A stretch of DNA of 64,000 bases from Utricularia gibba. Its lineage: Eukaryota; Plantae; Magnoliophyta. This document shows, one piece after another, positions 1 through 64,000 of the stretch. The notes under the pieces were generated by a model. It worked only from the letters and a program-made list of their open reading frames with translations, was not told the origin of the DNA and did no database searches. The stretch spans positions 3,081,731 through 3,145,730 of the forward strand of contig NEEC01000014.1 of the NCBI GenBank assembly GCA_002189035.1, written 5' to 3'. The position numbers were made by a program, and so were the translations under genes. Position 1 is the stretch's first letter. Every line of letters begins with the position of its first letter.

Positions 1-130
1 AATTCCCTCTTGACAAAAACCCTTCATCACAATTCTGGCCTTGTACTATGTTGTGCCATTTGAGTTTTTCTTCACCTTGAAGATCCCCATGTTATCTAAA
101 GATTTCCTACCAACAAGTATGAGGTGTCAT
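1..130 (-). pseudogene. pol: Ty1/copia reverse transcriptase N-terminal relic
   Basis: Minus strand reads IFKVKKNSNGTT*YKARIVMKGFCQEGI, matching the copia RT motif W(I/V)FK.K...DG....YKARLVAKGF.Q.EG, with an in-frame stop. Confidence 0.7.
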
Positions 131-1221
131 GACCCATGTCTAAGGCTCAAGAGACATGAATCAGGACTTGAGACCTTTTGAAACTTATAGCACATTATTG
201 CAAGATTAGGTTTACACTAACATTATGCCTTTTTAAAAAAATATGTTACATTACCGTATAGCCCATACCTAAGGTACAACGCTTATCTCATGTTGCTCTG
301 AGTGTGGAGAAACACTCCTCACTATTTTTTAAAGTTATTACCGTATAGCATATAGAACAAACAAGCTAAAATGATTGCTACACTTATCTTCCAGAATCCA
401 TATTGACCACGTAATAAAGAGACATTACTCATCTGGAAAACAATCAAAGAGGCACCTGTTCTTTAAATAAAACATTTAGAGATGAGTTGCGAGAATATTA
501 AGGATTCAAAACTCATTTTTTATGTAGAAAACAATAGGGTAAAACCATATTGCTGAAATTATACACTCTACCCTATTGGATTTTTCAGAAACCATTAAAA
601 ACGTGCCTTACAAAGAAGAAGCTTAAGAAGCACACCCAAAGAACAATCCGTTTCAAGAAAACAAGGAATGAAAATCACATTAGTATATAAGTATGTTTGT
701 TCCAAATAAATATAAAAAGATAGTTTGTTATTTCAAACAATAACACTCATGTCATTTATCTTATTCCCTTTACTTTAGAACACTCTTTTCTTACAAACTA
801 AAACAAACAATGTATGCTTCCCCTTAATCTCTCATGTTGTATCCTTCACTTTGCTTCTTTTGTAACTTTGAATATTTAGCTATCCCCATGTCCTCTCACG
901 ACTAGTATTGATTGAGCTATATGAGTCACCATCACCTTATCCGAAAGTTGACATGTGCCTTCAATTTTACCCACGTCTTCTCACCACCGATAGTATTTTT
1001 CACCACACCCCCTATTGATTGCTTTTAGTGTCAACAATGTTCAGGCTATTCTTGTATTTATTGTTGCTGGACATGAAGCTAGATTACTTAGATAAACTGG
1101 TTAAGCTGTATATGCGAAATCTATAGTTTATCAAGTAGGCAAATGGCTTCATAGTTGGCTAGCATTATATCTATTCCATCTAATTGAAAGCTACGTCTTG
1201 AAACTCAACTAAGTCATCTCT

Positions 1222-1540
1222 GCAAGTTGTGGAAATTCTGAGAGTATCTCACTTTCCAGTTTCCAAGTGGCTTTTTTCCTCATTATGATTGCTCCATTAC
1301 TCTTTCACCACAGGTATGGTCTCGACTCTCAACCTCCTTTCCTACCTATCCAGTATTCTAACCGGCTCTTAGCAGTTCTAACATGAATGTTCTATTGCAT
1401 CTTCACCATATGGTTTCAGACCAATTCAATCCACAAAGCTATCTCTAAAAACATTGTGCAAGAGGTTACACACGGAAATGTTGTTCAATGAATCTCCTTC
1501 TTGCAAAGCAGTTCCATATAATATAAAACCTCCATGCAGA
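1222..1540 (-). pseudogene. pol: Tekay (chromovirus) integrase C-terminus and chromodomain relic
   Basis: Minus strand reads ILDR*ERRLRVETIPVVKE*WSNHNEE/KATWKLESEILSEFPQL (stops and one frameshift), resembling the Tekay chromodomain ILDR..R.LR...IP.VKV.W.NH..EEATWE; an HNVF-like motif lies upstream. Confidence 0.7.
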
Positions 1541-4074
1541 ACAACTCAATACACTATTATATACTATCTATAAAGCTATAGATAGTATCAATATTTTAAG
1601 TGTCTAAATTTCAGTTTGGAAGAAAAATTTGTATATATAATATGATATATGCATCTAAATTGAACTATTGATAAATAAATAATAAAATATAATTTTATTT
1701 TATCAACTTGAAATCTTATATGGGTACATAAAATATCCAATTTAATAAAAGCACTCCACAGCATTATCCGCATAATTCGATGCAAAAGTTAATAAACCAA
1801 AATTTATGGCTTCTTATGTGTCAAAAATACCTATGGCTTCAAGTCATTCTAAAAAAATAGGATTCTACAACATTTTTCATGAAAATAATGGTGAGAAGCA
1901 CAAGATAAGACTGGAGTATCTTTCGATGTAGAGGAGAAGGTGAAGTGTAGCACAAGTTTTCAATTTAATACAAAAAGGGAGTAGAAAGTGAATTTCAGGA
2001 CCACATTCGCGATGTAATGTCAAAGGGTAGCAGAAAGTGGAAGACTTCCGAGGGTGCTAACTGGCTATGCAAGTAGCATGATTTTCACTAAGGGGAGCAG
2101 GGAGCCCATGAAGTGCTGGAGGTGATGGAGACTACTTTATTTAGATAAGAAAGAAACCAAAAAAAAAAAAAAACGAATTAATGGGTGGGGTGGAATACAC
2201 TTTTTTTTGTCAATGACGGTTGATTTTGTTTCTTCAAGTTGATTACTCAGCTCTAGAGTAGTCATGTTTAAGTGCTGCTTAAATCTCTTATACATTTGAA
2301 TGAAGTTGAGAATGTTAGCATTGACTTTACATATGTGGTTGATAGTTGTTATAAAAAAGACAAAGACAAATACATCAATTTTGGTGATCTAGAAACCCAA
2401 AGGAAAAATTAGAAGCATTCAACACGATAAGTAAATTGGTTTCACTAAAATAAAATGAATTAATGTAGTAAGATGACCAATACATGAACATAGAACTAAG
2501 CATGTTGTTATAAACAAAGCTTGTGCAGAGACATTGAGACATAGTTTCCTCTCCAACTCCGAAAAGTGTCCCCCAAAAGGTATTCCCACAAACCTTACGT
2601 GCATATATGAAACCCTCAAGAATGAATCGTAGATACTTTTTAAATAGGTGTTTCTCTGAATCTTAAAGGTAGATTGATTATTAAATACTCAGATATAATA
2701 TAGATATATTTAGATGTTATCATATATAAAAGATATATATATGTACCACCAGACATATATTATCAAATATTTGTATATTGGGTACAAGAATCTTCTTTAT
2801 TGTAGGCTTATCATATCTACTTTAAGTCCCCATAAAGAATTCAACCATACTATCAAATTAGGAAGACCAAGAATAATCATTAAAAGGAATAAATGGAAAA
2901 AGTTCAATCTTATCAGATAGTCCCACAACCTTGTTCAATTCTTAGAACTCAAAAAGTTGGGTCGAATGAATAATTGAATAGAGATCGGGCTTAATGGCTT
3001 TAATTAAAATAAAGAAAAAGCAACCAGCTTCTCATCTCAATTGGAAAATTTTCGTAATCCAATTAGAGGTTACAATTCGATTAGTACCTTATAGGGAAAA
3101 AGCTTCCCCCCTCACATGGTTCTACATTTTTGTATTGAATCCTATAGGCAAGCCACGTTGTTTAGAAAACTACTCATTCCCGACAAATCGGTTGTTTTCT
3201 TATATTAGAAACTTTCCCATCATTTGATTTTTTTAATATAAGTAATGTCATGTACACAAACTTTACATTTAAATATAATATCAAACCCAAATGTCAAAAA
3301 TTCATTTATATAATATAACCCATCATTATTGAATTAAAATCATTTATATGATATGAAACCCAAATGTGGAGCTAGAAGCAATTTCCAATTTATAATTGAC
3401 CTTGTGTGATTAGAGAAATGAGTTGTTTTAAGGGTTTTTAGAAAACAATATATAATATATCCTTATATTATTGTAAAAATAAAATCAATATAATGTCATT
3501 TTATTTTTTTATTGAATTCATAAAAAATATATTAAATTCAATCAATATAGTTATGATTGATGGAAAATTGTAATGGACAAAAAAAATACTCTAGGAATGT
3601 AAAAAACAAAATAAATTATTTTCTTTTTTAAAAAAATATTTATCTAAATTTAATAAATACATAAAAGATATTGGTAATGATTATATCATTATAGTTATTT
3701 GAAATTATACTGTAATTTGTATAAAAATCAGATGATGAATAAATTTCAAAATATATGGCAGGAGTGATAGATTTCTAAACTATTTCCAAAGAATCGATAG
3801 TTTTCTAAATAACCTTATGTGAATCATTATACTAATAAATAAGTTTTTTTCTAAAATAAAATGAGGATTCTGGTTGAAGAGGAAAAGATTTTGAATTATC
3901 TTGATGTAGGATAATTTATATTTTAAAGACTGCGATTTAGCTACTATCGAACCACTTTAAACTATAAATCATTCGATTAAGTTAAATTAGAATGGTTTCA
4001 AGATATAAAAAATGTATCATAATTCAACCACACTTCAAATACCATCAATGATACATTTTTAAATGATTGATAGC

Positions 4075-4470
4075 GGTTCATTGGCTGAAACGACAAGTAC
4101 AAGGACGCGAAGAATGCAAAAAATAGATGTTCAAGCAACACCTTAGACCTGGAGGGAAGCTACAATCATGGGGATTCCGGAACCGAAGTTTGATCATATC
4201 ACAGTGGACCTCACAGTGGGAACCATGCTCATCAAGTGAATCTACGTAGATTGCTCGGAGTTTCACATCACATTTTCGTGTAGTAGGCCAACATGAAAGC
4301 ATCGACAAGCTCGATTGCATAGTGCGAAAAAACGGTTTTCATCGACATTTTGCCGGTTTTTGCCAAAAGCAATGAGATCCGAGTTGAAGGCCAAATGGAA
4401 AGAGTTCTTCCTTTTCTTTTAACCTGTTTTTCCTTGTTTGCTTTTTTCCTTGTTTGCTTTTTAACCTCAT
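4075..4470 (+). mobile_element. Fragment of the Tekay-pol-derived degenerate repeat (family X): integrase relic plus downstream motif
   Basis: A 51-bp stretch near 4135-4185 matches 42253-42303 with one mismatch; the rest is colinear with 15570-16130, with an internal deletion. Confidence 0.7.
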
Positions 4471-4507
4471 TGAAAAATCTTATATTTTGATATTTACTTT
4501 GAATTAT

Positions 4508-5245
4508 AATCAAATTTATATCATTGATAAAATACTCTACTTGATCTATGTGCTATAAAAATTATAATCAGATCATAATGTGAGATTCTTCAAGTATATG
4601 TGTTCAAGTTAAAAATTCCCTAGCTAGAGTGTCTATAAAATGAGGATATCACAAATATAGATAAGTTGGCACATATTGAGTTCCTCAAAAAATTTAGGCA
4701 ATAGTTCTCACAATTAATGTAATGAGATTACTAGAACCTATGTGTGGGTGTCGATTAGAGAATCGATTCAATGGATGAGAAGAGATGTGACTCCTTAAGA
4801 TTGAAGATAGTTGATTGATCAATAAAGGATTAATCAATTATGTTAGCTATGAGATCTTATTTTAAGTAATTGCATCAAAGCCTAACAAAAAGTCTTTGGC
4901 CCAGGGTAATGACACTTCAGATGTTTGAGTAGGTCATTGAATGTTAGTACTTAAATGCAATTATAATTTCAATAAATCAGAAAGACAGACACCCATGTTC
5001 TGGTATCGAATGAGATATAAGTATGATGAAGGTTGTTCATTGTATGGTAGTTGATCGTAGAAAGGCTCAATCAATTCACTTGATTATTCTTACATTTTGG
5101 GGACATGATATGATGCTAGACATCACTCATGATTGATCTGTTAATTAAGATTTAATTACATTATCCAATATCAATGGCTTGATTGAACAAGCCTATAGGG
5201 TCACCTATCGATATAAAATAGAATGACACAATTACATGAGATATC
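4508..5245 (+). mobile_element. Angela-like copia LTR fragment (direct repeat of 14260-15200)
   Basis: Long diverged direct repeat of 14260-15200 (shared gatcataatgtgagattcttcaag, gtaattgcatcaaagcctaacaa, gctagacatcactcatgat), lacking a block present near 14510-14680. Confidence 0.55.
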
Positions 5246-5289
5246 ATTGGTAAGTGGATAAATTTCGCTACTTTTTTGAAATGCGATGT

Positions 5290-5640
5290 CTTTGAGGGAA
5301 ACCTTCTACTTGTTTTGAATAGTTGCTTCATTTGAAACCCTAGATGTGGTTTGCCAAATACTTGTTGTTTGGGGATCATATCAGGTGTTATCAGAGCTAA
5401 TCTTTCTCTTGTTCATTTGTTTTCCATTAGTCTTTTATCTTCGATCCAAAAAAAAAAAAATTCGAAATCCTTCTTCTTTGAAGATCTAAAAGAAGCGTCC
5501 ATCCCTTTTCTTAGCATTTCTGGTAAGAAATTTACTATGGATGATCTAACAAGCAACATTCCTACGTACACTACTATCAGGAAGAGTTATGTGCATAGCA
5601 GCAGGTGTGAAACCATCAATAGATCTCATGGATGCCTTGT
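5290..5640 (+). mobile_element. CRM-type LTR 3' end, degenerate tRNA-iMet PBS and leader
   Basis: cttgttgtttggggatcatatca ends at 5383, followed by tgttatcagagc (5386-5397) and taatctttctc; same arrangement as the CRM LTR end/PBS near 56870-56910. Confidence 0.55.
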
Positions 5641-6049
5641 GTTTTTCTTGTTCCACATAAAGAAAGATTAAATAGGAATTATCCACCATAAGGCCATCCA
5701 TCACAATGATCTGATTCTTGGTTGACTCATACCTATCATTTAGTCCATGCTAGATTTGTATTAGCTTAGTAGGACCAAAGAAATTGGCAATAAAAACATA
5801 AGCAGAACAATTATGGCATTTGATGTTTGGTGTAAAGGCCTCTAAATATTTCACTAAACATATTTGTCAATAAACCACTATGTTTAGTGAAATATTTGGT
5901 AATGCAAAAACTGCCCAATCTTAAGTGCTAAATATCTGTTTGAATCTAATTAGACAAGCTGGGTTTAATATTTCAAAATGATTATGCAAAGAAATCCATA
6001 GATCATGTGACGTTATGGTATGAAATCTCTAGTACTACAATTAGGCATA

Positions 6050-6700
6050 ATACCTCTCTAATAGTCATTGTTATGTATGAAATCAATAAGGGATGGGGTC
6101 CACATCCGTCTGGAGTTTACTTTTTTTTGCAACCATTAGGAAAAGCCACATGGAACCCTTAGGTTAGAGGGGATGCTAACTCATGTACCTGTATTACTAC
6201 TTATTGTTTAAGGAAAACCCTAAGAACGAGAGTTCTAGAGGGAAGGAATTAGAGGATATAGCAGAAGAGAAAAGGATTTCAGGGGCTTTGCTATAAGGAA
6301 TGGGTGTTTTGCTAGGAATAAAGTAAGTGGGATGAATGCTACTGACTCTTAATAGAAACATAACTCTGGAACAAAATGTGGCTATGTGCTTATGTACTCT
6401 CTTTTTATTTTTGAAGGGTGTTCTTCCTACTTTGTAAACCCATCTCTCTTCTCTTGTTCTTCATTGTTATGAAAAGTCCAATAGAGCATGCTCTTTTGAA
6501 ATCATTCTTCCTTGTAAAGAGTGGTGTTCGAAAATTCTTTTAGAGTCCCTGAAATCGTCCCTTAAACCTTTGAGGATAGGGTACCCTTGTTGTTCGTTTT
6601 CCAAACATAGTTTCCCCTTTTGAAGTATATGAAATACTCAATGTTCTTTGTCAATGTTCTAAGTGAACATGTATTAGAAAATGGTGATGGGTGTGTTGGG
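6050..6700 (+). mobile_element. Family X non-coding segment
   Basis: gttatgtatgaaatcaataagggatgggg matches about 17360-17390, and 6470-6660 is colinear with 17800-17980. Confidence 0.65.
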
Positions 6701-7089
6701 ATTTGATACGACTTTTCAAACAAAAAATATTTGGCAAACCATATCTTGGATTTCAAATGAACCAATCCTTCAAGAAAAGAAGAGGTTGGCTTTTGTAGTA
6801 GTTTTTGTAGATTACTTTGATTATAATGACTTTTGAGAGCAATTCTCCTTTTTGAATTCTTGTAGAACTTTAGATTTAGCAAGTTTAACTTATGATGTCT
6901 AGTGTGGTTCATCATTCTCATCTTCTTTCTTATTATGTGAGTTTGGCACCATTTTCATAGTTTGGATTGCAAGGATTTTCATTCTTTTAGAGGAAACTTC
7001 TTCTTTTCTTGAAGGATTGATTATTTTCAACCCAAGATTTGGTTTTCCTAATACTTGTTGTTTGGAGGCTCATATCAAGATGGAGAGCA

Positions 7090-7720
7090 TGAAACATTGG
7101 AGGAAGCTACCTATAAATGGAAATTTTGGGAGAGAACAAGACTCATAATTTTTTGGAATTACCCACTACTATTAAACATCTCGAAAATGAGTGGATATAC
7201 AAATTCAAGACTAATCTTGATGGTTCTCAGAAGTCAGATGTCAAAACCAATATACTCGTAAAAGGTTATAGCAAGAAGGCTAGAATGGATTATCATGAGA
7301 TTTGTGCTCCTGTGGTAAGGGTCTCAATCATACACATCATCTTGGCATTAATTTCTTTTTAGATTTGGAATGAGATGAACTAGCTTCCAAAACTGCATTT
7401 TTACATGAGACATGTAGGATGATCTAGACATGGGACAAATTGGAAGGTATGAAGTGGAAGGACGACAAGGATAGGTGTGTAAACTGAATAAAAGTTTATT
7501 TAGGCTCAAAGAAGCCCTCGTCAATGGAATTCCAAGTTTCACAATTTTGTAAATATGGATTTGAGTATGATAATCTTGAATTTCTGATTCTTATCCTTTA
7601 TGTGGTGATATTCTTGTTGCAAGAAAAAAGGGGTTTGGGCCCTACATCTATGAAGCTTAGGATCAAAATAGATAGAGGCCAATCTAAGAGGAGTCTAACA
7701 ATTATACAACCATGGTACAT
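7090..7720 (+). pseudogene. pol: Ty1/copia reverse transcriptase relic
   Basis: ORF 7117-7362 contains WIYKFKTNLDGS...LVKGYSKK..MDYHEICAPVVR, a decayed copia RT motif; frameshifted downstream. Confidence 0.7.
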
Positions 7721-7863
7721 ATGATATTGAAGAAATGCACTATGATCGATGCCAAGATTGTTCATCATAGCCTTTGAATTTGGAGTTAACGTCAGCAGTG
7801 TGTCTTTCCAATATAGAGGGATAGCTTGAATGTCACAAGGTCTTTTGTCTTTTGGAGTGGTTG

Positions 7864-8450
7864 TGATGTGACCCTCTAAACAACAAGTGTTTGGAAAAAA
7901 AGATCCGGAGTTTCAAAGAAAACACAATCCTTCAAAAAAAGAGGAAAATTTCCAAGAAGGAATAAATATCCCTGCAACCCAAACAATGAAAATGATGCCA
8001 CGTTTACGGAGCAAGCAAGGAAATGTGAGTGATAAAACACATTACACACCACACGCAAAGATTGATAAGTCTAAATTTTATAAGAACTTGTAGGATTGCT
8101 ATCAAAACACATGACAACCTGAATTGTTCCTAAATAAGAGTGAGATCCTTCTTATATAGCTAGAAAAAAATGCCTTTTCAAAAAAAGAGTACTAAAAGTG
8201 ATCTAGAAAGTAATCCCCAACTTTACTCCACGTAGTCTACTTTGAGTAGATTGAACTTAATGCCACACTTTTCATTCATTTTTTGATTGGCCCATAATCT
8301 ACTTTGAGTAGATTGAACTAAGCACGTGTCAGGCTCTTGATTCGTTTGGCCTCTTGCTCTATTTATTGCCCAAGTTGCATTGTAAGAAGAATGGCATCCT
8401 TCTTCCATTCATCTTCATTGTCTTTGTTCGTGACATCCGTGATCTCATTA
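7864..8450 (-). repeat. CRM 3' LTR (about 587 bp)
   Basis: Bounded by the PPT at 8451-8460 and ending in gagggtcacatca on the minus strand, the same terminus as the solo LTR at 30274/49105; carries a decayed CR-motif (AINRARGQ). Confidence 0.75.
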
Positions 8451-10640
8451 TCCCCTCCCTTCTTTAAAGAGAATCATCTTTGAATCATCACTATCTACAT
8501 CATAAGGAATAAAATCAATAATATTGAATGTAGAATGTTCCAAAACTCACCTAGTAGAATTTTGTAAGCATTGTCATCCATTTTCTCAATGAATTGAAAG
8601 GGATCATCTCTCCACTTGTTGAAAGCTTTCAATATTTCTTGTTTGGAAATCTTTCCTTTCAGAAATGTACCCAAACATATTTCTTTGGCTTTAGGATAAT
8701 TCTCTTTCTATGCTTGTTTGCTTTTGCTGCATAGTCCTTGTTTTTTATTTCAAGTTGATTTTGAACATTCTAATGTAGTGTTTCTGCTCTCTTATATCAT
8801 GGCCCATCCCCCCTTTGCACGATATTGTCCACTTTGGGTACCTAACTCTCACGGTTTTACATTCTCCCCATCTTTGGCCAGGAGCTTCCCATGTGGTCAC
8901 CCATCCCAAAATTACCCTCAGCCAAGTATGCTTAACTTTGGAGTTCTGATAAAGAATCCTCCGCCATGCTCCGGAATAGACCTCAAACAAGGTTTGTGTG
9001 ATCATTCTACTTAATCTCATCATCTCCCCCACCCGAAACCGATATGGGATTCACCAAAGGTTGTTCTACCACCGTTCCTTCTTAGTACCATCAAAGCTAT
9101 GAAATTCATCAAATGGAAATGGAAAAAAGCCTAAAGGAGCACGGAGATTAAATCCATGCACAAATTCAAAGGAGAACAATGTATAGAAGAAAGTACCACT
9201 CTATTGTATGTAAACATAACATGGGGCAAGCAATCTTCCCATGTTCTAATGTTCACTTTGATGATGGCATGAAGGTAGATAGATTTCAGTTTGTAACCTT
9301 GTTTAGTCCATTAGTTTGTAGATAACAAGTGGTAAAGAAAAGAATTTTGTTCCCAACTTACTCCAAAGTGTGCACTAGAAGTGGTTGAGAAGCTTAGCAT
9401 CTCAATCACATACAATGGTAAATGGCATTCCATGAATTCTGAAAATCTCTTTAAAGAATAAGTTTGCAACATGGGTTGCAACATCATTCTTGTGGCAATG
9501 AATGAAATGTGCCGTTTTGGAAAATCTATCAACCATTGTAAAGATTGAATCCTTTCCCTTTTGAATTCTTGGTAAACCTAAAAGAAAATCCATAGAAAGG
9601 TCAATAAAAGGGTGAATAGGATAGGAAGATGAGTGTATAATCCGTGAGAAGTGGATTTTTATTTTGCCTTTTTACACACCAAACATGTTTCACCAATTCT
9701 TTGTATATCTCTTCTCATGTGTGGCCAATAGAAGTATTCTTGGAGCATGCCCAATTTCTTGATGACACCAAAATGTCCCATAAGTCCGCCACCATGAATC
9801 TCTTTCACCAAAAACTCTCGAATGAAATAAAGAAGAATAGATAACCTATTCTTCTTGAAAAGGAAATCATCTTGCTTTTAGAAATGATGAGGTTTATGCT
9901 AACATGAAAGATAAATATCCTAAAAATCATTATCAAGACTATAAAATTTTTTTATTATTGAAAATCCAAGCATTTAAACATCAAGAGTAGCCAAAAGTGT
10001 ATACTTTCGTAACATATGGAATGGTATCAATGAACTCCACCCATCTTCCATGTACTATAGATAATGTTTCCAAGTTTCTAGTGTTCTTACTAGTGAGTAC
10101 AGTTGCTCTTTATCATAAGTTGAGTAATTGAGTATAACTCCACCCAACTTTTCACTGAAGTAGGTAATGGGTTGACTTGTTTGCATTAGAACAATACTTA
10201 TTTCAATTCAAGAAGCATTGCATTCAATTTCAAATGTTTTATAGATATTTGGTAATGCAAGTAAAGGAGAGGAGCTAAACTTATTATTAAATTGTTTGAA
10301 TGTAAACTTTTCCTCAGAAAAACTGAACATTCTTCTTTATCACTTAATCCAATGGTTCACTAAGAGTGCTAAAATCCTTAGCAAAACAACGGACAAAACT
10401 TGCCAATCGATGGAAGCTACATACTTCTCCAACTGTGGTAGGAGTTAGTAATTCTCTAATTGCGTTCACCTTTTCTCCATCCATTGAATTTCTGCATCAC
10501 ACACAATGTAGCAAAGAAAAGAAATTTTGTTTGTGCAAAATTCACAGTTCTTGATGTTAGCATACAAACACTCCTTTCTAAAGACAAGCAGCACTTCACG
10601 TAAATGACATATATGTTCTTCCAACAAAACATCACTCAAC
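7864..10640 (-). mobile_element. pol: CRM (centromeric retrotransposon lineage) element, 3' half: RT-RNaseH-integrase relic plus 3' LTR
   Basis: RT relic EEHICHLREVLLVFRKECLYANIKNCEFC...SFHRLASFVRCFAKDFST near 10380-10630; integrase [28 protein letters not shown] at 9402-9593; polypurine tract agggagggga at 8451-8460. Confidence 0.85.
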
Positions 10641-10831
10641 AAAGAAAAAAGAAAAACAAAAAGGGTAGTTCTTCCATTCTTGCTTATTGAAAAAAGAAAA
10701 ACAAAAAAAAACGTTCAAGCCACGTACTTCTTCGTACTTTTGATTGAAGAAGAGCTCGAAATTGAGTTTCAATTGAATAGCAAGAACACCTTGAATATCA
10801 ACTTTAAGGGTGTAAGAAGAGAAGGAGTGTG

Positions 10832-13470
10832 TGTTGGAGATCAGCCTCCATCCAAAGGTTGAAGGTGATTGGAAACATTAATCTTGTATCATAATGTCAT
10901 GTTTCAGATAAAAAGGAGTTGGGTTCGAGCATGGAAGTGTTGGGTTCGAGTTGTTGGGCTTTTTTGTGTGTTTTCAATGATTGTGGCCCACTGTTGGGTA
11001 ACCTAGGTATTGGGTATATATAAACCCTACTAGGAATGCATGTCAACTAGGTTTTCGGTCATTCTTATTGTTAATGAGTCGTTTTTCATCCAAGGTGATC
11101 TCATAAGCATTACCTTTTTGTTACTTCCCAAGACTCTATCTTTCTTGCATCAACATGATATCAGAGCAGTAAGGTTTTCAAACTTGTGTTTGTTTCAGTA
11201 TTTTATTTACTGTTCAGCGTTTTTTACTTAGTGGATTACCAAGTATCAACCCAAAGGTTTTCAAACGGTGGCTATGATGGCATCTGGGAGAGGACCTCCA
11301 ATATTTGATGGTTCTAAGTATGGAAGCTGGGTCAAAAAGATGTGTAGCTACCTTCGGGTCAGAAAGATTTGGGGTGTTGTCAAAAGGGAGATTCCGGCTA
11401 TTACAATAACAAGCAAATCCACATCAGAACAGCAAGAGGAAGCTGAGTATCTTCAACAGAGAAAAGATGAAACAATGGATGCCTTGTATCAAGCCATCTC
11501 TGAACATCTGTTTGATGATATTGCAGAGTGTCAATCAGCGAAAGAAATATGGGATACTCTCAAATCCCATTATAAAGGCGATGCCAAACTCAGAGAGATA
11601 TTATGCAAAAACAAGCTGGAGGACTTTGAGACCATACAAGTCTATTATGAACATACTATGAAGCTTGTGAAGTAGATTCGAGGATTAGGGGGAAAAACTT
11701 GAGGATCAAAAGGTGATTAGCAAGGCAATCATGAGCCTACTTGCAAGATTCGAGCCAAAGTTATGTGCACTTGAGACAGAAAGAAAAATCCTTGCCATTA
11801 TTGAAGGAAAGCTCCATCAGCTGTATCCTGAATATCGTGTTACACCAGAGCCAACATTTAGAGAGTTCATGATTGAGTTGCATAAAAAAGAGATTGGAAC
11901 TAAGAGATGGTTATGAAGTTGAGAAAACTTATGGTAAAGCTGCTCTCCTTAGAATCTTTGGTAGTCTGTGTTTTACTCATGTACCAGACCAAAAACGAGA
12001 AAAAGTTGATAAGAAATCTGTATCTGGTGTATTTATGGTTATAGCAACACTACCAAGGAATATAAAGTGTATATACCTGACTAGAAGAAATTTATCTTCA
12101 GCCATGATGTCTCTTTTGATGAAGGTGCAAGATATACTTTAATTGATGATTGCATTTCTCTGACTGATGCAGAAGGTCATAAAAGTCGTGGAAGGCATAG
12201 CACTCATGTGAAAGGAGACCTCTGGGCACATATGCCTCAAAACATCTTTTCCAGAAATTAAACAAACCAAGAAACTTCAGAACTCGTCCATGAAGATTCA
12301 AATCAAGTAAATGAACAGCATTTTGATGAGATTTTCCCACCTCTAGAGGAGGAGAAGGTCACAAATCAAGATGACTCATCCAATGAGAATTCAGAATCAA
12401 ACTCAGAACCCCTATATGAACAATCTCATTAGGCCAATGATCAACATTTCGATGGGAATTTCGAAATCCCAGAAGAGGAGAAAGGCACGAATGTAGAAGA
12501 CTCATCAATAGATGAATCTGATGGGGAGGAACCTGATACTGATGATGAAGATTATTACCCATCTGATTGTGATTGGCAAGGAAGGAAATGCAAAAACATC
12601 AGAGATTCAATAGATAATGAAGATAGTCGTGTTACTGACATTAGAAGAAGCAAAAAAAACAAGGCTCCTACACTAATTTTCTCCAAGTTGAATGATGATG
12701 TCCAAGATGCTGTAGTTGACATTTTGGCTGGATTATTGACAGGAGATCCAACATCATTTGAATTGGCTGTACAAAATCCGAAATGGAATGAGGCCAGGAA
12801 GGAAGAAATGAATTATATACTTGAAAATGAAACATGGGAGTTAGTTGATAAACCCAAAGATAGGGATTTCAAACCTATTGACCTCAAGTGGTTATTCGAA
12901 ATCAAGATGAATGCAGATGGCTCTATCAACAAATATAAGGTTAGATTAGTAGCCAAGGGATATAATCAGATCAAAGGAATAAATTTTCATGAGATTTTTG
13001 CACCAGTAGCAAGATTTGACAAGATTAAAGTATTTCTTGCCATTTCAGCTGCTCATGGATGGAAAGTGTATCACATGGATGTGAAGACTGCGTTCTTGAA
13101 TGGTGTGTTAGAGGAGGTTGTTTTTGTTGAACAACCAAAGGGCTTCGAAGTGTCAGGTGATGAAGACAAAATATTGAAGCTAAAGAAATCTCTCTATGGG
13201 TTAAAGCAAGCTCCTAGAGCATGGAATGAACAAATGGATAACTTTCTCTCCAAGGTATTGGTTTCAAAAAAACATATAGTGATTACTCACTATACGTTAA
13301 AGGAAAGGGAGATGATCGTTTATTTGTTAGTGTATATGTGGATGATTTTATGATTACTTCAAGTGATGAAAGGAAGATTGAAGAATTCAAAGCCCTTGTC
13401 AAAAATGAATTCAAGATTAATGACCTTGGAATGATGTCCTACTATCTAGGCATGGAAATTTACCAACAGT
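10832..13470 (+). mobile_element. Ty1/copia Ivana-like element, copy D (internally deleted, 3' truncated)
   Basis: 5' LTR TGTTGG...TCAACA at 10832-11155, PBS tgatatcagagc at 11156-11167, gag ORF 11268-11675, RT ORF 12688-13353. Homologous to 44454-50433 but lacks about 1.5 kb at 11950 and lacks the solo-LTR insertion. Confidence 0.9.
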
Positions 13471-13489
13471 GTGAAGGTGAATACCCATC

Positions 13490-14204
13490 ACCCATCACTA
13501 TCATCCATTAATGTATATGTTTATTTGTGACCCACCTCTCTACTTTTCCCATTCCACCAAGCAACCACTTTATTGTTATTTTCCTTATCTTGATCCTCAT
13601 CCCCTATCACTTAGTTGTCCCTACCATTCCATTTGAATATTCGCTTTGTTGATTGCCCATTCCTGAGTTTTCATCTGTTCTTACCTTGTGTCCATCCCTC
13701 CTATTTATCTACTGCAACAAGCAACCAACATAATTCAACCAATCCCGTTAGTCTCTATCTTGAGACAATTGACACTGCCACCTTCACCTAACCCCATCAT
13801 AACACCATAATCGATACCAATCAGGAAGTGATTAATTCTTGAGGTGTCATGAGGTCAAGCATGATGATTTTATGGACTGCATCAAGGACTTGAAGCTTCG
13901 GGATTGAGTGGTAAACCTTGTGTGTGTTTCTTTTTTCTTTCACTATATTCTTTTTTCTTTCTTTTGCTGCTTGTTTCTTTTGTCTTCTGTTTAGAATGTC
14001 AAACTCAAGAAGTGAGCATGACAAGGATGACTCACCAGATGAGAAGTTAACTTTGAGAGCTATATAACAGGAATTCGCAAGATTGCATCGCATTCTGGAA
14101 AATATAAATGTCAGGCTTGATGAACATCAAAACTCTCTACAAAATGTTGCAAAAGCCCAAGGACGAGATAATTATGCTGCCAGAAAGGTTCGAGGTGTTC
14201 AAAC
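13490..14204 (+). mobile_element. gag: CRM leader and gag N-terminal relic
   Basis: From ATG 13996: MSNSRSEHDKDDSPDEKLTLRAI*QEFARLHRILENINVRLDEHQNSL, homologous to the CRM gag start at 57530-57763; cut at 14205. Confidence 0.6.
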
Positions 14205-15200
14205 TGTTAGTGTATGTGTTCTAGAGACAATCAACTCATTGGCAAATTTATATCATTGATAAAATCTTCTACTTGATATATGTGCTATAGAAATTATGAT
14301 GAGATCATAATGTGAGATTCTTCAAGCACTCATGATCAAGTTAAAATTTCCTGGCTAGAGTATTTTTGAAATGATGATATCACAAATACGGATAAGCTTG
14401 CACACATTGAGTTCCCTAAACAGTTTGGGCAATGGTTCTCACAATTGATGTAATGAGATTACTAGAACCTATGTATGGGTGTCGATTAGAGAATCGATTC
14501 ACTGGATAACTCATCTTCGAGATGCTACTATGGGAAGCTAACCAAGTGTCAGTAGCAAGATCTCGAATATGACAGCCGTGCAAGTAAGCTTAGACTTGAA
14601 GTCAACAAAGTTATCTTGATCTTAAGCTCACATTGTCGCTTATTACTAATGGGAGTCTAACCATGACTTGCCTAGTATGGATGAGTAGAGATGTGACTCC
14701 TTAAAGTTGGAGATAGTTGATTGATCAATAAAGGATTCATCACTCAAGTTAGCGATGAGATCATATCTCAAGTAATTGCATCAAAGCCTAACAATAAGTC
14801 CTGGGCCCAGGGTAACGACACTTGAATTCTTTGAGTAGGTCATTGAGTGTTAGTGCTTGAATGCAATTATAAGTTCAATACATCAGCAAGACACACCCAT
14901 GTTTTGGTATCGAATGAGATATAAGTATGATGAAAGTTGTTCATTGCATGGTGGCTGGTCATGGAAAGGCTCAATCAATTCACCTGATTATTCTCTAATC
15001 TTGAGGATCATGATATGTTGCTAGACATCACTCATGATCGATAATGAAGGATTTGATTAATTAAGAGTTAATTAATAAATCCATTATTACGGCCTTGATT
15101 GAAGAAGCGCATAAGGTCACACACAGTAGTAGAATCACTCATCGATATAAAATAGAATGATACAATTACATGAGAGGTAATTGGTAAAGTGGATAAATTA
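14205..15200 (+). mobile_element. Angela-like copia LTR (truncated)
   Basis: Begins TGTTAGTGTATGTGTTCTAGAGACAATC, resembling BARE-1/Angela LTR starts (TGTTGG...CCCTAGAGGCAAT); repeated at 4508-5245. Confidence 0.55.
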
Positions 15201-15289
15201 AATAGAGAGCTAGTTGACAACAGAAGTTGGGGAATTGAACCAAAAAGGAAGCCTATTGTCGCAAGCCAATCCCAACTCTGAAGGAGGAT

Positions 15290-18200
15290 AAAATATCAGC
15301 ACAATGACACTGAGGAATGGGAAAAAAAAGCGTTGTAGGGAATTATTCCAATCTCATGACATAGAAATAGGAATTGTTGCTTTCACATTGAAGTTATGGA
15401 AGCACTATCTACATGGGGTGAAGTCATGTGTTTTAAGAGTTGGAAATACTTGTTTACTCAAAAGAAGAGAACATGAGTCTAAGGAAATGGATTGAAACGA
15501 TCAGGCAAGGCTGCTTGCGTGCACGATGACAGCAAATTAAAGAACCTCGAAGTTAGAACCTTACGACACATTGGCTAAAACGACAAGTACAAGGACACGA
15601 AGAATGCAGAAACTTGGTGTCCTGAGCGTTGGTCATTTGAGATGTGAAAAGATAGGTTAGTTGATCCTAACTCAATTGGAGTGAAGCAAAAGATCTTATA
15701 TGAACCAAATGTACAACCGTTTGTCAACAAAATGAATGATGACTTGAGAGCAAGCTGGTGCAACATCCCAAAGCATTAAAGAAGAAAAATACCTAAGTCC
15801 TAGAGGGAAGCAACAAGCAAGGAGATTCCCGAATGAAAGTTTGATCATATCACAATGCACCTCATAGTGGGAATACCATGAAGAATCATGAAGAGCCATG
15901 CTATTAGGGTTAATCTAGGCAGATTGACCAAAGTTTCACATCACATTTTCCTGCAGTAGGACAACATGAAACCATCAACAAGCTCGCTCAGGTGCAATGA
16001 GATCCAAAAGCAATTGCATGGAGGGCAAAACGATTTTCATTGACATTTTTTCAGTTTTTTGCCAAAAGCAATGAGATCCGGAATGGAAAGAGTTCTTCCG
16101 TGTTTTTTTAACCATTTTCTCCTTGTTTGTTCTTCGTTGCGTCAAGAGTGTAGAAGACCACGTCCTTTTCTTGTTTAATTTGGTACTTCAAACTCCGTTT
16201 AGAGTCCTTGAAATCATTTCTGGATGCCTCAACCATTCCGCTTATGGGCAAGGCACCCTGTTGTTTGCTTCCCAAATGAGTTTTACCCTATAGATGCGTA
16301 GGGAACATTCATGGTTCCCTCCGTACGTGCTATGTGAACATGTGTTCGAAATTGGAGACGGGTTTTGACCCACGCCAGTAGCAACGAGGTTTTAGCCATG
16401 GGATTCATGACTAAAAATGAAAGACGTGCGGGAGGCATCCTCATGGGCTTAGCCACGCAAAAAGGGCAAGGAAAACATGTTTGTCCATGATAGGGTGTGC
16501 GTTTGGAGGTGGTGGTGACTTCGTTGGTCTTCGGATCACCACTCATGAACTTCGAAAGCACATGACCAAAATGCTAAGACACGGAGGCGATGGCTAGGTC
16601 AATGGATTTCATCGAAGATATGCACTATGGGACTCACTTTGTGGTTATGTGCTTGTTCCTTGGTTTTTATCCTCCGTACCTCTTTATTTTCTTCTTACCC
16701 TAATCGTAGTAGGATGACCACTATATTGTTTACGCTTCTTCCAGGAGAATAGTTGAAGGTGTGGTGATCAACCGAAGTAGGAGTTTGGGCTGTAACAAGT
16801 TGTGCAGGGGTCTTCGAAACGCTGTACAAACGACAACAATGTCACGAGATATATGCTATGTAGGTGAAACGTAGTTCCTTTTGGTATGAGTTCATGGATA
16901 TGTAACCAACATAATGACATTTTACCACGTTGTATTAGAGTTGCGTTACCCTTCATCCTAGCGTTCATTAAGGCTTGGCATTCGTATCTCATGCGTCATG
17001 GTCCCTGGTCATGGGTCATGACAACTTCAAGCTCTCGGTTTGCTGTCGACATGCGAACATCAGAACAGGATATCCGTTCGTACGCTGAGAACGATTTTCA
17101 TGAACTCTATTCGCACCCCTCGGCTGTGGTGCACTGTGTGCTCGTTTTCGGAATGTTAGTGGGCATAATTTGATGAAATCAATGGGAACCTTGAGTTGTA
17201 TACGCATTGAAAATCATCTTATGAGCTGAACGCAATTGCAGGCATGCAGCACGCAGCACATGAGCAGTTCACATGCCTGAGGCATAGGGAGGTATATGTA
17301 CTTGTTATGGTCTGTGACATCCAATGCTGGGGTTTAGCATATTACCTCTCTAATGATCATGGTTATGTATGAAATCAATAAGGGATGGGGCCCACACCGG
17401 TATGGGGGTTGTTTTTATTAACCAATGAAGATGAAGCAAGTGCTATCTAAAGGAAGGACCACATGGCAACCTCAGGATAGAGGGTATGCTGACTCATGGA
17501 GTCTCTTAAGTTCTGGAGGATATAGTTGCTTTGAGTTGTTGAGGAGATACCTTAGGAAGTAGAGTTGTGGAAGGAAGGGGGTGTTAGAGCTAAAGAGGAA
17601 GGAATTTCGTGGAATTAGCCATAAGAAAGGGATTACTTCTGTAGGAAGGTAAGTGGGATGAGTGCTACTGTTTTTAGAAGCATGTCTTGATGCTTCTCTG
17701 GAACATATGCGATTAATTGCCTATGTGTTGTTATATGTTGTCTTAGAAAGATTTCTTTCATGTTTTCATTAACCCGTTTTTCTTCCCTGTTCTTCTTTGT
17801 GTGAAAAGTCCAGCAGGGCACGTCCTTCTGATCTTAATGCTTCAAATCTATTTAGAGTCCCTAAAATTCTTCTTTCAGAACCTAATTTGTTATTTTCCAA
17901 GGATTAGGTGCCCTTGTTGGTCAGTTTCCAAACGGGTATTCCCTTTTGAAGTGTATAGAGTGCTCAATGTTTTTCCCTACGTGCTATGTGAACTTATGAT
18001 AGGAAATGGAGAGGAGTGTGGACCCACGCTCCTAGCAACATGGTTTTAACCATGGGATTCATGGCTAAATATGTCAGACATGTCTGAGGCATCCCTATGG
18101 GGTAAGCCAGAAAAGAAAGGCCAGGGAACACGTTATATGCATGCTATGGTCTGAGTTTAGAGGTGGTGTTCGGTTGGTGGCTCTTCTGAACACTACTAAA

Positions 18201-20056
18201 GGACTTAGGCAATACATGGCCCATTTCCTAAGATCTGGAGGTGATGCCTAAGTTGAAGGGTCAAGGGGATTGGGCAAAGATAGAGAATGGGACTCACTAC
18301 ATGGATATGTGCTTGGCTTTGAGATTTTATGCTCAAACACTCTTTCTTCACTTCATGCACGTTTATCTTTTACCAAACTTCAGTAGCATGACCACTTCAT
18401 GTTTTAACTTGTTCCAGGTGTAGAGGGGAATGGCTGAAGGTCTGGTGGTCAACCAAACTAGAGGTTTTCCCATAGAAGTTGTGGCATGTCGTGAACAGCT
18501 GTTGAAACCTTAGCTATGTTGTGAGGAATGTGCTAAGTAGGCTGGACATAGTTCCTTTTGCATGTTTGAACGGTTGCGAGTTAATATATATGTAGCCAAC
18601 TTAATGTTATTTCTCCATGCTACAAAAGGGGTTAAGTAGCCTTGAGTCCTAACGTTTGATGGGGTTTGGCAGTCATGTCTCATGCCTCTTGGGCCCTAGG
18701 CATGGGTCCTGACAGTACTGAATTTGAGGAGGCTTAGGGGCATGATCCTCTCAAGATTTCGAGGGTGGCCACAACAACACGGAAAACATTGGAGACGAGA
18801 AGGAATTCAAGAGGTTTAGAGGCGTTCTAGAGTGTCCTACGAGTCTTGGGGCTAGAGTGACCGTTGATAACCACATGATCCATTATTGGTGCTACGGCGT
18901 TTCGATCGTTGGAGTTAAGTTTAGGTTATCATGTGCAAAGCGTAAGACACAGAGGACATTCCGAAAACGTCATCTAGGACGAGACATGTTCACTATGGGT
19001 CCACGCTGATTCCCTTTGGATCAACAAACGCCCTGTTGTATTCATGGGGTTAAGGACAAGTGTGCTTGTTGCTTCTGTGGATGACTCTGTGATTGTGTTC
19101 ATATATGCTATTCTGATTTATCCCCGGGATGAGGAGCAGCATGGGCAGCTTCTTGGAGCCGGTTTGCAGCGTTTGCGGGGCTGTCAGTTGTACGGCAAGT
19201 TCAGTAAAGATGATTTCCCGGTTTTCAAGTTCCTCGTCTCATGGACACAAAGCGTCAACAGAAGGCGCCACGGTGGATTCGAACAAATACAGTGGCGGCG
19301 GTGTCCCCTCAAGCTGAAAGTGCACAGGGGGTTTCGAGGTTGGTTGCAAACGGCAGGTTGCTATCGGAAGTTTCTTAAAGGACATTCAGGGATTGCAGTA
19401 CTCCTTCCGTGAGTGGACGAAGAAAGGAGCGAAACACTTATGGCCCGAGATTTGTGAGCGCAGTTTTCATTCCCCTAGACACCCTTACACAACCTACGAT
19501 GGGAGGGAATATCGGTAGTCATAGTGATGCATCTCAGGATGTGCTTGATGCAGCAAGAAGGCATTAGACCATCCGGCTCTAGGAAGCCAAATCCTCATGA
19601 ATAAAGTTACCCTACTCATGACGTGGAAATAGCGGTTGTTGCTTTCGCATGTTCGTTACGGAAGCACTGCCTGCATTGGGTGAAGTCGAGTGTGAAAAGA
19701 GTCACAAGTACTCGTTCACTCAAAAGGAAAAGAACACGAGGCTAATGAGATGGATTGAAGTGCTCAGGGAGGACGACCTGGTAGTCAAACACCACTCCGG
19801 TAGGGTAGCTAAGGTCGTGGATGGTGTAAAGTAGGAAGAACCCATGAAGGCATGGCCGCTTGTGCGCAGGACAGCGGATCTCTAATTAGAGGTGGTGCAA
19901 GATAGATGGCGATGCGAGGCTACTGGCACACTGAAGAAGCGCAAAGTGAAAACCCTTTACGACACACTGGCTGAAACAACAATTACAAGGACGCGAATAA
20001 TGCAAACAATGGATGCTCCGGGCGTTGGTCGTTTCAGGTGTGATCAGATAGGTTAG
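15290..20056 (+). mobile_element. Family X: degenerate Tekay-pol-derived repeat (RNaseH-INT relic, about 3 kb non-coding, then RT-RNaseH-INT relic again)
   Basis: RNaseH SHDIEIGIVAFTLKLWKHYLHG near 15350-15420; INT EIPE*KFDHITMHLIVGIP near 15820-15880; RT FMGLRTSV...VIVFIYAILIY...QLYGKFSK at 19044-19412; second RNaseH near 19610-19760. Confidence 0.75.
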
Positions 20057-20198
20057 TCCAAGATGCTGTAGCTGATCTTTTGGCTGAATTATTGACAGGA
20101 GATCCAACATCATTTGAAATGGCTGTAAAAAATCCGAAATGGAGAGAGGCCATGAAGGAAGAAATGAATTCTACTTGAAAATGAAACATGAGAGTTAG
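20057..20198 (+). mobile_element. 142-bp isolated fragment of the Ivana-like copia (RT start)
   Basis: tccaagatgctgtag...ttgacaggagatccaacatcatttgaa...gaaacatgagagttag matches 12700-12844 and 47882-48025. Confidence 0.85.
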
Positions 20199-20305
20199 AT
20201 GTTCTCGTATGTTGCCTTGCCGGCAATTATTGTGACAGCATGTGATTGCGAGATGTTCTCGTATGTAGCCTTGCTGGCGATCATCATAATAGCATGTGAT
20301 GCACG
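20198..20305. repeat. Two-copy 54-bp tandem repeat
   Basis: gatgttctcgtatgt(t/a)gccttgc...gcatgtgat starts at 20198 and 20252; mirrored near 59075-59180. Confidence 0.85.
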
Positions 20306-20759
20306 AAATCTGGTTATTTTGGATTGTTTTGCTGCCTTAGGATGCACGAAATTTTATTCATGATTGATGCTTTCGAGAATCATATCTTACGTGTATATGC
20401 GCAGCATGATGATGCTTTATATGTGTGTAGTCGTGGGGCATGATGGCCTTTGCACGAATTTTGATTATGATGATCATATTGGTGAATTATCGATGCATAT
20501 GATGTTTGATAATTTATTTCTGACCAAGGCATCTAGGGTCAATTAGGATTTTCGAGCTTTATGTATGAAAATCGAGGGAAATGATGCGTTATGAACGAAA
20601 GGGCAAGGGTTGTCAGGATTCCTATCTGATAGGATATCGATATCTATAGTGCAAGTGTTGCCTATGGAAAAATCCCCTATCAAATAACTAAGCTTATTCC
20701 TTCCACTGACATAAGGAGAGGAATCAAATAACTAAGCTTAGTGAATCAAATAACTAAGA

Positions 20760-21218
20760 TTCACGGTGGGTTGGCTTAACTAATTTTATCAACTTGTTGA
20801 CTAAAGCCAAGGTTGGTAAAATTGGAGGAAAGGTTGAGGTAAATAGTTTTTACATCAAGAGTTGATGACTCAATAATACAGTGGTTGTATCATAGATACA
20901 ATTGGCATGACTACCTGTTTCATTCATTAAAGCTTGTTGGCTACAGGCAAGGTGGAGATGAATGAAATGGGACACTGTCTCACTAAGAAAATGTGATTTT
21001 CTCATTTTGTCAGTAAGGGGCTGCCATCTCGAAAAACATAGTGGGAGTATATCACATTTAATAAAGACCAGTTAGATGTGATTTAAGGAACACTACATGA
21101 TGTGTTTGTTTTCTCTTCTTCCAGCGTAAATTTGAGATCCATTCTAGAGTCCAATAAGTTGGTTGGCTCGAATTTTACTGATTGGCACCGCAATTTGAGA
21201 ATTGTTCTCAAGTACGAA
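20760..21218 (+). mobile_element. gag: Angela-like copia leader and gag N-terminal relic
   Basis: 21132-21218 reads LRSILESNKLVGSNFTDWHRNLRIVLKYE, matching the Angela gag start LRSILE...L.G.NF.DW.RNLRIVL. Confidence 0.7.
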
Positions 21219-22945
21219 TTGGTTCTTCATCATTTTGTCTTCTGTTGAGTACTATTTTATCCCACCAAGTTATGGCATAATCTGTAAACTCAACAACAGC
21301 AAGCTTGATCTTCTTGGCTTCAGAATAGTTGTGGCAATCAAACACGTGCTCCACACGAGTCTCCCACTCCAAGTTGGCATTTGGATCGTTTTTCCCTTGA
21401 AAAGGAAGGTGTTTCATCTTGATGTTATCAAATTCTTTGTATTCAGTGTGTGTCTACCCCTTAGTCTTTCATCATATCTTGCATCATGATTTGACCTCCA
21501 ATTTCTTTGATATCTTCATTCTATATCATCACCTCCAGATGAATCATACTCATCAAGGTTGTTTTTATCATATCTTGCATCGTGATTTGTTTTTATTATT
21601 TCTCCTTAGTTTTTATTATTTCTTTGATATCTTCGTTCTATGGTGTGTTGGAATTCTTGTTCTACCATTGGAGATACTGTCCTCTCCTTGCTTTTTGATG
21701 TTCTTGAGAGATTCATCATGTTCCTCTAGTTTGATGCGGATTTGCTCCATGCATCTCTGCAATCTCTTAAACTCTCTTTGCATTGCAGTGAATAAGAAAC
21801 GAGCATCCATAGCATTTGATTCTTCTGTAGGGTTATTAGAGCTCCACATCCTACTTCAAGAGAAAAGTGTAGACAAAAAGAAGGAAAAAGAACAACGAAA
21901 GAAAGATAGAATTAAAAATCTAAGTGTGGTTTAAAGAGATAAAGGTGGATAGGTTAAACAGTCAGATAAGGAAAATGAGCAATATAGGAGTTGGTGATGG
22001 AAATAGTAATTATGATAAAGTAAGAGTAGGAATACCAGGATAGAAGGTAACTTGTTGTAATTAGTACAAAAGAGGTAGATAGACAATTAAAAAGAGTTAA
22101 AATGGAATATAAGTGTGACAATAGACAAAGTTGTACAATATTGACTTTTATTTTGTTTGGTAAATTGAAGATTCAATGAATTTAAGTGGCTAGACTTTTT
22201 TTTTTTTACTTTTCTATTGTTTGGTAAGTAGAAAATTCAATGGAATCAATTTGCTAACCTTCTTTCTTCCTTCAACACGTTTTTTTTTTCTTTTTGCAGC
22301 AAACCAGAAGAATAGGACAGAACAAACAAAGATAAGGAACCCCCTTTTGGTTTTTCTTTTCAGAGGAAGAGATAAGCAAAGACAAGATAAGCAAATCAGT
22401 TAGATCTGGGTTTTTTATTGGTTTCTTTTCTTTGGAACGAAACGACAACAAGATAGATAGGATATCAAGAAGAGAAAGATTGGCTTTGATACCACCTAAT
22501 ACGACCCTCCAATCAACAAGTGATTGGCAAACCAGATCTTGGTTTAGAAGAAGCAATCCCTCAAGGAAAAGAAGTTGGCCCTCAAGGATTTGAAAGATCC
22601 TTGCAACACAAACTATGAAATAGTACCACAATCACAGAATAAAGGAAGGAATTGGGAGTGATATATCACACACTAGACACCACAAGCAAGACTTGATAAG
22701 TCTGAAGTTCTACAAGAACTTAAAGAAGGAGCATTGCTCCGAAAAGTGATTACCATCCAAGTTCCCTTTTAACAAGAGTGAGGCCCTTCTTATATAGATG
22801 AAGGATTGGGTCTTCTTAGAAGAAAAGTAGTAATAATAATGTATTTGGAAATAATGGACCTTTTCTAGTCAAGTTGATCCACTTTGAGAAGGTTGAATTC
22901 TACGCCTAACGCCTCATCGCTTTGTTGATTCTCCCATAGGCCCTT
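21205..22945 (-). mobile_element. gag: CRM element 5' part: gag relic, leader, PBS and most of the 5' LTR
   Basis: gag LPFQGKNDPNANLEWETRVEHVFDCHNYSEAKKIKLAVVEFTDYAITWWD at 21208-21417; PBS tggtatcaaagcc at 22482-22494; LTR portion 22497-22945. Confidence 0.85.
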
Positions 22946-24752
22946 TGTTGATCCAAGAAAGATAGAGTCTTGGGAAGGAACAAAGAGATAATTCTTATGA
23001 GATCACCTTGGATGAAAAACGAATTATGAACAATAACAATGACCGAAAACGTAATTCACACTTTTCCTAGTAGTGTTTATATATACCCAAAACCTAGGTT
23101 ACCATCAGTGGGCCACAATCATTAAAAACATACAGAAAAGCCCAACTACTCGAACCCAACACTTTTCAACTAAAACATGACTTTATGACACAAGATTGGT
23201 ACTTCTAATCACATTCAAGCTTTGGATTGAGGCTGATCTCCAATACTCCCCCCAAGACCGAGATCTTCCAACTTGAGAAAGTCTACTGTAGTCATGAGAT
23301 TCATGTTCTTCCTTGCTACCTTAAATTGAACTCTGTTCAAACCTTTGGTGAGCCCTTCAGCAAGCTGATTCCCACTCTCAACATACTACACTTTAATCTT
23401 CTTCTCCTTGATGTAATTCCTTATGACATGATACCTGATTCTTATGTGTTTGGCTTTTTTGAAGTTTGTTGGATCCTTAGCAATGGTGATTGCAGCTCGA
23501 TTACCCATAAGCAGGTATGTAGCTTCCATCCGAATGAATCCAAGTTCGTTTAACGTCTGTCTCAACCAAACGCAATAGTTCGAAGCATGTGCTATAGAGA
23601 TGTATTCTGCTTCAGCTGTTGATTGTGCTGACACCTTTTTTTCTTTGAAAACTACACTAAATGTACTCTTGTTATCTTCAGCCATACCATAATCACAATC
23701 TGAATAGGCTCTAAGTTGGAAGACTGGTTTTTCACCTTCATAGAGATAGAACAATCCGAATTAGTAGTAGATTTTATGTACCTGAAAGCTCTTTTCACAA
23801 TTGCCATGTGAGTTGTTGGTTGTTTGTTGAGGAAGCAAGATAAGACAGTTACACAAAAACACAGGTCAGACCTTGTATGCTGGAGATAGATGAGGGTTCC
23901 AACTATACTTCTATAGGTAGTAGCATCTACATTTCTTCCTTGATTGTTTTCTCGAATCACATGTTTGTAATTCAAGGGAGTTTTTGAAGGATTGACATCT
24001 TTGAACCCAAACCTTTCAAAAAGTTCATTACAATACTTCTTCTGAGATATGAATGTTCCAACACCTTCAAGTTGATGAATTTCCCTGCCTAAATAGTAGG
24101 AAATCATTCCAAGGTCAATTATCTTGAATTCCTTTTTGAGTAGACCTTTGAATACTTCAATCTTCCTTTCATCACCTAAGGTAATCATAAGATTATCAAC
24201 ATAAACGATCATCTCCCGTTCCTTTAACATACAGTGAGTAATCACTATATGTTTTCATGAAACCAATACCCTACAGAAAGTTATCTTCATTCCATGATTT
24301 AGGAGATTGCTTCAACCCATGGAGAGATTTCTTTAGCTTCAATACTTTGTCTTCATGACCTGACACTTGAAAGCCCTTTGGTTGTCCAACAAAAACATCC
24401 TCCTCCAACACACCATTCAAAAACGCAGTCTTCACATCCATGTGATACGCGTTCCATCCATGAACCGATGAAATGGCAAGAAGTAATTTAATCGTGTCAA
24501 ATCTTGCTACTGGTGCAAAAATCTCATGAAAATTTATTCCTTTGATCTGATTATATCTTTTGGCTACTAATCTATCCTTATATTTGTTAACTAAACCATC
24601 TGCATTCATTTTTGTTTTGAATAACCACTTCAGGCCAATAGGTTTATCAACCAACTCTCGTGTTTCATTTTCAAGTATAGAATTCATTTCTTCCTTCATG
24701 GCATCTCTCCATTTCGGATTTTGTACAGCCACTTCAAATGATGTTGGATCTC
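22946..24752 (-). mobile_element. pol: Ivana-like copia copy C, 3' part (RT-RNaseH relic plus 3' LTR 22946-23245)
   Basis: RT/RNaseH ORFs at 24271-24732, 23652-24245 and 23386-23754; G-rich PPT next to the LTR; cut at 24752 by an Athila LTR. Confidence 0.9.
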
Positions 24753-25907
24753 TGATGAACGTTGGGAATGGGGTTGCTAAATGTCGCGGTTTAGCACATT
24801 CAACGCATCAAAAGAAATTTATAAACCGAGCTATTTTACTACACAAATCACAAGAATTAATGTAGCGTGGAAAGCAAGGGTTGAATCCACAGGGAATGGT
24901 TGCAATTTTCTGAAGTTCAACACAATTACTTGAAACAGGGGGGTTTTCTGGGATTTAGTTCTAATGCAGGTAAGATCTAAAATAACAGTGACTGAAAGGA
25001 ATGGGTTGCAAGGGTGAAAAGGGACTGAAATTAATATAAAGATGCAGAAAACATAAAATAAAAGTAATTTGGATGGGTTTTACACCAAGGTCTGGCTCTT
25101 GTGTCACTCAAGAGAACCCATAGACTTAAACCCATCTTAAGAACGCTTAAAGGCAAACATGAAAGGCTTAGTCAAGAACATGATTAAACGCAGAAATAAG
25201 GTCTACAGAGAATTTATCGTTCACGACAAGGTGCAAGAACATAACAGAAAGCATGTAAACGTTGAAGGAAATAGCAGCTAGTTGTTAACGAAATATAAGT
25301 GCAGAAAATAGAAAATGAAGTGTCTAGCGGTTGCTCTCGGTCATAGATCTGCTGGAAATCAAGTTTCTGGGCGAAAAGACGGTGTAAACACGTAGATCTG
25401 GAGGTCACCGGAGTCGTTCCCTGGAGAAACGGAGTTCTCCTTGCTCCCGCTCGCTCCTGTTCTCTGTCTGTGCACTCTGCGTGCACAGTGTACTCTCTCT
25501 CTTCTCTCCCTTCCTTTTCCCTTTTGCAGCTCAAAATTAAGGGTAGCATTGTTCTTTCCTGAGTCTTCTAGAAGGGAGATCTCTACTCCAAATCTTATCT
25601 TTTCAGAAGGGCGGCGACTTTCGGCGGAAAGTGACTTTTGTATAGCTTTTCTATCTCCTTTGACTTGTCAGCGCGGAAAGTGCGCTGCTACAGTACTAGC
25701 TCTTACCCTGATAAGACTTAAAACATAGACTAGACGAAATATTAGAGTTTTCTGCTCAATTGTTGCCAATTGAGTCTGTTTTCACAATAAACATATTTCA
25801 ACAGTCTAAATATGCAAAAGAAGACATTTTAGCACCCTAAGCAACATTTAACCCTACAAAACACACTTAAAAACATATATAAAAACACAATAAAAACGGT
25901 GTTATCA
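24753..25907 (-). repeat. Athila 3' LTR (1155 bp)
   Basis: Homologous to 38921-39836 (8 differences in the terminal 147 bp, plus indels); preceded by an Athila-like cttgaggacaag tract; mirrored at 53473-54627. Confidence 0.9.
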
Positions 25908-27108
25908 CACTATCCTACAACGACTCTAGACTTGTCCTCAAGTCTAAAACAGAAAATAAAACAGAAAATCGAAGATTGAGTCTGCTGAGGCAAAGAAAAG
26001 GTTTCGATTCATGCTATCCATGCAAGGAGTGAAGAGAGGAGGTAGCAAGTGCGGGTAAGAATATTGTCACTCAAGCACAGATAGTAGAAGTTACTCGCAT
26101 GCTTCATGTGTTAAAAAATCACATCTGCACGGGCACGAACTTGATCCTAACAGGCAGTGGCAGACTAATAGTGACATGTATGGGTTTTACCTTGCAAGAC
26201 ACATACAAATTGTAACAAGAATGATGGCTGAAAATGAAAATGATGCACATGGAGGTACTTAACAAGAACATAGAGACTTGAGAGCTCTTCCACTACAACA
26301 TAGAACTTAGTGACATGTATGGGTTTTACCTGTGTTCATCCTTATTCCTCCTAGAGTGGTTGGCCAGACCATTGAATATGTTCAGGGAAAATGATGAGTG
26401 CATAGTGTCTAAGCCTCAAACTCTAATTTTGTATAAGATATTTTTTTTTTACAGCACGGCTTTTCTGGTGTGCCTTCCTTTTGTACCTCTCTTCCTCTTT
26501 TTTTTTTTTTTTTTTACATATAGCTCGGCCTTTTTTTTTTAGATTTGAGCTTGCCTTTTATCATTGAAAATTTTTTATGTGCGTCGGCCACCATCTATGT
26601 GTCTAACTCAGCACTCCTCAAACATCCACATACTAGCAAGCCACATACAAGCTATTCACAAGAAAGTCCTAGTGCAGATAGAGCAAAACACAGGTCGCAT
26701 GCATGCACTTTTCTACAAAATCTGGCTACCCTCATATAAGTCTTACGCATGTAGGAACTAAAAAGGCTGAGTCCTAACAGAAGCGAAGAGGTAGGTATCC
26801 TACATGTCTAGAATGAACCGAAATTCCTAAACATGCTCAGCAGTACTCGAGGCAACAAAAGACAGACAAACAACTACAAAACACATGCAAAGACTCATAA
26901 AACACAGAACAAAATTTACAAAACAAAGAGGGTAAAGGTCAGTCAAGGCTTAGGAGGAACAGTAGGACTTACGCATGTCTGTAAGTCAAATAGGGTCTCC
27001 AAATACATCTTCAGGGTTCCTACAGTTCTTCTCAACTCATGAATTTCCTTCAAGCAGCAGTAGGGGCCGCACTCTTGGGACTACCCCTCACCGGGGTTCT
27101 GAAATTAA

Positions 27109-27366
27109 CTAGTCCTCAAGAAAATCCGCATAAATGAGGTCTGGTGTGAGTGGGGGTCCAGGGGTAAAGCGCTCTGGTGGAGGAGGAGTAGTAGAAAGTT
27201 TTCCATGGAAGAGTCGCAACGTTCTGAGAAAGGAAGGAATGCGCGCAAGAGAGAAAGTAGTTGTTGGGAAGAAGGGTTTCCCACTCTTTTTAAATTGAAC
27301 CCACTGAGCCTGTGTAACTAAAAATAAAGAAAGAGTTGCAACTACACAGGATATGCGCCATTGCAT
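27109..27366 (-). CDS. 85-aa ORF downstream of Athila pol with a signal-peptide-like N-terminus (hypothetical)
   Basis: MQWRISCVVATLSLFLVTQAQ...TTPPPPERFTPGPPLTP; lies where Athila env-like ORFs usually sit; no homology recognised. Confidence 0.25.
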   Translation of the reverse strand: MQWRISCVVATLSLFLVTQAQWVQFKKSGKPFFPTTTFSLARIPSFLRTLRLFHGKLSTTPPPPERFTPGPPLTPDLIYADFLED

Positions 27367-27555
27367 CAGAAACTAACAGTGGGACAAACAAATTCAACAA
27401 GATAACGGATTGCAACCTCACAAAATCAGAATGCATAACTAAAAGTACAAAAAGAAAATAAAAATGCACAAAGGAAATAAAAGTAGAAAATACTGGTTAC
27501 CTCCCAGCAAGGACCCTAGAATAAGTCTTAGGGTAAGACTTAAGTGCAGAATCAC

Positions 27556-28940
27556 TTAGAGGGGAATTTCAGTGAATGTCACCGCATCCACAGGGTGTCC
27601 CACTTCATCAATCATAAGCTCATGGAACACTTTCAATCTGTGACCGTTCACAGTAAATGAGCTATGCATGTCTCTATCAAACAACTCAATGGAACCATTA
27701 GAATTCACATGTTTAATCAAAAAAGGTCCTTCCCAACGAGATTTCAGTTTACCTGGGTGAAGTATGAGTTTAGACTGAAATAATAATACCTTTTGTCCAG
27801 AGTCAAAGTGCTTTCGCAAGATCTGACGGTCATGAAATAATAATATCTTAGAATTCATGTAGGCCTCATGTCTTAGTTCATCAAGCTCTGAAAGTTGGAG
27901 CTTCCTCAAGTCACCACTGCCTTGAATTTCTAAGTTCACTCGCTGGATCGCCCATCTTGCCTTCTGCTCTAATTCAATAGGCAAATGGTAATGTTTACCA
28001 TATACAAGACGAAAAGGATACATACCGATGGGGGTTTTGAAGGCTGTGCGAATCGCCCACAAGGTGTCATTCAGCTTGGAGCTCCAGTCCTTGCGAGAGG
28101 AAGTCACAGTCTTCTCTAAAATTTGCTTGATCTCTTTATTAGAAACTTCTACCTGCCCGCTGGTCTGAGGATGGTAAGAATTAGATGGGTTGTACCAGAC
28201 TCCATAGCTTTTCAGCAATCTCTCCATAGCCTTGTTAAAGAAATGGCTTCCACGATCACTGATCAAGGCTTTGGGTTCCAAACCTCACAAAGATGTTATT
28301 CTTCAGAAAACGTATGACTGAATGAGTATCTTGTGACTTGGTGGGAATTGCCTCTATCCACTTTGAAACATAGTCCACTGCCACCAGAATGTACTCATAG
28401 CCATCATAGTTTGGAAAGGGGCCCATGAAGTCTATTCCCCACACATTGAACACTTCTGGAACCACAATTGGCTGCATTGGCATTTCATGCCGGTTTGAGA
28501 TATTCCCTGTTCTCTGATAGTTCTCGCAGCTCTTAGAGTAAGACTTGGCATCTTTGAAAACTGTTGGCCAATAATAACCACAATCCAGCACCTTCTTGGC
28601 AGTACGGTTAGGACCATGGTGCCCTCCACAAGGAGATGCATGACAGAATGCCAACACTTGCTGAATATCATCTTCAGTCAAGCAGCGTCACACAACACCA
28701 TCAGCACAATTTTTCCACAGATAGAGGTCATCCCATAAATAGTGCTTACTCTCACTCTTCAACTTCAGTTTCTCATAACTCTTTAAGTCCAAAGCCATCT
28801 CTCCAGTGCACAGATAATTGGCTATGTCAGCATACCATGGTTCACTAGTCTTGCCTGCATCAGCCTTAATTGCACATAGTTGTTCATCTGGAAATTCCTC
28901 AACAATTGGAACACCATCCGTGGGTTGCTCGATTTTGCTA
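27556..28940 (-). pseudogene. pol: Athila integrase (frameshifted)
   Basis: CHASPCGGHHGPNRTAKKVLDCGYYWPTVFKDA, WGIDFMGPFP, YILVAVDYVSKWIEA, HPQTSGQVEVSNKEIKQILEK, GKLKSRWEGPF. Confidence 0.93.
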
Positions 28941-29217
28941 AGATGTGTTGATGCAAGAAAAAGAGAGTTTTGGGAAGTAACAAAAAGGTAATGCTTCTGA
29001 GATCACCTTGGATGAAAAACGACTCATGAACAATAAGAATGACCAAAACCTAATTAACACGCATTCCTAGTAGAGTTTATATATACCCAATACCTAAGTT
29101 ACCCTACAGTGGGCCACAATTATTGAAAACACACAAAAAGCCCAACAATTCGAATCCAACACTTCCATGCTCGAACTCAACACCTTTTTATCTGAAATAT
29201 AACATTATGACACAAGA

Positions 29218-32200
29218 TTAGTGCTTCCAATCACCTTCAAACTTTGGATTGAGGCTGATCTCCAACACTCCCCCCAGACCGAGATCTTCCAACTTGAGAA
29301 AGTCTTCTATAGTCATGAGATTCATGTTCTTCCTTGCTAGCTCAAACTGAACTCTGTTCAAACCTTTGGTGAGCCCATCAGCAAGCTGATTCCCACTCTC
29401 AACATACTGCACCTTAATCTTCTTCTCCTTGATGTAATTCCTTAGACATGATACCTGATTCTTATGTGCTTGGCTTTGCTGAAGTTCGTTGGATCTTTGG
29501 CAATGGAGATTGCAGCTCGATTATCCATAAGCAAATGTGTAGCTTCCTTTTATATGAATCCAAGTTCGTTTAGCATCTGCCTCAACCAAACACAATAGTT
29601 CGAAGCATATGCTGCTGAGATGTATTCTGCTTCAGCTGTTGATTGTGCTACCACTTTTTGTTTCTTCGAAAACCAGACTATAGGGGTCTTATTTAAGAAG
29701 AAGAGTGCAACAGATGTACTCTTGCTATCTTCAGCCATACCATAATCACTATCTGAGTAGGCTCTAAGTTTCAAGACTGGTTTTTCACCTTGATAGGGAT
29801 AGAACAATCCGAAATCAGTAGTAGATTTTATGTACCTGAAAGCTCTTTTCACAGCTGCCATGTGAGTTGTTGTTGGTTTGTTGAGGAAGCGAGATAAGAC
29901 ATTTACACAAAAACACAAGTCAGGCCTTGTATGCTGGAGATAAATGAGCCTTCCAATCATACTTCTATAAGTAGTGGCATCCACATTCCTTCCCTGATTG
30001 TTCTCTCCAATCACTTGTTTGTAATCCAAAGGCGTTTTTGAAGGATTGACATCTTTGAACCCAAACCTATCAAGAAGTTCATTACAGTACTTTTTCTGAG
30101 ATATAAATGTTCCAACACCTTCAAGTTGATGAATTTCCATGCCTAGATAATAGGACATCATTCCAAGGTCAGTCATCTTGAATTCATTTTTGAGTAGAGC
30201 TTTGAATTCCTCAATCTTCCTTTCATTACCTGAGGTAATCATAAGATCATCCACATATAAGCTAATAAATAAATGATGTGACCCTCTAATCTATAGAGAT
30301 TAGCAACCCACAAAAAAGAGGTGATTTTGAAGCTTAGAAGAGAACCCACCCAAGTCTACCCTCAAGGGAATAAATCTCCTGCAACCAGACTTCGAAACAA
30401 AGAAAATTAGGAGCCACACTTCAGAAAAGAGAGATTGATTGGAAGTGATAATCCTAGAACGCCACAAGCTCAAAGCTTGATAAGTTAAGAGTGTTCAAGC
30501 ACTCAAAGGAGAGGGGAATCCTCACAAGATACATAAAATGACCAAAGATCCTGAATTAGTACATCTCTAGAGTATTTATACTCTAGAATTGGGCTCTAAC
30601 ATTACATAGTCCAAACTAAATGAAATAGAAAAGTCTAACAAGCCCAATGCTCTAAGTTAAGTCCATCTTCAAGTAGTTGAGCTCTTTTGATGGGATGTCT
30701 TCAAACCCATGTTTGATTCCAATGGTATTGAGTAGACCCTTAAGTGTATTTTCAACATCTTTATCTTGCTCCTAGTCATTGGTCCTGGTGGAATCATCTT
30801 TCTTTCTAATTTGTTCACTTGAACAAACTCCTCATCATTCTTCAAATACACTTCATTATCTTCCTGGGGCTCATCAATAAACGATCATCTTCTTTTCCTT
30901 TAACATATAATGAGTAATCACTATATGTTTTTCTGAAACCAATACCCTGGAGAAAGTTATCCATGCGTTCATTCCATGCTCTAGGAGCTTGCTTCAACCC
31001 ATAGAGAGATTTCTTTAGCTTCAATACCTTGTCTTCATGACCTGACACTTCGAAGCCCTTTGGTTGTTCAACAAAAACAACCTCCTCCAATACACCATTC
31101 AAGAACGCAGTCTTGACATCCATGTGATGCACTTTCCATCCATGAGCAGCTGAAATGGCAAGAAGTACTTTAATTGTGTCAAATCTTGCTACTGGTGCAA
31201 AAATCTCATGAAAATTTATTCCTTTGATCTGACTATATCCCTTGGCTACTAATCTAGCCTTATATTTGTTGATAGAGCCATCTGCATTCATCTTGGTTTT
31301 GAATAACCACTTGAGGCCAATAGGTTTGAAACCCCTATCCTTGGGTTTCTCAACTAACTCCCATGTTTCATTTTCAAGTATAGAATTCATTTCTTCCTTC
31401 ATGGCCTCTCTCCATTTAGGATTTTGTACAGCCACTTCAAATGATGTTGGATCTCCTGTCAATAATCCAGCCGAAATATCAGCCACAACATCTTGGACAT
31501 CATCATTCAACTTGGAGAAACTTATTGTAGGAGCCTTGTTTCTTTTGCTTCTTCTAATGTCAGTAACATGACTATCTTCATTATCTATTGAATCTCTGAT
31601 GTTTTTGCGTTTTCTCCTTTGCCAATCACGATCAGATGGGTAATAATCTTCATCATCAGTATCAGGTTCTTCTCCATTAGATTCATCTGTTGATGAGTCT
31701 TCTGCATTCGTGCCTTGCTCCTCTTCCTGGATTTCGAAATTCCCATCTGTAGGTTGATTATTGGCCTGATGAGATCGTCCATATAGGGGTTCAGAGTTTG
31801 ATTCTGAATTCTCATTGGACGAGCCATCTTGATTTGTGACCTTCTCCTCCTCTTGAGCTGGAAAATTCTCATCTAAATGCTGATCATTTACTTGATTTGA
31901 ATCTTCATGAACGAGTTCTGAAGTTTAGGGTTTGTTGAATTGCTGGAAGAGAAGTTTTGAGGCATGTGTGTCCAGAGGTCTCGTTTCACATGGGTGCTAT
32001 GCCTTTCAAGACTTTTATGAGCTTCTGCATCACTCAGAGCAATGCAATCATCAATTAAAGTATACCTTGCACCTTCATCAAAAGTGACATCATGGCTGAG
32101 GATAAATTTCTTCTGTTGAGGTAGATAAACTTTATATCCCTTGGTAGTGTTGCTATAACCAACAAATACACCAGATACAGATTTCTTTTCAAATTTTCCT

Positions 32201-34482
32201 CGTTTTTGGTCTGGTATATGAGTAAAACACAGACTACCAAAGATTTTGAGATGATCAACCTTTTTAATATAACCATGCCATTTTTCATGGGCGGTTTTTC
32301 CACTAATCGCCCTTGAGGGAAGCAAATTCAATAGATATACAGATGTAGATACCGCTTCAGCCCAGAAACTTACAGGAAGACCTTTCTCAAACAATAGGCA
32401 TCTTGACATATCAAGGATTGTTCTGTTTCTCCTTTCACATATACCATTATGTTGTGGAGAATATGGTACGGTGAATTGATGCATTCCCTCATTTTCACAG
32501 AACATTCTCATGCTATTATTGTAGAATTCGCCTCCATTGTCTGATCTAATCATCTTCAAAGAGCACCCACTCTGATTCTCAACCATCACTTTGAATTTTC
32601 GAAAGATATGAGGAACTTCTGACTTGCTTTTAAGAAAGTAAACCCAACAATAACGTGAATAATCATCAATGAATGTAACAAAATATCTACTCCCCCCTAA
32701 TGAACATTCCTTAAATGGTCCACAAACATCTGTATGCACAAGCTCTAATTTCTCCTTTGCTACTGAATCACTGGAATAAAAGGGCTTTCTACACTGTTTA
32801 CCTTGATGACACAATTCACATATGGCATTAGCAAACTTGATGTCTTTCAATTCCAGTATTTCCTTATTCTTCTGCAATATTTTCAGATTGTTGAAGTTAT
32901 AGTGCCCAAAACCTTTTGTGCCAAAGGTTGCTTTGATCTTGAAGTGAGAAAATACAACTTTTATGATCACTGACCATGATTTGGTAGAGGTTGTAGATGG
33001 TCAACACAGCATGGAATTCAATCTTCGTTTTTGGATCAGCAACCTTAACTGTAGTGGTTATACCGCCAGCATCTTTCATCAGCTCAATGTCAAAACCTTG
33101 CCTGCTCAATTGGCCAAAGCTCAACAGGTTCTGTTTGAGGTTTGGTGAATAATAAACATCATCAACTTGAACAATTCCTTCTTTTAGCAAGAGTAAAATG
33201 CTTCCTTTACCCACAATGCCAATATTTTCACCAGTGCACGTGCTTACCTCCTTTCCAATCCTTTCAAGCTTGAGAAATGACCTTGTATCACAACATACAT
33301 GATAGGAGGCACCAGAGTCCAAGTACCAGCCTTTAACATCTGAGGCTACTGTCATTAGAGCACACTCATACTCAAAAGGATCTTCAAAAGATATTTCTGG
33401 CTCATCTTCAAAGTAGGTAAAGAATGCATGTGATTTCTCTTCCCTGGAAGTAGCCTTCTTGTTATGCTCAACTTTTATTGGATTTGACATTCCACATACC
33501 TTGTCAAGATGGCCTCTTTGATTGCATTTCGTGCACGAAGCATCAGGCTTCCACCAACAAAACTCACTCCTGTGATTCTGTTTGTTACAATGCTTGCAAG
33601 CATTTGTGCTTAAAGTCCAACAATCTTCACTCTTATGGTTGGATTTGTCACAATGCCTGCACTTCTGATTGCCCATCGTTGATGTGGGGATTGACGTTGG
33701 TGATTATTTGATGGCTGTTGATTTGGCATCCTTGACATTGTTAATTGCACCTGAGTTTATATTCATATTCTGCATTTTGGTGAGGAGAGCAGCTTCACCA
33801 TAAGTTTTCTCAACTTCATAACCATCTCTTATCTCCAATCTCTTTTCTGTAGATTGCAACTCAATCATGAACTCTCTAAATGTTGGCTCTGGTGTAACAG
33901 GATATTCAGGATATAACTGATGGAGCTTTCCTTCGATAATGTCAAGGATTTTTCTTTCTGTCTCAAGTGTACATAACTTTGGCTCGAATCTTGCAGGTAG
34001 GCTCATGATTGCCTTGCTAATCACCTTTTGATCCTCAAGTTTTTCCCCCAATCCTCGAATCTCCTTCACAAGCTTCGCAGTACGTTCATATAGACTTGTA
34101 TGGTTTCATTGTCTAACATTTTGTTCCTCTCAAAGTCCTCCAGCTTGTTTTTGCATAATATTTCTCTCAATTTGGCATCACCTTCATAATGGGATTTGAG
34201 AGTATCCTATATTTCTTTTGCCGATTGACACTCTGCAATATCATCAAATAGATGTTCAGAGATTGCTTGATACATGGCATCCATTGCTTCATCTTTTCTC
34301 TGTTGAAGATATTCAGCTTCCTCGTTCTGTTCTGATGTGGATTTGCTTGTTATTGTAATCGCCGGAATCTCCCTTTCGACAACATCCCAAATCTTTCTGA
34401 CCCGCAGGTAGCTGCGCATCTTTTTGACCCAGCATCCATACTCTGAACAATCAAATATTGGAGGTCCTCTACCAGATGCCAT
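29218..34482 (-). pseudogene. pol: Copia A gag-pol (gag, CCHC knuckles, protease, integrase, RT, RNaseH), broken by stops, frameshifts and a solo LTR
   Basis: Protease WYLDSGASYH; integrase LVHTDVCGP, FIDDYSRYCWVYFLK, IRSDNGGEF; RT KARLVAKGY, HMDVKTAFLNG, YVDDL; RNaseH STAEAEY. Confidence 0.95.
30274..30876 (-). mobile_element. CRM solo LTR (603 bp) with TSD ATAAA, inside copia A RT
   Basis: TGATG...CATCA termini; ATAAA at 30269-30273 and 30877-30881; encodes the CR-motif-like GPMTRSKIK; absent from copies C and D. Confidence 0.92.
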
Positions 34483-34926
34483 CATAGTCACCGCTTGACA
34501 AGCTTTGGGTTGATACTTTGTAATCCACCAAGTAAAAACGCTGAACGGTAAATAAAATACTGAAACGAGCACAGGTTTGAGAACCTTACTGCTATGATAC
34601 CATGTTGATGCAAGAAAAAGAGAGTCTTGGGAAGTAACAAAAAGGTAATGCTTCTGAGATCACCTTGGATGAAAAACGACTCATGAACAATAAGAATGAC
34701 CAAAACCTAATTGACACACGCATTCCTAGTAGGGTTTATATATACCCAATACCTAGTTTATCCTACAGTGGGCCACAATTATTGAAAACACACAAAAAGC
34801 CCAACAACTCGAATCCAACACTTCCATGCTCGAACTCAACACCTTTTTATCTGAAATATAACATTATGACACAAGATTAGTGCTTCCAATCACCTTCAAA
34901 CTTTGGATTGAGGCTGATCTCCAACA

Positions 34927-36974
34927 AGATGATCTGCAACTTCATTGATCTTCCCAGGCTTATCCCTGATTTCCACATTGAACTCTTGCAGCAATAACAC
35001 CCACCTCATAAGCCTCGGCTTGGTCTCCTTCTTGGACATGAGGTGTTTGATGGCGGCATGGTCTGTATGCACAATCACTTTGTTACCCAACAAATAGCTT
35101 ATAAACTTTTCCAAGGCAAATACAACAGCTAGCATCTCCTTCTCGGTTGTAGTGTAATTTGCTTGAGCATTATCCAAGGTTTTGGAGGCATAGCTGATGA
35201 CAGTGTCTTTTCCATCAAGTTTCTGGCCCAACACAGCTCCTACTGCATAGTTGGATGCATCAGTCATGACATGGAATGGTTCACTCCAGTTGGGCGCTTG
35301 TATGATAGGAGCTGATGTCACGGCTGCCTTGAGAGTTTCAAAAGCATGCTTACATTCATCTGAAAAAATAAACTCAGCATCCTTCTGCAAGAGATTGGTT
35401 AGTGGTCGAGCAATTTGAGAAAAACCTTTAACAAACCTTCTGTAAAATCCGACATGACCTAAAAATGCACGAACTCCTCTTTCATCATGTGGATATGGTA
35501 AACCAGAAATAGTACTTACCTTAGTAGTATCTACCATAAGACCTGCTGCAGAAACAACATGCCCAAGTACAATTCCTTGGCGTACCATGAAATGGCATTT
35601 TTCAGAGTTCAAAACTAAATCTTTCTCAATACAACGTTTCAAAACAAGTTCTAAATGATTCAAACAATCATCAAAACTAGTTCCATGCACAGTAAAGTCG
35701 TCCATGAATACTTCAATGAAATCATCAATATAATCCGAAAAAATGCTGGTGACACACCTTTGAAAAGTCGCTGGAGCGTTGCAGAGACCAAATGGCATCT
35801 TCTTGTACGCATAGATGCCAAAGGGACAGGTAAAAGTCGTCTTTTCTTGATCAACCGGTGCCACAGCAACCTGGTTATACCCTAAGTACCCATCAAGAAA
35901 GCAATAAAAACTTTTACCACTTAACCTGTCCAACATTTGGTCCACGAAGGGTAGAGGGTAGTGATCCTTCCTTGTGACTTCATTCAGGTTCCTATAGTCA
36001 ATACATACCCTCCAGCCATTCTGAACTCGCATCGCCACCTTTCTTTCCATCAGCATCTTTGACAGCTGTAATTCCTGTCTTTTTAGGGACTACGTGGATA
36101 GGACTTACCCACGTGCTATCAGAAATTGAATAAATCACTCCAACTTTCAACACCTTCTGTATCTCCTTCTTCACTACCTCGATGAGGGTAGGATTGAGCC
36201 TTCTCTGTGGTTGTCTAACCGGTTTTGCTCCGTCTTCAAGATAAATCCTATGCATGGTGACAGAAGAGCTAATTCCGGTTATATCATCTAATGTCCAGCC
36301 GATGGCCTTGCTGTTAGCTTTGAGAACATCCATCAACTTCATCTCTTCTTCACAAGAAAGATCAGCACGAATAATCACCGGCTTTGAATTGTCACCAATA
36401 AACGCATACTTGAGATGTGAAGGCAAGGGTTTCAATTCTGGTGGTGCAACACTAGTCACCTCTCCAAGCTTCACCAAGTCTTTATCTTCAATGAAACATT
36501 CCAGAATTACATGCTCAGCTTCCTCCTCATCAAGATTTCGAGAATATCATGCTGCTCTTCATCAAAAACTTCCTCCACTAATTCATCAACGACATCAACT
36601 CCAGTCACACGTGCAAAATCATCAGAGAACTTTTCAGCTTCATTGATCTTAAAGATAGAGATATTATCAGCATAACCAATAGTGATGACCCCTTTCCTAC
36701 AATCAATTTAAGCATTGGCAGTAGCTAGGAAAGGGCATCCCAGAATTAAAGTATTATCATTCACCCTAGCGGGTGGCATTTTAACAACAACAAATTCACA
36801 TGGATAGCAAGTGTTAGAAACTCGGACGAAAACATCTTCAGCAATACCCTCTGGAACAGCCACGGATCTGGTTGCAAGTTGCAATTTCAAGTTGGTTGGC
36901 CTGAAGGGTTCCAAATCCAGTGCTAAATAGACTTCATAAGGCATCATGTTGATTGAAGCGCCTTGATCTGCCAT
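34927..36974 (-). pseudogene. pol: Athila protease-RT-RNaseH (frameshifted)
   Basis: Protease MADQGASINMMP; [30 protein letters not shown]-like [14 protein letters not shown]; RNase[33 protein letters not shown]. Confidence 0.93.
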
Positions 36975-38763
36975 TGCCCTTCATAAGACTTTTCCCATTG
37001 ATCCGGCATTTGCTGTGTCAGATAGGCTGAGACTTGAGCACTGACTTTGATCACTTCTTCATCCTTGCTCTTCCTCTTCGAACTACACAGGTCTTTCAAT
37101 ACTTTCATCCCTTTCGGCACTTGCCTTAAATAATCTACAGCCTTCATGGTGATCATCGCAGAGTCTAAGGCTGAGATTATGGAGTCCTTCTCTTCTTGCC
37201 TTACTCGAGCTTGTAATCTTCCAGGAAAAGGAAGTGTCCTCTTGATCTCAACAGTAGGTTCCCCTGCTGTTTTTCCTTGTGTCCTATCCTCCGAATTAAC
37301 TTCAGGACCTTCAGCCACTTTGCTTTGACTTGTAGGGGCCTTCCGGTCAGGTAGTTGCTTCCCCCCACGAAGTTCAATAGCAGAAATATTTGCTTTTGGA
37401 TTGGCATTTGGCTGAGATGGTAGTTTCCCTGAATTTCCTTTCAGTTCAGCAAGCTCTGTAGCAGGTTGGCCAATTTGCCTCTCAAGACTCTTCATCATCT
37501 TCTCTGATTCAGCATCTCTCTTTGCTTGTTCAGCATCACGCTTGGCCATATTTTCCAACATCATCTTCATCATTTCTTCGGTTGGAGGAGGTGGTTTAAC
37601 ACCCGAAGTGCTTGGCTGGTCGACTCTCTGATGTGGGGGTTGATAAGGCTTGCTTTGATACCTATTCCCCTGCTGAACACTCTGTCCTTGCTGAAACGAA
37701 ATTGTTTGAGCTGGTTGCTGCTGTTGATTAAATCCCAGATGTTGTGGATTTTCAACATTGGTGCTTCTCCAACTGTAATTGCGATGACTCCTCATAGGGT
37801 CAAATCGCTGGTCATTCTTGGGCCTTAAATAATCAGCTCTATTATACATGTACCCATTGCAGTCACTCCTTCAAGTGGTTCTTCCAGATTTCCTTTCATG
37901 TAGCAATGATCAAGAGTATGCCCCAAAATTCCACAGACTTCACAAGGCACGGATTTAGTATGAACAAGAAATAATCCTTTCACCATATCCTTCAATTCAG
38001 CAATATCCTTGTCATTTCTTGCTGCTTCATCTTCTCTTAGTACTCCCATCTCATTCACTTGTCGTTGGGCTCTGGATGGAAATTGAGAATGCCTTGAATG
38101 TCCAACCATTTCTTTAATTTTCTCCCAGCCTTCAGATGGGGTAAGAGTCCTCATATTCCCATGTGCAGCAGAATCCAACTTATCTCTTTGGGCAACAGTC
38201 AAGCCCTTCAAAAAACACTTAACTTGCTTTATTTTATCAAATTCATGATGTGGGCAGCTCGAAAGGAGAGTTGTGAACCTGTCCCAATACTCATGTAGAG
38301 GCTCATTATAATCCTGAAAAATAATTTCAATTTTGCTTCGAATTTCGTCTGCTCTAGAGGTAGGAAAAAATTGATTTAAAAATGCTTTCTTCATTTCCAT
38401 CCAACTTCTAATACTTCCAGGTTCAAGTGTGTTGAACCATGTCTTGGCATGTCCTTCAAGAGTAAATTGGAAAACTCTAAGTAGTAAATCATCCTCAGTC
38501 ACATCCTTGGGTCGCAGCACAGCTCCAACAGCAATACAATCATCAATATGCATATGAGGATCCTCATTCTTGTTCCCATAATACTTAGGAAACAGAGCAA
38601 GGGTTCCTGGCCTCAACTCCAAATTAATTGCTGCTGTAGGAAAGGTAATGCAGTGCCCTCGGTATGTATGATCTGGAGACTCATACTCTCCAATAGTCTT
38701 CTCCAAAATATTCACAAGCTGTTGGTTATTTGGTGGGTTGTCAGCCATCTCTTCGGCTCTCAA
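36944..38763 (-). pseudogene. gag: Athila gag (two ORFs, frameshifted)
   Basis: LELRPGTLALFPKYYGNKNEDPHMH, FQFTLEGHAKTWF, YWDRFTTLLSSCPHH, SGKLPSQPNANPK, AIELRGGKQL. Confidence 0.88.
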
Positions 38764-38900
38764 CTTAGCCTCTTACTGACTTTGTTTGTGCTTCTTTCTC
38801 ATTAATTTTTCGGTCCTCTCGATCTCCAAATCAAGGAGTCCAAGTGGACCTGCAAGGGAACGTAAATGCATTAACAATAGAAAAATTAACAGACATCATT

Positions 38901-38917
38901 CCTCGGTAGCGGCGCCA
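38901..38917 (-). other. Athila primer-binding site (tRNA-Asp type)
   Basis: TGGCGCCGCTACCGAGG lies 3 nt after the 5' LTR end, resembling the Athila PBS TGGCGCCGTTGCCGGGG. Confidence 0.8.
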
Positions 38918-38920
38918 TTT

Positions 38921-39836
38921 TGATGAACGTTGGGAATGGGTTTGCTAAATGTCGCAGTTTAGCACATTCAACACATCAAAATAAATTTATAAACCGAGCT
39001 ATTCTACTACACAAATCACAAGAATTAATGTAGTGTGGCAAGCAAGGGTCGAATCCACAGGGAATGGGTTTTACACCAGGGTTTAACATAAAGATGCAGA
39101 AAACATAAAATAAAAGTAATTTGGATAGGTTTTACACCAGGGTCTGGCTCTTGTGTCACTCAAGAGAGCCCATAGGCTTAAACCCAGCTTAAGAACGCTT
39201 AAAAAGAGAGTAAGAGTTTGAAAACAGAGTATGCGTGCGCAGGAACAGTAAATGGCATATCAAGCTTAAAGGGAAACATGAAAGGCTTAATAAAGAACAT
39301 GATTAAACGCAGAAATAAGGTCTACAGAGGTTTTATCGTTCACGACAAGGTACAAGAACATAACAGAAAGCATGTAAACGTTGAAGGAAACACCAGCTAG
39401 TTGTTAACGAAATATAAGTGTAGAAAATAGAAAATGAAGTGTCTAGCGGTTGCTCTCGGTCGTAGATCTACTGGAAATCAAGTTTCTGGGCAGAAAGACA
39501 GTGTAAACACGTAGATCTGGAGGTCGCTGGAGTCGTTCGCTGGAGAAACGAAGTTCTCCTTGCTCCTGCTCGCTCCTCTTCGCTGTCTGTGCACTCTGCG
39601 TGCACAGTGTACTCTCTCTCTTCTCTCCCTTCCTTTTCCCTTTTGCAGCTCAAAATTAAGGGTAGCATTGTCCTTTACTCAGTCTTATAGAAGGGAGATC
39701 TCTGCTCCAAATCTTATCTTTTCAGCGGAAAATGACTTTTGTATAGCTTTTCTGTCTCCTTTGACTTGTCAACGCGGAAAGTGTGCTGCTACAATACTAG
39801 CTCTTACCCTGATAAGACTTAAAACATAGACTAGAC
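38921..39836 (-). repeat. Athila 5' LTR, lacking about 170 bp at its 5' end
   Basis: Colinear with 24753-25735; homology stops at aaaacatagactagac (39836). Confidence 0.88.
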
Positions 39837-39939
39837 AAAACATAGACTTAATATTTATGAACATACTGCGAAGCTTGTGAAGGAGATTCGAGGATTGGGG
39901 GGAAAAACTTGAGTTTATATTAAGTCTAGTATTAAGTCT

Positions 39940-41201
39940 CCCAAATTAGGAGTCATATTATTAAATATTTGATTTTTATTAGAAAATCATTCTTTTACTA
40001 TTTTGTATATATTTTCTATCTTTTTTCTCACACATTGATCGACACATGTCAGGAGACTGTCGTGGAGTGTTGCAGGAGTATTGCAGGTGGTCAGACTCTG
40101 AGTTTTCATGCCTTGTACGCGACTTGGAACGATTGTGGGCGGAAGACTGACAATAGTCGCGGCCCTTGACTTATAGCATGTCAGAGTCTGCAGAAATGAT
40201 TGGGTGCTAACTTGCACGCAAAGGAAGGCTGCTGGTGCACGCAAGACAGAAGAAATGATGGGAAGGGGACCCAAAGGAGTTAATGTACGTGGGGAGTAAT
40301 ATAAAAGCCACTTGAAGCACTTAGTTTCGGAGTTTTTTTTGGAACCTTTGGAACATTTTCTCTTGTACTTAGAACTTTTGAGTTCTTCCTCCCCTCCAAG
40401 AAAGAAGAACCCTTAGCTTCCTTTTCGTTTCTGTTTCCATAGCCCTTTCGGGCTAAAACCTTTTAGTTTCTGGGAGAAAATGAAGTTTTCTTCCAAGTCT
40501 TGAGCAATACACTCAGTTCTTCGCTGGATTGATTTCGGATTCTGCATACTTCCACACGTATTGTTGCAGTCTTTCTATAACGACTCTTAGTCAAGGTCTA
40601 TGAGTAGCAGGCCACTCCTCGCGGATTTTGGTCAAGATCAAGGTGAAGAGCACAAACTCCAACCCTGCCGGTTCGAGGGAAGTAGCAGATTGTTTGTGTC
40701 CTAGATACCGCGACAATGGACAGGTTGTGACCTCGGACTTGCCACTGGCCATTGGCAACAGTTTGGCACATGCATGCAATTCGGTTTTGAAGGCAATTGA
40801 AGGCAAGCCTCTTGTCCTCTTGATCGTTTAAGGGGGAATCACATGAAACTATTCCCGTGTCTCCTCTTCAATCAGAGTGTAAGGGAGAGTAAGCTATTCC
40901 TTGCTCCTATAATCAGCTATTCGGAAGAAATCAGTGAAAACTGTGGCAAGGACGGACAAAGGAAGGAGATGGAATCTCATTCCCAGGAACTGTGTACCGT
41001 AGTCAAGGCCCATCACTTAGATTGTAACTTTTATTTTAGCATCTTAAAAACCCTCTTTTGCATAATCGTGACATTTTTTGAAGGTTCTTTACAAAACACT
41101 TTTCACGAAAAAAAACTCTCTAAGATCGATACTCGTACTATGCTTTTTGTGTTTTACATTTTATAAATATTTAAAATTTGTTAACGAAACAATACGCAAC
41201 A
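39940..41201 (+). mobile_element. Unassigned LTR-like segment (Athila/Tat-like), 5' truncated
   Basis: Non-coding, TATA-like tataaaag near 40300, ends ...acgcaaCA abutting a copia C-type LTR remnant; no second copy in the window. Confidence 0.35.
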
Positions 41202-41300
41202 CTAATCGAACCCAACACTTTTTTACTAAAACATGACTTTACGACACAAAATTAGTGCTTCTAATCACCTTCAACCTTTGGATTGAGGCTGATCTAGCAT
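41202..41300 (-). mobile_element. Remnant of copia C 5' LTR
   Basis: Shares the short C-type signature (actaaaacatgacttta.gacac) with 23150-23245; followed by CCCTT, matching 22941-22945. Confidence 0.75.
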
Positions 41301-41403
41301 CCCTTGATTCTTTTTTGCTCTTAATCTAGTGAAGTGATATCAATGGAGGATCTTCTGTCCTTTATCTTCATTGTGATCATTTGTAGTATCCATGATCTTA
41401 TCA
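41301..41403 (-). mobile_element. 5' end of the CRM LTR split by copia C
   Basis: Starts TGATAAGATC on the minus strand; joining 22931-22945 to 41306 onward restores colinearity with the CRM LTR at 8325-8450. Confidence 0.75.
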
Positions 41404-43537
41404 GTTCCCTTTGGTTCAACAAATGCCCTATTCTATTCATGGGGTTAAGGACAAGTGTGTTTGTTGCTTCTGTGGATGACTCTGTGATTCCATTCGTATA
41501 TGCTATTCTGATTTATCCCCAGGATGAGGAGAAGCATGTGCAGCTTCTTGGTGCCGGTTTGCTGCATTTCCAGGGCTGTCAGTTGTATGACAAGTTTAGT
41601 AGATATGATTTCTCGGCTATCCAGTGCATTGTCTCATGGACACAAAGCATCAACTGAAGGCACCAAGGTGGATTTCGCGAAAGTTACAGTGGCGGTGTCG
41701 TCGCCTCAAGCATGCGCAGCTTTTTGGGTGAAGTCGAGTGTGAAAAGAGTCACAAGTACTCGTTCACTCAAAAGGAAAAGAACATGAGGCTAATGAGATG
41801 GATTGAAGTGCTCAGGGAGGACGACCTTGTAGTCAAACACCATTCCGATAGGGTAGCTAAGGTCGTGCATGTTGTAATATAGGAAGAACCCATGGAAGAA
41901 TGGCCGCTTGTGCGCAGGATGGCGGATCTCAAATTAGATGTGGTGCAAGATTGATGGCGAGACGAGGCTAATGGCACACTGCAGAAGCACGAAGTCTAAA
42001 CCTTTACGACACACTGGCTGAAATGACAATTATAAGGATGCGAAGAATGCAAACAATGGATTTTCCGGGCATTGGTCATTTAAAGTGCGATCATATAGGT
42101 TAGTTGATTGTAACACAATTGAAGTGAAGCAAAAGACCTTAAGGGAACCAAATGTACATCGGTTTGTGCAGCAAAATGAATCACGAGGGAAGAAAAGGGA
42201 TGATGCTGCATTTGTAGCCAACGGTTGCCACATCCCAAAGGATTAAAGATGAGCAACACCTTAGACCTGGAGGGAAGCTACAACCATGGGGATTCCGGAA
42301 CCGCAATATATGCTATGTAGGTTGGACAAAGTTCCTTGTGGTATTAGTTAATGGATATGTAACTAACTTAATGACATTTTACCATGTATTTGAGTTACGG
42401 TACCCTTGGTCCTAACGTTCGTTGAGGTTTGGCGTTTTTTTCTCATGCGTCGAGGTCCCTAGTAATGGGTCATAAAAGCATCAAGCTCTCGATTTGCTGT
42501 GGATATGTGAACGTCAGAACAGGATATCAGTTAGTACACTTTATTGACACTCTGCTGCTATGTTGTACCGTGTCCTCGTGTTTGGAATATTAGTGGCCAT
42601 CATTTGATGAAATCAAGGGGAAACTTGAAGTATATACAAATTTGAAAATCATCTTATTAGCAGAATGCAATTGCAGGCATGCAGTATGTCTTACATGAGT
42701 AGTTCACATGGCTGAGGCATAGGGAGATATATATGCTGAATTTGAGGCTTAGGGGCATGGTCCCCTCAAGATTTCGAGGGTGGCCAGAACAACACGAAAA
42801 ACAATCGAGACGAAAAGGAATTCAAGAGGTTTAGAGGCATTCTATAGTGTCCTACGAGTCTTGGGGTTAGAGTAACTGATGATAACCTAAATGATCTGCT
42901 ACTGGTGCTACGGTGTTTCGATCGTTCGAATTATGTTTAGGTTATCATGCGTAAAGCATAAGGACAAGTGTGTTTGTTGCTTCTATGGATGACTCTGTTA
43001 TTGTGTTTATATATGCTATTCTAATTTATCCCCGGGATGAGGATCAGCATGCGCAGCTTCTCGGAACCGGTTTGCAGCGTTTCCAGGGCTGTCAATTGTA
43101 TGAAAAGTTCAGTAAAGATGATTTTTCGGTTGTCCAGCTTGTCGTCTCATGGACACATAGTGTAAACCGAAGGTACCAGGGTGGATTCAGCGAAAGTCGC
43201 AGTGGGGACGGTGTCGCCTCTAGCCGAAAGTGCATAGGGGGTTCGAGATTGATTGGACACGGCAGGTTGGTATTCGAAGTTTCTTAAAGGATATTCAAAG
43301 ATTGCCGTACCCCCTCTATGAATCGACGAAGAAAGAAGTGAAACACTTATCTCCTGAATTGTGTGAACGCAATTTTCATTCCCCTAGACACCCTTACACA
43401 ACCTAAGATGACAGGGAATATCGGTAGTCATAGTGATGCATATTAGGATGTGCTTGATGTAGTAAGAAGGCATTAGAGCATCTGGCTCTAGAAAGCCAAC
43501 GCCTCATGAAAAAGTTAGGCTAGTCATGACGTGGAAA
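41404..43537 (+). mobile_element. Family X, two internally deleted passes (RT relics near 41430 and 42970)
   Basis: ORFs 41334-41657 and 42970-43287 are homologous to 19044-19412; 42305-42960 is colinear with 16845-17300 and 18720-18990. Confidence 0.8.
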
Positions 43538-43569
43538 ATGCAAAATCATTCCTAGTGTATGAACCGAGA

Positions 43570-44453
43570 TCCGGTTCTGATATTCGCATGTGAACAGCAA
43601 ATCGAGAGCTTGAAGCTGTCATGACCCATGACCAGGGACCCAAACACATGAGATATGAATGCTAAGCCTCAACAAACGTTAGGAACAAGTGTAACGTAAC
43701 TCTAATACAACGTGGTAAAATGTAATTAAGTTGGTTACATATCCATTAACTCATACCAAAATGAACTACATCCAACCTAAATAGCATATATCTCGTGACA
43801 TGCGTGTGGTTTGTACACCGCTTCGAAGACCCCCCCCCCCCCCCCCCACAACATTTTACAGTCCAAACTCCTGCTCTGGTTGATCACCACACCTTCAACT
43901 ATTCTCGTCTACACCTGGAACAAGCTTAAAACATATAGTGGTCATGCTGCTACAATTTCATATCACGAAAGGGTATGAAGAAAATAAAGAGGTACGGAGG
44001 ATAAAATCCCAGGAACAAGCATATAACCACAAAGTAAGTCCCATAGTGTTTCTTTGATGAAATCCGTTGACCCTTCGATTCAGCCATCGCCTCCGTGTCT
44101 TAGCATTTGGGTCATGTGCTTTCCAAGTTCATGAGTGGTGATCAGGAGACCAACGAAGTCACCACCACCTCCAAACGCAGACCCTATCATGGATAAACAT
44201 GTTTTTGCTCTTTTTGCGTGGCTAACCCCATGAGGATGCCTCACACACGTCTTTCATTTTTACTCATGAATCCCATGGCTAAAACAACATTGCTACGGGT
44301 GTGGGTCCAAACCCCTCTCCAATTTCGAACACATGTTCACATAGCACGTACGAAGGGAACCATGAATGTTTCCTATACATCGATAGGATAAAACTCTTTT
44401 GGGAAGTTTCAATAGGGTACCTTACCTATAAGCGGAATGGTTAAAGCATCCTC
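43570..44453 (-). mobile_element. Family X non-coding segment in reverse orientation
   Basis: Diverged reverse complement of about 16225-17075; cut at 44453 by a copia LTR. Confidence 0.8.
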
Positions 44454-47400
44454 TGTTGGAGATCAGCCTCAATCCAAAGTTTGAAGGTGATTGGAAGCAC
44501 TAATCTTGTGTCATAATGTTATATTTCAGATAAAAAGGTGTTGAGTTCGAGCATGGAAGTGTTGGATTCGAGTTGTTGGCTTTTTGTGTGTTTTCAATAA
44601 TTGTGGCCCACTGTAGGATAACCTAGGTATTGGGTATATATAAACTCTACTAGGAATGCGTGTGTCAATTAGGTTTTGGTCATTCTTATTGTTCATGAGT
44701 CGTTTTTCATCCAAGGTGATCTCAGAAGCATTACCTTTTTGTTACTTCCCAAGACTCTCTTTTTCTAGCATCAACATGGTATCAGAGCAGTAAGGTTATC
44801 AAATCTGTGCTCGTTTCAGTATTTTATTTACCGTTCAGCGTTTTTACTTGGTGGATTACAAAGTATCAACCCAAAGCTTGTCAAGCGGTGACTATGATGG
44901 CATCTGGTAGAGGACCTCCAATATTTGATTGTTCAGAGTATGGATGCTGGGTCAAAAAGATGCGCAGCTACCTGCGGGTCAGAAAGATTTGGGATGTTGT
45001 CGAAAGGGAGATTCCGGCGATTACAATAACAAGCAAATCCACATCAGAACAGAACGAGGAAGCTGAATATCTTCAACAGAGAAAAGATGAAGCAATGGAT
45101 GCCATGTATCAAGCAATCTCTGAACATCTATTTGATGATATTGCAGAGTGTCAATCGGCAAAAGAAATATAAGATACTCTCAAATCCCATTATGAAGGTG
45201 ATGCCAAATTGAGAGAAATATTATGCAAAAACAAGCTGGAGGACTTTGAGAGGAACAAAATGTTAGACAATGAAACCATACAAGTCTATATGAACGTACT
45301 GCGAAGCTTGTGAAGGAGATTCGAGGATTGGGGGAAAAACTTGAGGATCAAAAGGTGATTAGCAAGGCAATCATGAGCCTACCTGCAAGATTCGAGCCAA
45401 AGTTATGTACACTTGAGACAGAAAGAAAAATCCTTGACATTATCGAAGGAAAGCTCCATCAGTTATATCCTGAATATCCTGTTACACCAGAGCCAACATT
45501 TAGAGAGTTCATGATTGAGTTGCAATCTACAGAAAAGAGATTGGAGATAAGAGATGGTTATGAAGTTGAGAAAACTTATGGTGAAGCTGCTCTCCTCACC
45601 AAAATGCAGAATATGAATATAAACTCAGGTGCAATTAACAATGTCAAGGATGCCAAATCAACAGCCATCAAATAATCACCAACGTCAATCCCCACATCAA
45701 CGATGGGCAATCAGAAGTGCAGGCATTGTGACAAATCCAACCATAAGAGTGAAGATTGTTGGACTTTAAGCACAAATGCTTGCAAGCATTGTAACAAACA
45801 GAATCACAGGAGTGAGTTTTGTTGGTGGAAGCCTGATGCTTCGTGCACGAAATGCAATCAAAGAGGCCATCTTGACAAGGTATGTGGAATGTCAAATCCA
45901 ATAAAAGTTGAGCATAACAAGAAGGCTACTTCCAGGGAAGAGAAATCACATGCATTCTTTACCTACTTTGAAGATGAGCCAGAAATATCTTTTGAAGATC
46001 CTTTTGAGTATGAGTGTGCTCTAATGACAGTAGCCTCAGATGTTAAAGGCTGGTACTTGGACTCTGGTGCCTCCTATCATGTATGTTGTGATACAAGGTC
46101 ATTTCTCAAGCTTGAAAGGATTGGAAAGGAGGTAAGCACGTGCACTGGTGAAAATATTGGCATTGTGGGTAAAGGAAGCATTTTACTCTTGCTAAAAGAA
46201 GGAATTGTTCAAGTTGATGATGTTTATTATTCACCAAACCTCAAACAGAACCTGTTGAGCTTTGGCCAATTGAGCAGGCAAGGTTTTGACATTGAGCTGA
46301 TGAAAGATGCTGGCGGTATAACCACTACAGTTAAGGTTGCTGATCCAAAAACGAAGATTGAATTCCATGCTGTGTTGACCATCTACAACCTCTACCAAAT
46401 CATGGTCAGTGATCATAAAAGTTGTATTTTCTCACTTCAAGATCAAAGCAACCTTTGGCACAAAAGGTTTTGGGCACTATAACTTCAACAATCTGAAAAT
46501 ATTGCAGAAGAATAAGGAAATACTGGAATTGAAAGACATCAAGTTTGCTAATGCCATATGTGAATTGTGTCATCAAGGTAAACAGTGTAGAAAGCCCTTT
46601 TATTCCAGTGATTCAGTAGCAAAGGAGAAATTAGAGCTTGTGCATACAGATGTTTGTGGACCATTTAAGGAATGTTCATTAGGGGGGAGTAGATATTTTG
46701 TTACATTCATTGATGATTATTCACGTTATTGTTGGGTTTACTTTCTTAAAAGCAAGTCAGAAGTTCCTCATATCTTTCGAAAATTCAAAGTGATGGTTGA
46801 GAATCAGAGTGGGTGCTCTTTGAAGATGATTAGATCAGACAATGGAGGCGAATTCTACAATAATAGCATGAGAATGTTCTGTGAAAATGAGGGAATGCAT
46901 CAATTCACCGTACCATATTCTCCACAACATAATGGTATATGTGAAAGGAGAAACAGAACAATCCTTGATATGTCAAGATGCCTATTGTTTGAGAAAGGTC
47001 TTCCTGTAAGTTTCTGGGCTGAAGCGGTATCTACATCTGTATATCTATTGAATTTGCTTCCCTCAAGGGCGATTAGTGGAAAAACCGCCCATGAAAAATG
47101 GCATGGTTATATTAAAAAGGTTGATCATCTCAAAATCTTTGGTAGTCTGTGTTTTACTCATATACCAGACCAAAAACGAGGAAAATTTGAAAAGAAATCT
47201 GTATCTGGTGTATTTGTTGGTTATAGCAACACTACCAAGGGATATAAAGTTTATCTACCTCAACAGAAGAAATTTATCCTCAGCCATGATGTCACTTTTG
47301 ATGAAGGTGCAAGGTATACTTTAATTGATGATTGCATTGCTCTGAGTGATGCAGAAGCTCATAAAAGTCTTGAAAGGCATAGCACCCATGTGAAACGAGA

Positions 47401-50400
47401 CCTCTGGACACACATGCCTCAAAACTTCTCTTCCAGCAATTCAACAAACCCTAAACTTCAGAACTCGTTCATGAAGATTCAAATCAAGTAAATGATCAGC
47501 ATTTAGATGAGAATTTTCCAGCTCAAGAGGAGGAGAAGGTCACAAATCAAGATGGCTCGTCCAATGAGAATTCAGAATCAAACTCTGAACCCCTATATGG
47601 ACGATCTCATCAGGCCAATAATCAACCTACAGATGGGAATTTCGAAATCCAGGAAGAGGAGCAAGGCACGAATGCAGAAGACTCATCAACAGATGAATCT
47701 AATGGAGAAGAACCTGATACTGATGATGAAGATTATTACCCATCTGATCGTGATTGGCAAAGGAGAAAACGCAAAAACATCAGAGATTCAATAGATAATG
47801 AAGATAGTCATGTTACTGACATTAGAAGAAGCAAAAGAAACAAGGCTCCTACAATAAGTTTCTCCAAGTTGAATGATGATGTCCAAGATGTTGTGGCTGA
47901 TATTTCGGCTGGATTATTGACAGGAGATCCAACATCATTTGAAGTGGCTGTACAAAATCCTAAATGGAGAGAGGCCATGAAGGAAGAAATGAATTCTATA
48001 CTTGAAAATGAAACATGGGAGTTAGTTGAGAAACCCAAGGATAGGGGTTTCAAACCTATTGGCCTCAAGTGGTTATTCAAAACCAAGATGAATGCAGATG
48101 GCTCTATCAACAAATATAAGGCTAGATTAGTAGCCAAGGGATATAGTCAGATCAAAGGAATAAATTTTCATGAGATTTTTGCACCAGTAGCAAGATTTGA
48201 CACAATTAAAGTACTTCTTGCCATTTCAGCTGCTCATGGATGGAAAGTGCATCACATGGATGTCAAGACTGCGTTCTTGAATGGTGTATTGGAGGAGGTT
48301 GTTTTTGTTGAACAACCAAAGGGCTTCGAAGTGTCAGGTCATGAAGACAAGGTATTGAAGCTAAAGAAATCTCTCTATGGGTTGAAGCAAGCTCCTAGAG
48401 CATGGAATGAACGCATGGATAACTTTCTCCAGGGTATTGGTTTCAGAAAAACATATAGTGATTACTCATTATATGTTAAAGGAAAAGAAGATGATCGTTT
48501 ATTGATGAGCCCCAGGAAGATAATGAAGTGTATTTGAAGAATGATGAGGAGTTTGTTCAAGTGAACAAATTAGAAAGAAAGATGATTCCACCAGGACCAA
48601 TGACTAGGAGCAAGATAAAGATGTTGAAAATACACTTAAGGGTCTACTCAATACCATTGGAATCAAACATGGGTTTGAAGACATCCCATCAAAAGAGCTC
48701 AACTACTTGAAGATGGACTTAACTTAGAGCATTGGGCTTGTTAGACTTTTCTATTTCATTTAGTTTGGACTATGTAATGTTAGAGCCCAATTCTAGAGTA
48801 TAAATACTCTAGAGATGTACTAATTCAGGATCTTTGGTCATTTTATGTATCTTGTGAGGATTCCCCTCTCCTTTGAGTGCTTGAACACTCTTAACTTATC
48901 AAGCTTTGAGCTTGTGGCGTTCTAGGATTATCACTTCCAATCAATCTCTCTTTTCTGAAGTGTGGCTCCTAATTTTCTTTGTTTCGAAGTCTGGTTGCAG
49001 GAGATTTATTCCCTTGAGGGTAGACTTGGGTGGGTTCTCTTCTAAGCTTCAAAATCACCTCTTTTTTGTGGGTTGCTAATCTCTATAGATTAGAGGGTCA
49101 CATCATTTATTTATTAGCTTATATGTGGATGATCTTATGATTACCTCAGGTAATGAAAGGAAGATTGAGGAATTCAAAGCTCTACTCAAAAATGAATTCA
49201 AGATGACTGACCTTGGAATGATGTCCTATTATCTAGGCATGGAAATTCATCAACTTGAAGGTGTTGGAACATTTATATCTCAGAAAAAGTACTGTAATGA
49301 ACTTCTTGATAGGTTTGGGTTCAAAGATGTCAATCCTTCAAAAACGCCTTTGGATTACAAACAAGTGATTGGAGAGAACAATCAGGGAAGGAATGTGGAT
49401 GCCACTACTTATAGAAGTATGATTGGAAGCCTCATTTATCTCCAGCATACAAGGCCTGACTTGTGTTTTTGTGTAAATGTCTTATCTCGCTTCCTCAACA
49501 AACCAACAACAACTCACATGGCAGCTGTGAAAAGAGCTTTCAGGTACATAAAATCTACTACTGATTTCGGATTGTTCTATCCCTATGAAGGTGAAAAACC
49601 AGCCTTGAAACTTAGAGCCTACTCAGATAGTGATTATGGTATGGCTGAAGATAGCAAGAGTACATCTGTTGCACTCTTCTTCTTAAATAAGACCCCTATA
49701 GTCTGGTTTTCGAAGAAACAAAAAGTGGTAGCACAATCAACAGCTGAAGCAGAATACATCTCAGCAGCATATGCTTCGAACTATTGTGTTTGGTTGAGGC
49801 AGATGCTAAACGAACTTGGATTCATATAAAAGGAAGCTACACATTTGCTTATGGATAATCGAGCTGCAATCTCCATTGCCAAAGATCCAACGAACTTCAG
49901 CAAAGCCAAGCACATAAGAATCAGGTATCATGTCATAAGGAATTACATCAAGGAGAAGAAGATTAAAGTGCAGTATGTTGAGAGTGGGAATCAGCTTGCT
50001 GATGGGCTCACCAAAGGTTTGAACAGAGTTCAGTTTGAGCTAGCAAGGAAGAACATGAATCTCATGACTATAGAAGACTTTCTCAAGTTGGGAGATCCGG
50101 TCTGGGGGGAGTGTTGGAGATCAGCCTCAATCCAAAGTTTGAAGATGATTGGAAGCACTAATCTTGTGTCATAATGTTATATTTCAGATAAAAAGGTGTT
50201 GAGTTCGAGCATGGAAGTGTTGGATTCGAGTTGTTGGGCTTTTTGTGTGTTTTCAATAATTGTGGCCCACTGTAGGGTAACTTAGGTATTGGGTATATAT
50301 AAACTCTACTAGGAATGCGTGTTAATTAGGTTTTGGTCATTCTTATTGTTCATGAGTCGTTTTTCATCCAAGGTGATCTCAGAAGCATTACCTTTTTGTT

Positions 50401-50433
50401 ACTTCCCAAAACTCTCTTTTTCTTGCATCAACA
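44454..50433 (+). mobile_element. Ivana-like copia, mirror of copy A, with non-matching flanks
   Basis: LTRs 44454-44776 and 50112-50433; PBS tggtatcagagc at 44777-44788; PPT ggggggag; 5' flank TCCTC versus 3' flank CATCT. Confidence 0.95.
48503..49105 (+). mobile_element. CRM solo LTR with TSD TTTAT (mirror of 30274-30876)
   Basis: TGATG...CATCA; TTTAT at 48498-48502 and 49106-49110. Confidence 0.92.
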
Positions 50434-53400
50434 CATCTTAGCAAAATCGAGCAACCCACGGATGGTGTTCCAATTGTTGAGGAATTTCCAGATGAACAAC
50501 TATGTGCAATTAAGGCTGATGCAGGCAAGACTAGTGAACCATGGTATGCTGACATAGCCAATTATCTGTGCACTGGAGAGATGGCTTTGGACTTAAAGAG
50601 TTATGAGAAACTGAAGTTGAAGAGTGAGAGTAAGCACTATTTATGGGATGACCTCTATCTGTGGAAAAATTGTGCTGATGGTGTTGTGTGACGCTGCTTG
50701 ACTGAAGATGATATTCAGCAAGTGTTGGCATTCTGTCATGCATCTCCTTGTGGAGGGCACCATGGTCCTAACCGTACTGCCAAGAAGGTGCTGGATTGTG
50801 GTTATTATTGGCCAACAGTTTTCAAAGATGCCAAGTCTTACTCTAAGAGCTGCGAGAACTATCAGAGAACAGGGAATATCTCAAACCGGCATGAAATGCC
50901 AATGCAGCCAATTGTGGTTCCAGAAGTGTTCAATGTGTGGGGAATAGACTTCATGGGCCCCTTTCCAAACTATGATGGCTATGAGTACATTCTGGTGGCA
51001 GTGGACTATGTTTCAAAGTGGATAGAGGCAATTCCCACCAAGTCACAAGATACTCATTCAGTCATACGTTTTCTGAAGAATAACATCTTTGTGAGGTTTG
51101 GAACCCAAAGCCTTGATCAGTGATCGTGGAAGCCATTTCTTTAACAAGGCTATGGAGAGATTGCTGAAAAGCTATGGAGTCTGGTATAACCCATCTAATT
51201 CTTACCATCCTCAGACCAGCGGGCAGGTAGAAGTTTCTAATAAAGAGATCAAGCAAATTTTAGAGAAGACTGTGACTTCCTCTCGCAAGGACTGGAGCAC
51301 CAAGCTGAATGACACCTTGTGGGCGATTCGCACAGCCTTCAAAACCCCCATCGGTATGTATCCTTTTCGTCTTGTATATGGTAAACATTACCATTTGCCT
51401 ATTGAATTAGAGCAGAAGGCAAGATGGGCGATCCAGCGAGTGAACTTAGAAATTCAAGGCAGTGGTGACTTGAGGAAGCTCCAACTTTCAGAGCTTGATG
51501 AACTAAGACATGAGGCCTACATGAATTCTAAGATATTATTATTTCATGACCGTCAGATCTTGCGAAAGCACTTTGACTCTGGACAAAAGGTATTATTATT
51601 TCAGTCTAAACTCATACTTCACCCAGGTAAACTGAAATCTCGTTGGGAAGGACCTTTTTTGATTAAACATGTGAATTCTAATGGTTCCATTGAGTTGTTT
51701 GATAGAGACATGCATAGCTCATTTACTGTGAACGGTCACAGATTGAAAGTGTTCCATGAGCTTATGATTGATGAAGTGGGACACCCTGTGGATGCGGTGA
51801 CATTCACTGAAATTCCCCTCTAAGTGATTCTGCACTTAAGTCTTACCCTAAGACTTATTCTAGGGTCCTTGCTGGGAGGTAACCAGTATTTTCTACTTTT
51901 ATTTCCTTTGTGCATTTTTATTTTCTTTTTGTACTTTTAGTTATGCATTCTGATTTTGTGAGGTTGCAATCCGTTATCTTGTTGAATTTGTTTGTCCCAC
52001 TGTTAGTTTCTGATGCAATGGCGCATATCCTGTGTAGTTGCAACTCTTTCTTTATTTTTAGTTACACAGGCTCAGTGGGTTCAATTTAAAAAGAGTGGGA
52101 AACCCTTCTTCCCAACAACTACTTTCTCTCTTGCGCGCATTCCTTCCTTTCTCAGAACGTTGCGACTCTTCCATGGAAAACTTTCTACTACTCCTCCTCC
52201 ACCAGAGCGCTTTACCCCTGGACCCCCACTCACACCAGACCTCATTTATGCGGATTTTCTTGAGGACTAGTTAATTTCAGAACCCCCGGTGAGGGGTAGT
52301 CCCAAGAGTGCGGCCCCTACTGCTGCTTGAAGGAAATTCATGAGTTGAGAAGAACTGTAGGAACCCTGAAGATGTATTTGGAGACCCTATTTGACTTACA
52401 GACATGCGTAAGTCCTACTGTTCCTCCTAAGCCTTGACTGACCTTTACCCTCTTTGTTTTGTAAATTTTGTTCTGTGTTTTATGAGTCTTTGCATGTGTT
52501 TTGTAGTTGTTTGTCTGTCTTTTGTTGCCTCGAGTACTGCTGAGCATGTTTAGGAATTTCGGTTCATTCTAGACATGTAGGATACCTACCTCTTCGCTTC
52601 TGTTAGGACTCAGCCTTTTTAGTTCCTACATGCGTAAGACTTATATGAGGGTAGCCAGATTTTGTAGAAAAGTGCATGCATGCGACCTGTGTTTTGCTCT
52701 ATCTGCACTAGGACTTTCTTGTGAATAGCTTGTATGTGGCTTGCTAGTATGTGGATGTTTGAGGAGTGCTGAGTTAGACACATAGATGGTGGCCGACGCA
52801 CATAAAAAATTTTCAATGATAAAAGGCAAGCTCAAATCTAAAAAAAAAAGGCCGAGCTATATGTAAAAAAAAAAAAAAAAAAGAGGAAGAGAGGTACAAA
52901 AGGAAGGCACACCAGAAAAGCCGTGCTGTAAAAAAAAAATATCTTATACAAAATTAGAGTTTGAGGCTTAGACACTATGCACTCATCATTTTCCCTGAAC
53001 ATATTCAATGGTCTGGCCAACCACTCTAGGAGGAATAAGGATGAACACAGGTAAAACCCATACATGTCACTAAGTTCTATGTTGTAGTGGAAGAGCTCTC
53101 AAGTCTCTATGTTCTTGTTAAGTACCTCCATGTGCATCATTTTCATTTTCAGCCATCATTCTTGTTACAATTTGTATGTGTCTTGCAAGGTAAAACCCAT
53201 ACATGTCACTATTAGTCTGCCACTGCCTGTTAGGATCAAGTTCGTGCCCGTGCAGATGTGATTTTTTAACACATGAAGCATGCGAGTAACTTCTACTATC
53301 TGTGCTTGAGTGACAATATTCTTACCCGCACTTGCTACCTCCTCTCTTCACTCCTTGCATGGATAGCATGAATCGAAACCTTTTCTTTGCCTCAGCAGAC

Positions 53401-54627
53401 TCAATCTTCGATTTTCTGTTTTATTTTCTGTTTTAGACTTGAGGACAAGTCTAGAGTCGTTGTAGGATAGTGTGATAACACCGTTTTTATTGTGTTTTTA
53501 TATATGTTTTTAAGTGTGTTTTGTAGGGTTAAATGTTGCTTAGGGTGCTAAAATGTCTTCTTTTGCATATTTAGACTGTTGAAATATGTTTATTGTGAAA
53601 ACAGACTCAATTGGCAACAATTGAGCAGAAAACTCTAATATTTCGTCTAGTCTATGTTTTAAGTCTTATCAGGGTAAGAGCTAGTACTGTAGCAGCGCAC
53701 TTTCCGCGCTGACAAGTCAAAGGAGATAGAAAAGCTATACAAAAGTCACTTTCCGCCGAAAGTCGCCGCCCTTCTGAAAAGATAAGATTTGGAGTAGAGA
53801 TCTCCCTTCTAGAAGACTCAGGAAAGAACAATGCTACCCTTAATTTTGAGCTGCAAAAGGGAAAAGGAAGGGAGAGAAGAGAGAGAGTACACTGTGCACG
53901 CAGAGTGCACAGACAGAGAACAGGAGCGAGCGGGAGCAAGGAGAACTCCGTTTCTCCAGGGAACGACTCCGGTGACCTCCAGATCTACGTGTTTACACCG
54001 TCTTTTCGCCCAGAAACTTGATTTCCAGCAGATCTATGACCGAGAGCAACCGCTAGACACTTCATTTTCTATTTTCTGCACTTATATTTCGTTAACAACT
54101 AGCTGCTATTTCCTTCAACGTTTACATGCTTTCTGTTATGTTCTTGCACCTTGTCGTGAACGATAAATTCTCTGTAGACCTTATTTCTGCGTTTAATCAT
54201 GTTCTTGACTAAGCCTTTCATGTTTGCCTTTAAGCGTTCTTAAGATGGGTTTAAGTCTATGGGTTCTCTTGAGTGACACAAGAGCCAGACCTTGGTGTAA
54301 AACCCATCCAAATTACTTTTATTTTATGTTTTCTGCATCTTTATATTAATTTCAGTCCCTTTTCACCCTTGCAACCCATTCCTTTCAGTCACTGTTATTT
54401 TAGATCTTACCTGCATTAGAACTAAATCCCAGAAAACCCCCCTGTTTCAAGTAATTGTGTTGAACTTCAGAAAATTGCAACCATTCCCTGTGGATTCAAC
54501 CCTTGCTTTCCACGCTACATTAATTCTTGTGATTTGTGTAGTAAAATAGCTCGGTTTATAAATTTCTTTTGATGCGTTGAATGTGCTAAACCGCGACATT
54601 TAGCAACCCCATTCCCAACGTTCATCA
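50434..54627 (+). mobile_element. Athila 3' part (integrase, 3' region, 3' LTR 53473-54627), mirror copy
   Basis: ORFs 50698-51123 and 51098-51823 mirror 28256-28681 and 27556-28281. Confidence 0.92.
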
Positions 54628-56433
54628 GAGATCCAACATCATTTGAAGTGGCTGTACAAAATCCGAAATGGAGAGATGCCATGAAGGAAGAAATGAATTC
54701 TATACTTGAAAATGAAACACGAGAGTTGGTTGATAAACCTATTGGCCTGAAGTGGTTATTCAAAACAAAAATGAATGCAGATGGTTTAGTTAACAAATAT
54801 AAGGATAGATTAGTAGCCAAAAGATATAATCAGATCAAAGGAATAAATTTTCATGAGATTTTTGCACCAGTAGCAAGATTTGACACGATTAAATTACTTC
54901 TTGCCATTTCATCGGTTCATGGATGGAACGCGTATCACATGGATGTGAAGACTGCGTTTTTGAATGGTGTGTTGGAGGAGGATGTTTTTGTTGGACAACC
55001 AAAGGGCTTTCAAGTGTCAGGTCATGAAGACAAAGTATTGAAGCTAAAGAAATCTCTCCATGGGTTGAAGCAATCTCCTAAATCATGGAATGAAGATAAC
55101 TTTCTGTAGGGTATTGGTTTCATGAAAACATATAGTGATTACTCACTGTATGTTAAAGGAACGGGAGATGATCGTTTATGTTGATAATCTTATGATTACC
55201 TTAGGTGATGAAAGGAAGATTGAAGTATTCAAAGGTCTACTCAAAAAGGAATTCAAGATAATTGACCTTGGAATGATTTCCTACTATTTAGGCAGGGAAA
55301 TTCATCAACTTGAAGGTGTTGGAACATTCATATCTCAGAAGAAGTATTGTAATGAACTTTTTGAAAGGTTTGGGTTCAAAGATGTCAATCCTTCAAAAAC
55401 TCCCTTGAATTACAAACATGTGATTCGAGAAAACAATCAAGGAAGAAATGTAGATGCTACTACCTATAGAAGTATAGTTGGAACCCTCATCTATCTCCAG
55501 CATACAAGGTCTGACCTGTGTTTTTGTGTAACTGTCTTATCTTGCTTCCTCAACAAACAACCAACAACTCACATGGCAATTGTGAAAAGAGCTTTCAGGT
55601 ACATAAAATCTACTACTAATTCGGATTGTTCTATCTCTATGAAGGTGAAAAACCAGTCTTCCAACTTAGAGCCTATTCAGATTGTGATTATGGTATGGCT
55701 GAAGATAACAAGAGTACATTTAGTGTAGTTTTCAAAGAAAAAAAGGTGTCAGCACAATCAACAGCTGAAGCAGAATACATCTCTATAGCACATGCTTCGA
55801 ACTATTGCGTTTGGTTGAGACAGACGTTAAACGAACTTGGATTCATTCGGATGGAAGCTACATACCTGCTTATGGGTAATCGAGCTGCAATCACCATTGC
55901 TAAGGATCCAACAAACTTCAAAAAAGCCAAACACATAAGAATCAGGTATCATGTCATAAGGAATTACATCAAGGAGAAGAAGATTAAAGTGTAGTATGTT
56001 GAGAGTGGGAATCAGCTTGCTGAAGGGCTCACCAAAGGTTTGAACAGAGTTCAATTTAAGGTAGCAAGGAAGAACATGAATCTCATGACTACAGTAGACT
56101 TTCTCAAGTTGGAAGATCTCGGTCTTGGGGGAGTATTGGAGATCAGCCTCAATCCAAAGCTTGAATGTGATTAGAAGTACCAATCTTGTGTCATAAAGTC
56201 ATGTTTTAGTTGAAAAGTGTTGGGTTCGAGTAGTTGGGCTTTTCTGTATGTTTTTAATGATTGTGGCCCACTGATGGTAACCTAGGTTTTGGGTATATAT
56301 AAACACTACTAGGAAAAGTGTGAATTACGTTTTCGGTCATTGTTATTGTTCATAATTCGTTTTTCATCCAAGGTGATCTCATAAGAATTATCTCTTTGTT
56401 CCTTCCCAAGACTCTATCTTTCTTGGATCAACA
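54628..56433 (+). mobile_element. pol: Copia C 3' part, mirror copy (3' LTR 56134-56433)
   Basis: ORFs 54648-55109, 55135-55728 and 55626-55994 are identical in translation to their left-arm counterparts. Confidence 0.9.
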
Positions 56434-58175
56434 AAGGGCCTATGGGAGAATCAACAAAGCGATGAGGCGTTAGGCGTAGAATTCAACCTTCTCAAAGTGG
56501 ATCAACTTGACTAGAAAAGGTCCATTATTTCCAAATACATTATTATTACTACTTTTCTTCTAAGAAGACCCAATCCTTCATCTATATAAGAAGGGCCTCA
56601 CTCTTGTTAAAAGGGAACTTGGATGGTAATCACTTTTCGGAGCAATGCTCCTTCTTTAAGTTCTTGTAGAACTTCAGACTTATCAAGTCTTGCTTGTGGT
56701 GTCTAGTGTGTGATATATCACTCCCAATTCCTTCCTTTATTCTGTGATTGTGGTACTATTTCATAGTTTGTGTTGCAAGGATCTTTCAAATCCTTGAGGG
56801 CCAACTTCTTTTCCTTGAGGGATTGCTTCTTCTAAACCAAGATCTGGTTTGCCAATCACTTGTTGATTGGAGGGTCGTATTAGGTGGTATCAAAGCCAAT
56901 CTTTCTCTTCTTGATATCCTATCTATCTTGTTGTCGTTTCGTTCCAAAGAAAAGAAACCAATAAAAAACCCAGATCTAACTGATTTGCTTATCTTGTCTT
57001 TGCTTATCTCTTCCTCTGAAAAGAAAAACCAAAAGGGGGTTCCTTATCTTTGTTTGTTCTGTCCTATTCTTCTGGTTTGCTGCAAAAAGAAAAAAAAAAC
57101 GTGTTGAAGGAAGAAAGAAGGTTAGCAAATTGATTCCATTGAATTTTCTACTTACCAAACAATAGAAAAGTAAAAAAAAAAAAGTCTAGCCACTTAAATT
57201 CATTGAATCTTCAATTTACCAAACAAAATAAAAGTCAATATTGTACAACTTTGTCTATTGTCACACTTATATTCCATTTTAACTCTTTTTAATTGTCTAT
57301 CTACCTCTTTTGTACTAATTACAACAAGTTACCTTCTATCCTGGTATTCCTACTCTTACTTTATCATAATTACTATTTCCATCACCAACTCCTATATTGC
57401 TCATTTTCCTTATCTGACTGTTTAACCTATCCACCTTTATCTCTTTAAACCACACTTAGATTTTTAATTCTATCTTTCTTTCGTTGTTCTTTTTCCTTCT
57501 TTTTGTCTACACTTTTCTCTTGAAGTAGGATGTGGAGCTCTAATAACCCTACAGAAGAATCAAATGCTATGGATGCTCGTTTCTTATTCACTGCAATGCA
57601 AAGAGAGTTTAAGAGATTGCAGAGATGCATGGAGCAAATCCGCATCAAACTAGAGGAACATGATGAATCTCTCAAGAACATCAAAAAGCAAGGAGAGGAC
57701 AGTATCTCCAATGGTAGAACAAGAATTCCAACACACCATAGAACGAAGATATCAAAGAAATAATAAAAACTAAGGAGAAATAATAAAAACAAATCACGAT
57801 GCAAGATATGATAAAAACAACCTTGATGAGTATGATTCATCTGGAGGTGATGATATAGAATGAAGATATCAAAGAAATTGGAGGTCAAATCATGATGCAA
57901 GATATGATGAAAGACTAAGGGGTAGACACACACTGAATACAAAGAATTTGATAACATCAAGATGAAACACCTTCCTTTTCAAGGGAAAAACGATCCAAAT
58001 GCCAACTTGGAGTGGGAGACTCGTGTGGAGCACGTGTTTGATTGCCACAACTATTCTGAAGCCAAGAAGATCAAGCTTGCTGTTGTTGAGTTTACAGATT
58101 ATGCCATAACTTGGTGGGATAAAATAGTACTCAACAGAAGACAAAATGATGAAGAACCAATTCGTACTTGAGAAC
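56434..58175 (+). mobile_element. gag: CRM LTR part, PBS, leader and gag relic, mirror copy
   Basis: ORFs 57530-57763 and 57962-58171 mirror 21616-21849 and 21208-21417. Confidence 0.85.
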
Positions 58176-59322
58176 AATTCTCAAATTGCGGTGCCAATCA
58201 GTAAAATTCGAGCCAACCAACTTATTGGACTCTAGAATGGATCTCAAATTTACGCTGGAAGAAGAGAAAACAAACACATCATGTAGTGTTCCTTAAATCA
58301 CATCTAACTGGTCTTTATTAAATGTGATATACTCCCACTATGTTTTTCGAGATGGCAGCCCCTTACTGACAAAATGAGAAAATCACATTTTCTTAGTGAG
58401 ACAGTGTCCCATTTCATTCATCTCCACCTTGCCTGTAGCCAACAAGCTTTAATGAATGAAACAGGTAGTCATGCCAATTGTATCTATGATACAACCACTG
58501 TATTATTGAGTCATCAACTCTTGATGTAAAAACTATTTACCTCAACCTTTCCTCCAATTTTACCAACCTTGGCTTTAGTCAACAAGTTGATAAAATTAGT
58601 TAAGCCAACCCACCGTGAATCTTAGTTATTTGATTCACTAAGCTTAGTTATTTGATTCCTCTCCTTATGTCAGTGGAAGGAATAAGCTTAGTTATTTGAT
58701 AGGGGATTTTTCCATAGGCAACACTTGCACTATAGATATCGATATCCTATCAGATAGGAATCCTGACAACCCTTGCCCTTTCGTTCATAACGCATCATTT
58801 CCCTCGATTTTCATACATAAAGCTCGAAAATCCTAATTGACCCTAGATGCCTTGGTCAGAAATAAATTATCAAACATCATATGCATCGATAATTCACCAA
58901 TATGATCATCATAATCAAAATTCGTGCAAAGGCCATCATGCCCCACGACTACACACATATAAAGCATCATCATGCTGCGCATATACACGTAAGATATGAT
59001 TCTCGAAAGCATCAATCATGAATAAAATTTCGTGCATCCTAAGGCAGCAAAACAATCCAAAATAACCAGATTTCGTGCATCACATGCTATTATGATGATC
59101 GCCAGCAAGGCTACATACGAGAACATCTCGCAATCACATGCTGTCACAATAATTGCCGGCAAGGCAACATACGAGAACATCTAACTCTCATGTTTCATTT
59201 TCAAGTAGAATTCATTTCTTCCTTCATGGCCTCTCTCCATTTCGGATTTTTTACAGCCATTTCAAATGATGTTGGATCTCCTGTCAATAATTCAGCCAAA
59301 AGATCAGCTACAGCATCTTGGA

Positions 59323-62300
59323 CTAACCTATCTGATCACACCTGAAACGACCAACGCCCGGAGCATCCATTGTTTGCATTATTCGCGTCCTTGTAATTGT
59401 TGTTTCAGCCAGTGTGTCGTAAAGGGTTTTCACTTTGCGCTTCTTCAGTGTGCCAGTAGCCTCGCATCGCCATCTATCTTGCACCACCTCTAATTAGAGA
59501 TCCGCTGTCCTGCGCACAAGCGGCCATGCCTTCATGGGTTCTTCCTACTTTACACCATCCACGACCTTAGCTACCCTACCGGAGTGGTTTTGACTACCAG
59601 GTCGTCCTCCCTGAGCACTTCAATCCATCTCATTAGCCTCGTGTTCTTTTCCTTTTGAGTGAACGAGTACTTGTGACTCTTTTCACACTCGACTTCACCC
59701 AATGCAGGCAGTGCTTCCGTAACGAACATGCGAAAGCAACAACCGCTATTTCCACGTCATGAGTAGGGTAACTTTATTCATGAGGATTGGCTTCCTAGAG
59801 CCGGATGGTCTAATGCCTTCTTGCTGCATCAAGCACATCCTGAGATGCATCACTATGACTACCGATATTCCCTCCCATCGTAGGTTGTGTAAGGGTGTCT
59901 AGGGGAATGAAAACTGCGCTCACAAATCTCGGGCCATAAGTGTTTCGCTCCTTTCTTCGTCCACTCACGGAAGGAGTACTGCAATCCCTGAATGTCCTTT
60001 AAGAAACTTCCGATAGCAACCTGCCGTTTGCAACAACCTCGAAACCCCCTGTGCACTTTCAGCTTGAGGGGACACCGCCGCCACTGTATTTGTTCGAATC
60101 CACCGTGGCGCCTTCTGTTGACGCTTTGTGTCCATGAGACGAGGAACTTGAAAACCGGGAAATCATCTTTACTGAACTTGCCGTACAACTGACAGCCCGC
60201 AAACGCTGCAAACCGGCTCCAAGAAGCTGCCCATGCTGCTCCTCATCCCGGGGATAAATCAGAATAGCATATGAACACAATCACAGAGTCATCCACAGAA
60301 GCAACAAGCACACTTGTCCTTAACCCCATGAATACAACAGGGCGTTTGTTGATCCAAAGGGAATCAGCGTGGACCCATAGTGAACATGTCTCGTCCTAGA
60401 TGACGTTTTCGGAATGTCCTCTGTGTCTTACGCTTTGCACATGATAACCTAAACTTAACTCCAACGATCGAAACGCCGTAGCACCAATAATGGATCATGT
60501 GGTTATCAACGGTCACTCTAGCCCCAAGACTCGTAGGACACTCTAGAACGCCTCTAAACCTCTTGAATTCCTTCTCGTCTCCAATGTTTTCCGTGTTGTG
60601 TTGGCCACCCTCGAAATCTTGAGAGGATCATGCCCCTAAGCCTCCTCAAATTCAGTACTGTCAGGACCATGCCTAGGGCCAAGAGCATGAGACATGACTG
60701 CCAAACCCCATCAAACGTTAGGACTCAAGGCTACTTAACCCCTTTTGTAGCATGGAGAAATAACATTAAGTTGGCTACATATATATTAACTCGCAACCGT
60801 TCAAACATGCAAAAGGAACTATGTCCAGCCTACTTAGCACATTCCTCACAACATAGCTAAGGTTTCAACAGCTGTTCACGACATGCCACAACTTCTATGG
60901 GAAAACCTCTAGTTTGGTTGACCACCAGACCTTCAGCCATTCCCCTCTACACCTGGAACAAGTTAAAACATGAAGTGGTCATGCTACTGAAGTTTGGTAA
61001 AAGATAAACGTGCATGAAGTGAAGAAAGAGTGTTTGAGCATAAAATCTCAAAGCCAAGCACATATCCATGTAGTGAGTCCCATTCTCTATCTTTGCCCAA
61101 TCCCCTTGACCCTTCAACTTAGGCATCACCTCCAGATCTTAGGAAATGGCATGTATTGCCTAAGTCCTTTAGTAGTGTTCAGAAGAGCCACCAACCGAAC
61201 ACCACCTCTAAACTCAGACCATAGCATGCATAACGTGTTCCCTGGCCTTTCTTTTCTGGCTTACCCCATAGGGATGCCTCAGACATGTCTGACATATTTA
61301 GCCATGAATCCCATGGTTAAAACCATGTTGCTAGGAGCGTGGGTCCACACTCCTCTCCATTTCCTATCATAAGTTCATAGCACGTAGGGAAAAACATTGA
61401 GCACTCTATACACTTCAAAGGGAATACCCGTTTGGAAACTGACCAACAAGGGCACCTAATCCTTGGAAAATAACAAATTAGGTTCTGAAAGAAGAATTTT
61501 AGGGACTCTAAATAGATTTGAAGCATTAAGATCAGAAGGACGTGCCCTGCTGGACTTTTCACACAAAGAAGAACAGGGAAGAAAAACGGGTTAATGAAAA
61601 CATGAAAGAAATCTTTCTAAGACAACATATAACAACACATAGGCAATTAATCGCATATGTTCCAGAGAAGCATCAAGACATGCTTCTAAAAACAGTAGCA
61701 CTCATCCACTTACCTTCCTACAGAAGTAATCCCTTTCTTATGGCTAATTCCACGAAATTCCTTCCTCTTTAGCTCTAACACCCCCTTCCTTCCACAACTC
61801 TACTTCCTAAGGTATCTCCTCAACAACTCAAAGCAACTATATCCTCCAGAACTTAAGACTCCATGAGTCAGCATACCCTCTATCCTGAGGTTGCCATGTG
61901 GTCCTTCCTTTAGATAGCACTTGCTTCATCTTCATTGGTTAATAAAACAACCCCATACCGGTGTGGGCCCCATCCCTTATTGATTTCATACATAACCATG
62001 ATCATTAGAGAGGTAATATGCTAAACCCCAGCATTGGATGTCACAGACCATAACAAGTACATATACCTCCCTATGCCTCAGGCATGTGAACTGCTCATGT
62101 GCTGCGTGCTGCATGCCTGCAATTGCGTTCAGCTCATAAGATGATTTTCAATGCGTATACAACTCAAGGTTCCCATTGATTTCATCAAATTATGCCCACT
62201 AACATTCCGAAAACGAGCACACAGTGCACCACAGCCGAGGGGTGCGAATAGAGTTCATGAAAATCGTTCTCAGCGTACGAACGGATATCCTGTTCTGATG

Positions 62301-64000
62301 TTCGCATGTCGACAGCAAACCGAGAGCTTGAAGTTGTCATGACCATGACCAGGGACCATGACGCATGAGATACGAATGCCAAGCCTTAATGAACGCTAGG
62401 ATGAAGGGTAACGCAACTCTAATACAACGTGGTAAAATGTCATTATGTTGGTTACATATCCATGAACTCATACCAAAAGGAACTACGTTTCACCTACATA
62501 GCATATATCTCGTGACATTGTTGTCGTTTGTACAGCGTTTCGAAGACCCTGCACAACTTGTTACAGCCCAAACTCCTACTTCGGTTGATCACCACACCTT
62601 CAACTATTCTCCTGGAAGAAGCGTAAACAATATAGTGGTCATCCTACTACGATTAGGGTAAGAAGAAAATAAAGAGGTACGGAGGATAAAAACCAAGGAA
62701 CAAGCACATAACCACAAAGTGAGTCCCATAGTGCATATCTTCGATGAAATCCATTGACCTAGCCATCGCCTCCGTGTCTTAGCATTTTGGTCATGTGCTT
62801 TCGAAGTTCATGAGTGGTGATCCGAAGACCAACGAAGTCACCACCACCTCCAAACGCACACCCTATCATGGACAAACATGTTTTCCTTGCCCTTTTTGCG
62901 TGGCTAAGCCCATGAGGATGCCTCCGCACGTCTTTCATTTTTAGTCATGAATCCCATGGCTAAAACCTCGTTGCTACTGGCGTGGGTCAAAACCCGTCTC
63001 AATTTCGAACACATGTTCACATAGCACGTACGGAGGGAACCATGAATGTTCCCTACGCATCTATAGGGTAAAAACTCATTTGGGAAGCAAACAACAGGGT
63101 GCCTTGCCCATAAGCGGAATGGTTGAGGCATCCAGAAATGATTTCAAGGACTCTAAACGGAGTTTGAAGTACCAAATTAAACAAGAAAAGGACGTGGTCT
63201 TCTACACTCTTGACGCAACGAAGAACAAACAAGGAGAAATGGTTAAAAAAACACGGAAGAACTCTTTCCATTCCGGATCTCATTGCTTTTGGCAAAAAAC
63301 TGAAAAAATGTCAATGAAAATCGTTTGCCCCATGCAATTGCTTTTGGATCTCATTGCACCTGAGCGAGCTTGTTGATGGTTTCATGTTGTCCTACTGCAG
63401 GAAAATGTGATGTGAAACTTTGGTCAATCTGCCTAGATTAACCCTAATAGCATGGCTCTTCATGATTCATGGTATTCCCACTATGAGGTGCATTGTGATA
63501 TGATCAAACTTTCATTCGGGAATCTCCTTGCTTGTTGCTTCCCTCTAGGACTTAGGTATTTTTCTTCTTTAATGCTTTGGGATGTTGCACCAGCTTGCTC
63601 TCAAGTCATCATTCATTTTGTTGACAAACGGTTGTACATTGGTTCATATAAAGATCTTTGCTTCACTCCAATTGAGTTAGGATCAACTAACCTATCTTTT
63701 CACATCTCAAATGACCAACGCTCAGGACACCAAGTTTCTGCATTCTTCGTGTCCTTGTACTTGTCGTTTTAGCCAATGTGTCGTAAGGTTCTAACTTCGA
63801 GGTTCTTTAATTTGCTGTCATCGTGCACGCAAGCAGCCTTGCCTGATCGTTTCAATCCATTTCCTTAGACTCATGTTCTCTTCTTTTGAGTAAACAAGTA
63901 TTTCCAACTCTTAAAACACATGACTTCACCCCATGTAGATAGTGCTTCCATAACTTCAATGTGAAAGCAACAATTCCTATTTCTATGTCATGAGATTGGA
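59323..64000 (-). mobile_element. Family X, mirror copy with many extra small deletions
   Basis: Reverse complement of 15347-20056; the same ORFs are frameshifted relative to the left arm. Confidence 0.8.

Follow-up and report, generated by a model that had tools for sequence, protein, structure and literature searches.

Two near-identical copies of a nested retrotransposon landscape face each other across a spacer in this window (the whole stretch of 64,000 nucleotides analyzed here): positions 15347-34926 (the left arm and native copy, + strand) are the reverse complement of 44454-64000 (the right arm, - strand, cut by the window end), with 99.69% identity over 19.6 kb and no indel longer than 3 bp. 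The structure is of a known type, a repeat-mediated inverted duplication in nested plant-type retrotransposons. As its origin we favor a genuine DNA-level inverted duplication through copia homology with later homogenization of the arms, a reading to which we give about an even chance, over a false duplication made during assembly; sequence alone cannot separate the two.

Arms, spacer, and boundaries

Self-BLAST of the window returned a single inverted HSP (15347-34933 against 64000-44448; 99.689% identity in 19,591 columns, with 19 mismatches and 34 gap openings), a match too long to be of chance origin. Global alignment places the true end of identity at 34926 and 44454, which is the final base of a copia LTR, and resolves the last 6-7 bases of the BLAST match as gapped chance similarity. 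The arms accordingly measure 19,580 bp (left) and 19,547 bp (right), and the spacer (34927-44453) measures 9,527 bp. No inverted similarity between the two spacer halves was found at E<=1, so that identity falls from ~99% to random in a single step. There are no N gaps between the arm copies, or anywhere in the window.

Read in order, the left arm contains TE-A (a non-coding GC-rich repeat, 15347-~20057), copia fragments, the 3' half of a gypsy element, and a complete copia; the spacer holds the 5' half of the gypsy element in its left part and a TE-A-like repeat in its right part (41405-44453). Colinearity of the arms is maintained over 19.6 kb and through at least five junctions between nested elements, the same broken ORFs occur in both, and all eight left-arm ORFs of at least 150 aa recur in the right arm at identical lengths, so stops and frameshifts were copied as well. 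The initial annotation had proposed an inverted duplication with these limits, and both self-BLAST and global alignment bear it out; its further claim that the arms were copied as DNA is upheld by the nested junctions, broken ORFs, and LTR-position-specific mutations (see “Right junction”) common to both. It had also placed the outer limit beyond the window, in keeping with a right arm that is cut at 64000 and with the absence of a natural boundary at 15347, which sits within a repeat and whose partner leaves the window. The true arm is probably longer than 19.6 kb, its outer limit here being set by the window edge.

Left junction

A Ty3/gypsy element on the - strand (24753-39846, end approximate) straddles the boundary between left arm and spacer. 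Its components are a 3' LTR (24753-25746), integrase (27559-28945), RT-RNaseH (34979-36056), gag (37828-38763), and a 5' LTR (38921-39846); the LTR pair is 91-95% identical. Between its RNase H and integrase the element is interrupted by a copia, C1 (28946-34926, - strand), of 5,981 bp with TG..CA LTRs (3' LTR at 28946-29267 and 5' LTR at 34603-34926), which are 97.5% identical; its pol gene is split among four ORFs. C1 is flanked by AGATG at 28941-28945 and 34927-34931, a perfect 5-bp target duplication, and the gypsy integrase frame resumes open at 28945, across C1 from RT-RNaseH. AGATG on both sides, together with a gypsy LTR pair, gag, and RT-RNaseH facing the resuming integrase, marks this junction as native, and the left arm plus spacer can be recognized on these grounds as the ancestral state, in which a copia has inserted into a gypsy element.

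An exact-match protein query with the ORF that runs across the left junction returned no recorded sequence. In a word-index protein search, the copia integrase ORF had its best match, at 52% identity, in TNT1-like copia elements of assorted angiosperms. The copia LTR end had 0 matches in a metagenome scan, and the sole locus from the scan for the gypsy LTR start (L001) was dismissed as a chance match, with a GC content of 60% and otherwise dissimilar sequence. Rfam and tRNA scans of the window were empty.

Right junction

The right-arm copia (44454-50433, + strand) has CATCT as its outer flank (50434-50438, the reverse complement of AGATG) and TCCTC as its inner flank (44449-44453). Because these form no target duplication, the element is best described as a hybrid junction element; the junction logic of the initial annotation holds here, the right copia lacking a target-site duplication and having TCCTC as its inner flank. 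Of the gypsy element, only the 3' half recurs outside this copia (50434-54627, + strand; integrase and 3' LTR), apart from any gypsy 5' half. Inside it, a truncated fragment of the unrelated repeat TE-A (43538-44453, + strand; 84% identical to the reverse complement of 16218-17101), to which the TCCTC belongs, abuts the LTR end; it is cut off at the right copia, whereas its left-arm homologue continues. Neither the continuation of this fragment nor a further junction of LTR end with TCCTC was found elsewhere in the window, and no ORF of at least 20 aa crosses the right junction.

With copia flanks that are unmatched and identity that ends at the last LTR base, the junction between 44453 and 44454 is evidently derived, and the exact stop at the LTR end indicates that copia homology mediated the join. 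The right copia is a DNA-level copy of C1: the two share five LTR-position-specific mutations (derived states polarized with two older paralogues, three of them confined to the 3' LTR and two to the 5' LTR), matched position by position. The right arm as a whole is a copy of C1 and of all that lies beyond it, joined in inverted orientation, precisely at the LTR end, to a different site, the truncated TE-A with its TCCTC flank.

Structured differences between the arms

The arms had been called near-identical, which is true of the overall figure of 99.69% but not of its uniformity, since the differences are strongly structured; this pattern, missed in the initial annotation, holds most of the information. 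The 16 substitutions that separate the arms are confined to two patches, with 0 in the other 17 kb (substitution-free lengths of 12.7 kb and 4.3 kb). One patch, Z3 (28080-29949, partner 49430-51299), carries 9 substitutions and 2 indels and straddles the copia/gypsy junction, reaching 866 bp past the copia into the gypsy integrase; the other, Z5 (34207-34926, partner 44454-45172), occupies the 720 bp of the arm nearest the spacer and carries 7 substitutions and 1 indel. Divergence within the patches is 0.6-1%, both lie in the innermost 6.9 kb of the arm, and clustering this uneven was matched in 0 of 100,000 simulations. Viewed by element, 14 of 16 substitutions are inside the copia (binomial P = 4e-6), the central 4.26 kb of which is identical between copies, and 2 are in the 13.6 kb outside. 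The variants look biological, given 9 transitions against 7 transversions and derived states in both arms (in Z3, 5 left and 4 right); these real-looking differences could be allelic or paralogous. Because Z3 crosses the copia/gypsy junction, a second real molecule with the same junction exists.

Small deletions in the outer 4.4 kb of the right arm are of another kind. In this low-quality stretch (59589-63656), found in the right arm only, 22 gap events are missing sequence relative to the left arm, versus 1 in the left arm; 18 of the 23 are of slippage type and no clear substitution accompanies them. At 21 of 23 polarizable sites, paralogues share the left-arm state. These deletions look like consensus error, and a natural origin was rejected given the 22:1 direction bias, the share of slippage events, and the lack of accompanying substitutions. 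The stretch starts 8.3 kb past the final variant that tells the arms apart, a distance close to the length of one accurate read. It is a separate technical matter, probably a segment for which noisy long reads were used in patching or finishing where accurate ones could not separate the arms.

Origin of the duplication

Under the favored reading, a second copia of the same family (C2) would have inserted in inverted orientation at a TE-A site with the TCCTC flank. A broken end or stalled fork in C2 could then have invaded C1 and copied outward, which would have made junction 1 a hybrid copia and duplicated the outer flank in inverted orientation. Arm-to-arm gene conversion would later have homogenized most of the arms. 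Divergence of 0.6-1% in Z3 and Z5, set against 17 kb without substitution, suggests an event that is not brand new and arms that were mostly homogenized afterwards; the strong non-uniformity of substitutions is as would be expected of patchy conversion. Some observations sit less easily with a genuine duplication. An independent C2 is suggested by the TCCTC flank and truncated TE-A, yet the right inner LTR bears C1-specific mutations, which implies either a switch within the last ~165 bp or later conversion that overwrote C2. Conversion accounts only loosely for both patches lying in the innermost 6.9 kb, and the second junction required by a viable chromosome falls outside the window. Zero substitutions over 12.7 kb and 4.3 kb would also be expected from a single locus re-used, and the poor consensus in one arm suggests thinner read support there.

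The principal rival, which we regard as a serious contender that falls short of an even chance, is that the true order is X-C1-spacer-C2(inverted)-Y, and that the assembly path exited the spacer by way of the copia and then followed the C1 locus in the opposite direction. Its source could be the other haplotype (a heterotype duplication, to which the variants in Z3 and Z5 would be allelic) or re-walked graph nodes, by way of the assembler, contig merger, or patching, with Y on another contig. Such an error would account for a join that falls precisely inside a 6-kb repeat, the copies of which are identical over their central 4.26 kb, for the 12.7 kb of arm without substitution beyond the patches, and for the missing of the expected flank Y from the window. 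The right arm alone also has 4.4 kb of 22:1 deletion-biased, slippage-type differences at which paralogues side with the left arm (21/23), and this stretch resembles the error-laden, read-length “homotype” duplicates described previously (PMC9516828). Against it, the gaps that are a hallmark of false duplications in that study are absent here, as there is no N gap between the copies. Alleles of Z3 on the same copia/gypsy junction exclude plain re-use of the same reads, and an allelic origin would need 0.6-1% heterozygosity in the two patches alongside 17 kb with none. In overlap-layout assemblers each read is used a single time, so a duplicate of at least 13.6 kb of unique flank with a high-quality consensus would need a second read set; long reads normally span a 6-kb repeat.

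Two further scenarios are much harder to reconcile with the sequence. A very recent one-step event (with an age of at most a few thousand years) between C1 and C2 as independent elements, with the copia differences as a template-switching mosaic and no gene conversion, would suit the concentration of 14 of 16 substitutions inside the copia against 2 in 13.6 kb outside, and it fits the frequent early template switching that is established for break-induced replication in yeast. But Z3 continues for 866 bp beyond the copia, within the gypsy integrase, such an event would take at least three switches, and the right inner LTR shares two 5'-LTR-specific derived states with C1, interleaved with private differences, as is unexpected of an independent insertion; we consider this scenario improbable. 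Independent retrotransposition into two similar nests, or a simple inversion between inverted copias, has nothing in its favor but the presence of inverted copia copies. The former fails on 19.6-kb colinearity over at least five nested junctions with identical broken ORFs; the latter would give hybrid flanks to both copias and no duplication of the outer flank, whereas the left copia keeps a perfect target duplication. Both are refuted by the left target duplication, shared broken ORFs, and shared LTR mutations, and their probability is vanishingly small. The two alternatives offered initially, break-induced replication or sister exchange between inverted repeats and a mis-join through the copia, are precisely the ones that remain. 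A chimeric read of fold-back type, in which a template is joined to its complement, was discarded as a source since the spacer is not self-complementary.

Relation to known structures

The nearest parallel to a genuine duplication is the DUP-TRP/INV-DUP rearrangement at the human MECP2 and PLP1 loci, which is mediated by inverted low-copy repeats (PMC11293582, PMC4352052). In both cases an inverted pair of homologous repeats brackets a spacer (here the copias at 28946-34926, - strand, and 44454-50433, + strand), junction 1 is a hybrid repeat from a homologous template switch, and outside sequence reappears inverted past the other repeat. Unlike the human case, the repeats here are 6-kb copia retrotransposons in a TE nest, and the event looks older and partly homogenized; the second junction and third, direct copy that define the human structure would here lie beyond 64000.

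Fold-back inverted duplications with a normal-copy spacer (766-70,466 bp), of which 3 of 21 junctions lie in LINE/SINE homology (PMC3907307), likewise combine a single-copy spacer (9.5 kb here) with inverted homology between the distal spacer end and the duplication start (the copia here). That homology is 6 kb here versus 2-300 bp there, and those rearrangements carry a terminal deletion with telomere healing or translocation, none of which is visible in the window.

Palindromes kept more than 99% identical by arm-to-arm gene conversion are known from human Y (P6; PMC3723533), X (PMC8981503), and willow W (PMC7023750) chromosomes. Arms of more than 10 kb, identity above 99%, and a unique spacer are shared features (19.6 kb and 99.69% here), as are long identical tracts beside older divergence, which are compatible with multi-kb conversion tracts and fit an artefact too. 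In contrast, the arms here hold only dead transposons and no genes, with no sign of a sex-linked or non-recombining context. A real and possibly much larger palindrome, its dead-retrotransposon arms held identical by ongoing conversion and seeded by a copia-to-copia template switch, is a rather unlikely reading.

Assembly false duplications, a class defined by depth and k-mer evidence (PMC9516828), resemble the present case in a near-identical copy on the same scaffold, an error-laden stretch of about read length, and a few possibly allelic variants; unlike them, it has no gap, and its join is a precise homologous junction inside a repeat. The soybean I locus, an inverted gene duplication that triggers siRNA silencing (bioRxiv 10.1101/2025.01.21.634198), is comparable in that here, too, a plant-type genome has an inverted duplication from which hairpin RNA could in principle arise; this one has a 9.5-kb spacer, and its TE arms are already likely silencing targets.

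Chromosomal context and significance

The initial annotation also raised a candidate centromeric palindrome in CRM-rich chromatin and a template for very long dsRNA. None of these ideas finds support in the present analysis. TRF detected no satellite array in the 64 kb, only ten short arrays of at most 3.6 copies. In the gypsy element, a Pfam search found gag, RT, RNase H, and integrase and no chromodomain.

Real or artefact, the structure touches no gene. If it is an artefact, it flags a mis-assembled site and a patch of low quality in a public assembly, and it would inflate TE counts and fake a structural variant. If it is real, it offers a clean, base-resolved, plant-type case of transposon-mediated inverted duplication with ancestral and derived junctions side by side, in which LTR mutations provide an internal clock (shared before the event, private after), and it should help the study of how TE pairs seed palindromes and how conversion homogenizes them outside sex chromosomes.

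Extent of the inverted duplication

Comparison of the window with itself by BLAST gave one inverted match, pairing 15347-34933 with 64000-44448 at 99.689% identity; its 19,591 columns contain 19 mismatches and 34 gap openings. Global alignment of the arms shows that identity truly ends at 34926 and 44454, the extra bases of the BLAST match being gapped chance. This leaves a left arm of 19,580 bp (15347-34926), a right arm of 19,547 bp in reverse orientation (44454-64000) and a spacer of 9,527 bp (34927-44453); the largest indel between the arms is at most 3 bp. Because the two halves of the spacer have no inverted similarity to each other at E ≤ 1, arm identity drops from about 99% to the random level across a single base. 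Each of the eight left-arm ORFs of at least 150 aa is found again in the right arm at equal length. Self-comparison and global alignment thus agree with the coordinates and description of the inverted duplication in the initial annotation. The outer limit of the arms is set by the window edge; position 15347, which falls within a repeat, is no natural boundary.

Elements of the arms and spacer

Elements were mapped from Pfam scans of ORFs, LTR pairs detected by self-BLAST, and one direct translation. A minus-strand Ty3/gypsy element, recognized by Pfam and its LTR pair, runs from 24753 to about 39846. It comprises a 3′ LTR (24753-25746), an integrase with zinc-binding and core domains (27559-28945), RT-RNase H (34979-36056), gag (37828-38763), all three by Pfam, and a 5′ LTR (38921-39846). 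Its LTRs are 91-95% identical, no chromodomain was found in it by Pfam, and direct translation shows the integrase frame open from its very first codon at 28945. Nested between the RNase H and the integrase, also on the minus strand, is a 5,981-bp copia element, C1 (28946-34926), with TG..CA LTRs of 322-324 bp that are 97.5% identical and a pol gene split into four ORFs; the 5-bp target duplication bracketing it, AGATG, is perfect. Given this nesting, the arm/spacer boundary 34926|34927 falls within a single gypsy element, so the left arm remains joined to the left part of the spacer as it originally was. Both elements encode proteins of plant type; no relative of the copia integrase above 52% identity was present in the protein collection searched.

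The gypsy element was itself inserted into an older copia (22946-24752), which is cut at its RT (insertion edge 24748-24753). Neither the remainder of that copia nor a matching target duplication, ATCTC, was found beyond the gypsy 5′ LTR, which argues for another rearrangement or deletion near 39847-41400, where only a 95-bp copia LTR scrap (41201-41295) is seen.

Beyond these elements, the left arm contains older copia fragments and, from 15347 to about 20057, a GC-rich, ORF-poor repeat family, here called TE-A; a shorter TE-A relative occupies the right part of the spacer (41405-44453). Family members (15347-20057, 41405-44453, 4137-5264, and 14243-16129) have a GC content of 43-47%, LTR-like direct repeats of about 1 kb and reshuffled internal modules, and are 75-90% identical. 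TE-A ORFs gave no Pfam match, and the family may be a non-autonomous LTR element.

DNA copying of an aged copia

The four LTRs of the left and right copia elements were aligned with two older paralogues. The 3′ LTR has three derived states of its own (columns 24, 112, and 155) and the 5′ LTR two (column 160 and an AC insertion); the left and right copies have all five in common, position for position. Retrotransposition regenerates identical LTRs, so these shared states were passed on by copying of the DNA once C1 had already aged at its site, which makes the right copia a DNA copy of C1. Independent nests and a simple inversion are both refuted by the arm alignment, the recurring ORFs, and the shared LTR states. 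Six more LTR differences are private, two to each inner LTR and one to each outer LTR. A simple clock would put about five-eighths of the LTR divergence before the duplication. With the widely used rice rate assumed (1.3e-8 per site per year), and with dates only as good as that rate, the copia would be about 0.95 Myr old and arm-to-arm LTR divergence would correspond to about 0.36 Myr.

Native and derived junctions

The right copia (44454-50433) is flanked on its outer side by CATCT, the reverse complement of AGATG, and on its inner side by TCCTC; without a target duplication, it is a hybrid-flanked element. The adjoining 43538-44453 matches 16218-17101 in reverse complement at 84% identity, a similarity that reaches the LTR end, five flank bases included, and the left-arm TE-A homologue carries on past the point where the spacer copy stops. 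The spacer copy is therefore truncated at the copia, its continuation missing from the window; the missing flank would open with TCCTC and run on as TE-A-like sequence. A search of the window found no junction of an LTR end with TCCTC. A breakpoint that matches an LTR terminus to the base is what an integration site gives. These flanks mark the right junction as the derived one and the left as native. Most simply, a second copia (C2) would once have been inserted in inverted orientation at a TCCTC site and joined to the C1 locus via copia homology, a join that could have been made in the cell or in the assembler.

The primer-binding site beside the copia 5′ LTR is TGGTATCAGAGC in the right arm (44777-44794), the classic initiator-Met tRNA type, and TGGTATCATAGC in the left arm (34585-34602); the native, left copy thus has the derived base at 34594.

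Clustered differences between the arms

The 16 substitutions between the arms (9 transitions and 7 transversions) are clustered to a degree equalled in none of 100,000 uniform simulations. Nine, with two indels, lie in a 1.9-kb zone spanning the copia/gypsy junction (Z3, 28080-29949), and seven, with one indel, in the innermost 720 bp (34207-34926); the intervening 4.26 kb (29950-34206) has no differences. Polarized on paralogues, Z3 has five derived states in the left arm and four in the right. The differences in both patches look like genuine variants distinguishing two real molecules and, since Z3 spans the copia/gypsy boundary, the second of these bears the same insertion.

Farther out, 8.3 kb (19791-28079) differ by two homopolymer indels only. 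The outermost 4.4 kb (15347-19790) contain 23 gap events: the right arm lacks sequence at 22 and the left arm at one, 18 are of slippage type, and there are no clear substitutions. Spacer paralogues side with the left arm at 21 polarizable sites and with the right arm at 2. Deletions biased 22:1 in short runs, unaccompanied by substitutions, do not make a natural mutation spectrum, which identifies 59589-63656 as a poorer consensus, in the right arm only. This stretch begins 8.3 kb beyond the last distinguishing variant, roughly where accurate reads would stop separating the arms, making a noisy-read patch there plausible.

Origin of the structure

We give about even chances to a genuine repeat-mediated inverted duplication, in which a break or stalled fork in C2 would lead to invasion of the inverted C1 and outward copying, so that the copia becomes a hybrid and the outer flank is duplicated in inverted orientation. 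The proposed mechanism follows the same logic as DUP-TRP/INV-DUP events mediated by inverted LCRs, whose junction 1 is a “chimeric LCR” (PMC11293582), and as fold-back inverted duplications, in which a normal-copy spacer (766-70,466 bp) is always retained and LINE/SINE homology is sometimes involved (PMC3907307). The shared and private LTR mutations, like the two divergent patches, indicate that such an event would not be new. Arm-to-arm conversion at a later stage, of the kind described for sex-chromosome palindromes (PMC3723533, PMC7023750), could explain the 17 kb without substitutions. Lying at the edge of homology, the innermost 720 bp may have been spared such conversion. A brand-new, one-step event leaving a C1/C2 mosaic would account for the location of 14 of the 16 substitutions inside the copia (P = 4e-6) but is improbable, given C1-specific states in the right inner LTR and the extension of Z3 into the gypsy integrase.

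False duplication during assembly is a serious possibility, if one somewhat short of even. For it, the join falls in a 6-kb repeat with a centre that does not differ between the copies, and most of the arm is likewise identical. The error-laden stretch in the arm that has the derived junction recalls read-length “homotype” false duplicates, and variants that look real could be allelic, of the “heterotype” class (PMC9516828). Against it, the copies lie without a gap between them, plain re-use of the same reads is excluded by Z3, an allelic origin demands very patchy heterozygosity, and a high-quality false copy of at least 13.6 kb of flank requires a second read set. Unless falsely duplicated, the structure is of a known kind, either a palindrome or an inverted duplication mediated by repeats; sequence alone does not decide between this and a false duplication.

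The interpretation in the initial annotation is supported in part. Its reading of the region as an inverted DNA copy stands; its ideas of a candidate centromeric palindrome in CRM-rich chromatin and of a template for very long dsRNA gain no support here, and the window has no satellite arrays. New here are the assignment of native and derived junctions, an exact prediction for the missing flank, the proof of DNA copying that LTR-specific mutations provide, both divergent patches, and the stretch of low quality.

Other features of the window

No Rfam families, tRNAs or recognizable host genes were found anywhere in the 64 kb, and protein look-up returned no record of the junction-spanning ORF. 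Two metagenome scans gave nothing usable; the sole match to the 20-base gypsy LTR start (contig L001, 10902-10921) is attributed to chance, the contig being 60% GC and having no other similarity to the window. Positions 1-10800 are AT-rich (28-36% GC) with no ORF above 119 aa, and none of three ORFs tested there matched Pfam. A third, older copia of the C1 family (10831-13479, plus strand), 90-92% identical to C1 and truncated after the RT start, lies outside the duplicated block. Within the arms, at 20056-20300 (mirror 59079-59290), a 146-bp inverted copia RT scrap adjoins a 54-bp unit repeated 1.9 times.
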